In this document: positions 1 through 64,000 of the stretch, in pieces | Numbering within the stretch: position 1 is the first letter of the stretch | How the letters are laid out: each line of letters begins with the position of its first letter | DNA from: a virus | Virus record (IMG/VR): IMGVR_UViG_3300031951_000037 | Span: 32,001 to 96,000 of that record | Direction: 5' to 3' (one strand) | DNA length: 64,000 nucleotides | Position numbers and translations under genes: made by a program | Notes under the pieces: generated by a model | Databases searched by the model: none | The model's input: the letters and a program-made list of their open reading frames with translations, nothing else | What the model was told of the DNA's origin: nothing

Positions 1-125
1 CGAGAGCCTTGTCGGTATTCCTTGACCTCACGATCAAGCATACTCCAGAATCTGGCCGCAGTCAGCAAAGGTGCGACCTCAAGGAGGACTGAGTAACAGT
101 CATATCAATGTAAGAGGGTTCTGTG

Positions 126-683
126 TTAAGTAGCCGAGGTATTGATAGTCAAGATTTCATCTGACTTGGTGTCGGTTGAGCCTGAGTAAAGTTTAAGAAG
201 GTCTTTGTTGAGCCTAAAAAAGTGATCAAATTCCATAATAATCCACTCGCCTGTTGTATCAGAACGATAGTGAACAAAGTTGTCTGCAATCCAAGTAAAC
301 TTAGATTCTACAGCTACAAACTTTCCTTTTCTATTGAACTTCATGAAAAGAATAGAGCAATCGTCTGTTTCAGCAACATCCATTAGTTGCTTGATCCAAC
401 CATCAATAACTTTACATTCACCCGTCATCAACAAGTGAAATGGGAAGTCTTGATACGATTTGCATTCTGCATTGAACTTAGTGAAACTTTGTCCCGGAAC
501 AATGTCGCCCTTAAAAGAACGAACTTGTCCTTCATGAAGAAATTCTTTACGAGACTGATTCTTACCGCCCACATACGCACCACTTCCAGGCGCTCTAATA
601 AAACTTTCGTTATACGTCTTTGTTAAGAAGGTTGCAATCTCTCTTTCGAAAGAAGAACCCTTAGCTTTCTGTGGACTCGGCAT
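126..683 (-). CDS. Holliday junction resolvase, archaeal Hjc-like PD-(D/E)XK nuclease
   Basis: 185 aa; N-terminal KGSSFEREIA, then RAPGSGA, GDIV and AECKSY match the Hjc-type E...PD...EXK pattern; lies directly downstream of gp46/gp47. Confidence 0.75.
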   Translation of the reverse strand: MPSPQKAKGSSFEREIATFLTKTYNESFIRAPGSGAYVGGKNQSRKEFLHEGQVRSFKGDIVPGQSFTKFNAECKSYQDFPFHLLMTGECKVIDGWIKQLMDVAETDDCSILFMKFNRKGKFVAVESKFTWIADNFVHYRSDTTGEWIIMEFDHFFRLNKDLLKLYSGSTDTKSDEILTINTSAT

Positions 684-720
684 ACTCTAATTTATATCTT
701 TCATTCAGTCTTGTAATATT

Positions 721-2808
721 TTATTCTACGTCATCTGTAGCTGTGCTGTAGGTCGTGAACCCATTTTCTTTCAGCACTTTAAGAACACTTGGGACACGCC
801 CTGCCAGTTCTTCTCTGTGACTTACTAACCAAATAGACTTGTTGCGTCTACGTGACATATCCTTAAGAATAGCCATTGAGTTCTCAACACCAATAGTATC
901 CATACCGCTGTCTATAAGTTCGTCAATGAATAGTGTATTGATTGGGAAGTATAGATTTTCCCACACATCACGAAACGCAAAACTTAATCCAAGAATAAGT
1001 CGGTTCCGCTCACCGCGAGATAGATTGTCAAAGTCAAGCTCACGCCCGAGTTCGGTAATTTCAACCGATAGATCGTTCTTGAAGACAACGGTATGGGGCA
1101 ACCCGATCTTATCAAGATAATGAGTCAAGCGGGCATTTAGATAACTCAAGTTCTGATCAATAATCTTCTTACGAACAAAGCTATCCTTGCTCGTGAGAAT
1201 ATCAAGTAAGAACTTCAAGTGATCGCCATACTTACTTAGCTCGTTAATCTTGTCAAATGTAATTGTTTGCAGCGCACGACTTTCCATATCAATAATCTGT
1301 TCGTGATATGGGTCAGTTTCGCCTGCTTTAATTGCAATAGCCTTCTCTAGGTTATCAACGACTGTGCGATGCTCAACTGCTTCTGCCTCAGTGTCGTAAT
1401 GTGTAACTGGACGAGTGCCTACGCTCACACAAGCATTCTCAATCAACTGGTCAGCATAAGGATCGTCTTCGTTCTTCTTTGCTTCAATCTGCTGTTGCAA
1501 TCTTTCAAGTTCTGAGCTATGCTTGATTGCTTCTGCCTCAGTCTTGTAATGCGTTGTTGGTTTCTCGCCCAAAACGAAAACAGAATTTTTATTTTTTTCT
1601 AGAGAGTTTTGGGTTTGGGCAAGTTCTTCAACTGCACTTGCAAGAAGTTCACGTTTGCTGTTGATTACCTGCGTATGATTCTCATCATGGAAGTCTTGAC
1701 CACAAGCATAGCACTTGTTTTCTTCAAGGGTCTTGATTTCTTGTTCAAGCTTATCAACAAGTGCCTGATCCTTCTTCAAAGAAGACTCAAGCGTTGTAAT
1801 GGTCTTGTTTATATTTGCAAGCTCTAGTTTGTTAGCCTCATAGACCTTAAGATCATAGTGTGATTGCAATTCGGCTGTGATATCAATATGGCTTAATGTG
1901 TCATACTGAACCTGCAACGCGGCAACATCACTATCAAGCTTTTGCTTCCAAGCAGTCTGGCGAGCTAAGATAGCTTCATAGCGTTCCTGCTTTTGCTTCA
2001 ATTCAAGATAGATTGCTAAATCTTTGTGCGCTTGAAGTTCGGCTTCAATGTCAATCTTACTAAGCTCATCGTAATCAAGTACAAGCTTGTTCAATGATTC
2101 GTCGTGCTGCTTCTGCCACAATCTCTGACGGCGCTTGAGACCATCAATCTGTTCTTGAACACGACTATTAGCTTCTTCAACTGCTCTGTTTCTGAATTCT
2201 TCTTGCTGAATAGCGTCCTTGTTCAACCTAATCTTTTCTTTGATCAAGTCTGCCTTTTCAGATAGCAATGTGATACCAAGCAACTGTTCAATGACATTGC
2301 GCTGATCATTGGCTCTCATTGACAAGAATGGTTCACTATAGGTATTGAGAGCAACGATATGTTTAAACATATCACTACTCATACCAATAGCATGTTCAAT
2401 TGCTAACTGAGTTTCTTTGTTTTCGCCTTGAGCTTCGTTTTTATCTTCTTTATTATTTTGTAAACTGTTGTTTACGTAGAAGCGAAGAACATTGGGCTTT
2501 CTGCCGCGCTCAATCTTATATTCAGTACCGTTCACGCTAAACTCTAGCGTGACCATCATACCCTTAGCGTTAGTACGATTGATCAAATTGTCCTTACGAA
2601 TCTGATTGATAGGGTTACCAAACAATACATAGCTCAAGCCTTGAATTAGTGTAGTCTTACCAGTACCATTTCTAGCACCGTCACCACCTAAGTCAAGGTT
2701 CTCACCTAGAATAAGTGTAAGTTCTTTACTGTCAAAGTTTACTGCTTGTGTTACTGCACCAATACTAAGAAAGTTTCGTAGGGTAATGTTCTTTAATGCA
2801 ACGCTCAT
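721..2808 (-). CDS. gp46: Recombination endonuclease ATPase subunit (T4 gp46 / SbcC / Rad50 family)
   Basis: 695 aa; Walker A GARNGTGKTT, long coiled coil, zinc hook CYACG (1699-1713), signature LSRGE, Walker B LFIDELID, H-loop VSHR. Confidence 0.95.
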   Translation of the reverse strand: MSVALKNITLRNFLSIGAVTQAVNFDSKELTLILGENLDLGGDGARNGTGKTTLIQGLSYVLFGNPINQIRKDNLINRTNAKGMMVTLEFSVNGTEYKIERGRKPNVLRFYVNNSLQNNKEDKNEAQGENKETQLAIEHAIGMSSDMFKHIVALNTYSEPFLSMRANDQRNVIEQLLGITLLSEKADLIKEKIRLNKDAIQQEEFRNRAVEEANSRVQEQIDGLKRRQRLWQKQHDESLNKLVLDYDELSKIDIEAELQAHKDLAIYLELKQKQERYEAILARQTAWKQKLDSDVAALQVQYDTLSHIDITAELQSHYDLKVYEANKLELANINKTITTLESSLKKDQALVDKLEQEIKTLEENKCYACGQDFHDENHTQVINSKRELLASAVEELAQTQNSLEKNKNSVFVLGEKPTTHYKTEAEAIKHSSELERLQQQIEAKKNEDDPYADQLIENACVSVGTRPVTHYDTEAEAVEHRTVVDNLEKAIAIKAGETDPYHEQIIDMESRALQTITFDKINELSKYGDHLKFLLDILTSKDSFVRKKIIDQNLSYLNARLTHYLDKIGLPHTVVFKNDLSVEITELGRELDFDNLSRGERNRLILGLSFAFRDVWENLYFPINTLFIDELIDSGMDTIGVENSMAILKDMSRRRNKSIWLVSHREELAGRVPSVLKVLKENGFTTYSTATDDVE

Positions 2809-3821
2809 AGGTTTCTATAAATCTCTAACAATACTTTTGGATCAAAGAAGTCGCTCTCAATAGCAGAAATTTGATCAATAATAATCTGGTCAACACTTTC
2901 AAAGTTTACTTCACCTGGGGCTAAGTCTTGACTGTGTTGGTCTAGCTTCATCGGGATAAGTGACATTTCTCGTATGTTGTGCTTTGGAATCAATGTCTCA
3001 CGAATGAAGTTAGCTTCTTCGTATGAGATATCAATATCAAGATGCACTCTAACACTACTCTTAGGAAGAAGCAAGCCCTCTGGGTTATCTAGTATGTCGC
3101 TAAGCTTATAGACACGAAACAACGGTTGCCCAGGCCATGCGTGAAACTCAGGGTCTTCACCCCATTCAAGAATCATCATGCCTCTTTGATCGTCACCTGC
3201 GTCTGCATAATTATGAGGGAAAGCGTTTCCGATGTACCAAATGTTGTTACGTGCTTGACGCTTGTGGAAGTGACCGCTGAATACTTTCTCAAAGCCAACT
3301 AAGTCATTGTCGCTCACATCACCGTGATCGGGCATCTGAACCATAGCATTCATGTAGAATGCAGGAAGCTCAAAGTGACCAAACAAATACTTACCTGATA
3401 GCTTAGCCAGCTTCTTATGATCTTCACCGACTAACCAAGGAGCAATGACTACCTCATCTTGAATGAACCAGTCATTCACGATTGTTACATTAGGTAGATG
3501 CTTTGCCCATTCAACGCTATGAACATCACGCTTGTCTCTATAATAGAGGTCGTGATTGCCCGGAATGAAGTAGACATGATCAAAGCTGTTGTTTAGTTTT
3601 TCTAAAGCACGAAGACCAAACTGCATAGTTTGAATATTGATACTTGCTCTGTGGTGATTGTAATCACCTAAGAAAAAGCAAGTTTCGCAATTTTCTTCTT
3701 TTGCCTTCTGAATAAACCAATCAACAAAGTCTGAACAATCTTGGTTATGTTGTACACTGTTAGACTTAAGCCCAAAGTGAATGTCAGTGAAGACTGCCGC
3801 CTTCTTAAATAAATTAGCCAT
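2805..3821 (-). CDS. gp47: Recombination endonuclease nuclease subunit (T4 gp47 / SbcD / Mre11 family)
   Basis: 338 aa; metallophosphoesterase motifs DIHFG, GD, GNHD, GH, GHFH; stop overlaps the gp46 start. Confidence 0.95.
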   Translation of the reverse strand: MANLFKKAAVFTDIHFGLKSNSVQHNQDCSDFVDWFIQKAKEENCETCFFLGDYNHHRASINIQTMQFGLRALEKLNNSFDHVYFIPGNHDLYYRDKRDVHSVEWAKHLPNVTIVNDWFIQDEVVIAPWLVGEDHKKLAKLSGKYLFGHFELPAFYMNAMVQMPDHGDVSDNDLVGFEKVFSGHFHKRQARNNIWYIGNAFPHNYADAGDDQRGMMILEWGEDPEFHAWPGQPLFRVYKLSDILDNPEGLLLPKSSVRVHLDIDISYEEANFIRETLIPKHNIREMSLIPMKLDQHSQDLAPGEVNFESVDQIIIDQISAIESDFFDPKVLLEIYRNL

Positions 3822-3827
3822 AGTTAC

Positions 3828-3856
3828 GTTATAGTTCCACTAATAGAAAAAAGCAA
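3828..3856 (-). promoter_or_regulatory. Sigma70-like promoter for gp47, predicted leaderless
   Basis: Minus strand reads TTGCTT-N17-TATAAC, then 6 nt, then the gp47 ATG; no Shine-Dalgarno sequence fits in between. Confidence 0.55.
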
Positions 3857-3870
3857 CGAATTAGGTTACC

Positions 3871-4761
3871 TTAATCAGGTAACTGCATTTTCATGTCTTT
3901 CATCTGTCTGCTAAAGCTTGGGTTGAATCCATTCATTTCTAAAATATCGTCACGAATGTTTTGATTGCGCTTTTCGGTATTCAATACACGACAGAAGCTA
4001 TTAGTAATAGCGGCGGTGTAGTATGCGAATGGGTTAGCACTCTTTGCTTCGTTGAACCTAAGCCCAACATATGTTAGTTGCAACACAGCACTAGCCTTCA
4101 TTTCATCATTATACGTATAGCCGCGCCAGTTAAACTTCATGGCATACTTCTCACAAAGCATCATGTACATTCTAGCAAGCTTGTTAGTAATCTGTCCATG
4201 CTCTTTGCTAAAATGCCCGTTCTCCATACCACCTACCCAGTGGCTTTTGCCAACACAGTTGAAGGTATTGGTCTCGTCAAGCTTGTAATGCTGGAAGGGA
4301 GGGAAGTTGACCTTTACGTGAACCATATCGTCAACTGCTTTCTTGGTTGACTTGTCTTCTAGGTCTGAAAAGTCTTCGTCATCATCGTCATCAAAGATGA
4401 AGATTTCTTTGGCCGACTTCTTCTTTACTGTTTTTCTGGGCTGCTTTTGTGCAACTGGTACATGCTCCCATGTCATGACTCTAAAGATTAGGTCAGTAAC
4501 ACTAATGTCTTCTGCTAGAACCTTTTCGCCTGTTTCTTGAGTCAGTCTGGTTGCTCTAGTTTCTTTGGCTTGTTGAATCTGTTCAGGCTTCAATGCATAT
4601 TCTAAACTAGTTGTTAATTCGCTCTCAGGCATATCAATGATAATGTCATATCTGTGATATTCTGGTTCTATGAAAGAACAATATGAATTTTTACTTGTAT
4701 GGATTTCTTTTAAAATGTCTTTGTTATTTAGGTAGTTGATTTTTTTTGGTTTGACTGCCAT
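3871..4761 (-). CDS. gp55: Late-transcription sigma factor (T4 gp55 family) with a large internal insertion
   Basis: NYLNNKDILKEI resembles the gp55 N-terminus (NYVNNKELL); FNWRGYTYNDEM...RFNEAKSANPFAYYT resembles the gp55 core. Start moved to the ATG at 4761, which follows AGGA. Order 55-47-46 is as in T4. Confidence 0.85.
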   Translation of the reverse strand: MAVKPKKINYLNNKDILKEIHTSKNSYCSFIEPEYHRYDIIIDMPESELTTSLEYALKPEQIQQAKETRATRLTQETGEKVLAEDISVTDLIFRVMTWEHVPVAQKQPRKTVKKKSAKEIFIFDDDDDEDFSDLEDKSTKKAVDDMVHVKVNFPPFQHYKLDETNTFNCVGKSHWVGGMENGHFSKEHGQITNKLARMYMMLCEKYAMKFNWRGYTYNDEMKASAVLQLTYVGLRFNEAKSANPFAYYTAAITNSFCRVLNTEKRNQNIRDDILEMNGFNPSFSRQMKDMKMQLPD

Positions 4762-4784
4762 AGTTATTCCTATTCGTAGAGATG

Positions 4785-4812
4785 AGTATACTACACTGTT
4801 GTAAAAATGCAA
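4785..4812 (-). promoter_or_regulatory. Sigma70-like promoter for the gp55-like gene, overlapped by a 7-bp palindrome
   Basis: Minus strand reads TTGCAT-N16-TATACT; ACTGTTG-N8-CAACAGT at 4795-4816 overlaps the -35 element and spacer. Confidence 0.5.
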
Positions 4813-4845
4813 CAGTTTAGGGTAAAAAATCACCAAATTTTGAGC

Positions 4846-4853
4846 GATAAATA
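4846..4853 (+). promoter_or_regulatory. Late promoter (GATAAATA) for the baseplate module
   Basis: Matches T4 late consensus TATAAATA at 7 of 8 positions; lies upstream of the first plus-strand structural gene; a gp55-like gene is adjacent. Confidence 0.7.
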
Positions 4854-4886
4854 CATGTAGAGTAGTGTATTTATCAAGGGAAATTT

Positions 4887-6470
4887 ATGGCTAACACAGT
4901 TTCATTATCCGGTCCTATAGGAAGCAGCATGACGCTGCGATTTGGTTCAACCGGTCGTTATACCGTTACTGTTACTGATCCTGAATACCCTACCGGCGGA
5001 TATAGCGGACCATTAGAGCCTGCCCAACTACAAGAAAGTATTCTTGAAACTCGTAGATTTATTGCGAGTTCGAATAGACTCATCCAATCATTCAATGAGG
5101 AAATTCGTCAGGTACAACAAGATACCCGTTATTCTCCTGAAGTAATAGAAAAAACGGTCAGACAACTGCAGGCATCAATAGCGCAAGAAGAAGATAAAAA
5201 AAACAACTTTGCTCGCTCAATAACTATCGCTCAATATTTATTGAGTAATAGTACCGCACTGAGAGCTAGATTAGATGCTGCACAAGCTTCTACTACCCCG
5301 AATACTAGTCAGCCGAACGCAGGCAACACAGCACCAGCGACGATAGCTGCAAATACTACCCCTACGACTACCGCAACCGGCACTACTCGCCCAGCAACTA
5401 CAACGGCACCAACCACTGCTGCAACAGCACCAACGGCACCTAACCCAGTCACTGCGCCACCTACGACAACTAACCCTAGTAATTCACTGCCTTTAGGAGA
5501 CGAGATTGATGACATTTATGATCCTAATCTAACACCTGAACAAATTGCTTCGCTGAGTCCCGGTGACCGTCGTGCAAGAGAAAACTTCCTCACTGAGGAG
5601 GCAGGAGGAACGCCCGACACAAGAGGGTTAGGAGAAGTTGAAGCAGATGGTACTATCGTTGTTACTGCTTCTCGCCCAATCACTGATTGGAGAGTTAAAC
5701 TCTCGCTTGCCCCCGAATCCAAATATCTTTATAATGCCATTCCCGATACTGGCCCGGGCAGCGACCCCAATGATACTAGTGCAGCAGGAATACTAGCGCC
5801 ATTAAAAGCAACTGATGGGGTAATTTTCCCCTATACTCCACAAATCTCAGTTAACTACGCTGCTAACTATGAACAGTCTACTATTATTCACAGTAATTAC
5901 AAAGTATACCAATATTCAAATAGTTCGGTAGACAACATAACAATCACATGCGACTTCACCGCACAGGACACTAGAGAAGCAAATTATCTTCTAGCAGTAA
6001 TTCACTTTTTTAGAACAGTCACAAAAATGTTTTTTGGACAGGACACCAATCCAAGAGCCGGAACTCCGCCCCCCTTGTGTTATTTGAAAGGTATGGGCAA
6101 CTACCAATTTTCAAATCATCCGCTAGCGGTGACTGGATTTAACTATAATTTGCCCAATGATGTAGACTATATTAAAACTGTAGGGCCAACGATAACTGGT
6201 CTACCGCTTCCCTCACCGCCACTTAGTGCTAGTAGACTGCCGGACAATATTACACCGGGCGGACGCCCTGCCCCACCCAATTTTACGCAACAGGCACTGT
6301 CCCCGCAAGAAAATAACACAGTGACATGGGTTCCTACGAGAATACAGCTTTCAATCACTGCTATACCGATCATTAGTAGAAATCAAATGTCTAAGGTGTT
6401 TAGTCTTAAAAATTATGCAACTGGATCATTGCTGGATGGAAGAAATAATTCAAATGGAGGATTTTGGTAA
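4887..6470 (+). CDS. Baseplate / tail-tube initiator (gp48/gp54-like) with N-terminal coiled coil and Thr/Pro-rich linker
   Basis: 527 aa; C-terminal core VIFPYTPQI...ITITCDFT...PPPLCYL...WVPTRIQLSIT resembles tube-fold baseplate proteins; immediately precedes gp53. Confidence 0.65.
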   Translation: MANTVSLSGPIGSSMTLRFGSTGRYTVTVTDPEYPTGGYSGPLEPAQLQESILETRRFIASSNRLIQSFNEEIRQVQQDTRYSPEVIEKTVRQLQASIAQEEDKKNNFARSITIAQYLLSNSTALRARLDAAQASTTPNTSQPNAGNTAPATIAANTTPTTTATGTTRPATTTAPTTAATAPTAPNPVTAPPTTTNPSNSLPLGDEIDDIYDPNLTPEQIASLSPGDRRARENFLTEEAGGTPDTRGLGEVEADGTIVVTASRPITDWRVKLSLAPESKYLYNAIPDTGPGSDPNDTSAAGILAPLKATDGVIFPYTPQISVNYAANYEQSTIIHSNYKVYQYSNSSVDNITITCDFTAQDTREANYLLAVIHFFRTVTKMFFGQDTNPRAGTPPPLCYLKGMGNYQFSNHPLAVTGFNYNLPNDVDYIKTVGPTITGLPLPSPPLSASRLPDNITPGGRPAPPNFTQQALSPQENNTVTWVPTRIQLSITAIPIISRNQMSKVFSLKNYATGSLLDGRNNSNGGFW

Positions 6471-6790
6471 TGGCTACAACAAACCAAACAATTTATGGAA
6501 GATCAAGTCCATACTTTAATACTCCTATTGTAAAAACCAAATTTTTAGATGTATTACAGTATAGACCTATACCTTTTAACCCTACTGATGTATTCATGAC
6601 TATTACACAAGTTTATGAATACAGGCCTGACTTATTGGCATTTGACTTGTACAATAACAGTAAGTTATGGTGGGTATTCGCTGCAAGAAATCCTAATCTA
6701 CTAGGACCCGATCCGTACTTTAATTTTAAAGCGGGACTAGGTATATATATACCTACGCAAGATACGTTACAGGCGGTATTAGGAATTTAA
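6464..6790 (+). CDS. gp53: Baseplate wedge protein gp53-like (LysM-like)
   Basis: 108 aa; YEYRPDLLAFDLYNNSKLWWVFAARN...IYIP is typical of gp53/LysM baseplate proteins. Confidence 0.8.
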   Translation: MVMATTNQTIYGRSSPYFNTPIVKTKFLDVLQYRPIPFNPTDVFMTITQVYEYRPDLLAFDLYNNSKLWWVFAARNPNLLGPDPYFNFKAGLGIYIPTQDTLQAVLGI

Positions 6791-6793
6791 TTT

Positions 6794-9703
6794 ATGGCAA
6801 CTTTATCGGAAGCACTTAACACCGAACGGGAAATTTTAAATGTCTATAGAACATTTTTACCTAGACTGAGAGCATTAATTGATCAGGTTAAGGCGATTGA
6901 CCCTTCTGCATCTGATGCATCTCAAAGATTAGATGCTTTGGATGCTCAATACCTTGCTTTTAATAGAGAGATACGAGCCGCGTTGGATCCGTTAGACGCA
7001 TTAGCAAGATCACAATTTGATACCCTAAGCGAAGCAGATAAAATTGCAGTAAATCAATCGCAGGTGCGTAGAGACACAGTTCAAGGCTCAATCCAATATT
7101 CGGAATTGCGTGAAGAATTCTTAGCACAGTCTGATATTAAATTTAACCAAATAGAACGCGCCGCATCGCCGCCGGCAACTCCTACAATTGATAATACCGC
7201 TGCACCAGCTAATGCTGCCCCCACCAGTACTAATACTTTAGCAGGCCCGGCAAGCGATGACAGCGGCGCACAAGAAACGGTAACTACTGGCAGTGAAACT
7301 CCTGTTACTACCGACACAACTTTACCAACCGTCGATGGTAATAATGCTGAAGAAGTAGATACTAACGCTCCTGACAATTCTGAACGAGAAGGAGAAGAAT
7401 CTACTAATGATTTAGGCGCACCTGGCGAACCCCCGTATGAAAATGAAGGGTTCAAATCAGTTGAGAATGAACAGAATTCTAGACCAGGCAAGAGATTAAA
7501 CAATCCACTATCTTACTTGTCAAGTTACACTTATCAGCTTAGTTTGTATATGATTTCTCCTGATGGTTATGAAGCTTTTATTGCCTCAGGTAGAAAAAAT
7601 ATATTTGCCTTTAGCGATCTTGATCCTATTCAAGCCGCAACCGCAGCAGCAGATAATCGTCTAGACGGCGTATATCTAGTAGCACAAAGCGCAGGTATGG
7701 GAAAGCCAGAATACAGAGCTAACGGATTTGATTTAGATTATTATATAGATAATCTCAGTTTTGAAGCAATTATTGCTCAAAAAGAAAATGATGGTCCGGT
7801 TGCTAATACCGCATATAGATTTAAGATTGTAGAACCATATGGATTTTCGTTCGTCACTAAACTTCGCCGAGCGCAAGAAGAAATAATCAACAAAAATAAC
7901 GGTAGAGAAACAGTAAGCTATCTATCGGGAAGTAATAATAACCCTACCAAAATGTTTTATATATTGGGTATACGTTTTTACGGCTATGATGAAGAAGGTA
8001 ATCAAGTGTCCGGCGACAGTGTATTTGACGGTACTTCAATTGATCCCAACGCCGGGCCAGGTGGAGCATTGTTTGAGACATTTTATGATATCGTTATTAC
8101 TGAATTTAAATTCAAAATTGATGGCAATGCAACCACTTACGACATTCGGGCCGAGACAGCTAGTATATCGTCATCAATTAACCAAACAAAAGGCATAGTT
8201 CCTGACAATAAAAATGTGTATGGTACAACTGTTAGGGATATGTTTTCAGGGCCAAACGGTTTGCTAACTCAATTAAACAAGGATCAAAAAGCTTTGTTGG
8301 ATAATGAGACAATAGAACATCCCATTACATATAGAATTCAGTGGTTAGGTTCTGGCGGAAGAAATATTGCATTGTCTAGAATGAATACTCCTAACAAAAC
8401 GAGTAAGAGTAATCAGGCAGGGGCAGGGGCAGAGAATACTGCACAATCAAATGAAGCCACTGCTGCTAGAGCAGCACCTAATAAGAATCGGATAGAACAC
8501 AAAGTATCTGGCGGTAGCCCTATAGTTCAAGAACTAGAGCAAATAATAGTTCAAAGCACCTACTTAACAGATGCTATGTCTGTAAATTACACAGACGCAC
8601 CAGAATCTGATTCGGAATCATCAACTCCGGAATCCGTAGAAGGTGCCGGCCGACAAATTGCTTGGTTCAGCGTGAGTCCACAAATTAGTAATATTAGGTG
8701 GGATAGAAAAAGAAAAGACTGGGCATACGATATTACCTATGTTATTCAACAATATCTTATTCCGCAAATTGAAAATCCGTATGTAGTAAACAACACCTCA
8801 TACTATGGCCCGCATAAAAGATATGAATACTGGTATACTGGTAAAAATACAGAAATACTTGGCTATGAACAAGTAATTAATAATCAATATTTCGTGTCAT
8901 TACTAACTAACCCAGAAAATAGTGGCAATTCTGGTGGTAATAGTTCTAATAACGATGGACAAGGCGCCAAAAATGCAGTAAATACTCAATCAAATGGTAA
9001 TAAGTCAGGAGGACAAGGTACTCCTAGTCTAGAAGCAGGAAATAGTTTTAGAACAAGCTTATATGATCCAGAAAGTTTTGCTAAAGCTAAAATTCAAATA
9101 TTAGGAGATCCGGACTTTTTAATACACGATACTGTTTCTGGTACTTTAGGAGGAGGAAGAAACTTACAGCAGGCCTATAGTAAATTTTATGAGGCAAACG
9201 GGACCACTGTTAATCCTACGTCTGGACAAGTATTCGTTGAAATTGACTTTAAGGAAGCAGTTGACTATTCTCGTAACGGGTTGTTTATAGATGATTTAAG
9301 TGAGTTGGGTATTCCTCCTGTTGAAGGAGCCCCGGGAACTTTGGCGATTAATGATAGCATTGAGTTTTGGAGATATCCGGAGGGCTGGGCAGAAAGAATC
9401 AGAGGAGTAAGTTATCAAGTTCTTACAGTAACAAGTACTTTCCAAAACGGAGCCTTCAAGCAAACTATTAACGCAGTCATTAACCCACTCGCAGCAAAGG
9501 ATGCAGCAGACAAACAAACTCAAGAAGAAGAGGGTCTTACCAATTCCAACGATAATCAAACTGGAAATGCAAGTCCAACAACTGCGAATACCACAACACC
9601 TACAGGAACCCCGACGGATCGGGAAGCATTAGATATCGCTGCTGCATCACTTTTCACGCGTGGACCATTTGCTGATGGTTACCGACTTGGTCCAACATCA
9701 TAA
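6794..9703 (+). CDS. Baseplate hub protein (gp27/gp44-like), enlarged
   Basis: 969 aa; lies between gp53 and gp5; C-terminal KIQILGDPDF...SYQVLTVTSTFQNGAFKQTI is typical of hub C-termini. Confidence 0.6.
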   Translation: MATLSEALNTEREILNVYRTFLPRLRALIDQVKAIDPSASDASQRLDALDAQYLAFNREIRAALDPLDALARSQFDTLSEADKIAVNQSQVRRDTVQGSIQYSELREEFLAQSDIKFNQIERAASPPATPTIDNTAAPANAAPTSTNTLAGPASDDSGAQETVTTGSETPVTTDTTLPTVDGNNAEEVDTNAPDNSEREGEESTNDLGAPGEPPYENEGFKSVENEQNSRPGKRLNNPLSYLSSYTYQLSLYMISPDGYEAFIASGRKNIFAFSDLDPIQAATAAADNRLDGVYLVAQSAGMGKPEYRANGFDLDYYIDNLSFEAIIAQKENDGPVANTAYRFKIVEPYGFSFVTKLRRAQEEIINKNNGRETVSYLSGSNNNPTKMFYILGIRFYGYDEEGNQVSGDSVFDGTSIDPNAGPGGALFETFYDIVITEFKFKIDGNATTYDIRAETASISSSINQTKGIVPDNKNVYGTTVRDMFSGPNGLLTQLNKDQKALLDNETIEHPITYRIQWLGSGGRNIALSRMNTPNKTSKSNQAGAGAENTAQSNEATAARAAPNKNRIEHKVSGGSPIVQELEQIIVQSTYLTDAMSVNYTDAPESDSESSTPESVEGAGRQIAWFSVSPQISNIRWDRKRKDWAYDITYVIQQYLIPQIENPYVVNNTSYYGPHKRYEYWYTGKNTEILGYEQVINNQYFVSLLTNPENSGNSGGNSSNNDGQGAKNAVNTQSNGNKSGGQGTPSLEAGNSFRTSLYDPESFAKAKIQILGDPDFLIHDTVSGTLGGGRNLQQAYSKFYEANGTTVNPTSGQVFVEIDFKEAVDYSRNGLFIDDLSELGIPPVEGAPGTLAINDSIEFWRYPEGWAERIRGVSYQVLTVTSTFQNGAFKQTINAVINPLAAKDAADKQTQEEEGLTNSNDNQTGNASPTTANTTTPTGTPTDREALDIAAASLFTRGPFADGYRLGPTS

Positions 9704-9716
9704 AGAGATATGAAAT

Positions 9717-12700
9717 ATGCCTATTGACACAACCAAACAAAAAGGTCCTGTTAAAAGCTCTAGACCAGAATCTGGCGGAGCTAATGTAAAGAACTATCCA
9801 ATTATTGGTGTTGTTAAGGACAATATTGATCCTACTAGAGCAGGAAGAATCAAGGTAGCACTACAAGATGGTAAGGGTGCTGTTGATCCTGACTCTGCTG
9901 GCAACTGGGTAACTGTTCAATATTTGTCTACGTTCTTTGGAACGATCGGTTCCAGCTCAGGAGAAGGTGCTGAGGATTATGGATCATATAAAAACAATCC
10001 TACCTCATATGGTCAATGGCAAGCTCCGCCTGATATCGGGACTAAAGTAGTCTGTATATTTGTCAACGGTGATCTTAACGCCGGGTATTATATTGGTGCT
10101 ATTCCAGAGCCTGAAGCGTTACAGATGGTTCCTGCAATTGGCGCCAGCGACAAAGTAACATTAAATCAAGGTGAAGCTGACGGGTTTGGTGGTGCAACTA
10201 GATTACCGGTTACTAACCTAAATACGAATAACAAAGATAAAGCAGACAGTAATCAATTCTTAGATACTCCTCGCCCGGTTCACAGCTATTCAGCTAGTGT
10301 AATGAGCCAACAAGGTATCATTCGTGATCCTGTAAGAGGGCCAATCTCATCCAGCGCAAGCAGAGAGACGGTAAGTAGAGTAGGCTGGGGTGTAGCTACA
10401 CCGGGAAGACCCATATATCAAGGAGGATATGATGACTCAACTCTTCCTGAAAACTTATCAGGAGAAAAAGCGCAAGAGTTAAAAGTAATTTCTAGACGAG
10501 GCGGACACAGCATCGTTATGGATGACGGTGACGTTATTGGCCGCGATCAACTCGTTCGCATTCGCACAGCTTTAGGCCATCAAATCTTAATGAGTGATGA
10601 TGGACAAACATTGATGATTCTTCATAGCAATGGTCAGAGCTATGTTGAATTAGGCAAAGAAGGTACAGTTGATATCTATTCAACTAACAGTATTAACATG
10701 CGTACTCAGGGTGATTTTAATATTCACGCTGATCGCCATGTTAATATTCACGCAATGGAAAACTTGAATATTCAAGCTAAGAATATTCATACAAACAGTG
10801 AAGAAGAAACTAAATCACGAGCAGGAAAAGATTATAGAATTGAGGCATTAAACAACTTTACTGTTAAGGCTGGTGCAGCATTTGCAGCTAGCAGTGGCGG
10901 CGAAGCTAGCATGGTTGCCGGTGGACAAGCATTCGTTAATGGTAGCAAAGTAAATCTCAATTCAGGAAGTCCAGGATTGACCCCAGCAACAGTACCCATC
11001 ATATCTCTCGTTGCACAAACAGATACCCTGTTTGATGAAGGGAAGGGCTGGGCTGCCGCCCCAGGCAAACTATTAAGTATCGCATCAAGAGCTCCTGCAC
11101 ACTTCCCGTGGGCAAATGCAGGTATGGGAGTTGATGTTAAAACTTCAGGTAACGCTAGTGATAACTTACCCAAAGCTCCATCTAACGCCGTTCAGAATGT
11201 GAATGCCGCTGCTGCCGCTAGCGGAGCAACACCACCAAACACCGCAACTGTTGCTTCAGTCCCTGCAACAAATTCAGTATCTCCTGCAATGGATAAAAAT
11301 ACAACAGGTGCAGTATTGGGAGCTGTTGCAACAACTGCGGCTACTGGGGTAACTGCACCTGCTGTAGCTGGCGGCGCAGCAATTATTCCAACAAGTGCAG
11401 GCGCAAAAGCCTCAGGATTAATTGGAGCAATTAATCAGGTAGCGGGCAATATTAATACTGCTATCGGACAGGTAAATCAAGTTGTATCCACTGCAAGCTC
11501 GGTAGTAAATCAAGTCTCTACTTCTGTAACGCAGTCTGCGGTTGCGGTTGGCTCTTTTGCTCAAACACCTCAACAGCTAACTCAGTCAGGAATATTAAAG
11601 CCCGGTTCATCCAATCTTATTAATGGTTTGGCTAGCGCAGGAAAGAGCATTATCAATAGTGTTCCTGACTCACTGTTTACTGGAAAAGCAGGAGCCGAAA
11701 ATGTTACTGCACTAGCAACAAATGTTGTAGCACAGGCTCAATCTGCGGTAACTGTAATGCAGTCTGCACAAAAAGCATTAGGTGATGCAGGAATATTAAC
11801 TGGTAAGGAATCATCCACCCAAACAGCTGGACTTGTCACCGCTACAGCTACCGCTGGAATAGAACAAACTATTAGTGTAGTTAAGCAAGCTGCAAGCACA
11901 ACCACATCGCTAGTAAATAATGTAACTAACATATCAAGTAGTTTAACTCAGACCACAAACTCAGTCACCGGCGCAGTGAACAGTGCAATCAGCACCGCAA
12001 CATCACTTACAGGATCAATCACCGGGGGAATAAATTCTGCAACTAATGCAGTAGGTCAATTACAAAATACTGCAAATCAAGTTTCCGGTGCGTTAGACAA
12101 AGCTAGCTCAGTGTTGAATTCAATTGGTGCAGGTAATGAAGCAGCTAATTTGGCTAATAGCTTAGGTGGATTGGGCGGAATCGCAAATGCACTTAAGGGA
12201 ATGGGTGAAGGCGGCCCATCGGTATCGCTAACCGGATTACTCGATTCCGTTAAGGGCATAGCAGGATCAGCATATAGTGCTATATTAGACAGCTTCCCTA
12301 AATTAGAGCCAAACGTTCCGCAATATCTTTCTGATTTTGCTAAGCAGGCAGCAACTAAAGCAGCAGTTACCGAAAGTACTGTCCCCGGTTCACCAGCACC
12401 TGGCGCGACAAATCTTGAAAACAGATTATCCACTATTGCTCAAAACTTGACCGGTGATTTGGCACCAATTGGCGAAGGGTTGGCAAGTACAGTAAACAAC
12501 ACTGTAGCAGGAATAACCGGCTCACTACAAAATACTATTAATCAAGTGACTGAAGGAGCAACCAATATATTATCAGGCAACACGCCATCTACTGTAACAT
12601 TGACTTCTCTAACCGACACATTATCGCAAGCATCCACATTTGTTAATAATGTATCTGGAGTCACCAATACTACTACCAACTTGATTAATCAGGTAACGGG

Positions 12701-13637
12701 CGTTGCCGGCGATGCTTCTAGGGTACTCGCTAATGTAAATAATGCAGTAAATGAAGTAAATGGTTTGTCAGGTGCTGCACAAACATTGCAGAGTGGATTG
12801 ACCAGTCTTGCAAATGCGGCTAAGTCAGTACAAGCAGGTGGCGGTTCTGCTAAGGCATCTACTCTTGCTAGTGGAATAAACAATCTACCGGGCGGAATTA
12901 AATCGGTATCATCATTGTTGGATAAAGCGTCCGGCGCAGTCAACATGGTTCCGGGCACTGGTCAGTTGTCTGGACTATTGCAAAATGCACAGACGCAAGT
13001 GTTGAACGGATTATCTACTGTTAATAATGTATTGAACGACATTAACAATATTACTAATAAAGCTGGCGGACTAAGCTCACTAATAGCATCAAAGCTTCCT
13101 CTAGGCGAAGCTTCGCAGATGTTGTCAGCATTGTCAGCATTAGGGTCAGGCGGTCCAAGTCCTATTAGACTTCCTGAGTTGGGTGTGAATACTCTTAACA
13201 GAGCTTCGCTCACTGCACAGATCAATAACATTATCGGTGACTTAGGCATACCAAAACCCAACTTGTTGGGTGAGGTATTATCAACTGTTGTTATGGCTAT
13301 TGAGAAAAGAGAATTGGAACTCAGAAAAGAGAGACAGCGAATTCAAGAACAACTTGATATTGCTGAAGCTGAAGAAATTAAGGCAGGAAATGAATTTGTT
13401 GACGCATTTAATACCCTTCCGGAAGGCGATCCAACCATTGCTGCACTAGAAAAGAAATATAACGAAGCTAGAGCTAAAACTGAAAAACTAGTCAGAGAAT
13501 TAGCCAATGTGGGTAAAAGAGTCAAAGAAACTACCGAGGCTAAAACAGCACCTCCGGACCCTGCAACAGCTCCTGCTCCACAACCCACATTAGCATTGAA
13601 CACAACACAAGTCAACAATAACATTGGGTTTGGATGA
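9717..13637 (+). CDS. gp5: Baseplate central spike (gp5/VgrG-like) with a very long C-terminal extension
   Basis: 1306 aa; OB-fold GVVKDNIDPTRAGRIKV...PPDIGTKVVCIFVNGD...YYIG, beta-helix repeats (GHQILMSDD, INMRTQGDFNIHAD), then ~880 aa rich in A/S/T/G/N. Confidence 0.8.
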   Translation: MPIDTTKQKGPVKSSRPESGGANVKNYPIIGVVKDNIDPTRAGRIKVALQDGKGAVDPDSAGNWVTVQYLSTFFGTIGSSSGEGAEDYGSYKNNPTSYGQWQAPPDIGTKVVCIFVNGDLNAGYYIGAIPEPEALQMVPAIGASDKVTLNQGEADGFGGATRLPVTNLNTNNKDKADSNQFLDTPRPVHSYSASVMSQQGIIRDPVRGPISSSASRETVSRVGWGVATPGRPIYQGGYDDSTLPENLSGEKAQELKVISRRGGHSIVMDDGDVIGRDQLVRIRTALGHQILMSDDGQTLMILHSNGQSYVELGKEGTVDIYSTNSINMRTQGDFNIHADRHVNIHAMENLNIQAKNIHTNSEEETKSRAGKDYRIEALNNFTVKAGAAFAASSGGEASMVAGGQAFVNGSKVNLNSGSPGLTPATVPIISLVAQTDTLFDEGKGWAAAPGKLLSIASRAPAHFPWANAGMGVDVKTSGNASDNLPKAPSNAVQNVNAAAAASGATPPNTATVASVPATNSVSPAMDKNTTGAVLGAVATTAATGVTAPAVAGGAAIIPTSAGAKASGLIGAINQVAGNINTAIGQVNQVVSTASSVVNQVSTSVTQSAVAVGSFAQTPQQLTQSGILKPGSSNLINGLASAGKSIINSVPDSLFTGKAGAENVTALATNVVAQAQSAVTVMQSAQKALGDAGILTGKESSTQTAGLVTATATAGIEQTISVVKQAASTTTSLVNNVTNISSSLTQTTNSVTGAVNSAISTATSLTGSITGGINSATNAVGQLQNTANQVSGALDKASSVLNSIGAGNEAANLANSLGGLGGIANALKGMGEGGPSVSLTGLLDSVKGIAGSAYSAILDSFPKLEPNVPQYLSDFAKQAATKAAVTESTVPGSPAPGATNLENRLSTIAQNLTGDLAPIGEGLASTVNNTVAGITGSLQNTINQVTEGATNILSGNTPSTVTLTSLTDTLSQASTFVNNVSGVTNTTTNLINQVTGVAGDASRVLANVNNAVNEVNGLSGAAQTLQSGLTSLANAAKSVQAGGGSAKASTLASGINNLPGGIKSVSSLLDKASGAVNMVPGTGQLSGLLQNAQTQVLNGLSTVNNVLNDINNITNKAGGLSSLIASKLPLGEASQMLSALSALGSGGPSPIRLPELGVNTLNRASLTAQINNIIGDLGIPKPNLLGEVLSTVVMAIEKRELELRKERQRIQEQLDIAEAEEIKAGNEFVDAFNTLPEGDPTIAALEKKYNEARAKTEKLVRELANVGKRVKETTEAKTAPPDPATAPAPQPTLALNTTQVNNNIGFG

Positions 13638-13638
13638 G

Positions 13639-13645
13639 CTAAATA
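13639..13645 (+). promoter_or_regulatory. Late promoter (CTAAATA) for gp25
   Basis: Intergenic TAAATA core, followed by GAGGA and the ATG at 13663. Confidence 0.55.
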
Positions 13646-13662
13646 TTGATAGAGGATAACAC

Positions 13663-14112
13663 ATGGCAACTTACTTGGGATTCAGCACGCAAAATGCATG
13701 TCAACCAAAAACGACGAACGCTACATCAGGCAGTGCAGGCGGCCCGGGCGGAATTCGCACAGGTATTAATTGGGGTAAAAAATACAGTTTAGTAGACAAT
13801 GATCTAGTAATACAAGATTTTATTAACGCTCTCAACATACGAAGAGGGACTAAAGTAGGTCAGCCTGGCTATGGAACTATATTGTGGGACTTATTGTTTG
13901 AACAAAACGTAGCACAAGTTCAAGATGACATTGAAAATGAAGTAAGAAGAATCGCTAGACAAGATCCTAGAATGGTGTTCAACATGGTTAGGTCTTATCC
14001 ATATGAAAACGGAATTCTGATAGAAATTCAGATGGCTGTACAACCCATAAACCAGCCTGTAGTTATTAAAGTAAACGTGAATATTCAAGAGAGTACAGCC
14101 ACTTTAGTATAA
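13663..14112 (+). CDS. gp25: Baseplate wedge gp25-like (GPW/gp25 family)
   Basis: 149 aa; INALNIRRGTKVGQPGYGTILWDLLFE...IENEVRRIARQDPR; lies between gp5 and gp6. Confidence 0.85.
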   Translation: MATYLGFSTQNACQPKTTNATSGSAGGPGGIRTGINWGKKYSLVDNDLVIQDFINALNIRRGTKVGQPGYGTILWDLLFEQNVAQVQDDIENEVRRIARQDPRMVFNMVRSYPYENGILIEIQMAVQPINQPVVIKVNVNIQESTATLV

Positions 14113-14130
14113 AACACGGTTTTTTTCTAT

Positions 14131-14138
14131 GATAAATA
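14131..14138 (+). promoter_or_regulatory. Late promoter (GATAAATA) for gp6
   Basis: Intergenic exact copy of the motif at 4846. Confidence 0.7.
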
Positions 14139-14159
14139 TATTATCAATAGAGAGAAACT

Positions 14160-17100
14160 ATGGCAACAAGTTCAAGACAATCAGCACTATTTGGCCTTAA
14201 CGACTGGAAGACTATTTACCAGACGTTCAACCAAGCAGACTTTCGTAGTTATGACTATGAAACACTACGCAAAGCGTTTATAGATTACCTTCAGGTATAT
14301 TATCCTGAAACTTTCAATGATTATGTTGAATCTAGTGAATTTGTTGCCTTACTAGATGTAATCGCCTTTATGGGACAGGGTCTTGCATTCCGTAATGACC
14401 TAAACGCTCGTGAAAACTTTATTGATACTGCTGAACGTAGAGATAGTGTTGTTAAGCTTGCTAATCTTGTGAGCTACACCCCAAAAAGAAATATTGCTGG
14501 TCAAGGCTATCTCAAAGTAACTAGCATTAGCACTACCCAAAACATTACTGACATTAATGGTTTAAATCTAAGCAATGTTCCTGTATTATGGAACGACCCT
14601 GCTAATCCTAATTGGCTAGAGCAGTTCAACACAATTATTAACGCTGCATTGATCAATACACAAAGAATTGGGCGCCCCGGTAACGTTAGTGAAATCTCTG
14701 GCATAACAACCAATGAATATAGCATACAGATTGCTCCCAATGCACTACCTATCGTCCCATTCAATGCAACAGTCAACAACACCAACATGAACTTTGAATT
14801 GTGCAGTGTCACTAGCATAGACGAAGATTATGTTTATGAAATTCCACCTGCGCCATCTGGCCGTTTCAACATGTTATATCGTAACGACAAGTTAGGGTTC
14901 GGAAGTCCTGACACTGGATTCTTTTTCTACTTCAAGCAGGGAAGCCTACAGACATTTGACTTTGCATTACAACAACAAATTGCAAACCAAACCATTAACA
15001 TTGATATTCAGGGAATTAACAATACTGACACTTGGCTGTACAAAATCAATCAAGATCGTTCTAGAGATTTGTGGAGAAAAGTTGAAAACGTATACGCTGA
15101 TGCCTACCTACAAAACGAAAGTTCAGCTAGACAAATCTTTTCTGTAAGCTCACGTTTCAACGACCAAGTAACTTATGTGTTCGGTGATGGAGTATTTTCT
15201 GAAATACCTGTAGGAAACTTTAGAGCATATGTTCGTGCAGGTAACGCACTCACTTACACAATTTATCCTACAGACATGAACGGTTTATCTGTGGCGTTTA
15301 CTTACATATCACGATTGGGTAGAGCAGAAACTTTGACATTAGGATTGTCACTAACTCAAACTGTGACTACTGCACAAGCTAGAGAATCAATCGCTGAAAT
15401 TAAGCAACGTGCCCCTACTCGCTACTATACACAGAATCGTATGGTAAATGGCGAAGATTATAATAACTTCCCATATACACTGTATAGTTCAATTATTAAG
15501 AGTAAGGCAATCAATCGTTCAAGCATTGGCGTGAGTAAGAACTTAGACTTACTTGACCCAACTGGTAAGTATAGCAGCACAAACAGTTTCGGTTCTGACG
15601 GCGCATTATATCAAGATGACACTGATGGATTCTTGAATCTTACGATCAATAACACCAGCGATATTATTGCATTCTTTACAAATACATTAGCAAGTGTATT
15701 GTCGTTGAATCGTGCAAGCCAATATTATATTCAAAATTATCCTCGCTATGATGTTAATACTAGTACTGGCGATGGAGTAGTATATTGGAAGACTAGCTCA
15801 GTAGATACTAGCAGTGAATCAGGGTATGTATATAATGTTTCTGGTAGTTTAGAAACTCCGATTAATGTTGGTACATTCAATACTAATAATTTAAAGTATC
15901 TAACGACTGGCGCTATTGTAAAGTTCAATGCCCCTGCAGGTTTTTACTTTGACAGTGATAACAGATTGAAAGCGGGAATCCCGGGACCTAGTGATAGCAC
16001 ATTTATTTGGACTACTATTCTCAATGTCGTGGGCGATGGATCAAACAATGGCGAAGGTAGCTTTGCAAATGGTTCAGGGCCTATTGTAGTCAGTGGGTAT
16101 GTTCCCGATGGAGTTGTTCTTACTCAAATTATTCCAGTGTTTGGCAACAACATCCCCGCTAGCGTAATTCAAGAATGCTTGATCAGAATGGAATTGAATC
16201 AAGATTTCACATTAGTATTTGACAATTCATTAATGATCAACCAGAATAGATGGAGCATCAAGAAATTCACTGATCCAAATTGGTTCGTGAAATTCACTAG
16301 CGTTGGACTTAACAGATATTCTATTACATACAGGTCACTAACATATTATTTTGCCAGTGTTGCTGATACTCGTTTTACTTTTGCTAAAAACGAATTAGTC
16401 TATGATCCATTTAGCGGTAAAATTATTCAAGACTTTATTAATGTATTAGGAATTAACGCACTTCCTAATAATACTACACCGTTGGGTAAAGATACTAAAG
16501 TTAACATCTTAGGACAGACTGTTGAAAGCGACGGCTACGTAAATGACTTCCAAGTAGAAGTTGCAGCCACAGACGTAAACAACCGTCAATTGATTTTGAA
16601 TCCAGACTTCTTTAATGAAATTACTGGATATGTCAGTGGAGGTTCCAATATTGGAATCTATACATTCTTTGAGACTGTACAAGACCCTATCAATTTAACA
16701 CGCCAGTATTTGATACCCACAAGTAGTGTTATGTCACAGTATCCAACACAGACTCAAATTGAGCTTGTGAAGTATGATTATCCTCTTGGACAATTATTCT
16801 ATGCATACGGTGAAAATAAATTCTACAAAACTGTACAGGATCAAACTGTAACAGTTCCATTCTACTATTTGGTTGAGCAATTGCAGTATAGTGTTAAGCC
16901 CGGTCGTCAAGGATTAAGTTATCAGTATCGCCATAACTCAAACAATACAAATAGAATTGATCCAGTTACAACTAATATTATTGATTTGTATGTGGTTACT
17001 CAGAGCTATTATACTGCATATCAAAACTATATTGTTGACAGTACTAATACTATTCCTGAGCCAAATAGACCTACTTTAACTGAACTTACACAAGAATACA

Positions 17101-17528
17101 ATCAAGTGCAAAACTATAAAATGTTGTCGGATTCCGTAATATTAAATAGTGTTGAGTTCAAGCCATTGTTTGGACCTAAAGCTGACCCAGCGTTGCAAGC
17201 AACGATCAAAGTAGTAAAGGTAAGTAAAGTTAATGCTAGTGACAGTGAAATTAGAAGTGCAGTGTTGGCTGCAATGAACAATTATTTCAACATTAATAAT
17301 TGGGACTTTGGTGACACATTCTATTTCTCAGAGCTTAGCGCATATCTACATGCTGAATGCGGAGACCTGATCAGTTCCGCAGTGTTAGTACCAAATGATC
17401 CTACCATGAGTTTTGGAGACTTATATGAAATAAAGTGCAGACCATATGAAATCTTTGTCAACGCTGCTACAGCAAATGATGTATTAGTTGTACCGGCACT
17501 CACTCCCGATGAATTACAAATAAGATAA
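14160..17528 (+). CDS. gp6: Baseplate wedge gp6-like
   Basis: 1122 aa; DYETLRKAFIDYL...FNDYVESSEFVALLDVIAF...ENFIDTAERRDSVVKLA and ESIAEIKQRAPTRYYTQNRMVNGEDY are gp6/gpJ-family motifs. Confidence 0.85.
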   Translation: MATSSRQSALFGLNDWKTIYQTFNQADFRSYDYETLRKAFIDYLQVYYPETFNDYVESSEFVALLDVIAFMGQGLAFRNDLNARENFIDTAERRDSVVKLANLVSYTPKRNIAGQGYLKVTSISTTQNITDINGLNLSNVPVLWNDPANPNWLEQFNTIINAALINTQRIGRPGNVSEISGITTNEYSIQIAPNALPIVPFNATVNNTNMNFELCSVTSIDEDYVYEIPPAPSGRFNMLYRNDKLGFGSPDTGFFFYFKQGSLQTFDFALQQQIANQTINIDIQGINNTDTWLYKINQDRSRDLWRKVENVYADAYLQNESSARQIFSVSSRFNDQVTYVFGDGVFSEIPVGNFRAYVRAGNALTYTIYPTDMNGLSVAFTYISRLGRAETLTLGLSLTQTVTTAQARESIAEIKQRAPTRYYTQNRMVNGEDYNNFPYTLYSSIIKSKAINRSSIGVSKNLDLLDPTGKYSSTNSFGSDGALYQDDTDGFLNLTINNTSDIIAFFTNTLASVLSLNRASQYYIQNYPRYDVNTSTGDGVVYWKTSSVDTSSESGYVYNVSGSLETPINVGTFNTNNLKYLTTGAIVKFNAPAGFYFDSDNRLKAGIPGPSDSTFIWTTILNVVGDGSNNGEGSFANGSGPIVVSGYVPDGVVLTQIIPVFGNNIPASVIQECLIRMELNQDFTLVFDNSLMINQNRWSIKKFTDPNWFVKFTSVGLNRYSITYRSLTYYFASVADTRFTFAKNELVYDPFSGKIIQDFINVLGINALPNNTTPLGKDTKVNILGQTVESDGYVNDFQVEVAATDVNNRQLILNPDFFNEITGYVSGGSNIGIYTFFETVQDPINLTRQYLIPTSSVMSQYPTQTQIELVKYDYPLGQLFYAYGENKFYKTVQDQTVTVPFYYLVEQLQYSVKPGRQGLSYQYRHNSNNTNRIDPVTTNIIDLYVVTQSYYTAYQNYIVDSTNTIPEPNRPTLTELTQEYNQVQNYKMLSDSVILNSVEFKPLFGPKADPALQATIKVVKVSKVNASDSEIRSAVLAAMNNYFNINNWDFGDTFYFSELSAYLHAECGDLISSAVLVPNDPTMSFGDLYEIKCRPYEIFVNAATANDVLVVPALTPDELQIR

Positions 17529-17531
17529 GTA
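17524..17531 (+). promoter_or_regulatory. Late promoter variant (GATAAGTA) directly before the mega-gene
   Basis: One mismatch to GATAAATA; ends 5 nt before the ATG at 17537. Confidence 0.45.
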
Positions 17532-17536
17532 GATAC

Positions 17537-20500
17537 ATGGCTAGAGTAAGAACATTAAATTTCCTTCCGGAAATATTTCAGACCCCCACTAACGCTGAAT
17601 TTTTAGCAGCGACCCTGGACCAAATTGTTAGTAATCCAGTAACAGCTAAAGTTCAAGGCTATGTTGGTAGTAGATTTGGACCGGGTATAAATGCGCTTGA
17701 TTATTATGTCACCGAGCCTACCAAAGTTCGCACAGACTATCAATTAGAACCCGGGGTAGTATTCACTAAGCCTGGTGAAAGCGTTGCACGAGACTTCATT
17801 ACATACCCTGGCATTGTTGACTCACTAAAAATCAGCGGTGCAGTAACTAATAATAATGATCGTTTGTTCCAAAGCCAGTTCTATTCATGGGATAGCTTTA
17901 CGAATCTAGACAAGCTTGTGAACTATCACGAGTACTACTGGATTCCAGCCGGTCCTCCTGCTGTTACAGTTTCTAACTCAGTAGTCTTTACAAACGAAGA
18001 TTATCTAGTAACTGATTTTGCTAATAATTACGAAATCTCAGAAGTAGGTTCTCAGATTGATTTAGGATCAAACCCAACACTATCTCTATTGCGTGGCGGC
18101 ACGTACACGTTTACGGTAAATCAAGATAGTCAGTTTTGGATTCAGACTGAACCTGGCACTAGCGGCTTTGAAGCAACTCAGCCCAATATTCCTACTAGAG
18201 AAGTGTTTGGTGTTTCAAACAACGGCGAGAATAATGGCACAGTAACGTTTGTTGTACCACAAAAGAATGCACAAGATCAATATATTTTCCCCGGCAACAA
18301 TGTTGTTGACGTAGTTTCTACATTACCATTCAGTCAGGTAAATGGTCAAAGACTCTATACTATCACTGATCCTGCAACCGGAATCACCTATCCCGGATTA
18401 CAAGAAATTGATGGTGTATCTGGGTTAAATGGATTGCGTGTAATGTTTTACGACACTGGCGCAGTCGATGAAATTGGATATATCTCATCTTACTATGATG
18501 AAACATTCTATGACGTAAACGATCCATTCTTTACTAACCCTGCAACAGTAGTTGTTGCTAGCACTAGCGCAGTCAATAATGCATTGACCGTAGATACAGG
18601 ATATTCAACTGGACCATTAATATTAAATCAGACTATTACAATTTCTGGGACTCCGATGGGAGGTCTTGTACCGGGTCAGGTATATTTTGTTAAAGAAATC
18701 TTGAGTTCAACAGAGTTTACTGTTTCAGAAAGCATTGAGGGTGCGACTGTAACATTGTCCACTCAGAGTGGCGTAGACATGGTCGTGAATATCAATCAGG
18801 GTCAGTTTGAGCAGGGCTTCTATTCTACAGTAAACGAGAACTTCTATAGAATTCAATTAGTAGGAGATCCTAACAATCCTGTACTAAGATTAATTCCAGA
18901 TGGATCTATCCCTAACAATCAAAACATCGTTCCTCAGTTTGGTGTTCAGTGGATTAATCGTCCATTCTATCGCAATACACTGGGAGTAATCTCACTAGTA
19001 CCTCAGATTACAGCGCCGAAAGATATTCTATACTATCAAGATGGTTCTAACCCCAACAAAGTTGGCATCTTGAAAATTATTGAAAATAATGGTAAAGATT
19101 ATCTAGATGTTGATACGGAAATTTTAGGTAAGATTAACTATACTTCTCCAAATGGTGTTGCATTTACAAATGGCTTAAAAGTTAGCTTTGACGGAAACGT
19201 GTTTCCTGTTAGCTATCGCCGCGGCGAATACTACGTAGAAGGTGTTGGCACCGGAATTGAATTAATTTCCGTAGAAGATTTAATTTGCCCTGAAGGATTT
19301 ACTATTGGTGACTATATACCTTGGGATTCTTTGGGCTTTGATATCGGTAACTATGACATTAATTTATTCTTGCCTATTGAACAAGATTATATCACTATTG
19401 CTAGAAACAGCATAAGCAGAAATGCATGGTCTAGAAGCAATCGTTGGTTCCATATTGATGTTATTAACGCTACTGCAAGCTATAATAAAAATCCTGCAAT
19501 ATTAACAGAGTTTGCAACACAGGAAAATAAAGCTAAAAGACCTATCATTGAGTTTTATCCAAACCTAAGATTGTATAACGGTGGCTCAGTAGGTAAAAGA
19601 GCAGTAGATTTCTTTGACACTAGAGAACCAGATGCACTCACTAACGTTGCTGGACTATACAATTATTATCCCGACGTTGAGACGTATACTACAAACACTG
19701 CGGTAGTTGCTCCTACCCCGACAACAATTGTTGCAGTAAGTGCAATGCTTGCCGGCGAGACTTATGTAGTTGACACTGCATTTGGCACTTTGCAGCCTGT
19801 TTGGAATACGCTTGCTGGCACTGAGGGCGTTACCTATGTTGACGGTGACGTAATTACTTGCCAGGTAGACGGCAGCACAATTGCTGTTCCTGGCACCGGT
19901 CTAGCAAGACTGTTGTATGATCAAACAACGATTGTTGTGCCACTAGACGAAGTTACCGGAACGTTCCAAATCGGGATGTACACTGGCGACACACTAAATC
20001 TAGTTCCCGTAAATTCACAAATTATTAACCTTTCAGATGACGGTACGGATCTAACAATAACAGTTAACTGGCCATATCCTCAGGATCTAGTAGGCGGAAC
20101 AACTAGCATCGTTGGCACTGATACTACAGCTAGCAACTACGCAGTATTCCCTGGTGCAAGAATCATTTTTGCAAATGATACGGATGCCGAAACAAGCACT
20201 ACCATTTATGTAGTAGATATCGTAGAATTAGCACCTGGTCAAGAACCGGAAATCGTATTAACTAGAGCAGAAGACGCTACCATTGAGATTGATGAGCAAA
20301 CTGCAATTTCTAGAGGATATAATTATCAGGGCAAGACATTCTATTATGATGGAATTGAATGGCTAGAAGCTCAGCAAAAAGTTACGGTAAATCAAGCTCC
20401 GTTATTTGATGTGTTTGATGACAACGGCATTTCTTTTGGCAACCCAGAAATCTATAACAGTACAACATTTAAGGGAAGCACAATATTTTCATACGGTATT

Positions 20501-23500
20501 AATCCATTAACCGTTGACGATCCTATTTTAGGCTTCCCAGTGCGCTTTAGCGACATTGGCAATATCGGTGACATTAGCTTTGACGTAACTCTTAACTCAG
20601 ATACATTTGACTATGTGCGTGGTTTTGAGTCTATCACTCAAAAAGTAAACACCGGTTATGTTCACAACACTACTACACGTACAGAATATCAGAGAGAGTT
20701 GGGTTGGCAAACAGCAGTTGCTCCTAGCACGCAGTATCAGATATTCAATTTCAATTATCAAATTGAAAACCCTACATTAGTTTATACGTGCGATGTTCAA
20801 GCATTGCCTGACTTATTACCAGACGAGCAGGGCTGGACTAGTGTTCAGGTATACTACAACAATGTTTATCAAGAGCCTAGCAATTATACAATAACCCGCT
20901 ACGACAATGCAACTAGTATTACATTGATCAATCCGCCCGAAGAAACTACGGTAGTACAAGTTTTGGTATTGAGTGATCAAGTAAGCAACAATGCTTACTA
21001 CATGACACCTATCAATCTAAACAACAACCCATTCAATGAAGACTTGACAGTTGCAGATTTAGGTGATATCAGAAATCAATACCAAGACATATTTGTAAAC
21101 GCACCCGGCACGACCGGCAATATCTTTGGTGTAAACAACTTTAGAGATTTAGGCAATCTAGTTCCATATGGAACTAAGATCATTCAAAACAGTGCAAGTC
21201 TTGCAATACCCGGTGCATTCCTGCGTAAGTCTAATCACGACTTGTTAAACGCATTGTTGTTCAACAGCCGCGAATACGTAAAGTATAAGCAATTGCTTGT
21301 AGATACTGTGCAAAATACTGATTATGTACAACGTTATACTCCTGCTGACATTCTAGACGATGCAATTGAGCAAATTTCTGCTAGCAGAAGTGAAACCAGC
21401 GCATTCTTCTGGTCAGACATGTTGCCTAACAAGAGTCCATTCAGAGTCAACACTTACAAGTTTAACAGTAACAATGATGTAACTAGATATCCATTGAGTC
21501 AAGTTTATAACTTTGAATCAGCAAATTATAATGGCGTACTAGTTTATCTTAACCGCACCGTTGACAACAACTTAGTGCAGAAGCAATTACTAAGAAATGT
21601 TGACTATACAATTAGCACTGATAGTCCCACATTAACTATCACATTAGATTTGGTACCTGGTGACAGCGTTGTAATTAAAGAATACAATCAGACGTACGGT
21701 TCATATGTTCCTTATACTCCAAGTAAGTTGGGGCTATATGCACTACACCAGCCTCAGGTAGTATTGGACAGCGACTATACTGTTCCAACATACTTCATTA
21801 AAGGTCACGATGGATCATATACGAAGTTGTATGGTGACTATATTCCTGAGCTAGATGTTCTTATTGACTTCAGAGACCAAGCATTGCTTGAGTTTGAAAA
21901 GAGAATCTACAATAACGTAAAACTAAGCACCGAAGTTCCTATCAAGTTCTATGATGTACTTCCCGGCTTCTTTAGAAATAGTGACTATAGCTACGATGAA
22001 TGGCTACAGATGTATTCTGTAAACTTCTTGAATTGGATTGGTCAGAACAGATTAGACTACAAGACTCAGTTCTATAACAGAAACAACGAATTCACATACA
22101 ACTATACCAACGCACAAAACAAGTTGGATGGCTCCCCTATTAAGCAGGGATATTGGAGAGGTCTATACGAATATCTATATGATACTACTACTCCTAACTT
22201 GACCCCTTGGGAAATGCTAGGGTTTGCTGATAAGCCTACGTGGTGGGAAGATCGTTATGGGCCGGCCCCATACACAAGCGACAACCTAGTATTGTGGGGA
22301 GACGTTGAAGCAGGTATCGTGTATTCAGAAGATGGCACGTTCACTGTTGTTCCTGAATTAGCAAGACCGGGAATCACTAATATCATTCCTGTTGACACAG
22401 CAGGTAATTTGCTCAGCCCATTATTCTCTGTTGTCGGTACTTATAATCCTAGCACTTTCCAGAAAGATTGGAGAGTTGGTGATGATGGTCCCGTTGAATT
22501 AAGCTATCGTCGTAGCTCAACATATCCGTTTGACGTAATAAAATTATTCGCATTAACCCGCCCGGCGGAGTTTTACAACTTAGCAGTTGACCTAGACAAC
22601 TACAAATTTAATGCCGAATTCAATCAGTATTTGGTAAACAATAGAACCCATTTGATTCCTAGCGACATTGAAGTGTATGGTAACGGCACTGCTAAAACTT
22701 CCTACATCAACTGGATTGTTGACTATGAAAAGCAATTAGGCATTGACTCAACCGCTAACATCACTAGCTTGCTTGATAACCTAGACGTTAGATTGATCTA
22801 TCGTTTGGCAGGATACAGTGACAAGACAATGCTTAAGTTCTATGTTGAGAAGGGTTCTCCCAATAGCAACAATGCAGCGTTATTAATTCCTGACGAGAGC
22901 TATTCAGTATTACTATATGACAACCAGCCATTTGACAAAATAACATTTTCTAGTGTTATTGTTCAACAAGATGTTGACGGCTATAAAGTATTTGGTAACT
23001 CTCAGAACATTGCTTACTTTACGACATACGCCCCGCTTAATAATGGCAATTACGAAGATATTACTGTAATCAACCAAAGAGTTAAAGTAAACAAAGATCA
23101 TTCAACTCAAGAAGTATTAGTTCCATATGGAACTAAGTTCTATAGCGCCCAAGAAGTAGCTCAGTTTATTATGAGCTATGCTGCATACCTAAATGATAAG
23201 GGTATGATTTTTGATAAGATTGAATCTGGCGTAGAGATTAACTGGAATCTTATGGTACAAGAGTTCTTGTACTGGACGCAAACTGGCTGGGATGTAGGTA
23301 GCATCATTACATTGAACCCATCCGCAACAGATTTAAATGTCAATAGAGACGGATACATTGTACAGCCACTGACATTGCAGCAGCAAAACTTCATTCTTAA
23401 TCAGGATCTATATCCGATTCAGCTTAACAACCTATGCGTAAATCGTGATGGGACTTCATTCAGAGTACACACATTGAACGAAGGTGATTCAATGTCTTAT

Positions 23501-26500
23501 GCTCAGTTCAATGTCAGCAACTTTGAGCATGGTATTGTGTTTGATAACACTACCTTGTTCAATGACGTTATCTACAACCTAACAACTGGTCTAAGACAGA
23601 ATAGAATTACTTTGCGCGGTATGAAGACCGCAGAGTGGAACGGTACAGTAGATACTTGGGGCTTTATTCTAAATCAAGACAACGTTCAAGAATGGGCCCG
23701 TGATATCAAGTATCCTAAGGGAATCATTGTAAAGTATAAGAACAAGTATTGGACTGCATTGAGACTCGTAGAACCATCAGCAGTATTCAATGAGCTTGAT
23801 TGGAAATTGGTAGACTACCAAGATATTCAAAAGGGACTGTTGCCAAATAGTGCAACCCGTTCATATGAAAGCACACTGTACTATAACTGCAACGAAACTA
23901 ATCTTGAACAAGATGCAGACTTGTTGTCCTTCTCATTGATTGGTTATCGTCCCCGTGATTACCTTGCTCTTGCAGACTTGACAGATGTAACGCAGATCAA
24001 CGTCTACAAGAACATGATTAAGAACAAGGGTACACGCAATGCTACTCAGGCATTTGATGGTGTAAATCTGCCGCAGGGCGGAATCCAGTACAACGTTTAT
24101 GAAAACTGGGCTATCAAGAACGGCGAATATGGCGGAGTACTAAATGATAACTTTGTTGAGTTCAGACTTGATCAAAGCGTATTGACCGGCAACCCGAGCA
24201 TTGTGTCACTTAATAACGGTGTGTATACTCCAGGGGCAATGCAGGAAGTTTCATTGTACGACCTATTCAATTATGGCGATAATGTTACCGATCCTAACAT
24301 ACTAGCCACTGTCAATACCGAAGCAACTGACATTACATATCCTAGCGCAGGTTATGCAAACTTTGATGACGTAAAAATGTCATCATTCTACTATGCAGGA
24401 TTGCCAAACGCCGTTGATAAGTCAGGTAAGGTAATCCCAATACAGAATTTCTATGTAAGAGACTACTTCTGGTTAGCAAACTTTAAAGAAAAGTGGGGCA
24501 TCTATACTTGGAATCCAATCGGACAGGTGGTTGCTGCAATCGGTAATGTAAACGGAACCACCACAATCCGATTCTCACAACCGCACAATTTAAAGAAATT
24601 AGATCCTATTGCGATTGTTAATTTCTCAACAACCGTTGATGGTTACTATTTGGTTTCCGATATCATTAACCTCAATGAAGTAATAATCAATTTAAATCTG
24701 CCAAATCTCAACAGCGGCAATGTATTGCAGGGACTTGGTGTAGGTTTGTTAGTAACTAATCAAAGAGTGAACAAGCCATCTGACATTGAATCTTTATCAC
24801 TGTTAGAAGCAGAGTTTACTAAGAATACAGTTTGGGTAGACGAGAACACTGATGGTAGCTGGGCAGTATATCGCAAGAATATCAACTATCAAAATACTGG
24901 CGAAATTTATGTTGACAATTCAACAACGTTTGGTTCAAGCGTAGCCTATACTGATATTGTGGGATACTTGATCGGTGATCCTGGCGCAGGCAAAGTACAC
25001 AGATTCTATTACAACGAGTCTACAAACGAGTATGATTTGGCCCAAGTAATTACCAAAACAAGTTCGTTTGGCTCTGCTATTGCACACGCAGGTAACACAT
25101 TTGTAATATCTCAACCCACCGGAACTCCAAAAGTCTTTGTGTATATTTGGAACGACACTACTGCAACTAACAACCTAATTCAGTATCAAGAAATTGCAGC
25201 GCCTGGCGGAGTAACTGATTGGGGAAGTAAGATTGCTATCTCAGGTGATCAGAATTGGATTTATATCTCTGATTATCTTAATACCAATGTATACGTATAC
25301 CGAAAAGATAACACAGAATTTACTGCTGGATATTTCACTGTAGGACAAACTTACACAATTACTAGTGTGGGAACAACTGACTTCACAACAATCGGTGCCC
25401 CGCAGAATAGTGTAGGCATTACATTCGTTGCTACGGGAATTGGTACCGGAACAGGTACTGCAACACGAGTGACATACCAAGAAGCAGCAGTGATTGATGG
25501 AAGTTTGCTAGGATTAACCAATAGTGATGGATTTGGCAAGTCAATCTCAACCAGCTACTATGGGGACAGAATATTCATCGGTGCACCAAACAAAGATCAC
25601 GCAAATGGCACGACCGATAATGGCGAACTATATTTCTATCAACGTTCTGTGCAGAACTTTGAAGCGCAGTATACTACAGTTCCTTACTTACCGCACACAT
25701 TCAATTTAGCATGGACACCCGATACCGCATCCGCAAATGTAACTGCAACAAACGGTACTACTGACAAGATTACCCTTTCTACTGTAAGTGGAATGAGTGT
25801 GAATGATGCCATTGTTTTTGTTGGCAGTGGTCTATCTGGTACAGGAATTGAAGAAAACAAAACCTATTACATTGAATCTATCGTGGGCAGCGATATCACC
25901 ATTAAAACTTCAAGATCATCAACTACTGTATTTGGTATTACTACAGTTGCTTCAGTAACCGGAGCTACTGCTTCAGCACAAACCACTCCGTTGTATGTTA
26001 CTGTCAATGGAACACTAGTCGCTGATAATAACTATGCAGTAAATGGCAGCAATCTAATTTACAGTGGATTCTTAAGAGCCGGCGATATTGTAAATGTCAG
26101 CGGTAATGAGTTCTTCATGGCGCAAGAATTCAATCCAGAAACTAACGATAGAATCAATATTCAGTTTGGCTATGCAGTAGATACTACGCAATCTTCTGGC
26201 GAGTTGTTAATTGGTAGCCCATTTGAAATCAATGAAGAAATCAAAGAAGGCAAGGTATATAGATATACTGATGCAGGCGCAAGATTTGGCATAGTATTTG
26301 GTACAGAAGAATGCAACGTTTTGGGTTCACGTACTATTTTGATTAACGGATTCGCAGTTAATTTAGCAGCGGGCAATGCCGAAGATACAGCTTCAGTAAT
26401 TAATGCGACTCAAGTGCCGAACGTTATTGCTTCTTCAACTAGTGATAACAAGTTAATCATTCAGGTGGCAGACCAGTCATTAGCTCAAATCAACAACAAA

Positions 26501-29500
26501 CTAGTAGTAACTGCGTTTGATGATACGACATTGGCAGAGTTGGGCATACAGTCATATAGCTTTACTCAGATTGTTACTTGCCCGCATCGTGAGGGTCCAA
26601 CTGAATTCGGTAAGTCAATCAAGTTTAACGAATTTGATTCTGTTGTTATCGGTGCCCCGGTTGGTGCTAATTTTGTAGGAACTACCTTTGACTTTACCGA
26701 TGACGAAAATCTAGATAATGACACTGTGTTTGATAATAATGCTACTAGATTTGTAGAGAGCTATGCAAACTCTGGTGCAGTATATATGTTTGATTTACTA
26801 TCAAACTACGAAGGAAATGCATTAAATCCTGGCGCATTTGTATATGCCCAGTCTGTGAACACTTCTACCTTAAACTTTGACTTCAATCCATATTATGGCT
26901 ATGCAGTTGACTTCAATAACAATACTGTTGTTGCAGGTGCGCCCAACATGCAAGGCACATTGATCACCGGCGGTCAAGCAACTGGATTTACTAATGCAAC
27001 TGGTGTCAGAGACTGGACTGAATATAGACAGTCAGCACCCATCGTTGACATTGAAAAAATTGAAAATACACAGATTTTCAGTGCATTGACAAACGATACT
27101 CTTGTAAACCTAGACTACATGGATCCATTACAGGGTAAGTTGTTAGGTGCAGTAAGACAGAACATTGATTATGTTTCTGGATCAGACCCGGCAAAATATA
27201 ATAGCAATAATTCAACCAACGGGTATGTTTGGGGAGCAGAGCAAGTAGGACAGATTTGGTTCAATACTAAATCAGTGCGTTTTGTAAACTATCACCAAAA
27301 CGATGTAGTATACAATAGCGAATATTGGGGCACTTTATTCCCTGGATCAGATGTTGCAGTTTACACTTGGGTAGCTAGCAACAATACTCCTGCTCAATAT
27401 TCTGGTCCGGGTGTTCCTTTTGACGTTACTCAATATTGTGTTGGAAGTACTCTTAATTCTTCTAACATTGTTACGCCGATATATTATTTCTGGGTCAGAA
27501 ACACCAACATCATTGACAAACATCGTGGGAAAACACTATCTGACAATATTATTGCTAGATACATCGCTAACCCAAGAAATTCTGGGATAGCTTATGTTGC
27601 ACCGTTGCTACCTAATACTTTTGCACTGTATAACTCAGAAGAATATTTTGACGGCAACAACTCTATCTTCCATATAGGATATGCAAACGGAACTGGATCA
27701 GATGTTTCACACTCTGAATACACATTAATTCGTGAAAACTATCCAGATGACTTCTTGCCTGGATTGCCTGCTGTAGCCGACGCTCCTACTACACTGCCAT
27801 TCCGAGTACTATACCCAGCAGCAGGCGTAGACGAGCCTAATTCACTATATGCTAGAATGCTAGACAGCTTAAGTGGCACTACAGCGCCCATAACAACACC
27901 CGACGGCACTATTGAAACCGGACAGGTTGTTCCTAATCCGTTCTTACCGAAAGCAGTTCAGTCAGGGGTTCTTGCAAGACCTAGACAGAGCTTCTTCTTT
28001 AATAGATTTACGGCTCTACAGAATTATCTTACCTATGCCAACGAAGTATTAATCCAGTATCCGATAGTAGAATTGAGACCTAACCTGTCATTCATTTTTG
28101 CGCAGGGTGAATTCTTTGATACTGCTAATTATTGGACTTATGTCAACTGGTGGCTACCAGGGTATAACAATAGCACTAGAGCGGCGTTGCAGGTTCCGAT
28201 TTATGCTGATTTGGCAGAATTGCGTGTAGCTCCGGGGACTATTGTTAAAGTAGAACAGAACGGTCAGGGTCTTTTTGAATTTTATAGATATGATGACAAT
28301 GGTGTTTGGTCTAGAATTGGTCTAGAAAACGGAACGATCCAATTCAATAGCTATCTTTGGGATTACGAAGCTGCTAAGCTAGGATACGGTGGTGACTTCT
28401 TTGACACTACGCCGTTTGATATCTATCCAAGTGAAGAAACCAGAAACATTGTTCGTGCATTGAACGAGCAAATTTACACCGGTGATTTACTAGAGCATAG
28501 AAATAAGAGCTTGGTATTACTATTTGAATATATCCAAAGCGAAACCATTGAATCGCAAAATTACTTACCATGGATTAACAAAACTTCATTGATGGATGTG
28601 TTCCACACTGTACGTGAACTAAAACCATACGAAGTGTTCAAGAGTGACAATGTTGCTTTCCTAGAAGGATACATCAATGAAGTCAAGCCTTATCACGTAG
28701 TCATTAAAGAATTCTTAGTAAAGTACACTGGAATTGAAGAATTTACCGGTGATATTACAGACTTTGATGTTCCGGCAACGTATAGCCCAACATATCAAGA
28801 GTATATTAGTCCGCAACTAGTTTATAGTGATCCTAATAATCGCTATGAATATGAATACGGTAATGATATTTGGGCCACTGCACCATACACACAGTGGTAT
28901 CAGAATTATGGATTGTCAATCACTGGCGAACCCAACTACAACATAACTACCCTAAAAACATATATGGATTTGGGAACTAGAACTATGATTGTAGACAACG
29001 CTAGTGGCTTCCCAGTTAACGGTGTAATCAGAATCGGAGACGAATCTATTGCATATAGTTATGTTGACCGCGACTTGAATTTGTTAGGTGGATTGTCAAG
29101 AGGGTTCAATCAAACTGTAGTTGCTCAACATATTCCCGGTGCAAATATCTTTATTGATCTTCCTGCTGTGGTAGTGTTAAACGAGGGTAGCGGCTATACA
29201 GATGTTCCTCAAGTAACAGCGTATATTGATACTGCGATTTATCCGGCACCCAGAAAAGAAGCTATTCTACAGGCAGTAATGAGTGGCGACCGCGTCTCTG
29301 CTGTTAACGTAATTGATCCGGGCGAGGGGTATGCAGTTCTTCCCGAAATCAGAATTTCTACTGCGTATAGCGTACTCTTTAGTGATGCTGATATTAACCC
29401 TGCATTGCACACCATAAATCTATATGCGCCTTCTTTCGTGACCGGCGACTTAGTAAAATTCACTCAGGGTTCAAACGGCGGCAAACCAAACTTCTTAGTT

Positions 29501-32500
29501 AATGATCAGTGGTACTATGTTGGAGTTCTAGAGTCATTGCCATCCGTCATTGTTGCATTATATAACAGCTATAGCGATGCAGTGAAGGATCAGAATAGAA
29601 TTCAGATCACACCTGGCTTAGCATCTAGCGACATGGTACTGTCTCCGGGTGCAAGAGCATCTATTGTAACGTCATCTTCACCAATTCGTGAAAACAATAT
29701 CACTTTGCGCTTTGACAGAACAACATATGGTTCTCAGGTACTTGATTGGGAATCAGGGGCGTTCTATGGTGCATTCTTTGCAGGAACATATTACAACAGT
29801 GACAAGATTTCAAGCTCTGCTATCACGCTTGAAAGCACCGAGCCTGATATCAATAATATTCTTGCAAGTGCCCAAGGTGTAGCCCTACAAATCTCTGACG
29901 TAGAAAATGATAGACAGCTTACATGGTCTTCTACTATAAGATATGTTGAGAAAACAAATAGCTCAAATGATTCTATCAACTTAGTTCCTGCCGCAAAAAC
30001 ATTTGTTGGTACAGCTACAATTGCAGGCACAACAATGAATGTAACTGCAATTAGTGAGGGAACTGTAGTAATTGGTACATATGTGTATGGTCCAATTATT
30101 GATCCTGATACTCGCATTGTTTCGCAGATAAGCGGGACACCGGGCGGAACAGGCGTGTACGAGGTTTCAATCAGTCAACCTGAGACTATTGTAGTTAACG
30201 AAACAGTATCCTCATCTGGTTATATTGTAATGGAATCAACAAGTGGGTTCAGTATAAATGATGTAATAATCTTTGATGATATTGTTACCACAACCGGCAC
30301 AACTAATATCGTTCCTGGAACAGTGTATTATGTAAAACAAATCATCAGTGGTACGGAACTTACATTATCAACTGCAATTAATGGATCACTATTCAATCCC
30401 GGCAATTGGACAGGAAGTATGTCAGTCGTCGGCTCTGCTGTAAATGGATATGAATTGAATGCTGCTGGAACCACTGTTGGTTTCTATGTAGACATGCCGA
30501 TTAAGTTTGTAGGAGCTGTAGTAGGTAACCTTGCTGAAAACGAAACTTATTATGTTTCTGCAATTCATAACCCTATTCAATTCTCAGTTTCTACAACTCA
30601 GGGCGGCCCAACCGAAATCTTGATTAGTGAAACTGTGAGTGCGCAGGGACTAGAATGCTACACTGGTCAACTTGTAGACACTGCTATATTAACTTTAGAA
30701 TATCCTGGAATTCTAGAAGTAACTACAACACAGGCTACTGTTAACACATTGACTGTTCCAATGTCACCCGTAGGCACTGGTGGAACAACAGGTTTCTATA
30801 CTAATCTTCCAGTCTTCTTTACTGGGCAGGTGTTTGGTGGAATCATTGAAAATTTGGATTATTATATAACAACTGTTGTTGATAACGAAACTTTCACTAT
30901 CAGTGAATTCAAAGATCCGGTTATCACAGAAATCTCTGAAACAGTTGCATCAACAGACACTATCGTAGTAGAATCCACAACCGGCTTTGACTTGAATGAT
31001 CCTATCATTATTACATCGCTAACCGGAACGTTAGCATCAAGTAATATTGAGTCTGGAAGAACTTACTACGTAAGTGAAATCGTCAGCAACACCGAAATGA
31101 CTATTTCAGAATTGGTTAACGGAACAGTATTGTCGCTCAATAACGGTACTGGAACTGCAATTCTAACCAATCAAAAGAATACAGTTCAGTTGACTAGCGA
31201 AACTGGTTCAATGACCATGAACGTTTCACTGCCTGTAAGTCCAGGACAAATCAATGGTCAGCTATTCACGCTATATCAGACTGCTGGACAGTATCCTGAT
31301 ATCGTTTCTGAAAACTATTCGGACTTGATTGAAAGAACAATTCGTGCTACAATCGGAACGAACTATACTGTTCCAGTTAATAGAATTGCAATCCCAGAAT
31401 CAGAAGGTGGAACATTTAATTTCTACGTTAACATGCCATTGCGAGTAAACAGTGCAGTGGGTGGATTGAGTACCGGTGTTACCTATTATGTAACTGAATA
31501 TTCGGGAGAAGAAATACCTGATCCTGAAAATCCTGGGGAGACAATAGCACGACCAAACATTCAGGTAGAAGTTAACACTACTTCTTCAGTAGGAAACGTA
31601 TTAACCTGTGCATACGATGTAGGAAGAAATCTATTAGGAACTACATCACTATACATCGGTATGCCAATCGTATTCTCTGGAATTGGATTGGGCGGAATTG
31701 TTATTGGACAAGAATATTTTGTTGAAAGCATCGTTAGTTCCACTGAGTTCACTATCTCTGAAACTGATGGCGGCACAGCAAAGACATTATCCACCGCAAA
31801 CGGTATTATGATGGGTGATGGTAACCCATACATCATCATATCTACTAGTAAGGGCGGAAGTGCAGTAGCTTTAACTAATGATACTTCAGCTTCTTCTAGC
31901 TTCACTCAGTTTATAACTGGGACTCCCGAATTCAGTTTGTCATATGTGTTGGGTGGATACACTGCGATAATTACTAATCCCGGTGAAGGCTTTGCAATCA
32001 ACAATGTGATTACTGTTTCCGGAACTGAGGTAGGCGGAACAACCCCGGCCAACGACATTACACTAACGGTTAACACAGTAGATGATGACGGCGGGATTAC
32101 ATCTGTAATAAGAACCGGTACTCCTCCCGCATCAACGCAGCAGTACTATCTACAGGTGCGCTCAGAAAATACAGTGGCGGTATACAACAACTCATTGATG
32201 ACTGTTCCGGTTAGCGGCATTGCTTTCCCGTTTGTAGGATATACTGAATCAACAGTTACCAATTCTACTACCGATACACTAACAGTAGACACAACTGGAT
32301 TCAGTAATTATGATGCAGTATCATTTAGCGGTTCAATACCTACTGCATTTGATATCGGTGAAACATACTATCTGTACAATGTAACTTCTACAACTGCTCA
32401 AGTAACGACCACTCCAAATGACGCAGGTACGATTGTTTCTGGAATCACATTTACTGATGATTTTATGATGGCTAAGCTAGGTAGCATCGCATTACTGCCC

Positions 32501-35500
32501 GAACCATTCTACTTCAATCAGAGCATTGTCAAGTTTAACAATAGAGTTTATGAATGCGTCATTTCTAACAACGATGACGAATTCATTTTCGGTAAGTGGG
32601 AGTTGCTTGATTCAGGTGATCGCAGATTGAATGCAATGGATCGTGTAATTGGATACTATCAGCCTACCGTGGACATGCCTGGGGTAGACCTCACACAGTT
32701 GTTTGAGGGTGTCACGTATCCTAATTCTACATATTTAGGTAATGCTTTCCAACCAAACCAGCAGTATCCTCTTGATACTCAGTTGTCTGACTTGCCATTC
32801 TACCCATCTGAGGTAGATATTACTGGCATCGTATACGATGGCGAAAAGTATATCTCTAGCGCAAATCTACCAACATATAGTGCTATTATCGGAAGCTTAG
32901 ATAATCAGAATTGGGGAGTAGGCAGACTAACTAATAATCCTGTCAACTTGACAGATATTACATATGCGGGCGGAATCTATTTAATGACTTCTGCTAACCC
33001 AGCAACTCCTATCTATAGAAGTACTGACGGTATTTCTTGGACAACAACCGGATACTATACGCCAAATGATCCTTCTACTGCATTGTCAGTTGCGACTATG
33101 CCTTTGAATTCAGTAGCATATTGCTCAATGGGTCAGGCTTGGGTAGCAGTAGGTCAGAACATACTTCGCAGCACAGATTCATATCTGTGGGATAAGATAA
33201 CAGATTTTAATCCTGCATACGAATATCAATTAAATGCAATAGCTCCAATTACTGGTACTAATTGCATGGGACTTATTGCAGTGGGTAAGGGTAAAGAGCC
33301 AGACTTTTCTAGTGGCATAGGACAGTTAGTAGATATTAACTTGTTCTTCTACAGCCCAGATAGTATCAATTGGACTCAGGCACCTGTTGTAACTGATAAA
33401 GGATTCTATGGAGTTGCTAGCGACGGTGCTGACATAATCGCTGTAGGTGAGAACGGTGTAATATACTACACTCAAAACGGAATTGATTGGGTAGGTCTAA
33501 ACGAAGTCAACTGTTTCTTCGTAAACTCAGCAACCAACGTATTGAGTGTGACAAATACTGCTGGATTTACTGGTGGCGCATTAGGCACTCCGGTCAGATT
33601 CAACAAATCATTCTCTACGATTATTGCCGGAACAACATACTACGTCAAGTCAGTTGTGTCAAGTACTCAAATAACATTATCTAATACATTAGACGGAGCT
33701 GTTAAGGAACTAGTTAGTATTACTGCTGGTGGATTTGTTAATGGTACTACTTACACAATCACCAGCATAGGTACTACAGATTTTACTTTAATCGGTGCAG
33801 CTAGCAATACAGTGGGTATTAACTTTACTGCAACTGGTCCAGGGTCAGGAACAGGTACTGCAAATATTGTTCGTGGCGACATTATTCCTCCGCAAACACA
33901 GATGTATCAGTATAATTCCCTAGATCCAAATCCTTCAACACTAAGAAGCATTATTTACGCTGGCGGAGTTTGGGTAACAGCAGGCGACGAAGGAACGATC
34001 AAGACTTCACCTGACGGTATTACATGGACAGTTAGAAATTCAGGGGTAACTCAAAATCTTAATAATATCGCTTATAATGACAACGATTCGTCATTTACTA
34101 TAGTAGGTGATAATAACGTAATTCTAGTAAGCGAAGATTTAGGTGTTACTTGGACTGCTACATCTGTATTCACTGTGCCAGAAACAGAATACGATGTTGT
34201 CGGTGCTGACTTCTCATTCGGCTATGCACCGGAAGAATTAGTTGCTGGTGTTGTAAGCGACAACATTTCAATAACAGTTACTACCCGCCCCGGAACAAAC
34301 TGGCCTGTAGTAGAATACGGACATACCGGATTTGAAGTAGTTTCATTGGAGTTATTACCAACTGACGGAGAACAGGTAGAATATAGCTTTGATGGTGCGG
34401 TGAAAGTTCCTGCACACATTAACGTTCAGGTAATTGATGGTGCTACTGATTTGGGAACATCGCTTGCAGAAACAGAATATACTATTGATTGGATCAACAA
34501 GTCAATTACGCTAGACACTCCGTTAGCATTCACCCCTGTCGCTGACAAGCTCAGAATTGATGTGTATGCAGTTGGTAATGGAGATCAACTAGTCAAGGCT
34601 AGCACCGATACCAACCCGATCAGAACCGATTCTGTAACCGGATTCAATGAAATCTATGTTAACGCAAATTACAGTGCTAGCATATTTGCTGGAAGCGGCG
34701 TACTAAGACCTGGCACTGACAACTTAAACGTTCGTGTATTCGAAACAGAATCAGTATCAGATAGAATTTTCTGTGACAGCGTGACTAACTTTGTTCTTAA
34801 CGGTCCTATCACGTTCCAAGGAATTCCCTTCGGCGGTCTACAAGAAGAAACAGTTTACTATGTGAAGTCTATCAGTTATGCTACCAACGCAATAATTATT
34901 TCACCGGTGTATGACTCTATTGCAGGACAAGCTGGCCCTGCACTAGAATTGTCTAACGCAACAGGCGAAATGTTTGCTAATATTCAAAACGGCGCGGCAT
35001 CTGTTTGGTCGGACCCAGTGGTAGATCACAATGGAACAAAACTAGTATTTGGTTCAACCGGATTAGTAACTCGTGCGAAAGCATCTAATAATGCATTAAC
35101 AACAGGAACTACTAGTGGGTTGATTGTAGGGACACCAATCACGTTTGGTCAAGGTACGTTTAGTACATTAGTACCATTCCAAAGATACTATATAAAATCC
35201 ATTCTTGATGGCAACGAATTCACAATCTCAGAAACACTTGGCGGCCCTGAGTTTGCTCTAACAGAGTTCAATGGCACGACCACGTTTGTAACTAACGATT
35301 ATGCAATCGGTAGGCGCTCTGATAATCATGCAAAAATTGTGTTTGCTTCTAATCAGTATAACACGGATGTTGATTATATTGTGTTCTCATTGTTTGGAGA
35401 AACAAGCCCAGTACAATATGGGTATGCATTACCAGAAGTGCAATACTTTAACGGTGATGGCTCAACTGCATCGTTCTACCTTAACAACTTTGTGGGATAT

Positions 35501-37693
35501 GACAATCCAACAAATGCTATTGTAGAAATTGATGGAGTGAGAATTACAGCGTCACAGTATACTATTAGTTCAATTTCAAATACCATCTTGTTCAATAGTC
35601 CTCCTGCAAATGGCACTATCATATCAGTAATGACATATAATGATACAAGCAGACAATATCTAACTAGTCAGTATAATATTACTGGTAATCCAGGCTCATC
35701 CCTAATAAGCTTGACTGTGGGCTCAACCACACACTTTGAAGCCACATATGACCAAGATACCCCAACAGTAATTACGTATGACCAAGATACCCCAAGTGTA
35801 GTTGCATATGATGAGGTATTAGATTACCTAACATTGTCATCTGGAAGCACGAGTTCATTAAATATCAATGACTCAATAATCTTTGCAGCACCTACGATCG
35901 GTGGCATCGTAGCTGGTCAAACTTACTATGTGACAGAGATCATCAATTCTACTGACTTTGTAATTTCAGAAGACGTTGGTGGACTGCCATTTACAGTAAC
36001 TACTGATTCTGGATCAATGACCTTGCAGGCAAATGGTTTGACTGTTGCCCCGATATCAAACATTGTCAATACTATTGCACCGCCGATTGCAACTACAACT
36101 GCGTCTTCATCCACTAGTGGTTCACCCAACGAAATTACAGTTGATAGCACTAGTGGGTTTATAGTTGGTCAGCCTGTTCAGTTCTTTGGAACATCGTTTG
36201 ATGCAAACATTGAAACTGATGGAACTGTATACTATGTTGATTCTATTGTCAATAGCACTACATTCACGATTGAGGATTATCAAGGTAATCAGATAGTAAC
36301 TGCTGGCGGCGGCCCTGGAAATATGCTAGTCGTTGTTGGTGGAAATCCAACAGTACGAGTAACCACAGACATTGAGCATAACTTAGTAGAAAATACTTTG
36401 GTTCGTATTGACGGAACAACTGGATCTACCCAACTCAACAATAACACATACTATGCTAAGATTATAAATCCATATGTGTTTGACATTTATGCTCAACCAT
36501 ATGACCCGTCACCAACCGCAGTCAACGATCCAATCATTGCTATTTCGGCTTACACAGGTGGCGGCTATACATGGAGACAGGGTCTGTTCTTCATCACAAC
36601 TACTACCGCTACCGCTACCGCAGTAACCACTAACTTTATTACTGTGGGTTCAACCGAAGACTTGTTCGTAGGAACTCCGGTATACTTTAGTCAGGTTGAA
36701 ACTAATAACGGAACTGCTCTCATGGGTGGATTAGACCAAGGCACTGTATACTACATTAAGACAATTGAAAATGCTACCACAATAACTGTTTCTGAAACTA
36801 GATACGGTGATCCAGTCACATTAATTAATGATACTGGAAGTATAAATCTAACTCAGTGGGCACAGACCAATGTAGATAGACTTTGGGTAACAATCAATGG
36901 TTATCGTGTACCTTCATCAAGTCTACGGGTAAATGACTTCAACGAAGTAAGCATTTTGTCTGAAATCGTGCCGGGTGATCAGGTAATCATTACTAGCATG
37001 ATTCCTACAGCAACTCCCGACGAAGACATTTACATCAACTTTGTGAATCAGGTTAATGAGGGAACGGTATATCGTATCAATCCTGACATTACTACATGGT
37101 TAACTGAACCTGTATACCCGCTCAGCGAAACAATTTACATTGATGACGTTACTAAAGTAACTCGTCAGGTTGTACAGAATGTCACTACACCAGCTGCAAC
37201 CTCAGGATTCTATTATATCGGATTAACCGCAGACAAGAACTTGATTGCTAATGTTAGAGTATTCAACAAGTCTACAGGAAACTTCTTACCACAAGAAGCA
37301 ATAAGTGTTGTTCTCATTGACTTATCTCCCAATGTCAAGATTGTTCCTGGGGCCTACATTACAGCGCCGAATCTGACTTATCTCGGAGACGAGTTGATTA
37401 TTACTACCCTTGAAGGAAACACTGTGTACATTAACGGTGAAGAAATCAGATTCGGTAGCGTAGATTTTGAAAACAATGCGCTAACTGAATTAGGCAGAGG
37501 AGTAAACGGGACGGCAGCACAGCCATACATAGCTACATACAGTAGAGTATATGGTTTGCTTTCATCCAATAAATTGAATGATATATATTACGATCAAACT
37601 TGGAACTCTAAGGTTTACAATACAGTAGAGGGTGATCCGTTACAGATTAGTGAAACGGTGCCAGCAGATTTCTTAAATAATCAAAATACCTAA
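17537..37693 (+). CDS. Giant baseplate wedge (gp7-like) / adhesin-like structural protein, 6718 aa
   Basis: Uninterrupted 20.2-kb ORF in the gp7 position after gp6; contains FG-GAP-like and Asp-box-like propeller repeats, ~15 copies of a 45-60-aa beta module and GxGY..P motifs. Confidence 0.75.
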   Translation: MARVRTLNFLPEIFQTPTNAEFLAATLDQIVSNPVTAKVQGYVGSRFGPGINALDYYVTEPTKVRTDYQLEPGVVFTKPGESVARDFITYPGIVDSLKISGAVTNNNDRLFQSQFYSWDSFTNLDKLVNYHEYYWIPAGPPAVTVSNSVVFTNEDYLVTDFANNYEISEVGSQIDLGSNPTLSLLRGGTYTFTVNQDSQFWIQTEPGTSGFEATQPNIPTREVFGVSNNGENNGTVTFVVPQKNAQDQYIFPGNNVVDVVSTLPFSQVNGQRLYTITDPATGITYPGLQEIDGVSGLNGLRVMFYDTGAVDEIGYISSYYDETFYDVNDPFFTNPATVVVASTSAVNNALTVDTGYSTGPLILNQTITISGTPMGGLVPGQVYFVKEILSSTEFTVSESIEGATVTLSTQSGVDMVVNINQGQFEQGFYSTVNENFYRIQLVGDPNNPVLRLIPDGSIPNNQNIVPQFGVQWINRPFYRNTLGVISLVPQITAPKDILYYQDGSNPNKVGILKIIENNGKDYLDVDTEILGKINYTSPNGVAFTNGLKVSFDGNVFPVSYRRGEYYVEGVGTGIELISVEDLICPEGFTIGDYIPWDSLGFDIGNYDINLFLPIEQDYITIARNSISRNAWSRSNRWFHIDVINATASYNKNPAILTEFATQENKAKRPIIEFYPNLRLYNGGSVGKRAVDFFDTREPDALTNVAGLYNYYPDVETYTTNTAVVAPTPTTIVAVSAMLAGETYVVDTAFGTLQPVWNTLAGTEGVTYVDGDVITCQVDGSTIAVPGTGLARLLYDQTTIVVPLDEVTGTFQIGMYTGDTLNLVPVNSQIINLSDDGTDLTITVNWPYPQDLVGGTTSIVGTDTTASNYAVFPGARIIFANDTDAETSTTIYVVDIVELAPGQEPEIVLTRAEDATIEIDEQTAISRGYNYQGKTFYYDGIEWLEAQQKVTVNQAPLFDVFDDNGISFGNPEIYNSTTFKGSTIFSYGINPLTVDDPILGFPVRFSDIGNIGDISFDVTLNSDTFDYVRGFESITQKVNTGYVHNTTTRTEYQRELGWQTAVAPSTQYQIFNFNYQIENPTLVYTCDVQALPDLLPDEQGWTSVQVYYNNVYQEPSNYTITRYDNATSITLINPPEETTVVQVLVLSDQVSNNAYYMTPINLNNNPFNEDLTVADLGDIRNQYQDIFVNAPGTTGNIFGVNNFRDLGNLVPYGTKIIQNSASLAIPGAFLRKSNHDLLNALLFNSREYVKYKQLLVDTVQNTDYVQRYTPADILDDAIEQISASRSETSAFFWSDMLPNKSPFRVNTYKFNSNNDVTRYPLSQVYNFESANYNGVLVYLNRTVDNNLVQKQLLRNVDYTISTDSPTLTITLDLVPGDSVVIKEYNQTYGSYVPYTPSKLGLYALHQPQVVLDSDYTVPTYFIKGHDGSYTKLYGDYIPELDVLIDFRDQALLEFEKRIYNNVKLSTEVPIKFYDVLPGFFRNSDYSYDEWLQMYSVNFLNWIGQNRLDYKTQFYNRNNEFTYNYTNAQNKLDGSPIKQGYWRGLYEYLYDTTTPNLTPWEMLGFADKPTWWEDRYGPAPYTSDNLVLWGDVEAGIVYSEDGTFTVVPELARPGITNIIPVDTAGNLLSPLFSVVGTYNPSTFQKDWRVGDDGPVELSYRRSSTYPFDVIKLFALTRPAEFYNLAVDLDNYKFNAEFNQYLVNNRTHLIPSDIEVYGNGTAKTSYINWIVDYEKQLGIDSTANITSLLDNLDVRLIYRLAGYSDKTMLKFYVEKGSPNSNNAALLIPDESYSVLLYDNQPFDKITFSSVIVQQDVDGYKVFGNSQNIAYFTTYAPLNNGNYEDITVINQRVKVNKDHSTQEVLVPYGTKFYSAQEVAQFIMSYAAYLNDKGMIFDKIESGVEINWNLMVQEFLYWTQTGWDVGSIITLNPSATDLNVNRDGYIVQPLTLQQQNFILNQDLYPIQLNNLCVNRDGTSFRVHTLNEGDSMSYAQFNVSNFEHGIVFDNTTLFNDVIYNLTTGLRQNRITLRGMKTAEWNGTVDTWGFILNQDNVQEWARDIKYPKGIIVKYKNKYWTALRLVEPSAVFNELDWKLVDYQDIQKGLLPNSATRSYESTLYYNCNETNLEQDADLLSFSLIGYRPRDYLALADLTDVTQINVYKNMIKNKGTRNATQAFDGVNLPQGGIQYNVYENWAIKNGEYGGVLNDNFVEFRLDQSVLTGNPSIVSLNNGVYTPGAMQEVSLYDLFNYGDNVTDPNILATVNTEATDITYPSAGYANFDDVKMSSFYYAGLPNAVDKSGKVIPIQNFYVRDYFWLANFKEKWGIYTWNPIGQVVAAIGNVNGTTTIRFSQPHNLKKLDPIAIVNFSTTVDGYYLVSDIINLNEVIINLNLPNLNSGNVLQGLGVGLLVTNQRVNKPSDIESLSLLEAEFTKNTVWVDENTDGSWAVYRKNINYQNTGEIYVDNSTTFGSSVAYTDIVGYLIGDPGAGKVHRFYYNESTNEYDLAQVITKTSSFGSAIAHAGNTFVISQPTGTPKVFVYIWNDTTATNNLIQYQEIAAPGGVTDWGSKIAISGDQNWIYISDYLNTNVYVYRKDNTEFTAGYFTVGQTYTITSVGTTDFTTIGAPQNSVGITFVATGIGTGTGTATRVTYQEAAVIDGSLLGLTNSDGFGKSISTSYYGDRIFIGAPNKDHANGTTDNGELYFYQRSVQNFEAQYTTVPYLPHTFNLAWTPDTASANVTATNGTTDKITLSTVSGMSVNDAIVFVGSGLSGTGIEENKTYYIESIVGSDITIKTSRSSTTVFGITTVASVTGATASAQTTPLYVTVNGTLVADNNYAVNGSNLIYSGFLRAGDIVNVSGNEFFMAQEFNPETNDRINIQFGYAVDTTQSSGELLIGSPFEINEEIKEGKVYRYTDAGARFGIVFGTEECNVLGSRTILINGFAVNLAAGNAEDTASVINATQVPNVIASSTSDNKLIIQVADQSLAQINNKLVVTAFDDTTLAELGIQSYSFTQIVTCPHREGPTEFGKSIKFNEFDSVVIGAPVGANFVGTTFDFTDDENLDNDTVFDNNATRFVESYANSGAVYMFDLLSNYEGNALNPGAFVYAQSVNTSTLNFDFNPYYGYAVDFNNNTVVAGAPNMQGTLITGGQATGFTNATGVRDWTEYRQSAPIVDIEKIENTQIFSALTNDTLVNLDYMDPLQGKLLGAVRQNIDYVSGSDPAKYNSNNSTNGYVWGAEQVGQIWFNTKSVRFVNYHQNDVVYNSEYWGTLFPGSDVAVYTWVASNNTPAQYSGPGVPFDVTQYCVGSTLNSSNIVTPIYYFWVRNTNIIDKHRGKTLSDNIIARYIANPRNSGIAYVAPLLPNTFALYNSEEYFDGNNSIFHIGYANGTGSDVSHSEYTLIRENYPDDFLPGLPAVADAPTTLPFRVLYPAAGVDEPNSLYARMLDSLSGTTAPITTPDGTIETGQVVPNPFLPKAVQSGVLARPRQSFFFNRFTALQNYLTYANEVLIQYPIVELRPNLSFIFAQGEFFDTANYWTYVNWWLPGYNNSTRAALQVPIYADLAELRVAPGTIVKVEQNGQGLFEFYRYDDNGVWSRIGLENGTIQFNSYLWDYEAAKLGYGGDFFDTTPFDIYPSEETRNIVRALNEQIYTGDLLEHRNKSLVLLFEYIQSETIESQNYLPWINKTSLMDVFHTVRELKPYEVFKSDNVAFLEGYINEVKPYHVVIKEFLVKYTGIEEFTGDITDFDVPATYSPTYQEYISPQLVYSDPNNRYEYEYGNDIWATAPYTQWYQNYGLSITGEPNYNITTLKTYMDLGTRTMIVDNASGFPVNGVIRIGDESIAYSYVDRDLNLLGGLSRGFNQTVVAQHIPGANIFIDLPAVVVLNEGSGYTDVPQVTAYIDTAIYPAPRKEAILQAVMSGDRVSAVNVIDPGEGYAVLPEIRISTAYSVLFSDADINPALHTINLYAPSFVTGDLVKFTQGSNGGKPNFLVNDQWYYVGVLESLPSVIVALYNSYSDAVKDQNRIQITPGLASSDMVLSPGARASIVTSSSPIRENNITLRFDRTTYGSQVLDWESGAFYGAFFAGTYYNSDKISSSAITLESTEPDINNILASAQGVALQISDVENDRQLTWSSTIRYVEKTNSSNDSINLVPAAKTFVGTATIAGTTMNVTAISEGTVVIGTYVYGPIIDPDTRIVSQISGTPGGTGVYEVSISQPETIVVNETVSSSGYIVMESTSGFSINDVIIFDDIVTTTGTTNIVPGTVYYVKQIISGTELTLSTAINGSLFNPGNWTGSMSVVGSAVNGYELNAAGTTVGFYVDMPIKFVGAVVGNLAENETYYVSAIHNPIQFSVSTTQGGPTEILISETVSAQGLECYTGQLVDTAILTLEYPGILEVTTTQATVNTLTVPMSPVGTGGTTGFYTNLPVFFTGQVFGGIIENLDYYITTVVDNETFTISEFKDPVITEISETVASTDTIVVESTTGFDLNDPIIITSLTGTLASSNIESGRTYYVSEIVSNTEMTISELVNGTVLSLNNGTGTAILTNQKNTVQLTSETGSMTMNVSLPVSPGQINGQLFTLYQTAGQYPDIVSENYSDLIERTIRATIGTNYTVPVNRIAIPESEGGTFNFYVNMPLRVNSAVGGLSTGVTYYVTEYSGEEIPDPENPGETIARPNIQVEVNTTSSVGNVLTCAYDVGRNLLGTTSLYIGMPIVFSGIGLGGIVIGQEYFVESIVSSTEFTISETDGGTAKTLSTANGIMMGDGNPYIIISTSKGGSAVALTNDTSASSSFTQFITGTPEFSLSYVLGGYTAIITNPGEGFAINNVITVSGTEVGGTTPANDITLTVNTVDDDGGITSVIRTGTPPASTQQYYLQVRSENTVAVYNNSLMTVPVSGIAFPFVGYTESTVTNSTTDTLTVDTTGFSNYDAVSFSGSIPTAFDIGETYYLYNVTSTTAQVTTTPNDAGTIVSGITFTDDFMMAKLGSIALLPEPFYFNQSIVKFNNRVYECVISNNDDEFIFGKWELLDSGDRRLNAMDRVIGYYQPTVDMPGVDLTQLFEGVTYPNSTYLGNAFQPNQQYPLDTQLSDLPFYPSEVDITGIVYDGEKYISSANLPTYSAIIGSLDNQNWGVGRLTNNPVNLTDITYAGGIYLMTSANPATPIYRSTDGISWTTTGYYTPNDPSTALSVATMPLNSVAYCSMGQAWVAVGQNILRSTDSYLWDKITDFNPAYEYQLNAIAPITGTNCMGLIAVGKGKEPDFSSGIGQLVDINLFFYSPDSINWTQAPVVTDKGFYGVASDGADIIAVGENGVIYYTQNGIDWVGLNEVNCFFVNSATNVLSVTNTAGFTGGALGTPVRFNKSFSTIIAGTTYYVKSVVSSTQITLSNTLDGAVKELVSITAGGFVNGTTYTITSIGTTDFTLIGAASNTVGINFTATGPGSGTGTANIVRGDIIPPQTQMYQYNSLDPNPSTLRSIIYAGGVWVTAGDEGTIKTSPDGITWTVRNSGVTQNLNNIAYNDNDSSFTIVGDNNVILVSEDLGVTWTATSVFTVPETEYDVVGADFSFGYAPEELVAGVVSDNISITVTTRPGTNWPVVEYGHTGFEVVSLELLPTDGEQVEYSFDGAVKVPAHINVQVIDGATDLGTSLAETEYTIDWINKSITLDTPLAFTPVADKLRIDVYAVGNGDQLVKASTDTNPIRTDSVTGFNEIYVNANYSASIFAGSGVLRPGTDNLNVRVFETESVSDRIFCDSVTNFVLNGPITFQGIPFGGLQEETVYYVKSISYATNAIIISPVYDSIAGQAGPALELSNATGEMFANIQNGAASVWSDPVVDHNGTKLVFGSTGLVTRAKASNNALTTGTTSGLIVGTPITFGQGTFSTLVPFQRYYIKSILDGNEFTISETLGGPEFALTEFNGTTTFVTNDYAIGRRSDNHAKIVFASNQYNTDVDYIVFSLFGETSPVQYGYALPEVQYFNGDGSTASFYLNNFVGYDNPTNAIVEIDGVRITASQYTISSISNTILFNSPPANGTIISVMTYNDTSRQYLTSQYNITGNPGSSLISLTVGSTTHFEATYDQDTPTVITYDQDTPSVVAYDEVLDYLTLSSGSTSSLNINDSIIFAAPTIGGIVAGQTYYVTEIINSTDFVISEDVGGLPFTVTTDSGSMTLQANGLTVAPISNIVNTIAPPIATTTASSSTSGSPNEITVDSTSGFIVGQPVQFFGTSFDANIETDGTVYYVDSIVNSTTFTIEDYQGNQIVTAGGGPGNMLVVVGGNPTVRVTTDIEHNLVENTLVRIDGTTGSTQLNNNTYYAKIINPYVFDIYAQPYDPSPTAVNDPIIAISAYTGGGYTWRQGLFFITTTTATATAVTTNFITVGSTEDLFVGTPVYFSQVETNNGTALMGGLDQGTVYYIKTIENATTITVSETRYGDPVTLINDTGSINLTQWAQTNVDRLWVTINGYRVPSSSLRVNDFNEVSILSEIVPGDQVIITSMIPTATPDEDIYINFVNQVNEGTVYRINPDITTWLTEPVYPLSETIYIDDVTKVTRQVVQNVTTPAATSGFYYIGLTADKNLIANVRVFNKSTGNFLPQEAISVVLIDLSPNVKIVPGAYITAPNLTYLGDELIITTLEGNTVYINGEEIRFGSVDFENNALTELGRGVNGTAAQPYIATYSRVYGLLSSNKLNDIYYDQTWNSKVYNTVEGDPLQISETVPADFLNNQNT
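25325..25462 (+). repeat. 46-aa module, copy 1 (copy 2 at 33725-33862)
   Basis: AGYFTVGQTYTITSVGTTDFTTIGAPQNSVGITFVATGIGTGTGTA. Confidence 0.85.
33725..33862 (+). repeat. 46-aa module, copy 2
   Basis: AGGFVNGTTYTITSIGTTDFTLIGAASNTVGINFTATGPGSGTGTA, 8400 nt downstream of copy 1. Confidence 0.85.
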
Positions 37694-37695
37694 GA

Positions 37696-37703
37696 GATAA
37701 ATA
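37696..37703 (+). promoter_or_regulatory. Late promoter (GATAAATA)
   Basis: Exact motif just after the mega-gene stop; ends 4 nt before the ATG at 37708. Confidence 0.7.
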
Positions 37704-37707
37704 GAAC

Positions 37708-37860
37708 ATGAGCAAAAATAAATCAATAAATGAAGGAAAAATTAAGCAAACTGCTGATAGAAAACCAAATGAAGTTGGCGGGTTTTATTTTTCCTCTGGA
37801 GTTAAGATTTTTGACCCTACTTCAAACGAAGTATTGGTTCAGAAAAGAGGGGATAGTTAA
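37708..37860 (+). CDS. Small 50-aa protein, absent from the ORF track
   Basis: Hand translation gives MSKNKSINEGKIKQTADRKPNEVGGFYFSSGVKIFDPTSNEVLVQKRGDS; follows a late promoter; TAATG overlap with the next gene. Confidence 0.7.
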   Translation: MSKNKSINEGKIKQTADRKPNEVGGFYFSSGVKIFDPTSNEVLVQKRGDS

Positions 37861-38480
37861 TGTCAGTTATTAACCTGTCATACAATGTTGAAGGTTTTCT
37901 AAAAATATATGACCCTAATAATGGGGAAGTATTCGTTGATAAAAAGAATGCCATTAACTATGAAAATATGTCTGAGGCTATCGCAGACACACTAAGTAGT
38001 CGTGGATATGGCGAAATCTATCAGATGGCTTTCGGCAACGGCGGCGCCAGCGTAGACCAAACCGGAGTAATCACATATCTACCTCCTAACGTAACTGGTC
38101 AGAATGCAGCACTATACAATCAAACCTACGAAAAGATCGTAGATGACACGAGCGTATTCAACTTAGATCCTACTCGTAACAAGATGACAGTTTTCCACAC
38201 TACTGGAAATCTTTATACAGATATCGTTGTGCAGTGCTTGTTAGATTACGGCGAGCCTTCAGGTCAAGCTGCGTTTGATAACAGCACCCAAACAGATAGT
38301 ACATACATCTTTGATGAGCTAGGTCTACTAGCTAATTATGGAACTGATAGCAACGGAAACGTGATCACCAGACTATTGACTCACGTTATATTCCACCCGG
38401 TGCAAAAATCATTGAACAGACAGATTCAAATTGACTATACAATTAGAATCCAAAGCTTAACTAATCTAGTAACTATTTAA
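37860..38480 (+). CDS. Putative virion structural protein (baseplate / fibre attachment)
   Basis: 206 aa; beta-rich (IFDELGLLA...LTHVIFHPVQKSLNRQIQIDYTIRI); lies between the mega-protein and the fibres. Confidence 0.55.
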   Translation: MSVINLSYNVEGFLKIYDPNNGEVFVDKKNAINYENMSEAIADTLSSRGYGEIYQMAFGNGGASVDQTGVITYLPPNVTGQNAALYNQTYEKIVDDTSVFNLDPTRNKMTVFHTTGNLYTDIVVQCLLDYGEPSGQAAFDNSTQTDSTYIFDELGLLANYGTDSNGNVITRLLTHVIFHPVQKSLNRQIQIDYTIRIQSLTNLVTI

Positions 38481-38497
38481 AAGAACGGAGTGCGGAA

Positions 38498-41107
38498 GTG
38501 TCATATACTATAGTAAGGACTGATGGTACAGTATTAACGACAATTCCCGACGGTATTGTAAATACCACAAGCACTCCTCTTAGCTTGCCTGGTAGAAACT
38601 ATCCTGGCTATGGTCAGGTGATGGATACCAACTTTGTCCGTTCACTAGAAAACTTTGCAGATAGTACACTACCTGCAAATGCTATTCGTGGGCAGTTGTT
38701 CTTTGACACCACTGATGATACGATGTATATTTGTCCATCTGATGGTGAAAGCAATCTCAGTAATTGGTACCGCGTACTTTCTGCACCGCTAGTTAATCTA
38801 GAACTAACTGATCTTGACGCTTCCGGTGACATTACTGCTAATAATGCATACATTGATAATGATGTAACAGCGAATCACATCATTACAGATTATCTTACGG
38901 TAAATGTCAACGCCAATATCACTGAAGCAAATATCGCTACCGTAGCATACATTGGTGAGGCAAACACTAGAAGCATTACAACTGGTACAAGACCCACATT
39001 AGGTAACATGATCGGCGCTTGGACTGTTAATGGTATAGGTACAATCAATGGTGTTAGTAATACTAGTTTGTGGGTCACCGGCGGTAACTTAGTTGTTACT
39101 GGCCCAGGTACTGTAGGTATTCGCACTAATAATTATATGTGGGCGAATGGCGTTGCAGTGTCATTTGACGGCACCTACACCAACACTAATGTAGCTCTAT
39201 ACATGCCCACTTATGCAGGCAATGTCAGTTTCCCTAACAGCGGAACAGCTTTTAACGGCAACGTATTATCTGCTGGTTCAAGTGCTACTAACGGAACTAT
39301 TGTAGGTAACTGGACTCTCTCCCCAGGTTCATCATTGAACGGAATACCCGCAATAGATGGAGCTAACGTTACCGGTACTGTAGGCAATGCACTAATAGCA
39401 CAATTTGCAAACACTGCTGGTGTAGCTAATACAGTTTCAGTGAACGCACAGCCCAACATTACTAGTTTAGGCACACTAACTTCACTTGGAGTAAATGGAA
39501 ACATTACTGCTGCAAATATTACTGCAAATACCGGTATCTTTGCAGGAAATGCTGCTGGACTATATAACATTCCCATAGCTAACTTAGTAGGAACGTTCCC
39601 TACTGTAGATAATGCATCCAATGCTTCTCAAGCAGACATTGCAAACACAGTTCGTGTTAATGCCCAGCCCAACATTACTAGTGTCGGTACATTGACCGGA
39701 TTGATCGTATCAGGAAACTCACAGTTTACCGGTGAAGTAGTAAGTTTAGGATCAAACAGTAATGTAAGAATAACTGGCGGTTCTGCTGGACAGGTATTGT
39801 CTACTGATGGCACCGGTGCTCTCAGTTGGGTACCAACCGGAGCTGCAAATACTGCACAGACTGTTACTAATAATGCCCAGCCTAACATTACAAGCTTAGG
39901 AACATTATCTAGTCTTAACGTAACCGGTAATATTACGTCAGGTAACGTTTATGCTAATTCAGGCACTGTCAGAGGTAGTCTGTTGACCGGTACATTAACT
40001 ACTGCAAGTCAACCAAACATCACAAGTTTGGGAACGTTGGCAAACTTGACTGTTTCCGGCAACGCACAATTTACGGGGCAATTAGTCAACTTAGGAACTG
40101 TTGGTAATCTCAGAATCACCGGTGGCTCAGCTGGATATGTTCTAACTACTGACGGCGTGGGCGGATTAAGTTGGGCTTCGGCGGGTGCTGCTACTACCGC
40201 AATTACTGTAACCGGTAATGCCCAGCCTAACATTACAAGTCTCGGTACTCTTAATTCACTAGTAGTATCGGGCAATGCATCATTTACCGGACCAAACGTA
40301 TCTTTAGGCGCTATAGCAAACTTGAAGATCGCCGGCGGCTCATCTGGTTTTGTTCTTTCCACAGATGGATCAGGAAACTTATCTTGGGCCCCTACTGGAA
40401 CTGCAAATACAGCAGCCACAGTAACAACTGCTGCACAACCTAATATTACAAGTGTCGGTACATTAACTAGCTTAACTGTAAGTGGCAACATAACTACTAC
40501 CGCCGGACGCTTTATTGGAAGCGGCTTAGGGTTAACTAACGTTCCGGGTGCAAACGTCACCGGAACTGTAGCTAATGCTACATATGCAACCACAGCAGGT
40601 AGTGCGGCGACAGCAACTTCAGCCACAACTGCCACTACCGCAACAACTGCTACGTCAGCAACCTCAGCAGGAACTGCATCGTTTGCAACTAACGCAGAAA
40701 CCTCAAACAGAGCTAACGTGGTCTTAGGGTCAGCACAGCCAAATATCACAAGCGTCGGCACATTGACCTCTCTCGCAGTATCAGGTTCACTCACTAGAGG
40801 TGGTCAAGATGTTATCACACTGGGTGACTTCACTAATAGTTCAGGTTGGACTAGACTTCCAAATGGATTATTGATGCAGTACGGTACCGCAACTGCATTC
40901 AGACAAACATCTACCTTTATTAACTATCCCATCGCATTTTCTTCATTCTCTGTTGCCGTGTGTAGCGGTTCAACTGCATCTAACTTCGACGGATCACAGG
41001 GCGCCCCTGGAGTAATCAATTCTACTACAACCGGGTTTACGACATTCTTCGGCACAGACGGTGGCGGAAGTGCTGTTACAATACGTTGGATAGCGATAGG
41101 ATATTAA
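38498..41107 (+). CDS. Tail fibre with QPNITS(L/V)GTL repeats and a C-terminal fibre-tip domain
   Basis: 869 aa, GTG start; 7 copies of QPNITS[LV]GTL, 3 copies of GGS.G.VL.TDG.G.LSW, an ATTA run, C-terminal SGWTRLPNGLLMQYG; followed by a chaperone gene. Confidence 0.85.
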   Translation: MSYTIVRTDGTVLTTIPDGIVNTTSTPLSLPGRNYPGYGQVMDTNFVRSLENFADSTLPANAIRGQLFFDTTDDTMYICPSDGESNLSNWYRVLSAPLVNLELTDLDASGDITANNAYIDNDVTANHIITDYLTVNVNANITEANIATVAYIGEANTRSITTGTRPTLGNMIGAWTVNGIGTINGVSNTSLWVTGGNLVVTGPGTVGIRTNNYMWANGVAVSFDGTYTNTNVALYMPTYAGNVSFPNSGTAFNGNVLSAGSSATNGTIVGNWTLSPGSSLNGIPAIDGANVTGTVGNALIAQFANTAGVANTVSVNAQPNITSLGTLTSLGVNGNITAANITANTGIFAGNAAGLYNIPIANLVGTFPTVDNASNASQADIANTVRVNAQPNITSVGTLTGLIVSGNSQFTGEVVSLGSNSNVRITGGSAGQVLSTDGTGALSWVPTGAANTAQTVTNNAQPNITSLGTLSSLNVTGNITSGNVYANSGTVRGSLLTGTLTTASQPNITSLGTLANLTVSGNAQFTGQLVNLGTVGNLRITGGSAGYVLTTDGVGGLSWASAGAATTAITVTGNAQPNITSLGTLNSLVVSGNASFTGPNVSLGAIANLKIAGGSSGFVLSTDGSGNLSWAPTGTANTAATVTTAAQPNITSVGTLTSLTVSGNITTTAGRFIGSGLGLTNVPGANVTGTVANATYATTAGSAATATSATTATTATTATSATSAGTASFATNAETSNRANVVLGSAQPNITSVGTLTSLAVSGSLTRGGQDVITLGDFTNSSGWTRLPNGLLMQYGTATAFRQTSTFINYPIAFSSFSVAVCSGSTASNFDGSQGAPGVINSTTTGFTTFFGTDGGGSAVTIRWIAIGY

Positions 41108-41116
41108 GGATTAGTT

Positions 41117-41491
41117 ATGACGATTTATTATAGTCCAAGCACAGCCGGTTTTTATGATACAGGAGTTGTAGAATATCCCACACTTCCTGAGGATTGTATT
41201 GAAATTACTCAAGAAGAACGTGATCTTTATATTGAAGAAATCAATCATAAAAATAATCAGCTTGTGGTTGAAGACGAAAAGTTAGTACTAAAGCTCAAAG
41301 AAGAAATCGTAACTTGGGAGACAGTACGACTCAAGCGTAATGGTTTACTAAACGCAAGCGACTATACACAGGTTCCTGATTTTCCAGGAAACAAAGAAGC
41401 ATGGGCGGCATATAGACAGCAACTTAGAGATATTCCTCAAATGTTTGTCAACCCAGAAGACGTTGATTGGCCGTTTGTACCAAATAACTAA
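41117..41491 (+). CDS. Tail fibre assembly chaperone
   Basis: 124 aa; YYSPSTAGFYD N-terminus and WETVRLKRNGLLNASDYTQVPD...WAAYRQQLRDIP C-terminus. Confidence 0.85.
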   Translation: MTIYYSPSTAGFYDTGVVEYPTLPEDCIEITQEERDLYIEEINHKNNQLVVEDEKLVLKLKEEIVTWETVRLKRNGLLNASDYTQVPDFPGNKEAWAAYRQQLRDIPQMFVNPEDVDWPFVPNN

Positions 41492-41505
41492 GCAAAACAA
41501 AGTAA

Positions 41506-41513
41506 GATAAATA
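41506..41513 (+). promoter_or_regulatory. Late promoter (GATAAATA)
   Basis: Exact intergenic motif; GGAG and the ATG at 41536 follow. Confidence 0.7.
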
Positions 41514-41535
41514 AACGTAACGGAGAAATTTTAAA

Positions 41536-42774
41536 ATGGCTTATACGATTGTCAAGAGTGATGGTAATGTGTTGACTACTATCGCCGACGGTACTATTAA
41601 CACTTCTAGTACCTCTCTTGGCCTACCTGGTAGAAACTATGCTGGATACGGTCAAACGCTAGATACCAATCAGGTACATATTCTTGAGAATTTTGCGGCA
41701 GCTACCCCGCCTGCTAACCCTCTCAGAGGTCAGCTTTGGTTCAATATTACTAATAGCACGTTGTATGTTTGCCCCGCAGACGGAACTACAAACGCAGCAG
41801 CTTGGCTATCACTAACCTCAACTGCCTCAGGCGGTACTACAACATTTGGTAATGTTTCTGTTTCAGGAAATCTCTCAGCCAATAATGCTTCAGTGGTAAA
41901 CACAATCTCTGCCAATGCAATAACTGCTGGATATCTAACAGTATCAACTCAAGCTAATATTGCTAACGCCAACTTAAGCGGAACTACTAGCATTGCAAGC
42001 TTAACTACAACTTCTATCACATCAGGGTCTCAATCAACAAATGGAACATTAACTGGTGTGTGGACTGCTAACGGCGCAGGCACCGCAAACGGCGTTAATG
42101 GTACTTCAATGTGGGTTACTGGTGGTAATCTAGTAATTACCGGCGCAGGGTCAATTGGTATCAGAACTGACAATTACTACTATGCGAACGGCGATCCCCT
42201 TTCGTTCCCTGGTACATATAGCAATGCTAATGTTGCTTCTTATATCCCAACATATGTTGGCAACGTAGGTTCTGCTGGAGGCGCAACTATTTTCAATGGC
42301 AGCACCTTAAGCGCCGGCGCAAATACTACACCCGGAACAATTACCGGTAACTGGACATTGAGTGCAGGATCAAGACTAAACGCTACTTACGCTGACTTGG
42401 CGGAACGTTTTGAAGCAGATACCTCATATGAACCGGGAACAGTAGTTCAGTTGGGCGGTGAAAAGGAAATTACTGCGGTTCAATATGAACTATCAGAAGA
42501 CGTATTTGGTGTTATCTCAAATACTGCTGCTTACTTAATGAACGCAGGCGCAGGAAGTGACGCTACTCACCCTCCAGTAGCGGTCACAGGTAGAGTTGAA
42601 GTTAAGGTTACAGGAAAGATTAAGAAGGGTGATCGTCTTGTTAGTGCTGGGTCAGGAATTGCTCGTGCTGCTAAGTCAGGTGAAGCAAACGCATTTAACA
42701 CGATCGGTAGATCCTTAGAAGATAAAACAACTGATGGCGAAGGCTTTGTTGAAGCTATCGTAATGATTAGGTAA
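41536..42774 (+). CDS. Second (short) tail fibre with a C-terminal intramolecular chaperone (Peptidase_G2-like)
   Basis: 412 aa; first ~285 aa are paralogous to the 38498 gene; C-terminal YADLAERF...FGVIS...PVAVTGRVEVKV...IKKGDRLV is typical of auto-cleaving chaperone domains. Confidence 0.75.
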   Translation: MAYTIVKSDGNVLTTIADGTINTSSTSLGLPGRNYAGYGQTLDTNQVHILENFAAATPPANPLRGQLWFNITNSTLYVCPADGTTNAAAWLSLTSTASGGTTTFGNVSVSGNLSANNASVVNTISANAITAGYLTVSTQANIANANLSGTTSIASLTTTSITSGSQSTNGTLTGVWTANGAGTANGVNGTSMWVTGGNLVITGAGSIGIRTDNYYYANGDPLSFPGTYSNANVASYIPTYVGNVGSAGGATIFNGSTLSAGANTTPGTITGNWTLSAGSRLNATYADLAERFEADTSYEPGTVVQLGGEKEITAVQYELSEDVFGVISNTAAYLMNAGAGSDATHPPVAVTGRVEVKVTGKIKKGDRLVSAGSGIARAAKSGEANAFNTIGRSLEDKTTDGEGFVEAIVMIR

Positions 42775-42786
42775 CAGGGATAAGAC

Positions 42787-43740
42787 ATGACCTACGCACA
42801 ATTTGGACTTATACAGGCAGCAGATTTTAACACATTGGTGGGAGGAAACCCCACTACGACTGTTAATACGCTAAACGCAACTTGGGCAACTGGCGGCGGG
42901 TCAGCAGGTTATGGACAAACAGCAGTAGCTAACGTAGCAGCAGGAGGCAGCGTCCTTGCTAGCACTCAGTGGGCTTCCCTAGTGTCTAACACTGCTAGTG
43001 CAGCATCACACCAAGGCTCAAGCATCACTTCAGTTTCGGTTCCCGTAGCAGGCGGTGTAATTACATACAATGCAGCTATTCCCACTAACTTGACAACTAT
43101 CTATACCAATAGATTAAATGCAGCGGCTCAAAGTTCAACCACAGCGAATACTGCTACTAGAGGAACTACTTGGACAAACCAATTGACGTTTACTCACACT
43201 GCTACTTTTGCTAACGGTAATGCCGCCCGCTATTTCTTCAATGCTGGTGGTCAGATTAAAATGACCGTATCACATCCGGGTACAAATGGCATTGACCTAT
43301 TGTTTAACAATCTAGCGAGTAACGTAGGTACAGTAGTATTGTCTGCACCAACATCAGGTTCAGTATCAATTGCTGGTACATCATATAACGGTATTACTAA
43401 GATTGGTGGAGGCGGCAACACTCCCACTATTTCTCAGAACAATGGTTACTATGCGTTGACTACATCAAACGCTAACGTATTCACGCAGACTGCTAGTACG
43501 GGCCCAAGCGGCTATCTATCATCATTCATTCGCTTCATTGTCCAAAGCAATGGTACACAGGGTTCAAACGGTGATGCTGGATCAGTAATCACTATCTACA
43601 CTATTTGGGATGAAGTTCCTGATGGACTAACTGTAGCATCAGGTTCAGCAACTACTATGACATTGACCCCACCTTCTACGACTAACATTGCTAATACTTG
43701 GGGCTCAGTCACGTTGTCCGGCACGGTCAGCGGTTCATAA
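42787..43740 (+). CDS. Putative virion structural protein (T/S/G/A-rich)
   Basis: 317 aa; composition and position in the fibre module; motif TFANGNAARYFFNAGGQIK. Confidence 0.55.
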   Translation: MTYAQFGLIQAADFNTLVGGNPTTTVNTLNATWATGGGSAGYGQTAVANVAAGGSVLASTQWASLVSNTASAASHQGSSITSVSVPVAGGVITYNAAIPTNLTTIYTNRLNAAAQSSTTANTATRGTTWTNQLTFTHTATFANGNAARYFFNAGGQIKMTVSHPGTNGIDLLFNNLASNVGTVVLSAPTSGSVSIAGTSYNGITKIGGGGNTPTISQNNGYYALTTSNANVFTQTASTGPSGYLSSFIRFIVQSNGTQGSNGDAGSVITIYTIWDEVPDGLTVASGSATTMTLTPPSTTNIANTWGSVTLSGTVSGS

Positions 43741-43767
43741 CTTTTTTAATCACGCAGGGGTATCCAT

Positions 43768-43774
43768 CTAAATA
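43768..43774 (+). promoter_or_regulatory. Late promoter (CTAAATA) heading the glyco-enzyme operon
   Basis: Intergenic TAAATA core, followed by AGGAG and the ATG at 43788. Confidence 0.6.
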
Positions 43775-43787
43775 CTCATAGGAGTTT

Positions 43788-44096
43788 ATGATGGATACTA
43801 AGACCTTAATTACCGAAGCAAAAGCTCGTTTTGCTCACAATTCAGCAAAAGACTATCTAAAAGAAAAGTACAATGCAAAGCTACTCGTAGCAGAGCAGGG
43901 TGGTCTTTGGCGTGCTGACCAAGAAACTATCTCATTCCTAACATCATTCTTAAATGAAGAAGTCGTTCTTATGGATACATTTGACAATCCAGTAAAGGTT
44001 AATCGCCAAGACCTTAAAGATAAGTTATGTGAAACTTATTATAGAGTGATGAACGAATGGCACGATGAGTGGAAAGAGCTTGAAAGTAAGAGATAA
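43788..44096 (+). CDS. Hypothetical protein, 102 aa
   Basis: Strong SD (AGGAG) and a late promoter upstream; no recognisable family. Confidence 0.7.
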   Translation: MMDTKTLITEAKARFAHNSAKDYLKEKYNAKLLVAEQGGLWRADQETISFLTSFLNEEVVLMDTFDNPVKVNRQDLKDKLCETYYRVMNEWHDEWKELESKR

Positions 44097-44097
44097 C

Positions 44098-44271
44098 ATG
44101 ACCGAACTAGTATACGATTCAGATAACGGCATCATCGCATTAGCATTACAAATGTACGTTCACTACGCTACTGAAATGGGCGGCGATCAGCATTTGATTG
44201 ACAGAGCTGGTGAGCTAGAGTTTATCTTTAAGAATAAACCTACAACAGAAAGATACGAGTGGCCAGAATGA
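44098..44271 (+). CDS. Hypothetical protein, 57 aa
   Basis: ATG 1 nt after the previous stop; ATGA overlap with the next gene. Confidence 0.5.
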   Translation: MTELVYDSDNGIIALALQMYVHYATEMGGDQHLIDRAGELEFIFKNKPTTERYEWPE

Positions 44272-45074
44272 CTCGTGGCGTAATACTATTTGCTTTCAAT
44301 AGTCCCAAATACAATTACTATGATATGGCTAAACATACTGCAAAGCGTGTTGAGCATTTCTTAAAGCTGCCTGTTACGTTAGTAACAGATGAAGACTCTA
44401 TGCCTGCAGGAGAGTTTGCGTATTGGGACAAAGTAGTAAAGATTAAGCCGGATAAGAATAACTTTCGTGACTGGGGCATGTGGATCAATAAGGGTCGCTA
44501 TATGGCTTACGAGCTTAGCCCTTACGAAGAAACATTATTACTTGACGTAGACTACATCATCAACTCAAGTAAACTGCTTACCTTATTTGATATTGACACA
44601 GATTTTTGCTGCCACAATAGAACTAATTTCTTAATGCATCCAAATGCACCACAAGAACTACTGTCAGTTTACAGCTATGAGACACTATGGGCCACTGTTG
44701 TGATGTTCCGCAAGAGTACTCGTGCCGAGCAAATCTTTAAATGTTTAGAAATGGTACAAAAGAACTATGAACACTACGCCAACATTCATAATTTTATCGC
44801 CCCTGTATATCGTAACGATTATGCTCTCACTCTCGCCCTTCGTATTGCTAACGGCCATAGTGTTGATTCCCGCGATGTTATTCCTTGGGATTTACTGCAC
44901 GTTGGAAAAAATACGCAAGTTTATCGTAATGGTGATGACCAGTTTGGGACAGAGTATACGGTCATGTTTGACAACTGGCAACGGGGCAAAATAAGAAAAG
45001 AGTATATTACAATCAAAGATCAAGACTTCCACGTGATGGATAAAGAAATATATGTGGAGATGATCAATGAATAA
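44268..45074 (+). CDS. GT-A fold glycosyltransferase (DxD motif)
   Basis: GVILFAF N-terminal strand, YELSPYEETLLLDVDY, RNDYALTLA; start set at ATG 44268. Confidence 0.7.
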   Translation: MTRGVILFAFNSPKYNYYDMAKHTAKRVEHFLKLPVTLVTDEDSMPAGEFAYWDKVVKIKPDKNNFRDWGMWINKGRYMAYELSPYEETLLLDVDYIINSSKLLTLFDIDTDFCCHNRTNFLMHPNAPQELLSVYSYETLWATVVMFRKSTRAEQIFKCLEMVQKNYEHYANIHNFIAPVYRNDYALTLALRIANGHSVDSRDVIPWDLLHVGKNTQVYRNGDDQFGTEYTVMFDNWQRGKIRKEYITIKDQDFHVMDKEIYVEMINE

Positions 45075-45825
45075 AGGCTTTGTCATTATGGCGCAGGGTC
45101 TTGATTATGAAGTCTGTGCAGAAGTTCTTAAGGACAGCATCTTAAACGTGATGCACGATGCCAACGTGACTATCGTTACTACTGATATGCTTCCGTACGG
45201 TGATCAGGCTCCCGATATTGATTGGAAGTTGCAGAATGACTGGCAAGTATACGAAGCAAGTCCATATGACTATACAATTAAACTTGAAGCCGATATGTAT
45301 TTACCAAAGTCAATTGACTATTGGTGGGATGTATTACAGAATAGAGACTTAGTAGTAAGCACTACAATCAGAAACTTCAAGCAAGAGATTTCGGATGTTA
45401 AAGCATATCGTAGATTTATTACTGACAACAATCTACCTGATACTTATAATGCCATTACATACTTCCGTAAAAGTGAGTTAGCAGAAAAGTTCTTCAACAT
45501 TGTTAGAGACGTATTTGAAAACTGGGACCAATACAAAGCTATTCTAAAATGCAACGTTGATGAGCTTTGTACAACAGATTGGGCTTATGCTATTGCTGTA
45601 CATATTCTAGGTGAAGAGAATACTACACTGCCGCAATTCAAAGAAATGTCAATGATACATATGAAGCAATTCATTAACGGTTGTCCTACTCAGAATTGGA
45701 CAGACAATTTGATTTATGAGAAGCTTCCGCACACATTTAGAATCAATACTATTCCGCAACTGTATCCATTGCACTATCACGTAAAAAGTTTAACTAAAGA
45801 ACTTAGGGGAAATAACAATGGATGA
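45067..45825 (+). CDS. GT-A fold glycosyltransferase, paralogue of the preceding gene
   Basis: KGFVIMAQ, YEASPYDYTIKLEADM, TTDWAYAIA align with the 44268 protein. Confidence 0.65.
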   Translation: MNKGFVIMAQGLDYEVCAEVLKDSILNVMHDANVTIVTTDMLPYGDQAPDIDWKLQNDWQVYEASPYDYTIKLEADMYLPKSIDYWWDVLQNRDLVVSTTIRNFKQEISDVKAYRRFITDNNLPDTYNAITYFRKSELAEKFFNIVRDVFENWDQYKAILKCNVDELCTTDWAYAIAVHILGEENTTLPQFKEMSMIHMKQFINGCPTQNWTDNLIYEKLPHTFRINTIPQLYPLHYHVKSLTKELRGNNNG

Positions 45826-46138
45826 AGTAGTTGTTATTTGGGAAAGTCATAAGGTTGCCAAGCCAGAGTTTAGGCTTTATTATGACGATAGGGGATGTGC
45901 TATCGCTTATACCTGTGAAAAACTTGAAGGTAATTACATTATCATTGATGCAACAACATTTGCTGAGGCTAGACCCGACATTAAAGTTGTTGACGGAAAA
46001 ATCATTAGAGATCACTATGGCTCGGTAGTGAGCAAGTTGTGTAAAGACACTGAGGGTGTTCTTTGTGAGGTTGAAGACCTAAGCGTTATCACTGAGACCG
46101 ATGGACAATATTGGAAATTAAAAACTTATGAATTATGA
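45818..46138 (+). CDS. Hypothetical protein, 106 aa
   Basis: Overlaps both neighbours in the operon; no recognisable family. Confidence 0.6.
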   Translation: MDEVVVIWESHKVAKPEFRLYYDDRGCAIAYTCEKLEGNYIIIDATTFAEARPDIKVVDGKIIRDHYGSVVSKLCKDTEGVLCEVEDLSVITETDGQYWKLKTYEL

Positions 46139-47078
46139 TGACATTGTAGATATCGCAGACCTAGACTGCATCTATCTTAGCTATGATGAACCACAGAAAG
46201 AAGAATTTTGGATTAAGATTAAGAACTTGGTTCCATGGGCTAAGAGAGTTGATGGAGTTAAGGGTAGCGATGCCGCACACAAAGCAGCAGGCGAAGCAAG
46301 TGAGACAGAACGCTTCATTCTCATTGACGGCGATAATATGCCTAACGAGGATTTCTTCAATCTACAACTAGACTTTACAGGATTAGATCCTAATTACAAG
46401 TTAGCGCAATATCGTTGGCGTGCAGTTAATGCTATCAATGGCTTGCGTTATGGCAACGGCGGTATGAGTTCTTGGACAAAGACCTACGTTGCCAACATGA
46501 AGACCCATGAAACAAGCGATGGTAGTGACACTACTGCCGTTGACTTTTGCATGGATTCTTCTGATAATCTATACTGGGCGATGCACGACTGCTACTCCAC
46601 AACGTATCCTAACTACACTCCCTTCCAAGCGTGGAGAGCAGGATTCCGTGAAGGTGTCAAGATGGTACTTGATCGGGGTGCAAAGCCCAGTATAGATGAC
46701 TTTAGAGAAAGAGTTGCAGGACGCAATCTAAACAATCTTACTATCTGGCATAACGTTGGCGCAGACGTAGAGAATGGTGTTTGGGCTATCTATGGTGCAA
46801 GACTTGGTACATATATGACTATGCTCACAGATTGGGACCACAAAGAAGTAATGTGGTTTGATAACTTTCCTATTCTTTGGGAAAAGCACAAAAATGCACA
46901 GCCTATTATAAGTTCCGAGATGTTGGGAGATGAGTTGGTTGATAAACTTGGACTACCAATGTGCATGTTAGACCCCGAGCAAAGCAAGTTTTTTAAGCGT
47001 CACTATAACGCAGACAAGTATAACATGGGTCCACTCGTTAAGGAGATGGACGTTATTAGAAAGATTGAAGGCTGGTAA
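46128..47078 (+). CDS. Putative glycosyltransferase (GT-A-like, DGD motif)
   Basis: 316 aa; DCIYLSYDEP...RVDGVKGSDAAHKAA...FILIDGDN...AINGLRYGNGG...AWRAGFREGVKM. Confidence 0.55.
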   Translation: MNYDDIVDIADLDCIYLSYDEPQKEEFWIKIKNLVPWAKRVDGVKGSDAAHKAAGEASETERFILIDGDNMPNEDFFNLQLDFTGLDPNYKLAQYRWRAVNAINGLRYGNGGMSSWTKTYVANMKTHETSDGSDTTAVDFCMDSSDNLYWAMHDCYSTTYPNYTPFQAWRAGFREGVKMVLDRGAKPSIDDFRERVAGRNLNNLTIWHNVGADVENGVWAIYGARLGTYMTMLTDWDHKEVMWFDNFPILWEKHKNAQPIISSEMLGDELVDKLGLPMCMLDPEQSKFFKRHYNADKYNMGPLVKEMDVIRKIEGW

Positions 47079-47106
47079 GTCTCAGCCATAACTAAGGAAA
47101 TAAAAT

Positions 47107-48504
47107 ATGTCATTTAACGATTACCAGCGTCATTTAGAAAATACAAAGACCGAATTGGATTCGGTTAGTGGTTCATTCTGTGCCGCTAAGTGGAAGCAAG
47201 TGACCATGCACTTACAGAATGGCCACACGCATAGCTGTCACCACCCCAAAACACACCACGTACCGGTTGAAGAAATTAAAAGAAATCCAACTGCATTGCA
47301 TAACAGCGAATATAAAAAGCAGCAGAGAAAATTGATGCTTGAAGGTGAACGCCCTTCTGAGTGTGACTATTGCTGGAGAGTAGAAGATCAGGGAGATAGC
47401 TTTAGTGACCGAGTGTACAAGAGTGCAGACAACTGGGCCAAACCTTTTATTCAAGATATCGCTAGCAAGCCATGGGATGACAACGTTGATCCTAGCTACG
47501 TAGAAGTTAGCTTTGGTAATGTGTGCAACTTCAAGTGCAGTTATTGTGCGCCACATATCAGCAGTCAGTGGATGGAAGAAATTGAAAGACACGGTCCCTA
47601 TCCTACCAGCGATAACTTTAACAATCTAGATTGGCTAAAGAGTCAGAACATGATTCCGATTCCCAATAGAGAAGAAAACCCATACGTTGACGCTTTTTGG
47701 GAATGGTGGCCAAGAATGTATAATAGTTTGCAGCACTTTAGAATTACGGGCGGCGAACCACTATTAAACAAAAACACTTTCAAGGTATTGGACTATATTA
47801 TTGATAATCCTAATCCTAACCTAGAAGTAAGTATCAATACTAATATGAATGCACCTGACGATATTCTTGACAAGTTTTTAGAGAAGGTCAAGATCATTCA
47901 TGGTGAAAATAAATTAAAGAACTTTAAGTTGTTTACAAGTGCCGAAGCTCATGGTAGACAGAGTGAGTATATCAGATTTGGAATGAATTATGATAAATGG
48001 TTAGGCAACATTCATAAAACTTACAAAGAAGTTCCGGGTATTCAGTTCACCATTATGAGCACCTACAACTTCCTAAGTATGACTTCATATATTCCATTCT
48101 TGAAAGATGTGCTAGATATTAAGTTAGAGTATCATCGTTGGGACGATCACAGAACCCCGATGTTACTTGACATTCCATATCTAAGATTCCCCAATCATCA
48201 GGCAATATTCATTATGGAACCAGAGCAGCTACAAATGATCTATGATCAGGTTACATTCATGTACCAAAATCTTGAATACAAGAACTGGTATGGTAGTGCT
48301 AACCGTGGGTTCTTTGAACATGAGGCTGACAAATTGAAAAGAATCTACAATATCGCTAAAGACAATGTTGTAACGGAAGTCACCGAAAATAATCGCAGAA
48401 ACTTTGTAAAGTTTGTTGATGAGCATGACAAGCGCCGAGGCACGAACTTCTTAGCGACATTCCCTGAGTACGGGGAAGTTTACTATAAGTGGAAGAATAT
48501 GTAA
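47107..48504 (+). CDS. Radical SAM protein with an N-terminal Cys/His-rich (twitch/SPASM-like) region
   Basis: CNFKCSYC at 47524-47547, ITGGEPLL, SINTN; N-terminal C...SCHH...CDYCW. Confidence 0.9.
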   Translation: MSFNDYQRHLENTKTELDSVSGSFCAAKWKQVTMHLQNGHTHSCHHPKTHHVPVEEIKRNPTALHNSEYKKQQRKLMLEGERPSECDYCWRVEDQGDSFSDRVYKSADNWAKPFIQDIASKPWDDNVDPSYVEVSFGNVCNFKCSYCAPHISSQWMEEIERHGPYPTSDNFNNLDWLKSQNMIPIPNREENPYVDAFWEWWPRMYNSLQHFRITGGEPLLNKNTFKVLDYIIDNPNPNLEVSINTNMNAPDDILDKFLEKVKIIHGENKLKNFKLFTSAEAHGRQSEYIRFGMNYDKWLGNIHKTYKEVPGIQFTIMSTYNFLSMTSYIPFLKDVLDIKLEYHRWDDHRTPMLLDIPYLRFPNHQAIFIMEPEQLQMIYDQVTFMYQNLEYKNWYGSANRGFFEHEADKLKRIYNIAKDNVVTEVTENNRRNFVKFVDEHDKRRGTNFLATFPEYGEVYYKWKNM

Positions 48505-49283
48505 TGCGTGTAGCACTATGCATAAGTGGTCAGCCAAGAACATGGAAAAACTCATATTATACATGGGTTGAACACTTATTGCCCGGTGTAGAAAAAGATA
48601 TTTTCTTCCATTTATGGGATTATAACACATTGCCGGGAATAGTAGTACAGTCAGGAGTATCTAAACTTGAGGATGTTCCTATTTCAGAAGAAGAAAAACA
48701 AGAAATACTAGATACGTATCAACCTAAGAAATATAAGTTTGATAGTAGAAATGTTAATCCGGTTGAACGTGACAAAGATCCTAGTATACTGTCTGATTAT
48801 GTGAAATATCCATTAGGTTGGTGGTGTAGAAGTCAGTATCATAGCTTATACTATGCTGCCAATCTAAAAAGACAATACGAACTTGAAAACAATTTTGAAT
48901 ACGATGTTGTGTTTAGAATGAGAACTGATCTATATTTTATGGAAAACTTAAACATGCCCGCTACAATTCGTCCTAACGAGTTCTACAGCAAAAGCAACGG
49001 CTACATGGATAACGTTGAAGCCTTTATGATAGGTGATACATTTTATTTTGCTGATAGTTTTACATACGACCAAGCGGCAGAGTTCATCTATGGATTAAAC
49101 TTCATTGATGCTAGACACGTTGCACCCGCACACATATTATGTCCTCCACCTGAGGTTGGGTTATATCCCTTTTTGTGTGCTAGTGGAATAAAAAATGTCA
49201 GTTGCCCGCAAAACATAAAGATATTACGAAATCAAGAATATCTTGACATAAGAGGAAGGTTAGCACACTATGAAGTCGTATAA
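48504..49283 (+). CDS. Glycosyltransferase-like protein, paralogue 1 of 3
   Basis: MRVALCISGQPR...DIFFHLWD...YDVVFRMRTDL...IGDTFYFA; TAATG overlap with the radical SAM gene. Confidence 0.5.
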   Translation: MRVALCISGQPRTWKNSYYTWVEHLLPGVEKDIFFHLWDYNTLPGIVVQSGVSKLEDVPISEEEKQEILDTYQPKKYKFDSRNVNPVERDKDPSILSDYVKYPLGWWCRSQYHSLYYAANLKRQYELENNFEYDVVFRMRTDLYFMENLNMPATIRPNEFYSKSNGYMDNVEAFMIGDTFYFADSFTYDQAAEFIYGLNFIDARHVAPAHILCPPPEVGLYPFLCASGIKNVSCPQNIKILRNQEYLDIRGRLAHYEVV

Positions 49284-50139
49284 GATAGCAGTCTGTTTGA
49301 GCGGCGAGGCGCGCACTTGGGAGCATTGTGCAACCAACATACTAGAATTCTACAAAAGCGATGTTCACGAAGTAAAGTTTTTTGGACATACCTGGACTGA
49401 AAGCGACTATAGAAAAGAGCATGAATACTATGGTGTGGAAAGATACGAACGCTACGATAATACAGTGCTAAATCTCAAAATGCGAAACAAAATTAATTAT
49501 CAAAAACTAGTAGTGGATAATAAATCGGTAGTCAACGACACACCTGAACCAAGCGTTATAAGTTTTGATGAATGTACATATGGTCTCAAACGAGCAGCAA
49601 ACTTAGTCAAGCCTACAGTGTATGTGCATATGAGCTACAGTATCATGAAAGCTAACTGGCTTAAAACAATGTACGAAATAGAAAACGATATGCGTTTTGA
49701 TTTAGTAGTTAGAGCAAGACATGACACATACTATATGCCCGGTACAACGTTTGACAGTTATATACCTAATAATATAGAGCCAACTGTAATACATGGTGCC
49801 ATCAACACCTTTCCAATGGAATATTGGCAAAACCACTTTAATGACGTATTATTCTTTGGATCAAGTAGAGTGATGAATACTGTATGTGATTTTTACAGAT
49901 ACTATAGTACGGGAAAGTTTTGGGAACTATTAGATACACACTGGAACGACCCTTATGTAAAAATCTGCGGGTATAATGTTAGTTTGTATAAATGGTTAGC
50001 AATGAAAAACATAAGGGTAAAAGAAACTCCCCTCTTGTTTAATACTGCTGTGTTTAGAAAAAAAGCAGCAGACGAACTATATAGATTGCCTCAAGATGCG
50101 GAAGCAATTTTAGATGTTGAAAGAGGGTTGTTCCGATGA
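49270..50139 (+). CDS. Glycosyltransferase-like protein, paralogue 2 of 3
   Basis: KIAVCLSGEAR...FFGHTW...FDLVVRARHD...FNDVLFFG. Confidence 0.5.
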   Translation: MKSYKIAVCLSGEARTWEHCATNILEFYKSDVHEVKFFGHTWTESDYRKEHEYYGVERYERYDNTVLNLKMRNKINYQKLVVDNKSVVNDTPEPSVISFDECTYGLKRAANLVKPTVYVHMSYSIMKANWLKTMYEIENDMRFDLVVRARHDTYYMPGTTFDSYIPNNIEPTVIHGAINTFPMEYWQNHFNDVLFFGSSRVMNTVCDFYRYYSTGKFWELLDTHWNDPYVKICGYNVSLYKWLAMKNIRVKETPLLFNTAVFRKKAADELYRLPQDAEAILDVERGLFR

Positions 50140-50957
50140 GAATTGCAGTATGCTTTAGTGGGGTTATAAGAACAGGAGTGTTATGTGTTGATAACATAAA
50201 ACGTTTCTTAGGAGACATGCTACCAAACTGCGATTTTTTCCTACACACATGGGATTACGAAACTAATAAGCCTTTTGCTAGAACGCACTGGAACGATATT
50301 CCATTTATTCAGCGACTTGACGAACCGTTACGTCAAGAAAAACTACAAAAATTCATTGAAGCATACAATCCAATAAAGTTTAAGGTAGATAGTTATTCAG
50401 AGTTTATGAATAGCGTTACTAATAAACAGTTTCCTATAGTGTGGCATACGCTGTCTAGAAGCTTTGAGCTTAAAAGACAACATGAACTGGAAAACAATTT
50501 TACGTATGATGTAGTAATAAAGATTCGCCCAGACGTTATATTTCCCGATTACAAGAGTCTGCGAAAAGCATTAGCTAGAATAGATATATCTAAACCGGTT
50601 ATTTACAGTGATCCGCATATAGCTCATAGGTTAGATGATGTATTTTGGATCACAAATAGCCAGGTCGCTGATACAATGATTAGATTAGTAGCGGAACCTA
50701 GGATGCCACCAGATAACTTTAATACAGCAGTGGTTGAGTTCATACGAAATAATGGAATATCTCATTTACCGATTGCGGGCATTGATCAGATTTGCTATAC
50801 TATATACAGATATGAATCGTACATGCTTGACCCTATGACAAATTTCCGTGAATGCTATATGAACGATCTTATACATTACAGTTCTGTACCTGCCGAAGAA
50901 ATACAAGGAGTGTTTCGTTACAACGATAAAAATAACTTATATAGGACAGTGAAATGA
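50136..50957 (+). CDS. Glycosyltransferase-like protein, paralogue 3 of 3
   Basis: MRIAVCFSGVIR...DFFLHTWD...YDVVIKIRPD...LDDVFWIT. Confidence 0.5.
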   Translation: MRIAVCFSGVIRTGVLCVDNIKRFLGDMLPNCDFFLHTWDYETNKPFARTHWNDIPFIQRLDEPLRQEKLQKFIEAYNPIKFKVDSYSEFMNSVTNKQFPIVWHTLSRSFELKRQHELENNFTYDVVIKIRPDVIFPDYKSLRKALARIDISKPVIYSDPHIAHRLDDVFWITNSQVADTMIRLVAEPRMPPDNFNTAVVEFIRNNGISHLPIAGIDQICYTIYRYESYMLDPMTNFRECYMNDLIHYSSVPAEEIQGVFRYNDKNNLYRTVK

Positions 50958-51748
50958 TTGATTTCCTATACGCAAATGGATGTAGCTGGACAGCCGGCAA
51001 CGGCATTCAAGATGACCCAAGTTTATCCGATTTGGAACCTGTTGAGAGATGGAGTCATCTCGTACCAAACGCATGGCCTAGTGTAGTCGCAGAAAAATTG
51101 GGCGTTGAACATATCAACGAAGCTCAGGGCGCCGGCAGCAATGCACGTATGGTTAGAACCACGTGCGATTTCTTACGGAACTATCCAAAGGAAAAATATA
51201 GTTCATTGGTAGTAATGTTGGGCTGGACTACGGTTGACAGAAATGAAGTATATTTACGTGAAGACGAAAAAGAAGGATGGTGCATGTTTAATGCTACACA
51301 GCCGGTTAGTTCACACGGTGTACCCTTCAGACCAGACTTTAGTAAGGACTATTTGCGAATCATTGATGAGTGGCAAAAAGACTATATCTTAAATGTGTAC
51401 TCAAATCATAATAACTATGTTAAGTTTCTGCAAGAAATGTATCTTATGAGCAATCTACTAGAAAACTTGGGCATAAGGTATTTGTTCTTTAGCAGCTTGC
51501 CATGGAGAACTGCATGGATGCCAAATCATGATAGTTTTGATATATCAGAAAGATTTGCTCAAGAAATTGCAGCAGTACAAAAGCCCTGCATTTTGAATAC
51601 CCGAGATTCAGATGAATCATTAAATGTAATGAGTATTTTTTGCAATATTAATCAAATCCCAATGGCTACCGATTGCCACACTATGATAGAAGGACACAGA
51701 AGATGGGGCGAACATCTATATCAGGAGTTTACTAATATTTATGGATAA
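50954..51748 (+). CDS. SGNH/GDSL-family hydrolase or acyltransferase, 1 of 3
   Basis: Block I YANGCSWTAG, block II AQGAGSN, C-terminal DCH....GH. Confidence 0.75.
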   Translation: MIDFLYANGCSWTAGNGIQDDPSLSDLEPVERWSHLVPNAWPSVVAEKLGVEHINEAQGAGSNARMVRTTCDFLRNYPKEKYSSLVVMLGWTTVDRNEVYLREDEKEGWCMFNATQPVSSHGVPFRPDFSKDYLRIIDEWQKDYILNVYSNHNNYVKFLQEMYLMSNLLENLGIRYLFFSSLPWRTAWMPNHDSFDISERFAQEIAAVQKPCILNTRDSDESLNVMSIFCNINQIPMATDCHTMIEGHRRWGEHLYQEFTNIYG

Positions 51749-52538
51749 GAAAAAAATTGTAGTATGCGGAGATAGCTTTAACGTCGGCATCGGCCTTGTT
51801 GATATGGAAAAGCAGCGATATGGCCAGCTCGTCGCAGATGAATTGGGGCATGAATTAGTAATGCTGGCTAGAGGTAGTGCCTCAAACTATGCAGTGTTTC
51901 TTCAAGGCATGTATGCTAGTGAAATGACGCCCAAACCAAACTGTGTCATTATATGCGTAACAAGTTATGATAGAATTGAGTGGCTAGAAGATGAATTTGA
52001 AGATCATGTAACTCTTGATCTTTCTCATTTGAACTATCACTTATACCCGCCTCATCATCATCCTCAACCACATCATGATGGTCCATTGGATTTTTATTTT
52101 AAGGATAAGGTTGGGTATAATCCAAAACTATTGACTGAACAAGTTGGTGCAATTCCAGATTATCTAAGTTTATTAGATAAGAAGAATCCGGCTGGCTATT
52201 ATCAGAGATTGCATTCACAATCTCCTGAAAAATTAAAAATGTTGATGGAACATTATTTGACTGTTTGGTCTAACAATTCTATCAAACCTGATTACGATAG
52301 GGGACTGATACTGAGTGCCTACACTAAGATTACAAACAGTGGTATAAACTGTTTGGTTCTTTCAAGTGATCGCAAGTTTGATACCTTAATACCTAAGAAG
52401 GATTTGATTTACCACAATTGGGGACAATTGACAATGTTATATCCCGACACTATAGGTAGTCATCACGCAGATTATCCAGCACATGAAATTACTGCAAAAA
52501 TGATAATTGAAAGAATGCTAGAAAATGGATACAACTGA
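51741..52538 (+). CDS. SGNH/GDSL-family hydrolase or acyltransferase, 2 of 3
   Basis: VVCGDSFNVG, ARGSASN, C-terminal SHH....AH. Confidence 0.7.
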   Translation: MDKKKIVVCGDSFNVGIGLVDMEKQRYGQLVADELGHELVMLARGSASNYAVFLQGMYASEMTPKPNCVIICVTSYDRIEWLEDEFEDHVTLDLSHLNYHLYPPHHHPQPHHDGPLDFYFKDKVGYNPKLLTEQVGAIPDYLSLLDKKNPAGYYQRLHSQSPEKLKMLMEHYLTVWSNNSIKPDYDRGLILSAYTKITNSGINCLVLSSDRKFDTLIPKKDLIYHNWGQLTMLYPDTIGSHHADYPAHEITAKMIIERMLENGYN

Positions 52539-53430
52539 TGAGTTGATCTTGATAGCGAACGGCGATAGCTGGACCTATGGATGTGAAATAGTGGATCCTA
52601 TCCTGCTGGAAAAATATCCAAAGATCACTCATTTGACTGAGATAGACTATCTTCCTGAAAATGATAGTTATAGACTCTCTAGAGTATGGTCAACTAAGCT
52701 AGCAGAGTTATTAAAATGCAAGGTGATGAACATATCTGAGCCGGGCGATGACAACACTAGCATACTGTCTAGGACGCAAGAGTATGTCCTGCATTTACTG
52801 AGTCAGGGCGTAAAGCCCGAACAACTGTTTATCGTTATCGGTTGGACAAGTCCAGAACGCAGAGACTTTTGGTACAAGAGTGATGACAACACTCAAAGCT
52901 ATAAGTTTAAGCTTAACCCCCACACGCCAAAATATAATGAGCGTCCATTAACGGAGCTTACTAGGACATATGCATTGAACTTTTGGAATCCAGAAGAATA
53001 TATTGTTAGGTATGTCACTACCGTGTTGAACTTCCAAAACTTTTGTGTAGCGCATGGAATTAAGTTTTTAAGCTTTAATGCTTTCTATAGACAAAAAAAC
53101 GCGGACATTGGTACATGGCAAGATATCAATATTGAAGAACAACTTAACTCGTTGTCATTGGGAAACATCCCTATTTCAGATAATAGTACTCGTGAAGTCC
53201 ATCGTATAAATTACAATACAGTGTGGCAAAATATAGATAGTACCAGATACTATAATAAAGACAACGTGAATAATTCATTTAAGACATTTGTGGATAATAC
53301 GCTTGGGCCACAAGGATATACTGGATGGCACCCAAATGAAGATGGCCATAATTTATGGGCCACTCAACTATTTCGGTATATACAAGAACATAAGCTACTA
53401 AATATTGGATATGACTATGAACGAACCTAA
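52525..53430 (+). CDS. SGNH/GDSL-family hydrolase or acyltransferase, 3 of 3
   Basis: IANGDSWTYG, SEPGDDN, C-terminal WHPNEDGH. Confidence 0.75.
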   Translation: MDTTDELILIANGDSWTYGCEIVDPILLEKYPKITHLTEIDYLPENDSYRLSRVWSTKLAELLKCKVMNISEPGDDNTSILSRTQEYVLHLLSQGVKPEQLFIVIGWTSPERRDFWYKSDDNTQSYKFKLNPHTPKYNERPLTELTRTYALNFWNPEEYIVRYVTTVLNFQNFCVAHGIKFLSFNAFYRQKNADIGTWQDINIEEQLNSLSLGNIPISDNSTREVHRINYNTVWQNIDSTRYYNKDNVNNSFKTFVDNTLGPQGYTGWHPNEDGHNLWATQLFRYIQEHKLLNIGYDYERT

Positions 53431-53860
53431 AATTGTAACTAAGCACTGGGGCCAAGAAACATGGATAGCTGACGGTGTTAGAACTCCATATGCATTAAAG
53501 CGTATTCTTTTTAAAGCTGGTAACAGAACGAGCTTGCAGGTGCACCAACAAAAGTTTGAAACTAACTATGTACTCTCAGGCACAGGCTTGTTGTATATCA
53601 GCAAAGACAAGTTTGACGTAGAACACTTCTTGAATAATTCAATGACACCAGCAGAAGTGGAAGAATACGAATCAACATTTGATATTGTACAACTTGAACC
53701 AGGCGTCACCTTTGATGTTCAACCTGGGTATGTCCATCGTGTAGTTGCCACTACAGACCTTGAATTCATTGAAGCAAGTACTCCAGAGCTTGATGACGTT
53801 ATAAGACTTCAGGACGATCAGAACAGAACGCATGGCAGAATACAGTATGAGCACCAGTAA
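53411..53860 (+). CDS. Cupin (type II mannose-6-phosphate isomerase-like)
   Basis: KHWGQE...RTSLQVHQQKFETNYVLSG...VHRVVA...EASTPELDDVIRLQDD; start at ATG 53411 or 53417. Confidence 0.85.
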   Translation: MTMNEPKIVTKHWGQETWIADGVRTPYALKRILFKAGNRTSLQVHQQKFETNYVLSGTGLLYISKDKFDVEHFLNNSMTPAEVEEYESTFDIVQLEPGVTFDVQPGYVHRVVATTDLEFIEASTPELDDVIRLQDDQNRTHGRIQYEHQ

Positions 53861-55406
53861 TACAGTAGTTATACCTACTGCTGGATTAGGCTCTAGAATG
53901 GGCAATCTTACTAAGAACCTAAACAAAGCCCTATTGCCCTACAAGAACAAGCCGGTATTGTCACATATCATAGATCAGTTTCCTGATAATACAGACTTTA
54001 TTATTCCTGTTGGACACTTGAGTCAACAGGTTAAAGACTATTGTAATATTGCACATGATGACAGAAATATAACGTTTGTTGAGATTGACGACTATACTTC
54101 TAGTATTAGTGGCACTGCCTATACTTTAAAAAGATGCTTGCATTTATTAAATAAACCGTTTTGGTATATACCCTGCGACACATATTTTAATATTGATCTA
54201 GTATCGTTGATCAATGACACCAGTAAAAACTATTATTTCACTAAGCAGGTAGATGAAGAATTAACCAATCTTTATACGATGTTCAAGACCGACGACATGG
54301 TTATCACTGACATGTTGTTTAAAGAACAATGCTCAACTGATTACGCAGCCTTTACCGGCGTCATGTATCTTGGTGATTATACAAGCTTTAATTCACGGCT
54401 ACGTGAGCTAGCAAGCAATGAAGTTATTTTTGCAATAGCCAGTGGTGAATCTACGATTGATCTAGCTAGCTGGATTGACTTCGGTAACATTGAAAGCTAT
54501 ACCGACGCAGTAAATGCTAGTCAAAAGTTTGACTTTAGTAAAGAAGATGAAATCACTTATGTCACTGAATCTAAGGTTGTCAAGTGGTGGGTAGATAAGT
54601 CTGTTACTGAAAACAAGTATAAGCGTACAGTAAATCATACTGAGATATATCCAAACAACTGTAAAATAGTTGGCAACTTTTTAGCATACGACTTATATCC
54701 TGGGAAAACATTGTACCAGCACAACAACGTTGAACACTTTAGTAGTTTACTAACATGGCTGGATACTAATGTTTGGCAGTATACGAACACAGATATAAAA
54801 GATAACTGCATTGATTTCTACAAGAATAAGACTATCCATAGAATTGACAAGTATCTTAGTAAGTATGTTGAACAAGAAAATGTCACAAGCGTAAATGGTA
54901 TTGATGTAAAAGATTATACATACTATCTAAACAACATAGACTATTCTTATTTGTCAGAGACAGTTCAAGCTTCGTATGTTCACGGCGACTTACAGTTTGA
55001 TAATATTATTTTAGGTGAAGACTATAGATTAATTGACTGGCGTCCTGACTTTGCGGGTAACACAGTAACCGGTGACATTTACTATGATTTGGCTAAGTTA
55101 GCTGGTGGATTCATTATTAACTATAGTAAGATCAAAGAGAACAACTTCAAGATTGACATTGTTGATAATAATGTTACATTGGAAATACCTTATATAGATA
55201 ACCATGAACAGTATTTTGACATATTGAAAAAGTTCGTAGACGAGAAAGAACTAGAGTGGAAGAAGGTAGAACTATTGATTCCTGTAATCTTTTGGAACAT
55301 GTCTCCACTACACACTAGTCCCTTTGATAAGTTTCTTTGGTACCTAGGTATTAAATTGTTCCAGGAGTATGAATCTAAATACTCTAATCATGAAGCAGTT
55401 CTATAG
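53847..55406 (+). CDS. Nucleotidyltransferase fused to an APH/choline-kinase-like phosphotransferase
   Basis: N-terminal IPTAGLGSRM...KALLPYKNKP, PCD; C-terminal HGDLQFDNI...LIDWR...GDIYYDLAKL. Confidence 0.85.
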   Translation: MSTSNTVVIPTAGLGSRMGNLTKNLNKALLPYKNKPVLSHIIDQFPDNTDFIIPVGHLSQQVKDYCNIAHDDRNITFVEIDDYTSSISGTAYTLKRCLHLLNKPFWYIPCDTYFNIDLVSLINDTSKNYYFTKQVDEELTNLYTMFKTDDMVITDMLFKEQCSTDYAAFTGVMYLGDYTSFNSRLRELASNEVIFAIASGESTIDLASWIDFGNIESYTDAVNASQKFDFSKEDEITYVTESKVVKWWVDKSVTENKYKRTVNHTEIYPNNCKIVGNFLAYDLYPGKTLYQHNNVEHFSSLLTWLDTNVWQYTNTDIKDNCIDFYKNKTIHRIDKYLSKYVEQENVTSVNGIDVKDYTYYLNNIDYSYLSETVQASYVHGDLQFDNIILGEDYRLIDWRPDFAGNTVTGDIYYDLAKLAGGFIINYSKIKENNFKIDIVDNNVTLEIPYIDNHEQYFDILKKFVDEKELEWKKVELLIPVIFWNMSPLHTSPFDKFLWYLGIKLFQEYESKYSNHEAVL

Positions 55407-56118
55407 CTTAAGTCAGTATCCTGGTAAAACTGGAACATACTACTACAATCTGTTCTTTAATAAGTTTGGTATTGACGCAACTTATACAGCATTGGGTTGC
55501 CAGCCACATGAATTCAATGACACGTTTAACCGCCTAGTCAACGATACTGATACGTGTGGCATCAGTGTGAGTATGCCATATAAAAACACAGTAACCCATC
55601 TGTGTAACGAATTAGACAAACAAGCTCACCTATATAATAGTTGCAATACAGTTACGGTAAACAATGGACATACCGTAGGATATAACTGCGACATATATGG
55701 ATTGTTGGGTATCATTTCTGAGATATCAGTTGACGATAAGATATCAATATTAGGCGATGGGTCTATGGGACAAATGTTCTATCGTTACCTAAACGACAAT
55801 AAATATTTTGATGTTACCGTGTATAGCAGAAAAAACAACAATTGGCATGACAGGCATGAACCAGCGAACGTCATAATAAATTGCACTAGCTTGGGCACGA
55901 GCGAACTTGTTTCTCCATTAATGTTGATTCCTGCAGGAACCTCGTGTATAATTGACTTAGCGTTAAACAAGTCCGTTTTATACGAGCAATGCTTAGCAAG
56001 CCATGTGAAGTACATAACTGGTACGAACTTTTACGCACATCAATTTGTAAAGCAGTTTGAAATATACACTGGTATAAAAATTACAGTTGAACAGTTTAAC
56101 GAAGTGGCAATTAAATGA
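55390..56118 (+). CDS. Shikimate dehydrogenase-like (AroE fold) oxidoreductase
   Basis: SVSMPYK, CNTV, GYNCD..G, ILGDGSMG, INCTSLG, HQFVKQFEIYTG. Confidence 0.8.
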   Translation: MKQFYSLSQYPGKTGTYYYNLFFNKFGIDATYTALGCQPHEFNDTFNRLVNDTDTCGISVSMPYKNTVTHLCNELDKQAHLYNSCNTVTVNNGHTVGYNCDIYGLLGIISEISVDDKISILGDGSMGQMFYRYLNDNKYFDVTVYSRKNNNWHDRHEPANVIINCTSLGTSELVSPLMLIPAGTSCIIDLALNKSVLYEQCLASHVKYITGTNFYAHQFVKQFEIYTGIKITVEQFNEVAIK

Positions 56119-56600
56119 TTATAAACAAACTTGTTATTGATATTGATGGTGTGTTGACAACCGGGCATGTACTATACAATATAGAAGGCAAAACCTTCAA
56201 GATTTTTGGGCCACACGATAAGGATGGTCTTAAACTAGTAACTAAGTATATCAGTGATATTACTTTTATCACTGCGGACAAGACTGGCTTTGATATCACT
56301 TACGCAAGAATCGTCAAAGATTGGAAGTTTCGTGATGATCAGTTAGTTTTGGTTCCGGAAGAATCTAGATTTGACTGGTTTGTAAGTAATTGTGATTTCA
56401 ACACAACTGCATATATTGCTGATGGTTACCACGATGCTCCCATATTAGAGCGGGTAGCACTCGGTATTGCCCCCAAAACTGCTAGAATTGAAGCAAGAAA
56501 TAGTGCTAATTATGTCACACCTAGTGATGCTGCAAATGGTGCTGTACTTGACGCATGTTTATATATTGAAAGAGTGATTAATGGACTTGAAACAGTTTAA
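56115..56600 (+). CDS. HAD-family phosphatase, KdsC/YrbI-like
   Basis: DIDGVLTTG, DKDG, ITADK, YIADGYHD...ANGAV. Confidence 0.85.
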   Translation: MIINKLVIDIDGVLTTGHVLYNIEGKTFKIFGPHDKDGLKLVTKYISDITFITADKTGFDITYARIVKDWKFRDDQLVLVPEESRFDWFVSNCDFNTTAYIADGYHDAPILERVALGIAPKTARIEARNSANYVTPSDAANGAVLDACLYIERVINGLETV

Positions 56601-57585
56601 ATTAGGTGTGGGTCCAATGAGCAAAGAGATAGTTGAGCTATGCCTCAACTATAGCCACTCGCACGATCATCCACTAATGATTATCGCTAGTCGCAATCAA
56701 GCAGATTACGATAGTGGGTACGCAATGAATACCAAAGAACTATCGGAGCTAGTGTTCAATCATGAACATTATAATCCTAATAGGGTATTATTGTGTAGAG
56801 ACCATTGCGGTCCTTATTTCAGCGATATGGATAATGGTCTAGAACTAGAAGCAGCGTTAGTGCGATGCTTGAATACAATCAAGGCCGACATTGATGCAAA
56901 CTTTGACCTCATTCACGTTGACGTAAGCAGAGTAGAACCGAACAAGCAGCAATATGTTGCCGAGAAGTTGTTTTCCTATGCAATGGAACTGAATCCAAAT
57001 ATTATGTTTGAGTTTGGCACCGAAGACAATACGGGCAACACCACTGAAACATTGAATATGTTGAACATTCAACTAGAATATGTCAAGCCTTGGCAGAACA
57101 ATCTTCGCTATGTAGTGTCTCAGACAGGAAGCTTGACTAAGCAAACTCAAGTTGGTACGTTCAACATTGAACAGACCAAGAAGCTTATCAACGTCATTCA
57201 TCAAAATGGCTATATGTTCAAGGAACATAATGCAGACTATCTTGATGTTGAGCAGGTAAAGTTGCGTAAAGATACAGGAGTGGATGCATTAAATATCGCC
57301 CCGCAACTTGGCACTATTGCTAGCAGTGTGCTATATGATTTGGGTTCGGGCACAGTTGAATTATCAGAGTTCATGAATGTTGTACTTGATTCGGGCTATT
57401 ATAAAAAGTGGTGCACCGTTGAAGTAGACAATGACAAAGACCGCTTTATCAGTTCTGCACACTATTTGTTTGAGCATCCATACTGCTATGATCTAAAGCA
57501 AGTAATAGATATGGAAGAATACGCTACAGTGTTAGAGGCTAGATTGTTTGACGCACTAGACCAATATAGATTTGGGTACAACTAA
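56581..57585 (+). CDS. GatZ/KbaZ-like TIM-barrel protein (tagatose-phosphate epimerase/aldolase-like)
   Basis: IIASRNQ, RDHCGP, IHVDVS, FEFGTE, VVSQTG, KEHNADY, NIAPQLG follow the GatZ/KbaZ motif order. Confidence 0.75.
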   Translation: MDLKQFKLGVGPMSKEIVELCLNYSHSHDHPLMIIASRNQADYDSGYAMNTKELSELVFNHEHYNPNRVLLCRDHCGPYFSDMDNGLELEAALVRCLNTIKADIDANFDLIHVDVSRVEPNKQQYVAEKLFSYAMELNPNIMFEFGTEDNTGNTTETLNMLNIQLEYVKPWQNNLRYVVSQTGSLTKQTQVGTFNIEQTKKLINVIHQNGYMFKEHNADYLDVEQVKLRKDTGVDALNIAPQLGTIASSVLYDLGSGTVELSEFMNVVLDSGYYKKWCTVEVDNDKDRFISSAHYLFEHPYCYDLKQVIDMEEYATVLEARLFDALDQYRFGYN

Positions 57586-57607
57586 TAAAAATGGTAGCAT
57601 AATACCC

Positions 57608-57615
57608 AATAAATA
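57608..57615 (+). promoter_or_regulatory. Late promoter (AATAAATA)
   Basis: Intergenic, upstream of the 34-aa ORF and the carbamoyltransferase. Confidence 0.6.
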
Positions 57616-57637
57616 CTGACTACTATTGGAAACAACT

Positions 57638-57742
57638 ATGATTAAAATTATCAAGAACCTTATCAACAAAGTTAGGCGCGAGATTCTATATAGAAAAAGA
57701 ATCAAAGAGCTTAAAAAAAGAGATCCACATATTTACAGATGA
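57638..57742 (+). CDS. Small basic 34-aa peptide, absent from the ORF track
   Basis: MIKIIKNLINKVRREILYRKRIKELKKRDPHIYR; follows a late promoter; ATGA overlap with the carbamoyltransferase. Confidence 0.6.
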   Translation: MIKIIKNLINKVRREILYRKRIKELKKRDPHIYR

Positions 57743-59229
57743 ACTACGTAGGCATTAGTTGCGGCTTCCATGATGCCGGTTTAAGTGTCATTGATAACAA
57801 TGGCAATATTCTTTTTGCTGGGCACAGCGAACGATATAGCAAGAAAAAGCATGATAGTGACTTGTGCTTGGGCATTGTTGATGATGCGTTAAATTATATC
57901 AACAATGATTTTCAAGTGCATTACTATGAACGCCCTTATGTTAAGGCAATCCGTCAACTATATGCAGGGCAAAAGTTAGGACCATTTGGCTGGGACAAGT
58001 TAATCGGTTCTTCATTGTATGCGTTAAACACGGGCGAACACTCTCATAAAGGTAGAGTAAAGACGCACAATCACCATCTATGTCACGCCGCAGCAGGATT
58101 CCAAACAAGTCCATATGAAGATGCTACAGTAGTTGTTATTGATGCTATCGGTGAACTAGATACTATTAGTATTTGGGATGCAACTTACGATAAGAACGGT
58201 GTAGCAAAGTACAAGAAGATTTGGGGACGCAAGTATCCTGACTCAATTGGTCTTTTCTATTCTGCAATGACAGCACGAGTAGGCTTGCGCCCACTAGACG
58301 AAGAATATATTCTGATGGGTATGGCTGCATATGGTAAGCCAGTATATGATATCTCAATGCAACGATTATTCAGTAACTTTAATGAGATTGTTTTGAAAGA
58401 TAACCTACACATCGGAGTTGATGAAAAGTTTCTAAAGGATGCAGACGAAATGGATATTGCTGCATCTGCACAGGCTGTTGTTGAACAGCTAATAGAAACA
58501 GTAATGAAGAAGGCTAAGAAGCTAGGTAGTAGCGACAATCTCGTATATGGCGGCGGCGTTGCTCTCAATTGTCTTGCCAACAGACTACTGGGTAAGTATT
58601 ACGAAAACATTTGGATCATGCCTAACCCAGGTGATGCAGGTAATAGCTTAGGCGCAGCAGCGTTGGGCTATGGCAAGAAGATCAACTGGACAGATGCTTT
58701 CTTAGGATTTGACATTGAAGGTGATTATCCGGTTGACAGCATCATCAAAGAATTATATAGTAACAAGATGGTAGGTGTCGCTAGTGGCAGGGCGGAGTTT
58801 GGCCCTCGTGCATTAGGTAATCGAAGCCTGCTAGCAGACCCTCGCGGCCCTGAAATTAAGGACAAAGTTAATGACATTAAACGAAGACAGAAGTTCCGCC
58901 CGTTTGCGCCAGTCATTTTGGAGGAGCTGGTTACTGATTACTTTGATATGCCTAGTGGCTGGAGCGACAGTAGGTATATGCAAGTCATCGCTACTTGTAG
59001 GCATCCTGACTTATTTCCTGCTATCGTTCATCATGACGGGACTTCTCGTGTTCAGACTGTCCCGAATGACGGATCAGGAATTAGAAAACTACTAGAAGCC
59101 TGGTATAAAGAAACCGGCTGCCCAATGCTTTTGAATACGTCATTGAACATTCGTGGAGAACCCATGGTTAATGATCGTAATGATGCTGATAGATTTGAAA
59201 AACTCTATGGAGTAAAAGTCTGCTCATAA
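57739..59229 (+). CDS. O-carbamoyltransferase (NodU/CmcH/TobZ family)
   Basis: GFHDAG, ERYS..KHD, HHLCHAA, IDAIGE, SIGLFY, GGVALNC, GDAG, EFGPRALGNRS, RQKFRPFAP, HHDGTSRVQTV, LLNTSLN. Confidence 0.95.
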   Translation: MNYVGISCGFHDAGLSVIDNNGNILFAGHSERYSKKKHDSDLCLGIVDDALNYINNDFQVHYYERPYVKAIRQLYAGQKLGPFGWDKLIGSSLYALNTGEHSHKGRVKTHNHHLCHAAAGFQTSPYEDATVVVIDAIGELDTISIWDATYDKNGVAKYKKIWGRKYPDSIGLFYSAMTARVGLRPLDEEYILMGMAAYGKPVYDISMQRLFSNFNEIVLKDNLHIGVDEKFLKDADEMDIAASAQAVVEQLIETVMKKAKKLGSSDNLVYGGGVALNCLANRLLGKYYENIWIMPNPGDAGNSLGAAALGYGKKINWTDAFLGFDIEGDYPVDSIIKELYSNKMVGVASGRAEFGPRALGNRSLLADPRGPEIKDKVNDIKRRQKFRPFAPVILEELVTDYFDMPSGWSDSRYMQVIATCRHPDLFPAIVHHDGTSRVQTVPNDGSGIRKLLEAWYKETGCPMLLNTSLNIRGEPMVNDRNDADRFEKLYGVKVCS

Positions 59230-59232
59230 GTA
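59226..59232 (+). promoter_or_regulatory. Late promoter variant (ATAAGTA)
   Basis: Same A-to-G variant as at 17524; ends 6 nt before the ATG at 59239. Confidence 0.4.
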
Positions 59233-59238
59233 AAGTAT

Positions 59239-62200
59239 ATGCTTAGAGACGTATTCTATTTTGGTAAAAAGCCCAACGTTCATCCTAGAGAACAGTTTGC
59301 AGAGAATCTACAAGATGCTAGACTAAAAGCCACTACTCGTGACTTTTGGATCATTAATGAGTTCTCTGACTATCGCAATTTTGATTGGGACTTTGATTTT
59401 GAATTTTTGCCTGACGAAGACGTTTGGGCAGAAGATCACAATAACGTATGGCCTAGTCAGCATCAAAAGGACAGTGGCACATGGTTGTGTCCCAAGGAAC
59501 ATAGTGATGTTATTGTCTATCGCAATGATGTAGATCCGGTCATTCGTAAAAACGAAAAGACCGACCAATGGGTCGAGCTTGATTTAATCAACTATAGTAA
59601 GTTTGACTTTAGTTGGCATCCTGACCCAACTGATCCTCCCTATATCTATAAGTGGGGTTGTAAGTTCTTCCCAACAGAAATCAAGCATGTATTAGAGTAT
59701 CGTGTTCCTGGCGCTACTCAAGAAAAGTATATGAACACGATTGCAGAGTTAGTACCTGAATATGATCGTTGGGTAGAACATCAGGCAATTGACAAAGATA
59801 GATTTGATATGTCATGGAGACCAAATCCATTGGATCCACCATTCATCTATGTTTGGGGTAACAAGTATGTTGACGGAAGACTACAGCCCACACTTGAATA
59901 TCATGCTCCGAACGCAACTGATATAAAATATCTATCAGAACTTGTCCCTGTTTTACCTGAACAAGATAGATGGACTATTCTTGAGGATATTGTAAAAGAT
60001 TCATTTGACTTTAGCTGGCGTCCTGACCCAAGAGAACCAGCATTCATTTATGTATTTGGTAACGAACAATACGATGGCACAATCATGCCTACACTTGAAT
60101 ATCGTTGCCCTAATGCTACAGAAATTAAGTATGTCAATGATATTACGGCTAAATTAGCTCCCAAGAAGGAATTGTTTGAGCATTTAGAAGACAGTTATGG
60201 TATTGATTATAGCTGGCGCCCTAATCCTACAAGTCCTCCCTATATCTATGCATGGGGTAATCAATGGAATAGTCCAGAAGAAAAGATATCTATTCAGTTT
60301 GTCGTTCCAGGAGCCACAGAATACAAATATATGACAGAGCGTGCTATTCGCAAGCCATGCATGGATAATTGGGTAGTCCCTGATGATGTTGACGCTACTG
60401 GATTTGATTTTAGTTGGGAGCCAAACCCCACGGCACCCCCGTACATTTATGAGTTCGCAACACAATGGCAGAAGACCGGCGGCCCTCAGTACGTAGTACC
60501 GGGAGCTACGGAGAAACAGTATGTGGATTTTCAAAGAGTTAAAAGACTTCCTACAAACAAAGGTTGGGCGATTCCTAACAATATTGATATTGATAGATTT
60601 GATTTTTCATGGCATCCAGATAGTTCTAGTCCTCCTTATGTTTATGTATTTTCTACTCAGTGGGCATTCAGCGGCGGACCTGTATATACAGTTGATGGAG
60701 CAACTGAGGTCAAGTATGTAGAAGATCAGGTTGCTACTGCAATCGTAGATATGAATAATTGGGTATATGATGCTACTGAGATTGATGTAGACAGCTTTGA
60801 TTTTAGCTGGCATCCACATGCAGAAGATCAGCCATATATCTACCAGTTCGGTACTCAATGGCAGAAGACAGGTGGTCCTAAATATATTACTTCGGGCGCT
60901 GATAATTCAAGCCCGGTAAAATATGTAGATACTCGTATTATAAAAGCAATGCGCTTATCCAACCCACATGATTACTATTGGGTAGAAAATTATCCCATTA
61001 AAGACTTTGATTACTCATGGCACCCAGACGATACCGAAGAGCCATATATCTATGTATTTGGTAACAAGCAGTATCCTGCCGAAGAGTGTCCTACTATTGA
61101 ATATAGAATGGAAGGCGCAACTCAGGTAAAATACATTCATGATATCGTAGCTACGTTAGATGTAGATATGACTAACTGGGTAATTCATGAACCAATTGAT
61201 GAAGACAGTTTTGACTTTAGTTGGGTACCTAATCCAACTGACCAGCCTTATATCTATGTTTTCGGTAACCAACGTTATTCGGGTGAGATTTATCCCACTG
61301 TAGAATATCGTACTCCTAATGCGACAGAAAAGAAATATGTCAGTGATGTAACCGCTAAACTTAAAGTTGACAAGTCTAAGTTTACTTTATTATATCCAAT
61401 AAACGAAGATAAGTTTGATTTTAGATGGAGACCTAACCCAATGTCTCCTCCCTATATCTATATCTTCGGTAACCAATATTACTCAGCAGAAGAAATGCCC
61501 ACTGTAGAATATCGGGTAGATGGTGCTACCGAAATAAAATATGTGAAAAATATTACTGCACATTTGAAGTCCAACATGACAAATTGGGAAGTTCCTAGTA
61601 ACATTGACGTTTCAAGTTTTGATTTTAGCTGGGTGCCTCATCCCAAAAGTCCTCCCTACATCTATGAGTTTGCAACGGTGTGGAATGACAGGGGCGGACC
61701 TAGGTATATCGTCAAAGGGGCAACAGAATACAAGTACATTGAAGAAATTAAAGCTAAAACATTACCTGATAAAACCAATTGGGACATTCCGAATAATATT
61801 GATATTTCAAGTTTTGATTTTAGCTGGGTTCCTCATCCCAATTCCCCTCCATACATATATGAGTTTGGGACACAATGGAATGACAGGGGAGGACCTGTTT
61901 ACCGAATGCCTGGTGCAACGGAATACAAATACATTGATACTGTAAAGGCAAATACTCTTCCAAGCCGAGTCAACTGGGAAATACCAGACGGGGTAGATGT
62001 TAGACGATTTGATTTTAGTTGGGCACCACATCCGATGGCCCCGCCCTACATCTATCAGTTTGGTACTAAGCTAGATAACAACGACGGTCCTAGATATGTC
62101 ACGCCTAGCAACAACGGAGAGATTGTATATCTTGAGCGGGTAGAACTTTTAGGTTCATCTGATATTAGTGTGGGTCAATATTATATTGAAACCAGCTTGG

Positions 62201-64000
62201 AAGAGTTAATCAATAAGCATCCAAAAGAAATCTTTTGGGCAATGCGAAAGAACATTGACTATTCACACTTTGATTTTAGCTGGCGCCCAACTACTGTGGA
62301 AGTTGCCTATGAACTAGATTATGTTCATGTTTTTGGTTCTCCTGAATCAGAACTAACACAGACATATTTTGTGAGCGCAGAGCATTATCTAAAAGGTAAC
62401 ACCGAGTTTAAGTTTGTAGAAGATTTAAAACTAAATGAAGATACTTTGGCTAAACTATTCAAGAAGCCTGATATGTTCTTTATTGACAGAAGCAATAGTG
62501 AATCACAAGAGCGGTTTGAGAAGCTTAAAGAACGTTTCCCTGGCATTCAAAAGACTCGCTATCTTAATAGCTGGGTTGATACTATCAATCGCTGCACTAA
62601 GAAAGCAAGCACTGAATTGATTTGGGTTCTTAATAGTGAACTAGACTATAGCGACTTTAACTTTGATTACTATCCTAATCCTTGGCAGATGAAGATGGTT
62701 CAAGTGTTTGGTACTCAGTGGAGCCATTGGGGAACAACGTTCATGGTTAACTGCGAAACATTCCCCGAAGATACCAGGTATGTCAAGATTATTGAACATC
62801 TATCCAACTTGAACTTTGTGAAGGATATTCGTACTAAGGCAACACAGTGCGTCCATGATATTGTAGTTATTGACCATGCTAACAAGGAAACAAGTGATGT
62901 AGTGTCATTTTTGCAGAGTAAGGTATCTGACAACACGATTACGGTAATTCCTTATCAAGAGAGCTACCTAGAAACCTTCAAGGAAATTATTAGTAAGCAG
63001 CAAGAAAAGAAGGATCATTACATTTGGATTTGCTCAAGTGTATGTGACTATACGAACTTTGATTTCTCATATGTGTGTGATCCGTTTGCAAGAGACCAGC
63101 TACATGTTTTCCCAAGTGGAACGCAGAAGTTCGGTGATACTTTCTTCGTAGATGTTAACAAGGCTAGAGAAGTTATCAGTGATCTAGAACTACTAGAAAG
63201 CTTCAATAAGGTAAACTACAACATGACTATTAGGGCAGAAAGATTGCCCGAACCAGTGATTGTTGTTAATGATGACACGCATTCTACTGCTATTAATAAG
63301 ATTATTGATTTCCCATACGCAACACTAGTTACCTATGATAACACTGATGTACCTAAGGTTGATATTGAGCCGATGAATCTTTGGTCTAGCGATACTAAGA
63401 ATATCTATGTTACTAGTACTGGTGCAACTCGTATTGTTGTGCCTGTCGAAGCTAAGGACTATGTTAAGAAAGAATTGTATGAATATCCATACATTAAGCG
63501 TGCTCCTAAGTTAGCAACTTCTAAGCCATTAGATATCGTATACCTAAGTAACGGCGAAACAGGTGCCGACGAAAACTATCAATACTTGTTAGATGTTACT
63601 AAGGATCTCCCCAATAGAGTTGTTAGGGTAGATGGAATTAACGGTCGTGTTGCTGCTTATCATGCAGCAGCAGAGGCTAGCGAAACGACTTGGATGTTCA
63701 CGGTCTTTGCTAAGCTTAAAGTCAACCCTAAGTTTGATTGGAACTGGCAACCCGATAGAATGCAGGCTCCTAAGCATTATATTTTCTATGCAAAGAATCC
63801 AGTTAACGGATTAACCTACGGTCACCAAGCAATGATCGCATATAACAAGAAGCTCACACTTGCTAATGAAGGCAAAGGTCTTGATTTTACATTGGATGAC
63901 GAGCATGAAGTAGTGCCATTGATTTCAGGAACAGCAAACTACAATACTGACGAGTTCTCAACGTGGCGCACTGCATTTAGAGAAGTTATCAAGCTTAAAG
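59239..64000 (+). CDS. Giant tandem-repeat protein of GT-A-derived modules, >1587 aa, truncated by the window edge
   Basis: Hand translation is open from ATG 59239 (MLRDVFYFGKKPNVHP) to the window end (TWRTAFREVIKLK) with no stop; the last domain is homologous to the 46128 protein. Confidence 0.9.
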   Translation, partial: MLRDVFYFGKKPNVHPREQFAENLQDARLKATTRDFWIINEFSDYRNFDWDFDFEFLPDEDVWAEDHNNVWPSQHQKDSGTWLCPKEHSDVIVYRNDVDPVIRKNEKTDQWVELDLINYSKFDFSWHPDPTDPPYIYKWGCKFFPTEIKHVLEYRVPGATQEKYMNTIAELVPEYDRWVEHQAIDKDRFDMSWRPNPLDPPFIYVWGNKYVDGRLQPTLEYHAPNATDIKYLSELVPVLPEQDRWTILEDIVKDSFDFSWRPDPREPAFIYVFGNEQYDGTIMPTLEYRCPNATEIKYVNDITAKLAPKKELFEHLEDSYGIDYSWRPNPTSPPYIYAWGNQWNSPEEKISIQFVVPGATEYKYMTERAIRKPCMDNWVVPDDVDATGFDFSWEPNPTAPPYIYEFATQWQKTGGPQYVVPGATEKQYVDFQRVKRLPTNKGWAIPNNIDIDRFDFSWHPDSSSPPYVYVFSTQWAFSGGPVYTVDGATEVKYVEDQVATAIVDMNNWVYDATEIDVDSFDFSWHPHAEDQPYIYQFGTQWQKTGGPKYITSGADNSSPVKYVDTRIIKAMRLSNPHDYYWVENYPIKDFDYSWHPDDTEEPYIYVFGNKQYPAEECPTIEYRMEGATQVKYIHDIVATLDVDMTNWVIHEPIDEDSFDFSWVPNPTDQPYIYVFGNQRYSGEIYPTVEYRTPNATEKKYVSDVTAKLKVDKSKFTLLYPINEDKFDFRWRPNPMSPPYIYIFGNQYYSAEEMPTVEYRVDGATEIKYVKNITAHLKSNMTNWEVPSNIDVSSFDFSWVPHPKSPPYIYEFATVWNDRGGPRYIVKGATEYKYIEEIKAKTLPDKTNWDIPNNIDISSFDFSWVPHPNSPPYIYEFGTQWNDRGGPVYRMPGATEYKYIDTVKANTLPSRVNWEIPDGVDVRRFDFSWAPHPMAPPYIYQFGTKLDNNDGPRYVTPSNNGEIVYLERVELLGSSDISVGQYYIETSLEELINKHPKEIFWAMRKNIDYSHFDFSWRPTTVEVAYELDYVHVFGSPESELTQTYFVSAEHYLKGNTEFKFVEDLKLNEDTLAKLFKKPDMFFIDRSNSESQERFEKLKERFPGIQKTRYLNSWVDTINRCTKKASTELIWVLNSELDYSDFNFDYYPNPWQMKMVQVFGTQWSHWGTTFMVNCETFPEDTRYVKIIEHLSNLNFVKDIRTKATQCVHDIVVIDHANKETSDVVSFLQSKVSDNTITVIPYQESYLETFKEIISKQQEKKDHYIWICSSVCDYTNFDFSYVCDPFARDQLHVFPSGTQKFGDTFFVDVNKAREVISDLELLESFNKVNYNMTIRAERLPEPVIVVNDDTHSTAINKIIDFPYATLVTYDNTDVPKVDIEPMNLWSSDTKNIYVTSTGATRIVVPVEAKDYVKKELYEYPYIKRAPKLATSKPLDIVYLSNGETGADENYQYLLDVTKDLPNRVVRVDGINGRVAAYHAAAEASETTWMFTVFAKLKVNPKFDWNWQPDRMQAPKHYIFYAKNPVNGLTYGHQAMIAYNKKLTLANEGKGLDFTLDDEHEVVPLISGTANYNTDEFSTWRTAFREVIKLK
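59570..62110 (+). repeat. 13 tandem ~65-aa repeats: W......FDFSW.P.P..PPYIY.FG.Q....P..EY..PGATE.KY
   Basis: FDFSW-like cores counted in translation at about 59602, 59803, 60004, 60205, 60403, 60598, 60796, 61006, 61210, 61414, 61618, 61813 and 62008. Confidence 0.9.

Follow-up and report, generated by a model that had tools for sequence, protein, structure and literature searches.

A block of some twenty glycan-building genes lying directly behind the fibre module of a large phage raises the question of what is being decorated: the virus particle, the surface of the infected cell, the phage DNA or another product altogether. The closest published description is that of the hypervariable host-recognition clusters of marine T4-like phages (PMC7029224), and comparable clusters are known. 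In pelagimyophages and cyanomyophages the host recognition cluster has been read as a means of modifying the host O-chain, without experimental test (Zaragoza-Solas et al. 2020, PMC7029224). In mycobacteriophages, according to the summary in PMC12619734, glycans have been demonstrated on capsid and tail-tube C-termini (Freeman et al. 2023, cited therein).

Here we analysed such a block in a stretch of 64,000 nt of viral DNA, hereafter the window, to which all coordinates refer. An earlier, sequence-only reading had described a late-expressed glyco-enzyme locus adjoining the tail genes, and had proposed that it decorates the virion or, alternatively, remodels the host surface.

Organisation of the gene block

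The block comprises 21 ORFs on the + strand (43788-64191) after the fibre module, in line with the ~21 co-oriented, mostly overlapping genes described previously. Neighbouring genes overlap by 4-38 nt at 17 of the 20 junctions, the last ORF ends at 64191, i.e., 191 nt past the window end, and no hydrophobic or membrane segment was found in any of the 21 proteins. The features are as follows.

43761..43775, +, late-type promoter-like motif TATCCATC-TAAATAC, read from the sequence
43788..44096, +, conserved 102-aa protein, first gene of the unit; in 79/80 related loci, ~64% identity
44065..44271, +, 68-aa ORF, a doubtful or mobile small gene, in an insert of ~270 bp
44259..45074, +, first GT-A-like core protein (271 aa), shared by 80/80 loci and RsoM2USA
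45067..45825, +, second GT-A-like core protein (252 aa), likewise in 80/80 loci and in RsoM2USA; phrog_1903
45818..46138, +, conserved 106-aa protein; in 80/80 loci, ~54% identity
46128..47078, +, core 316-aa glycosyltransferase, left island border; N-terminal GT-A and helical C-terminal domain
47107..48504, +, twitch-type radical SAM enzyme (auxiliary cluster domain at the N-terminus), opening the island
48489..50957, +, three tandem GT6-like GT-A transferases of 264, 289 and 273 aa; by paralogy, alignment A2 and phrog_13607
50954..53430, +, three DUF6071 SGNH/GDSL-like proteins of 264, 265 and 301 aa; Pfam DUF6071 for two
53405..53860, +, small cupin, mannose-6-phosphate-isomerase-like; Pfam MannoseP_isomer and Cupin_2, TIGR01479 weak
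53832..55406, +, bifunctional LicC/MurU-like sugar-1-phosphate nucleotidyltransferase and APH/choline-kinase-like kinase; Pfam, NCBIfam
55369..56118, +, shikimate-dehydrogenase-family NAD(P) oxidoreductase; Shikimate_dh_N E 2e-13, TIGR00507 E 2e-27, under cut-off
56115..56600, +, KdsC-like HAD sugar-phosphate phosphatase; TIGR01670 E 1e-14, under cut-off
56581..57585, +, GatZ/KbaZ-like (class II aldolase family) TIM-barrel; Pfam GatZ_KbaZ-like E 2e-12, above cut-off; PDB 2fiq
57610..57616, +, second TAAATAC promoter-like motif, inside the sole sizeable gap of the block (52 nt)
57638..57742, +, 34-aa basic ORF; its stop overlaps the carbamoyltransferase start (ATGA)
57739..59229, +, O-carbamoyltransferase, NodU/NovN/TobZ family; Pfam Carbam_trans_N and Carbam_trans_C
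59239..64000 (ends at 64191, beyond the window), +, giant repeat protein, 1650 aa, right island border

The gene block is real, but rather than the single 20-kb locus first envisaged it has three parts: a head and a tail gene that are conserved, with a swappable cassette between them. The head consists of three GT-A-like transferases and two small proteins behind the promoter motif; every one of the 80 related IMG/VR loci has it, as does the Ralstonia phage RsoM2USA, and a synteny check across these relatives placed the GT core behind the fibre genes in every case. The exchangeable island lies between the 316-aa transferase and the giant protein, both conserved, and here holds the twitch radical SAM enzyme, the three GT6-like paralogues, the three SGNH-like proteins, a five-gene NDP-sugar cassette and the O-carbamoyltransferase. 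Most relatives carry an array of radical SAM enzymes instead of this mix: SPASM/twitch enzymes predominate in the island of 72/80 relatives, as 2-7 tandem paralogues. The island is replaced independently of the fibre genes, as L009, the closest relative by fibre and GT genes, has another island.

The relatives' genomes span 333-364 kb, which agrees with the suggestion of a jumbo phage. The window's own genome is only ~36% complete, and genome-wide absences were checked in five near-complete relatives. Megablast of the locus against GenBank phages returned nothing.

The conserved head

The 102-aa protein had no match in Pfam or PHROG searches and the 106-aa protein no family match in Pfam (E up to 1-10). 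The insert that holds the 68-aa ORF is missing from L009, where the blastn alignment is broken at 43995-44267, and homologues of this ORF occur in only two loci, adjoining the giant gene.

Among the three DxD-type GT-like proteins proposed earlier is the 316-aa protein, in which residues 5-167 form a GT-A domain (model pLDDT 93; VIA Z 9.7 to 7.9 against GT-A enzymes) with an intact IDGDN (DxD) motif, D67 and D69 being nearly invariant in its family. The best Foldseek match is PBCV-1 A64R (E 2e-4), and the glycocin S-glycosyltransferases ThuS (Z 9.0) and SunS (Z 8.7) are among the best VIA matches. Glycocin S-glycosyltransferases act on peptides. Identity among relatives is 75-91%, and the wider family contains 1169 representative clusters at 50% identity, some with fused GT-B domains. 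At 8-9.7 the Z scores of this domain are moderate, and the fold also occurs in nucleotidyltransferases.

For the 271-aa and 252-aa proteins, the assignment comes from an invariant LLDxDY motif and from GT8/Nucleotid_trans clusters to which a language model finds them similar. The 271-aa protein, whose nearest named Atlas clusters, at 0.96, are of this kind, is probably a GT8/nucleotide-diphospho-sugar transferase-like enzyme; the 252-aa protein is its weak paralogue (BLAST E 9e-5). Searches with both against Pfam (E up to 1-10, RsoM2USA homologues included), PDB profiles and hhalign were all negative, and in hhalign comparisons of this family with the two modelled GT families the DxD strands aligned without reaching significance.

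The exchangeable island

The radical SAM enzyme was recognised with confidence (NF033640, 344.8 bits against a cut-off of 170, E 7e-103). Its CX3CX2C motif is CNFKCSYC at residues 140-147, four further cysteines lie N-terminally at 25, 44, 86 and 89, and no sequence relative was found in the PDB at E 0.1. The three paralogous GT-like proteins were confirmed as GT-A folds by a model of 48489-49283 (pLDDT 76), which gave VIA Z ~11 over 180-199 residues against GT6 enzymes and hyaluronan synthase; they carry YDxVxxxRxD in place of DxD. Alignments A1, A3 and A4, used as PDB profile queries, gave nothing significant.

The three SGNH proteins hold up in part. They belong to Pfam DUF6071 and retain the G-D/C-S, N and H residues, but their profile matches to PDB SGNH esterases are marginal (E 0.06-0.09). 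Across 15 DUF6071 sequences Gly, Ser, Asn and two His are invariant, the block I Asp is Cys in half, and the acid-His spacing differs from that of classical SGNH proteins. They are predicted O-acyl esterases or transferases. In RsoM2USA the DUF6071 triplet adjoins a radical SAM enzyme and a carbamoyltransferase.

All five families of the proposed sugar-phosphate cassette were recognised by Pfam, NCBIfam or PDB profiles, some below cut-off. The bifunctional enzyme matched PDB LicC 1jyk (E 2.6e-6), and returned nothing as a single-protein query of IMG/VR; its profile gave two weak nucleotidyltransferase-domain matches among 185,579 genomes, and a bacterial source of the cassette was not found there. 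The O-carbamoyltransferase is secure, with Carbam_trans_N at 114.7 and Carbam_trans_C at 163.5 bits, both above Pfam cut-offs, PDB matches to NovN (E 5e-46), GdmN and TobZ, and 46% identity with an RsoM2USA protein. A basic ORF comparable to the 34-aa ORF follows a TAAATA motif ahead of the carbamoyltransferase homologue in one relative (L077).

The giant repeat protein

The right border of the island is a protein found in 5/5 near-complete relatives, which consists of 14 repeats of ~66 aa (FDFSWxPxPxxPPYIYxFG) followed by GT-A-like modules without DxD, where FTVFAKL stands in its place. The claim that it is derived from a glycosyltransferase stands for the C-terminal third, in which the A4 profile matches residues 1429-1591 (E 2e-26) and 1075-1133 (E 9e-4). 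It does not extend to the 14 N-terminal repeats: since hhalign of these against the 316-aa family gave E 0.27, a GT origin of the N-terminal two thirds is unproven. Tblastn of the protein against phages found nothing, and nothing usable came from querying the Atlas with the repeat region.

Promoter motifs and transcription

The motif TATCCATC-TAAATAC lies 13 nt 5' of the first gene, is followed by an AGGAG ribosome-binding site and recurs ahead of the homologues in 65/65 distinct upstream regions. Of the three late-promoter motifs listed for the block originally, exact TAAATAC is present at 43769 and 57610, but absent at 59226. Genome-wide, 11 of the 32 TAAATAC copies lie 8-45 nt 5' of starts (P 6e-13), portal and virion genes included, and a gp55-like late sigma factor is encoded. 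By its placement, TAAATAC is a genuine promoter-like motif common to portal and virion genes, and because of this shared motif the block is presumed to be transcribed late. Scans for sigma-70-type promoters and intrinsic terminators did no better than chance and marked out no operon boundaries. Five short exact pieces (43793-43943, 46413-46695, 48901-49051, 49656-49922 and 59422-59685) were matched in contigs of one metatranscriptome, where DNA carry-over is possible, and they indicate neither transcription nor timing.

A glycan locus and its likely acceptor

Gene content, synteny and the promoter motif uphold the earlier description of a glycan synthesis and tailoring locus adjoining the tail genes under a late-type promoter. 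Together with the folds, the sequence motifs and the mosaicism of the block, they are best read as a wholly cytoplasmic, late-transcribed glycan-building system that glycosylates the virion or another phage protein, a reading to which we give somewhat less than an even chance. Its pathway product, timing and acceptor, as we infer them, would be the following. The five-gene cassette would yield an NDP-sugar by the logic of isomerase, anomeric kinase, terminal phosphatase and nucleotidyltransferase, with the aldolase-like and dehydrogenase steps shaping the sugar. The heptose pathway and the phage AfhE/AfhF arabinose pathway follow the same logic. Three core GT-A enzymes would then build a conserved glycan core, to be extended with lineage-specific residues by the GT6-like paralogues, the twitch radical SAM enzyme would edit the glycan, the SGNH-like proteins would acylate or de-acylate it and the O-carbamoyltransferase would carbamoylate it. 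The GT-like modules of the giant protein would be catalytically dead. The acceptor would most likely be a co-produced phage protein, possibly a Ser/Thr-rich upstream fibre protein or the giant repeat protein, and the particle would leave the cell with a variable sugar coat. The upstream virion proteins contain 23-28% Ser/Thr, which is ordinary for fibres and neutral to the acceptor question.

Several observations favour phage-protein glycosylation. All proteins of the block are soluble and five near-complete relatives lack a lipid-carrier transferase and a flippase, the GT core keeps its place beside the fibre genes, and the promoter motif is shared with portal and virion genes in a phage with a gp55-like late sigma factor. 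The modelled 316-aa enzyme has as its best Foldseek match a chlorovirus capsid-glycosylating enzyme, and peptide glycosyltransferases (ThuS, SunS) are among its best VIA matches. Cassette swapping between conserved genes is expected of a surface structure under diversifying selection, and the only thymidylate synthase is a canonical ThyA. Counting against it, GT-A, GT6 and GT8-like enzymes also make LPS and capsules, lipid carrier and export could be supplied by the host, island type and neighbouring fibre genes vary independently (L009), and two of the three core GTs are candidates by sequence.

The same enzymes could change a glycan at the surface of the infected cell, such as its O-chain or capsule, by way of the host lipid carrier and export machinery, e.g., to block adsorption of competing phages or re-binding of progeny to debris. 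This is how a similar gene mix in the hypervariable fibre-side region of marine T4-like phages has been interpreted (PMC7029224), the mix is typical of O-antigen and capsule loci, the islands are exchanged in cassette fashion, and LPS synthesis uses GT6 and GT8-like folds. However, the block has no membrane protein, and the initiating phosphoglycosyl transferases PF02397 (Bac_transf) and PF00953 (WecA-type) and the flippase PF01943 (Wzx) were absent from the five near-complete relatives in a search whose positive controls worked, and which covered these three families. A late-type promoter common to structural genes would also be poor timing for exclusion, and the GT core is strictly conserved and fibre-syntenic while host glycans vary. 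We regard host-envelope remodelling as unlikely. Less probable still is a RiPP-type maturation, in which the GT-A core and SPASM/twitch radical SAM enzymes would modify a peptide or non-virion protein, a small conserved ORF being one candidate substrate, to give a glycocin-like or cross-linked molecule that is freed at lysis or acts within the cell. The prevalence of these radical SAM enzymes in 72/80 relatives, the structural matches to ThuS and SunS and the conserved 34-aa basic ORF ahead of the carbamoyltransferase all fit such a product. Yet the matches are at fold level only, the ORF has no Cys and no Ser- or Thr-rich core and resembles a leader or regulatory peptide, sugars too are substrates of twitch radical SAM enzymes, and sugar-pathway genes predominate in the island of this phage.

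We consider it very improbable that the NDP-sugar and transferases decorate a base of the phage DNA against restriction, as in T4, RB69 and DLP3. The phage arabinosylation pathway (PMC13326640) matches the fusion of LicC/MurU-like and APH-like domains together with the HAD phosphatase and isomerase, and in the same paper group transfer to DNA is reported late in lytic development, which makes unsafe the earlier premise that DNA-modifying enzymes are early. Many large phages also carry carbamoyltransferases. Against this, the sole thymidylate-synthase homologue in the own contig and in each of the five near-complete relatives is canonical ThyA (PF00303, one match per genome, ~355 bits), that of the contig scoring ~290 bits against bacterial enzymes and keeping the uracil-specifying Asn in PFNIAS, and a hydroxy(methyl)pyrimidine synthase was not found in the contig (~36% of a genome) or in those relatives. 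The known DNA arabinosyl- and glucosyl-transferases described in that paper are GT-B-like, while all GTs modelled here are GT-A, tblastn with the bifunctional enzyme fails to reach RB69 or DLP3, and the locus sits within the fibre module rather than a nucleotide-metabolism module.

A more specific form of phage-protein glycosylation, to which we give a low probability, would join the conserved GT-A trio, the N-terminal-twitch radical SAM arrays and the giant protein into a single apparatus dedicated to modifying a protein. Glycans would be attached at the 14 FDFSWxPxP repeats, and the dead GT-like modules would keep hold of the chain as it grows. The outcome would be a novel type of phage surface glycoprotein bearing many and variable modifications, with radical-SAM-edited, acylated and carbamoylated sugars, swapped between lineages in a serotype-like manner.

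Relation to known systems

The region studied here is variable, lies on the fibre side and contains GT, LPS-type and radical SAM genes, which places it among the hypervariable host-recognition clusters. The published clusters and this one are large hypervariable regions of T4-like phages with fibre genes, a giant protein, GTs, LPS-type sugar genes and radical SAM cassettes, and both show gradual divergence and cassette exchange (PMC7029224). The lineage here differs, being one of freshwater jumbo phages related to Atu_ph07 and RsoM2USA, and its variable part is framed on one side by the GT-A head, which is strictly conserved, and on the other by the giant pseudo-GT repeat protein, conserved as well. 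A marine pelagimyophage was rejected as the source, the baseplate protein leading to Atu_ph07, Phosso and Rak2-type jumbo phages and the DNA occurring in lake and freshwater runs; the 'moraphage' lineage, a different, non-T4 group (PMC12619734), was likewise rejected.

As in mycobacteriophages, the phage GT genes adjoin structural genes; there, the summary in PMC12619734 describes demonstrated glycans on virion proteins made in the cytoplasm, whereas here such glycans are a prediction from gene content, and the present locus is far larger, with its own NDP-sugar pathway and radical SAM, SGNH-like and carbamoyl chemistry. The AfhE/AfhF system (RB69, DLP3, HY126) shares a bifunctional LicC/MurU-like and APH-like enzyme, a HAD phosphatase and an isomerase leading to an NDP-sugar, and AfhE has the architecture of our bifunctional enzyme with no tblastn similarity; it differs in its SIS-domain isomerase (here a cupin) and GT-B transferases (here GT-A) (PMC13326640), and in the extra aldolase-like and dehydrogenase genes found here. 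A 5-hydroxy- or hydroxymethyl-cytosine synthase was not found here. Unlike Wzx/Wzy- or ABC-dependent O-antigen and capsule loci, the block has no initiating transferase or membrane proteins.

PBCV-1 A64R (PDB 2p6w) and the glycosylation clusters of giant viruses offer a parallel in their soluble viral GT-A enzymes. Enzymes of the A64R type glycosylate a structural protein independently of host membrane machinery. The resemblance is limited to the fold (16% identity over ~135 aligned columns); A64R is an enzyme of a eukaryotic virus, and the 316-aa family adds a helical C-terminal domain of its own. We found no experimental characterisation of this family or of N-terminal-twitch radical SAM arrays in the literature.

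To our knowledge, virion glycosylation has so far been demonstrated for mycobacteriophages and giant eukaryotic viruses. If the glycan is on the particle, a cassette-variable sugar coat of their own making would be a feature of widespread freshwater jumbo phages, and virion glycosylation would extend to T4-like phages of Gram-negative hosts. The core is present in one cultured phage, RsoM2USA, which makes the question directly testable, and a positive answer would assign a role to the sugar and radical SAM genes that have been a puzzle in host-recognition regions of abundant aquatic phages.

Source phage and genomic setting

The sequence studied spans positions 32001-96000 of one viral contig, which is 126.5 kb long and has an estimated completeness of about 36%. 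This contig derives from a T4-like phage and has genes for a gp55-like late sigma factor, for gp46/47-like nucleases and for a baseplate hub and wedge, as well as a 6718-aa giant ORF and genes for fibre-like proteins, portal, large terminase, gp32 and UvsX. Its wedge protein is nearest to those of the jumbo phages Atu_ph07 and Phosso and of the Rak2/Asteriusvirus type. Five IMG/VR relatives measure 333-364 kb, and terminal repeats are present in two of these. Near-identical DNA was found in lake and freshwater sequencing runs from 16 studies; this is therefore a freshwater rather than a marine jumbo phage.

Several neighbouring genes deserve mention in their own right. The 6718-aa ORF fills 17537-37693, with the baseplate wedge gene on one side and the fibre genes on the other, and its homologue in phage RsoM2USA, ORF361, has been detected in virions (PMC8504454). 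Behind it, at 37860-38480, lies a 206-aa protein (phrog_11259, function unknown) with ~90% identity across relatives, conserved far above the surrounding fibre genes. Beyond the window, at contig 106223-109604 (window-equivalent 74223-77604; stretch L090), the gene of a canonical thymidylate synthase has a nucleotide-sugar epimerase/dehydratase-like gene (phrog_540) and an aminotransferase-like gene (phrog_3139) behind it; this would be a second amino-sugar pathway, separate from the locus described here.

Gene content of the locus

Between 43788 and 64191 there are 21 ORFs, all on the + strand, and 17 of the 20 junctions overlap by 4-38 nt, in agreement with the sequence-only reading of about 21 co-oriented, mostly overlapping genes. 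There are just three true gaps, of 28 nt behind the 316-aa gene, 52 nt ahead of the small ORF at 57638 and 9 nt ahead of the giant gene, and no membrane-spanning hydrophobic segment was found in any of the 21 proteins. The principal features are as follows.

Features of the locus
44259-45074 and 45067-45825, + strand: 271-aa and 252-aa proteins, weak paralogues with an invariant LLDxDY
46128-47078, + strand: 316-aa glycosyltransferase (GT); predicted GT-A fold at residues 5-167 (model pLDDT 93), intact IDGDN motif
47107-48504, + strand: radical SAM enzyme (NCBIfam NF033640, 344.8 bits against a cut-off of 170)
48489-50957, + strand: three paralogues with predicted GT-A fold (one model, pLDDT 76, pTM 0.80)
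50954-53430, + strand: three DUF6071 proteins; G-D/C-S, Asn and His residues conserved
53405-57585, + strand: five-protein sugar cassette, by family matches (cupin; LicC/MurU-like nucleotidyltransferase fused to APH-like kinase; shikimate-dehydrogenase-family protein; KdsC-like HAD phosphatase; GatZ/KbaZ-like protein)
57739-59229, + strand: O-carbamoyltransferase related to NovN, GdmN and TobZ

The best Foldseek match of the 316-aa model was the PBCV-1 capsid-glycosylating enzyme (E 2e-4), and the structural-match score (VIA Z) ranged from 9.7 to 7.9 in both Foldseek-guided and independent searches. Its family comprises 1169 representative clusters at 50% identity, with some members in tandem duplicates and others fused to GT-B domains. 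The modelled paralogue from 48489-50957 matched only GT-A glycosyltransferases, with a Foldseek E of 1e-5 to BoGT6a and ABO transferases and a VIA Z of ~11 across 180-199 residues. The proposed set of three paralogous GT-like proteins was thereby borne out in its paralogy and, at the level of the model, in its fold. Of three further proteins read as DxD-type GTs, the 316-aa protein stands on its fold and IDGDN motif; the 271-aa and 252-aa proteins may be included on the LLDxDY motif and a language-model similarity of 0.96 to GT8/Nucleotid_trans clusters, and profile searches gave no GT support for these two. Sugar transfer would involve as many as six GT-A-type enzymes, three placed by fold and two by motif only.

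Among the remaining enzymes, the radical SAM assignment held, with a profile score far over the cut-off and a CX3CX2C cluster motif at residues 140-147 accompanied by four N-terminal Cys, as did those of the carbamoyltransferase and of the sugar-phosphate cassette. The three supposed SGNH proteins retain the conserved residues, which fit an SGNH-like esterase or acyltransferase, with marginal PDB matches.

Promoter motif and timing

The contig contains 32 copies of TAAATAC, roughly the number expected by chance, but 11 of these 32 precede a start of matching orientation by 8-45 nt, against 1.5% expected (P 6e-13). Among the genes behind these 11 are those of the portal and of two virion structural proteins, and one that is baseplate connector-like. 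The late-promoter motif had been placed at 43768, 57608 and 59226; we found TAAATAC at 43769 and, within the 52-nt gap, at 57610, and no motif of this type at 59226. The copy at 43769 belongs to a longer motif, TATCCATC-TAAATAC, and TAAATA is kept in 65 of 65 distinct regions upstream of first-gene homologues in related phages, nearly always inside the extended motif. This placement, together with the gp55-like sigma factor, supports late transcription of the locus but does not prove it.

Elsewhere, the divergent gap that separates the gp55-like sigma gene from a virion structural gene contains, at 4848-4879, a pair of TAAATAC motifs facing one another (TAAATACatgtagagtagtGTATTTA). The arrangement resembles a bidirectional late-type promoter, from which the late sigma gene itself would be transcribed too. 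Right behind the copy at 57610 lies a strongly basic 34-aa ORF (57638-57742) whose stop codon runs into the start of the carbamoyltransferase gene (ATGA); in a related phage (L077), the carbamoyltransferase homologue has a comparable basic ORF upstream of it, behind a TAAATA motif. The 34-aa product may be a small subunit, or else a leader or regulatory peptide.

Comparison with related phages

A scan of IMG/VR that used the 316-aa protein as query gave 376 related places, and 80 of them were retained for comparison. In essentially all 80, the genes at 37860, 41536, 42787, 43788, 44259, 45067, 45818 and 46128 keep the same order, and gene content downstream of the 316-aa gene varies. Tandem N-terminal-SPASM/twitch radical SAM paralogues (2-7 copies) occupy 72 of the 80 loci, often with another radical SAM family, a B12-binding radical SAM, an NAD-dependent epimerase/dehydratase or an FkbM methyltransferase; the island gene set of the studied phage recurs in only ~10. 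All five near-complete relatives have the giant repeat protein, encoded 8-24 kb further downstream than the 316-aa gene and with varying repeat number.

At the DNA level, 44268-47078 is 88% identical to L009, the closest relative, with similarity ending at the end of the 316-aa gene, and 46134-57044 is 75% identical to a second relative, L023, whose upstream genes reach only 65-70%. These breaks indicate that the island is a cassette swapped between lineages, framed by two conserved genes with a common GT-A-like domain. On a smaller scale, a ~270-bp insert (43995-44267) missing in L009 carries a 68-aa ORF (44065-44271) whose homologues occur only in L012 and L018, directly upstream of the giant gene, and which therefore appears to be a small gene moving within the locus.

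The giant protein (1650 aa) contains 14 repeats of ~66 aa with the motif FDFSWxPxPxxPPYIYxFG. The 316-aa family profile matches its residues 1429-1591 (E 2e-26) and 1075-1133 (E 9e-4), with the DxD position replaced in both, and the C-terminal third thus consists of dead GT-A-like modules. The description of a GT-derived repeat protein thus applies to this third; the repeats themselves share only a short motif with the family (hhalign E 0.27).

Among cultured phages, the conserved head (43788-47078 in the studied phage) was found only in Ralstonia phage RsoM2USA, as ORFs 348-353, in the order fibre-like, 271-like, 252-like, one more gene, 316-like, radical SAM, 316-like, with a module of DUF6071, radical SAM, two DUF6071 and carbamoyltransferase elsewhere in the genome. 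There the system lies in two parts ~90 kb apart (L005, record 125-130 kb; L007, record 216-222 kb), the GT head and one radical SAM behind the fibre genes and the second radical SAM, three DUF6071 and carbamoyltransferase in the other, all annotated as hypothetical. Virion proteomics of this phage covered the most abundant bands only (PMC8504454).

Discussion

The cassette follows the logic of known NDP-sugar routes, with an isomerase, a fusion of anomeric kinase and nucleotidyltransferase, and a distal-phosphate phosphatase. The phage AfhE/AfhF arabinose pathway and the heptose pathway share this isomerase/kinase/nucleotidyltransferase/phosphatase logic (PMC13326640). The studied cassette has extra aldolase-like and dehydrogenase steps, so that its product is probably an unusual sugar. 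Tailoring of the resulting glycan would fall to the radical SAM enzyme, the three SGNH-like proteins and the carbamoyltransferase.

The most economical reading, which we put forward tentatively, is that the acceptor is a late-made cytoplasmic phage protein, because all the proteins are soluble, the promoter type is common with structural genes and the position is shared with fibre genes, and because no initiating lipid-carrier transferase or flippase was found in five near-complete relatives (controls positive). Candidate acceptors are the Ser/Thr-rich fibre proteins, whose 23-28% S+T is an ordinary level for fibres, or the giant repeat protein; the candidates upstream of the locus are encoded at 38498-43740. 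Remodelling of the host surface is the published reading of analogous pelagimyophage clusters (PMC7029224), but it requires host carrier and export functions and suits late expression less well, and we consider it unlikely here.

RiPP-type maturation of a peptide or protein, to which the SPASM/twitch radical SAM arrays and the fold matches of the 316-aa model to glycocin S-glycosyltransferases point, seems rather improbable. Hypermodification of DNA is very doubtful: late timing is no argument against it (PMC13326640), but the reading is weakened because the sole thymidylate-synthase homologue in the studied, incomplete contig and five relatives is canonical ThyA, and because the modelled GTs of the locus are GT-A, whereas arabinosyl systems use the GT-B type.

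Virion glycosylation is established in chloroviruses (PDB 2p6w). In mycobacteriophages it is likewise established (summarised in PMC12619734), and clusters in which GT, LPS-type and radical SAM genes adjoin the fibre genes have already been published for T4-like aquatic phages (PMC7029224). Relative to the literature consulted, what seems new is an arrangement in three layers, seen in a widespread clade of freshwater jumbo phages, in which a swappable island lies between a conserved GT head and a conserved giant pseudo-GT repeat protein. RsoM2USA makes the function of the locus testable in a cultured phage.

Follow-up and report, generated by a model that had tools for sequence, protein, structure and literature searches.

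A phage-borne cassette of five conserved genes and a possible route from a ketose phosphate to a nucleotide-activated rare aldose

In the Escherichia coli phage HY126, a module for UDP-D-arabinose synthesis consists of an arabinose-5-P isomerase, the kinase and pyrophosphorylase AfhE and the HAD phosphatase AfhF, with counterparts in RB69 (gp55, gp52:53 and gp51) and DLP3 (gp83, gp82 and gp81) (PMC13326640). C1 of Araf-5-P is phosphorylated by AfhE, which also produces UDP-Ara, and the HAD enzyme AfhF strips the 5-phosphate (PMC13326640). Both GatZ and KbaZ from E. coli are C4 epimerases that interconvert F6P and T6P, GatZ being Zn-dependent, with Agrobacterium tumefaciens and Caldilinea enzymes cited in the same work (PMC11907403), in line with the activity ascribed to GatZ/KbaZ homologues in a preliminary description of the locus studied here. 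Pneumococci make CDP-2-glycerol by the three-gene pathway gtp1-3 (PMC1391919). We report an analysis of a phage cassette that combines enzyme families reminiscent of these systems. Our search of the published literature turned up no characterised pathway that combines these enzymes, nor had the preliminary description recognised one.

The DNA analysed (the window) is a stretch of 64,000 nucleotides from the record of a T4-like jumbo phage, 126 kb in length, and not a bacterial capsule locus. The cassette comprises five intact ORFs on one strand, with neighbours that overlap or abut (Table 1); the domain assignments agree with the families initially named. It lies within an island of approximately 20 kb adjoining the tail-fibre genes, straight after the tail-fibre, tail-chaperone and baseplate genes, with the replication genes elsewhere. 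The O-carbamoyltransferase gene directly downstream occupies the same position in 53 related loci, nearly all viral. It lies outside the core cassette, and its product probably serves in tailoring within the same glycan island of the phage. Many uncharacterised genes are also present in the island, as is a radical SAM protein with a homologue in most related viral loci.

Table 1 Cassette ORFs (53405-57585) and two further genes of the phage island, in window coordinates
Feature	Coordinates	Strand	Details
Twitch-domain radical SAM protein	47107..48504	+	NF033640 344.8 bits (cut-off 170)
Cupin	53405..53860	+	151 aa; small, one domain; probable start ATG 53411
NTase-kinase fusion	53832..55406	+	519-524 aa; likely start ATG 53847
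AroE-fold SdhL/HI0607-like reductase	55369..56118	+	249 aa
KdsC/YrbI-like HAD phosphatase	56115..56600	+	161 aa; capless
Short GatZ/KbaZ-like class II aldolase-fold TIM barrel	56581..57585	+	334 aa
NodU/CmcH-type O-carbamoyltransferase	57739..59229	+	Carbam_trans_N + Carbam_trans_C; phrog_1601 E 7e-95

A census by tblastn and HMM yielded 160 related loci, 108 of which have good flanks. These come from bacteria, CPR, DPANN archaea and phages; 51 are cellular, each flanked by at least 4 kb per side, and 57 are viral. The GatZ-like protein and the cupin each accompany the nucleotidyltransferase (NTase)-kinase fusion in approximately 94% of these 108 loci (101 in the case of the cupin). Among the cellular loci, 48 contain the GatZ-like gene, 46 the cupin, 43 the KdsC-like phosphatase and 46 a reductase; the latter is AroE-like in 36, its place being taken by a classical SDR in the other 10. 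The corresponding viral counts are 55 for both cupin and GatZ-like, 46 for the AroE-like reductase and 27 for the phosphatase. Overall, 85% of the 108 loci have a reductase of one type or the other, and none has both. Gene order is shuffled among phyla, which speaks for selection keeping the set together and not for synteny by descent. Natural gene fusions link the NTase-kinase with the cupin in two loci (L013 and L014), and with the GatZ-like protein in two others (L043 and L046). Conserved co-occurrence in shuffled order together with these fusions puts the grouping beyond chance: the five genes form one conserved pathway cassette, as initially proposed, and they do co-occur elsewhere, in numerous uncultured bacteria and archaea as well as in phages. 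The cellular cassettes sit in polysaccharide loci, surrounded by genes for GT2, GT1, Wzx, methyltransferases and SDR epimerases. No LicD- or TagF-type phospho-alcohol transferase occurs among their 25 commonest neighbour families.

The fusion consists of an N-terminal NTase domain (approximately residues 11-200; NTP_transf_3 at 13-124) and a C-terminal kinase domain of the APH/choline-kinase fold (approximately 270-500), where the APH match is weak (379-424) and the Choline_kinase Pfam domain is not matched. The best NCBIfam matches of the NTase domain are the sugar-1-P nucleotidyltransferase models for the archaeal GlmU N-domain, AglF and HddC; its best PDB match is LicC (1jyk), a phospho-alcohol cytidylyltransferase. 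Invariant motifs are PTAGxGxRM...K, HGDLxFDN and IDWR...GDIYYDLAK. Across both domains the protein matches phrog_4098, the RB69 gp52:53/AfhE family, and hhalign aligns its kinase with that of RB69 ORF052c at 95% probability, with HGDxxFxN and IDxR..F..G..YD.AK shared and approximately 24-25% identity to the RB69 protein over aligned stretches. The fusion is thus distantly homologous to the phage AfhE/RB69 gp52:53 enzymes (sugar-phosphate 1-kinase plus UDP-sugar pyrophosphorylase), and we predict a sugar-1-phosphate nucleotidyltransferase followed by an APH/choline-kinase-fold kinase. The closest characterised relative is of the phage AfhE type, by phrog_4098 and hhalign, and not LicA/LicC, one of the parallels drawn originally.

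The cupin matches Cupin_2, the mannose-6-P isomerase C-terminal domain PF01050 (24.1 bits against a cut-off of 23.6) and region 358-416 of the TIGR01479 GMP_PMI model. The motifs KPWGxExW, SLQxHxxKxE and H111-R112 are invariant across 23 homologues. A Foldseek search with the AF2 model (pLDDT 89) returned cupin-fold proteins including the archaeal phosphomannose isomerase (PMI) 7zvy/7zvm, cPGI and D-lyxose isomerases; these matches are to generic cupins, quercetinase and CapF ranking level with or above PMI. On the basis of the short motifs and the marginal Pfam score, the protein is predicted to be a metal-dependent ketose-phosphate/aldose-phosphate isomerase of the PMI type.

For the GatZ-like protein, PF08013 (GatZ_KbaZ-like) scores 47 bits (cut-off 26.7), covering residues 16-119 only, and a family profile matches GatZ 2fiq/3txv with an E-value of 4e-9 over positions 19-226. 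The AF2 model (pLDDT 90) places the same two structures on top in Foldseek (TM 0.76-0.79), followed by class II FBP/TBP aldolases. Residues D74-H75, H112xD114, E144, GT[ED] and H216..D219 are invariant and are the counterparts of GatZ Asp87/His88/Glu171/His257. The protein is predicted to be a ketose-phosphate C4-epimerase that depends on Zn, or else an enzyme with related retro-aldol/aldol chemistry.

The reductase scores 50.8 bits with Shikimate_dh_N and 95.8 bits with TIGR00507 aroE (cut-off 200). It falls below the cut-offs of all aroE equivalog models, and identity as a true shikimate dehydrogenase was rejected on this ground. The best PDB match is 1npy (HI0607), and catalytic K72, D108, N93-T94 and Q229, the glycine loop and R154 are all retained; we predict an SdhL/HI0607-like NADP(H)-dependent dehydrogenase/reductase. 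The phosphatase displays a recognisable motif I (DIDGVLT) and matches KdsC and KDN-9-P phosphatase models, with 54.5 bits for TIGR01670 KdsC, below the cut-off of 107. It is predicted to remove a distal (non-anomeric) phosphate.

From the intact genes, their families and conserved catalytic residues, the co-occurrence, the gene fusions and the AfhE homology, we infer a route together with its substrates, step order, nucleotide used and acceptor. The phage may carry in this cassette its own copy of a route, widespread but biochemically uncharacterised, from a central ketose phosphate to an NDP-activated rare aldose, a reading for and against which we see the balance as even. The GatZ-like Zn enzyme would remodel a ketose phosphate by retro-aldol/aldol chemistry, in the simplest form a C4 epimerisation such as F6P to T6P, or likewise on sedoheptulose-7-P or pentulose-5-P. 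The PMI-type cupin would turn the ketose phosphate into an aldose phosphate. The fusion, through its kinase domain, would phosphorylate the anomeric C1 to give a sugar 1,n-bisphosphate, the KdsC-like phosphatase would take off the distal phosphate and the NTase domain would join the sugar-1-phosphate to an NTP. The SdhL-like reductase would perform one more NADP(H)-dependent carbonyl reduction, integral to the pathway but with no assigned place in the order. The NDP-sugar would then serve glycosyltransferases, in cells those of envelope polysaccharide loci and in the phage those of the tail-fibre-side island. One point against this route is that approximately half of the phage cassettes have no phosphatase, so that a host enzyme would have to substitute or the route would have to do without a bisphosphate. 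The GatZ-like proteins might also be true aldolases or transaldolases instead of epimerases, which would count against the NDP-aldose route, as do the position of LicC as best solved NTase relative, the kinase fold shared with choline kinases and the marginal basis of the cupin assignment.

The preliminary description had proposed a different order: epimerisation or isomerisation, reduction, re-phosphorylation and nucleotide activation. Spelled out as an NDP/CDP-polyol-phosphate route, the GatZ-like protein would epimerise the ketose phosphate, the AroE-like protein or SDR would reduce it to an alditol phosphate, the KdsC-like enzyme would dephosphorylate this, and the kinase would re-phosphorylate another hydroxyl for conversion by the NTase to a CDP-alditol, transferred as polyol-phosphate following TarI/TarJ, Gtp1-3 or LicA/LicC logic. 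The reductase is explained better by this order: it gives a clear role to a near-universal enzyme supplied by two unrelated families, whereas the NDP-aldose route needs no reductase, yet 85% of cassettes have one, leaving one integral enzyme unplaced. LicC, the choline-kinase/APH fold and source annotations of fusion homologues ('CTP:phosphocholine cytidylyltransferase-like protein/choline kinase') also favour it, as does the gtp1-3 precedent, which combines a reductase with a phosphotransferase and a cytidylyltransferase. However, it has no role for the near-constant PMI-type isomerase; both domains of the fusion are homologous to those of AfhE, a C1-acting sugar-phosphate enzyme; NCBIfam favours sugar-1-P NTases; and the nearby transferases are GT2 and GT1, with LicD/TagF-like families absent from the top 25. 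We consider it unlikely overall. The AfhE-type fusion and the PMI motifs of the cupin make the sequence of isomerase, C1 kinase, distal phosphatase and NDP-aldose likelier than a reduction-first path to an NDP-polyol or NDP-ketose; a nucleotide-activated end product, common to the preliminary description and our reading, remains the most likely. The same automatic names and LicC match could be taken to mean that the fusion is a LicC-LicA enzyme making CDP-choline, flanked by functionally unrelated genes. This is hardly credible given the tight co-occurrence and natural fusions with cupin and GatZ-like genes, the weak APH and missing Choline_kinase matches, and a post-catalytic IDWR...F motif that resembles IDPR..F of the RB69 kinase and not the D-x-E of choline kinases.

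Alternatively, the GatZ-like protein could be an aldolase or transaldolase that attaches a C3 ketol unit to an aldose phosphate. Isomerisation, C1 phosphorylation, dephosphorylation and NDP activation of the heptulose or octulose phosphate so formed would follow, as with LmbR/N/P/K/O in lincosamide GDP-octose synthesis. The GatZ-like protein has the fold of the class II aldolase superfamily with the metal/Asp site intact, KdsC-type phosphatases usually act on the terminal phosphate of C8/C9 sugars, and the other four functions reportedly pair one-to-one with LmbN/P/K/O. Set against this, C4 epimerisation is the sole activity reported for GatZ/KbaZ in the literature we found, the acceptor aldose is without direct support and the reductase is still without a place, making such chain-building distinctly improbable. 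Less probable again is that in this phage the activated sugar is transferred to hypermodified DNA bases and not to a glycan on protein or envelope, comparable to UDP-arabinose for 5-hydroxycytosine in RB69, DLP3 and HY126. The product of AfhE does go onto DNA, and this T4-like phage encodes a thymidylate-synthase-family enzyme. That enzyme nevertheless scores 353 bits with ThyA, a value expected of an ordinary thymidylate synthase; we identified no DNA glycosyltransferase; the cassette follows tail and baseplate genes, away from those for replication, and shares its island with a carbamoyltransferase gene and many uncharacterised ones; and cellular homologues lie in polysaccharide loci with Wzx flippases.

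Among the known systems closest to the proposed NDP-aldose route is the UDP-D-arabinose module. The key enzyme has the same architecture (N-terminal NDP-sugar pyrophosphorylase, C-terminal APH-fold kinase) and is detectably homologous, the logic of ketose-P isomerase, C1 kinase, HAD distal phosphatase and nucleotidyl transfer would be the same, and both occur in T4-like phages. In contrast, the cassette has a PMI-type cupin instead of an SIS-type API, its KdsC-like phosphatase has no significant similarity to RB69 gp51, and it adds the GatZ-like protein and the reductase. The setting also differs: envelope polysaccharide loci in cells and the tail-fibre region in phage, as opposed to the DNA-modification/replication region. 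GatZ/KbaZ share PF08013 and the Asp-His/Glu/His metal/catalytic residues with the cassette protein, whose best fold matches are the GatZ structures 2fiq/3txv. At 334 aa against 420 aa, however, the cassette protein is shorter by approximately 90 residues, its identity is just 17-18% and it scores far under the equivalog models (34.7 versus 568.8 bits). Glu44, a residue specific to GatZ, lacks conservation in the HMM alignment, and the setting of the cassette protein is biosynthetic rather than galactitol catabolism. SdhL (HI0607) is the best solved relative of the reductase, with the AroE catalytic constellation and NADP arginine kept, and 5-ketofructose reductase (7cok) illustrates that an AroE fold is able to reduce keto-sugars; the cassette enzyme differs in lying outside an aromatic amino-acid context and in being replaceable by a classical SDR. 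In lincosamide GDP-octose synthesis (LmbR/LmbN/LmbP/LmbK/LmbO), a C-C remodelling enzyme precedes isomerase, C1 kinase, HAD phosphatase and nucleotidyltransferase, a six-function logic very near that of the cassette; its enzymes, a class I transaldolase, an SIS isomerase, a GHMP kinase and a GmhB-like HAD, are all, as far as known, of other families than those of the cassette. The NDP-heptose pathway likewise applies an isomerase (GmhA), an anomeric kinase (HddA/HldE), a distal HAD phosphatase (GmhB) and a nucleotidyltransferase (HddC/HldE) in series to a ketose phosphate, HldE being a kinase/NTase fusion, and the cassette NTase domain matches the HddC model. We know of no GatZ-like enzyme or reductase in that pathway, and its families are SIS, GHMP/PfkB and GmhB-type HAD as opposed to cupin, APH and KdsC-type HAD. 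In its logic the proposed route would thus correspond to NDP-heptose and UDP-arabinose synthesis, but with enzymes of other families.

The record from which the window is taken is 126.5 kb long and estimated to be 36% complete. Tail-fibre, tail-assembly-chaperone and baseplate-type genes are located upstream of the cassette, and these identify the element as a large T4-like phage, as opposed to a bacterial capsule locus. A single open reading frame of 6718 codons was also found upstream of the tail-fibre genes. The five cassette genes lie on the + strand and overlap or abut their neighbours; judging from the sequence, the cupin and the nucleotidyltransferase-kinase fusion (NTK) probably begin at ATG 53411 and ATG 53847, respectively. 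Family scans reproduced the domain calls made for all five genes in the preliminary description. A conserved island of approximately 20 kb houses the cassette, both here and in related phages, and also encodes a twitch-domain radical SAM protein (NF033640, 345 bits), three DUF7796-like and two DUF6071-like proteins, an O-carbamoyltransferase and, following the latter, a 1650-residue repeat protein. The first 1587 residues of this repeat protein contain no Pfam domain at E ≤ 0.01, and Pfam identified no GT-like domain. The phage also has, elsewhere, a gene for a full-length thymidylate-synthase-family protein (PF00303, 353 bits). As a marker of late expression, the T4 late-promoter core TATAAATA was considered and set aside: it has 0 matches on both strands of window positions 1-64000, compared with 7.0 ± 2.5 expected from shuffles, 100/100 of which had at least one match. 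Being absent throughout the window, the motif is uninformative on the timing of expression.

Coordinates of the cassette genes and of associated features (plain numbers, window positions; G000:C1, whole record; L numbers, related loci with fusion homologues)
Feature	Coordinates	Strand	Remarks
Cupin	53405-53860	+	Cupin_2; PF01050 mannose-6-P isomerase C-terminal domain, marginally above cut-off
Fusion (NTK)	53832-55406	+	NTP_transf_3 + APH
AroE-like reductase	55369-56118	+	Shikimate_dh_N; all aroE equivalog models under cut-off
KdsC/YrbI-like HAD phosphatase	56115-56600	+	Under curated cut-off
GatZ-like protein	56581-57585	+	334 aa; ~100 N-terminal residues match GatZ_KbaZ-like
6718-codon ORF	17537-37693		
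Twitch-domain radical SAM protein	47107-48504		Phage glycan island
Repeat protein	59239-64000, on to G000:C1:96192 (L164:240-5192)		Phage island
Thymidylate-synthase-family protein	G000:C1:106238-107062 (L163)		
Cupin + NTase-kinase in one frame	L013:9239-11545; L014:9269-11581		MAGs
NTase-kinase + GatZ-like in one frame	L043:9782-12694; L046:9887-12814		MAGs
SnoaL-like protein	L087:11547-11885		Viral group L086-L102
Nanoarchaeota phosphatase/NTase genes	L052:3684-4622; L068:1533-2471; L072:2979-3950 and 4048-4854		
Family c10 (example)	L003:3402-4229		Cellular cassette
Family c13 (example)	L154:12994-14085		Viral sub-clade L151-L160

Homologues of the fusion form 793 clusters at E ≤ 0.001, the best 120 all being at least 50% identical. 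A scan of viral contigs with the single fusion sequence gave no matches, whereas a scan based on an alignment of the homologues (A1) located 261 loci in viral contigs, along with 193 in species-representative genomes; the best 80 of each set were analysed. A tblastn census found the other four cassette genes adjoining the fusion in most loci. The census was repeated with HMMs for loci flanked by 4 kb or more on each side (51 cellular and 57 viral, relatedness among loci being ignored). The GatZ-like gene was found beside the fusion in 48/51 cellular and 55/57 viral loci, the cupin in 46 and 55, the KdsC-like phosphatase in 43 and 27, and the AroE-like reductase in 36 and 46, respectively. A classical SDR is present in 10 of the cellular loci and none of the viral ones, while 5 cellular and 11 viral loci are without a reductase. 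Both reductase types were never found together; independent occurrence would predict approximately 7 cellular loci out of 51 with both (again ignoring relatedness). Gene order is cupin-NTK-AroE-KdsC-GatZ in the phage and varies by lineage, with KdsC-GatZ-c10-cupin-NTK-AroE (c10 being a neighbour family), KdsC-AroE-NTK-GatZ-cupin and KdsC-NTK-GatZ-SDR-cupin all observed. In addition, metagenome-assembled genomes contain single-frame fusions of the cupin with the NTase-kinase and of the NTase-kinase with the GatZ-like protein. Co-occurrence, mutually exclusive reductases, shuffled order and single-frame fusions together establish the five-gene cassette as one functional unit. The grouping proposed from this one phage thus holds, as the genes do co-occur elsewhere.

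The N-terminal domain of the fusion scores highest against sugar-1-phosphate nucleotidyltransferases (the archaeal GlmU N-domain, AglF and HddC). Its closest solved structure is LicC, with a PDB match of only 30 bits, and the fusion falls short of the curated cut-off of every NCBIfam model. Both the nucleotidyltransferase (GxGxR...K) and the kinase (HGDLxFDN and IDWR) have intact catalytic motifs, and across 26 sequences HGDLxFDN and IDWR...GDIYYDLAK of the kinase do not vary. Both domains of the fusion match phrog_4098 (residues 11-425 on profile positions 3-420 of 559, E 1.2e-17), a PHROG whose founding members include RB69 ORF053c and ORF052c (398 and 566 bits, respectively). Direct comparison with the RB69 proteins by hhalign assigned a probability of 95% to the kinase half, where motifs are shared, and of 68% to the nucleotidyltransferase half. 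The fusion is on this basis a distant member of the AfhE family, AfhE being a UDP-arabinose enzyme of phage HY126 with a counterpart in RB69 gp52:53. AfhE is reported to combine D-arabinose-5-phosphate C1 kinase and UDP-arabinose pyrophosphorylase activities, and the HAD enzyme AfhF strips the 5-phosphate between these two steps (PMC13326640).

The cupin reaches PF01050 only marginally (24.1 bits, cut-off 23.6) and also matches TIGR01479. Phosphomannose isomerases have a Gln/His/Glu/His metal pattern. The invariant cupin motifs KPWGxExW, SLQxHxxKxE and H111-R112, which are accompanied by a conserved acidic/arginine tail, presumably correspond to this pattern, in agreement with the PF01050 and TIGR01479 matches. 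The AF2 model is confident (pLDDT 89), and its Foldseek neighbours are generic cupins that include archaeal PMI, cupin-type PGI, D-lyxose isomerases, quercetinase and the CapF cupin. Given such generic neighbours, a role as PMI-type sugar-phosphate isomerase is predicted as probable only.

The GatZ-like protein matches PF08013 with 47 bits (cut-off 26.7) over only 105 of 420 profile positions, and does not reach equivalog level (TIGR02810, 34.7 bits against a cut-off of 568.8). Its AF2 model is a TIM barrel (pLDDT 90) that most closely resembles the GatZ structures 2fiq and 3txv (TM 0.76-0.79), with class II FBP/TBP aldolases next in rank. Alignment of the family profile to GatZ spans positions 19-226. 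The invariant D74-H75 and H216, and the third position of a GT[ED] motif, always acidic (E or D), correspond to GatZ Asp87, His88, His257 and Glu171, the Glu171 correspondence being read by eye as the HMMER alignment is locally offset there. Of these, Asp87 is the catalytic Asp and the His/Glu/His trio the Zn site; in E. coli GatZ, all four are assigned to the C4 epimerisation that converts F6P to T6P by Zn-dependent retro-aldol/aldol chemistry (PMC11907403).

The AroE-like protein retains as invariants the catalytic K72/D108 dyad, the substrate residues N93-T94 and Q225/Q229 and, in its NADP-binding Rossmann domain, a G129xG131 glycine loop and R154 (NADP), and is predicted to be an active NADP(H) oxidoreductase. 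Its closest solved relative is the SdhL protein HI0607; a further match to the 5-ketofructose reductase 7cok indicates that the AroE fold is able to act on keto-sugars. A true shikimate-pathway role was rejected on the basis of scores under cut-off (TIGR00507, 95.8 bits against 200.2, with other aroE models also under theirs), the swapping in of an SDR at 10 loci and the presence of the gene in CPR and DPANN genomes. That two unrelated families supply the reductase makes it clear that this step is an integral part of the pathway. Members of the viral sub-clade L151-L160 have a cupin-NTK-KdsC-GatZ arrangement in which no reductase was detected. The gene for a protein of approximately 365 residues (family c13) follows it instead, and a sugar C-methyltransferase, a TylF-like O-methyltransferase and a GT2-like gene lie upstream. 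No Pfam or PDB match was found for c13, and an atlas lead to GT2 is weak (14% share).

The phosphatase contains HAD motif I (DIDGVLT) and falls under the curated cut-offs (54.5 against 106.95 bits for TIGR01670; 45.7 against 208 for NF007019), and by its sequence it would be classed as KdsC-like, not as KdsC. It shares no significant similarity with RB69 gp51, the AfhF counterpart (phrog_1238). About half of the phage cassettes are without this phosphatase. In the viral group L086-L102, a 112-residue SnoaL-like protein (PF12680, E 5e-9) occupies the missing KdsC site between the fusion and the AroE-like gene. In Nanoarchaeota MAGs, three cassettes without KdsC lie near a gene of the inositol-monophosphatase family and a second NTase or NTK paralogue, which could provide an alternative phosphatase or belong to another activation pathway.

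In cellular genomes, the recurrent neighbours of the cassette are methyltransferases, GT2 and GT1 glycosyltransferases, Wzx flippases, extended SDR epimerases/dehydratases and radical SAM proteins, some of them B12-binding. When 141 neighbouring ORFs were tallied by Pfam, the 25 commonest families included no LicD or TagF-type phospho-alcohol transferase. In 13 cellular cassettes, the 275-residue family c10 is encoded between the GatZ-like protein and the cupin; neither Pfam nor the PDB gave a match for it. Inspection by eye revealed GT-A-like motifs (N-terminal ILNRN, E.GSD and TNDTEF), and c10 is a candidate for the dedicated transferase of the cassette product. By hhalign, it is unrelated to four phage neighbours (one DUF7796-like protein, one DUF6071-like protein and the ORFs at 46128 and 51741).

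The cassette is carried by CPR bacteria, DPANN archaea, Bdellovibrionota, Planctomycetota, Verrucomicrobiota and SAR11/SAR86-type marine bacteria, as well as by at least 261 viral contigs. No cultured organism or phage carrying it was found; a tblastn search of 50,697 GenBank phage records returned only one uncultured marine virus and two partial matches. In a quick FastTree phylogeny of 141 fusion proteins, which contains several long branches, all 63 viral sequences fall on one side of a single branch (SH-like support 97). The fusion studied here lies within a viral clade of 48, its nearest relative being 79% identical. Together with an identity of only 30-37% between phage and cellular copies, this argues for an old version of the cassette kept by phages, as opposed to a recent capture.

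We propose that the GatZ-like protein would catalyse the entry step, forming an unusual ketose phosphate from a central one, and that the isomerase, C1 kinase, distal phosphatase and nucleotidyltransferase would then lead to an NDP-aldose. An NDP-aldose product, the most probable of the readings considered, is rated about as likely as not. The weak point of this proposal is the reductase, since such a route needs none and yet the step is integral. The reductase is put to good use in the preliminary description, where a hexose or ketose phosphate is epimerised or isomerised, reduced, re-phosphorylated and NDP/NMP-activated as a donor. However, an NDP/CDP-polyol route leaves the near-universal PMI-type isomerase idle and is a poorer fit to both the AfhE homology and the glycosyltransferase context, and we regard it as rather unlikely.

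Chain-building by aldolase/transaldolase chemistry to a higher-carbon sugar, as in lincosamide GDP-octose synthesis, appears improbable, and use of the sugar as donor for phage DNA modification very improbable. Least credible of all is plain phosphocholine activation: the LicC/LicA scheme was rejected for want of a Choline_kinase Pfam match and of LicD among the 25 commonest neighbour families. Candidate product sugars considered on paper are those derived from F6P/T6P (talose or galactose type), S7P (4-epi-heptose) and pentuloses.

Our wider suggestion is more tentative. A monosaccharide (or a reduced or branched sugar) new as a nucleotide-activated donor may be made by an enzyme set of no characterised pathway, with a large clade of marine/freshwater T4-like phages possibly keeping a diverged copy to glycosylate virion or fibre proteins, or the surface of the infected cell. 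If correct, a widespread sugar-activation pathway is missing from current pathway maps, and identification of its product would extend the known glycan alphabet by one building block. Some of the surface chemistry of ultra-small, uncultured cells would be accounted for as well, in whose genomes surface glycan genes are prominent around the cassette and whose glycans are at present unreadable from sequence. Large T4-like phages would, furthermore, be equipped next to their tail-fibre genes with every step for making a rare sugar de novo, which would suggest that glycosylation of virions or of the host surface is a trait encoded by the phage.

The NDP-heptose pathway proceeds through an isomerase, a C1 kinase, a distal phosphatase and a nucleotidyltransferase. 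Four of the six cassette functions map one-to-one onto the logic of this pathway and of the recently described phage UDP-arabinose module. The fusion shares the nucleotidyltransferase and APH-kinase chain of the AfhE type, with homology over both domains. In contrast, the partner isomerase is a cupin, where the AfhE module has a SIS-type arabinose-5-P isomerase, and the phosphatase is KdsC-like and not of the AfhF type. Compared with both AfhE/AfhF and NDP-heptose synthesis, isomerase and phosphatase are drawn from other families and two further enzymes are added. The AroE-like, KdsC-like and GatZ-like proteins all miss the equivalog thresholds of their named families, and no description of this enzyme combination was found within the literature accessible to our search. 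The cassette is therefore classed as a variant of sugar-nucleotide synthesis by isomerase, kinase, phosphatase and nucleotidyltransferase.
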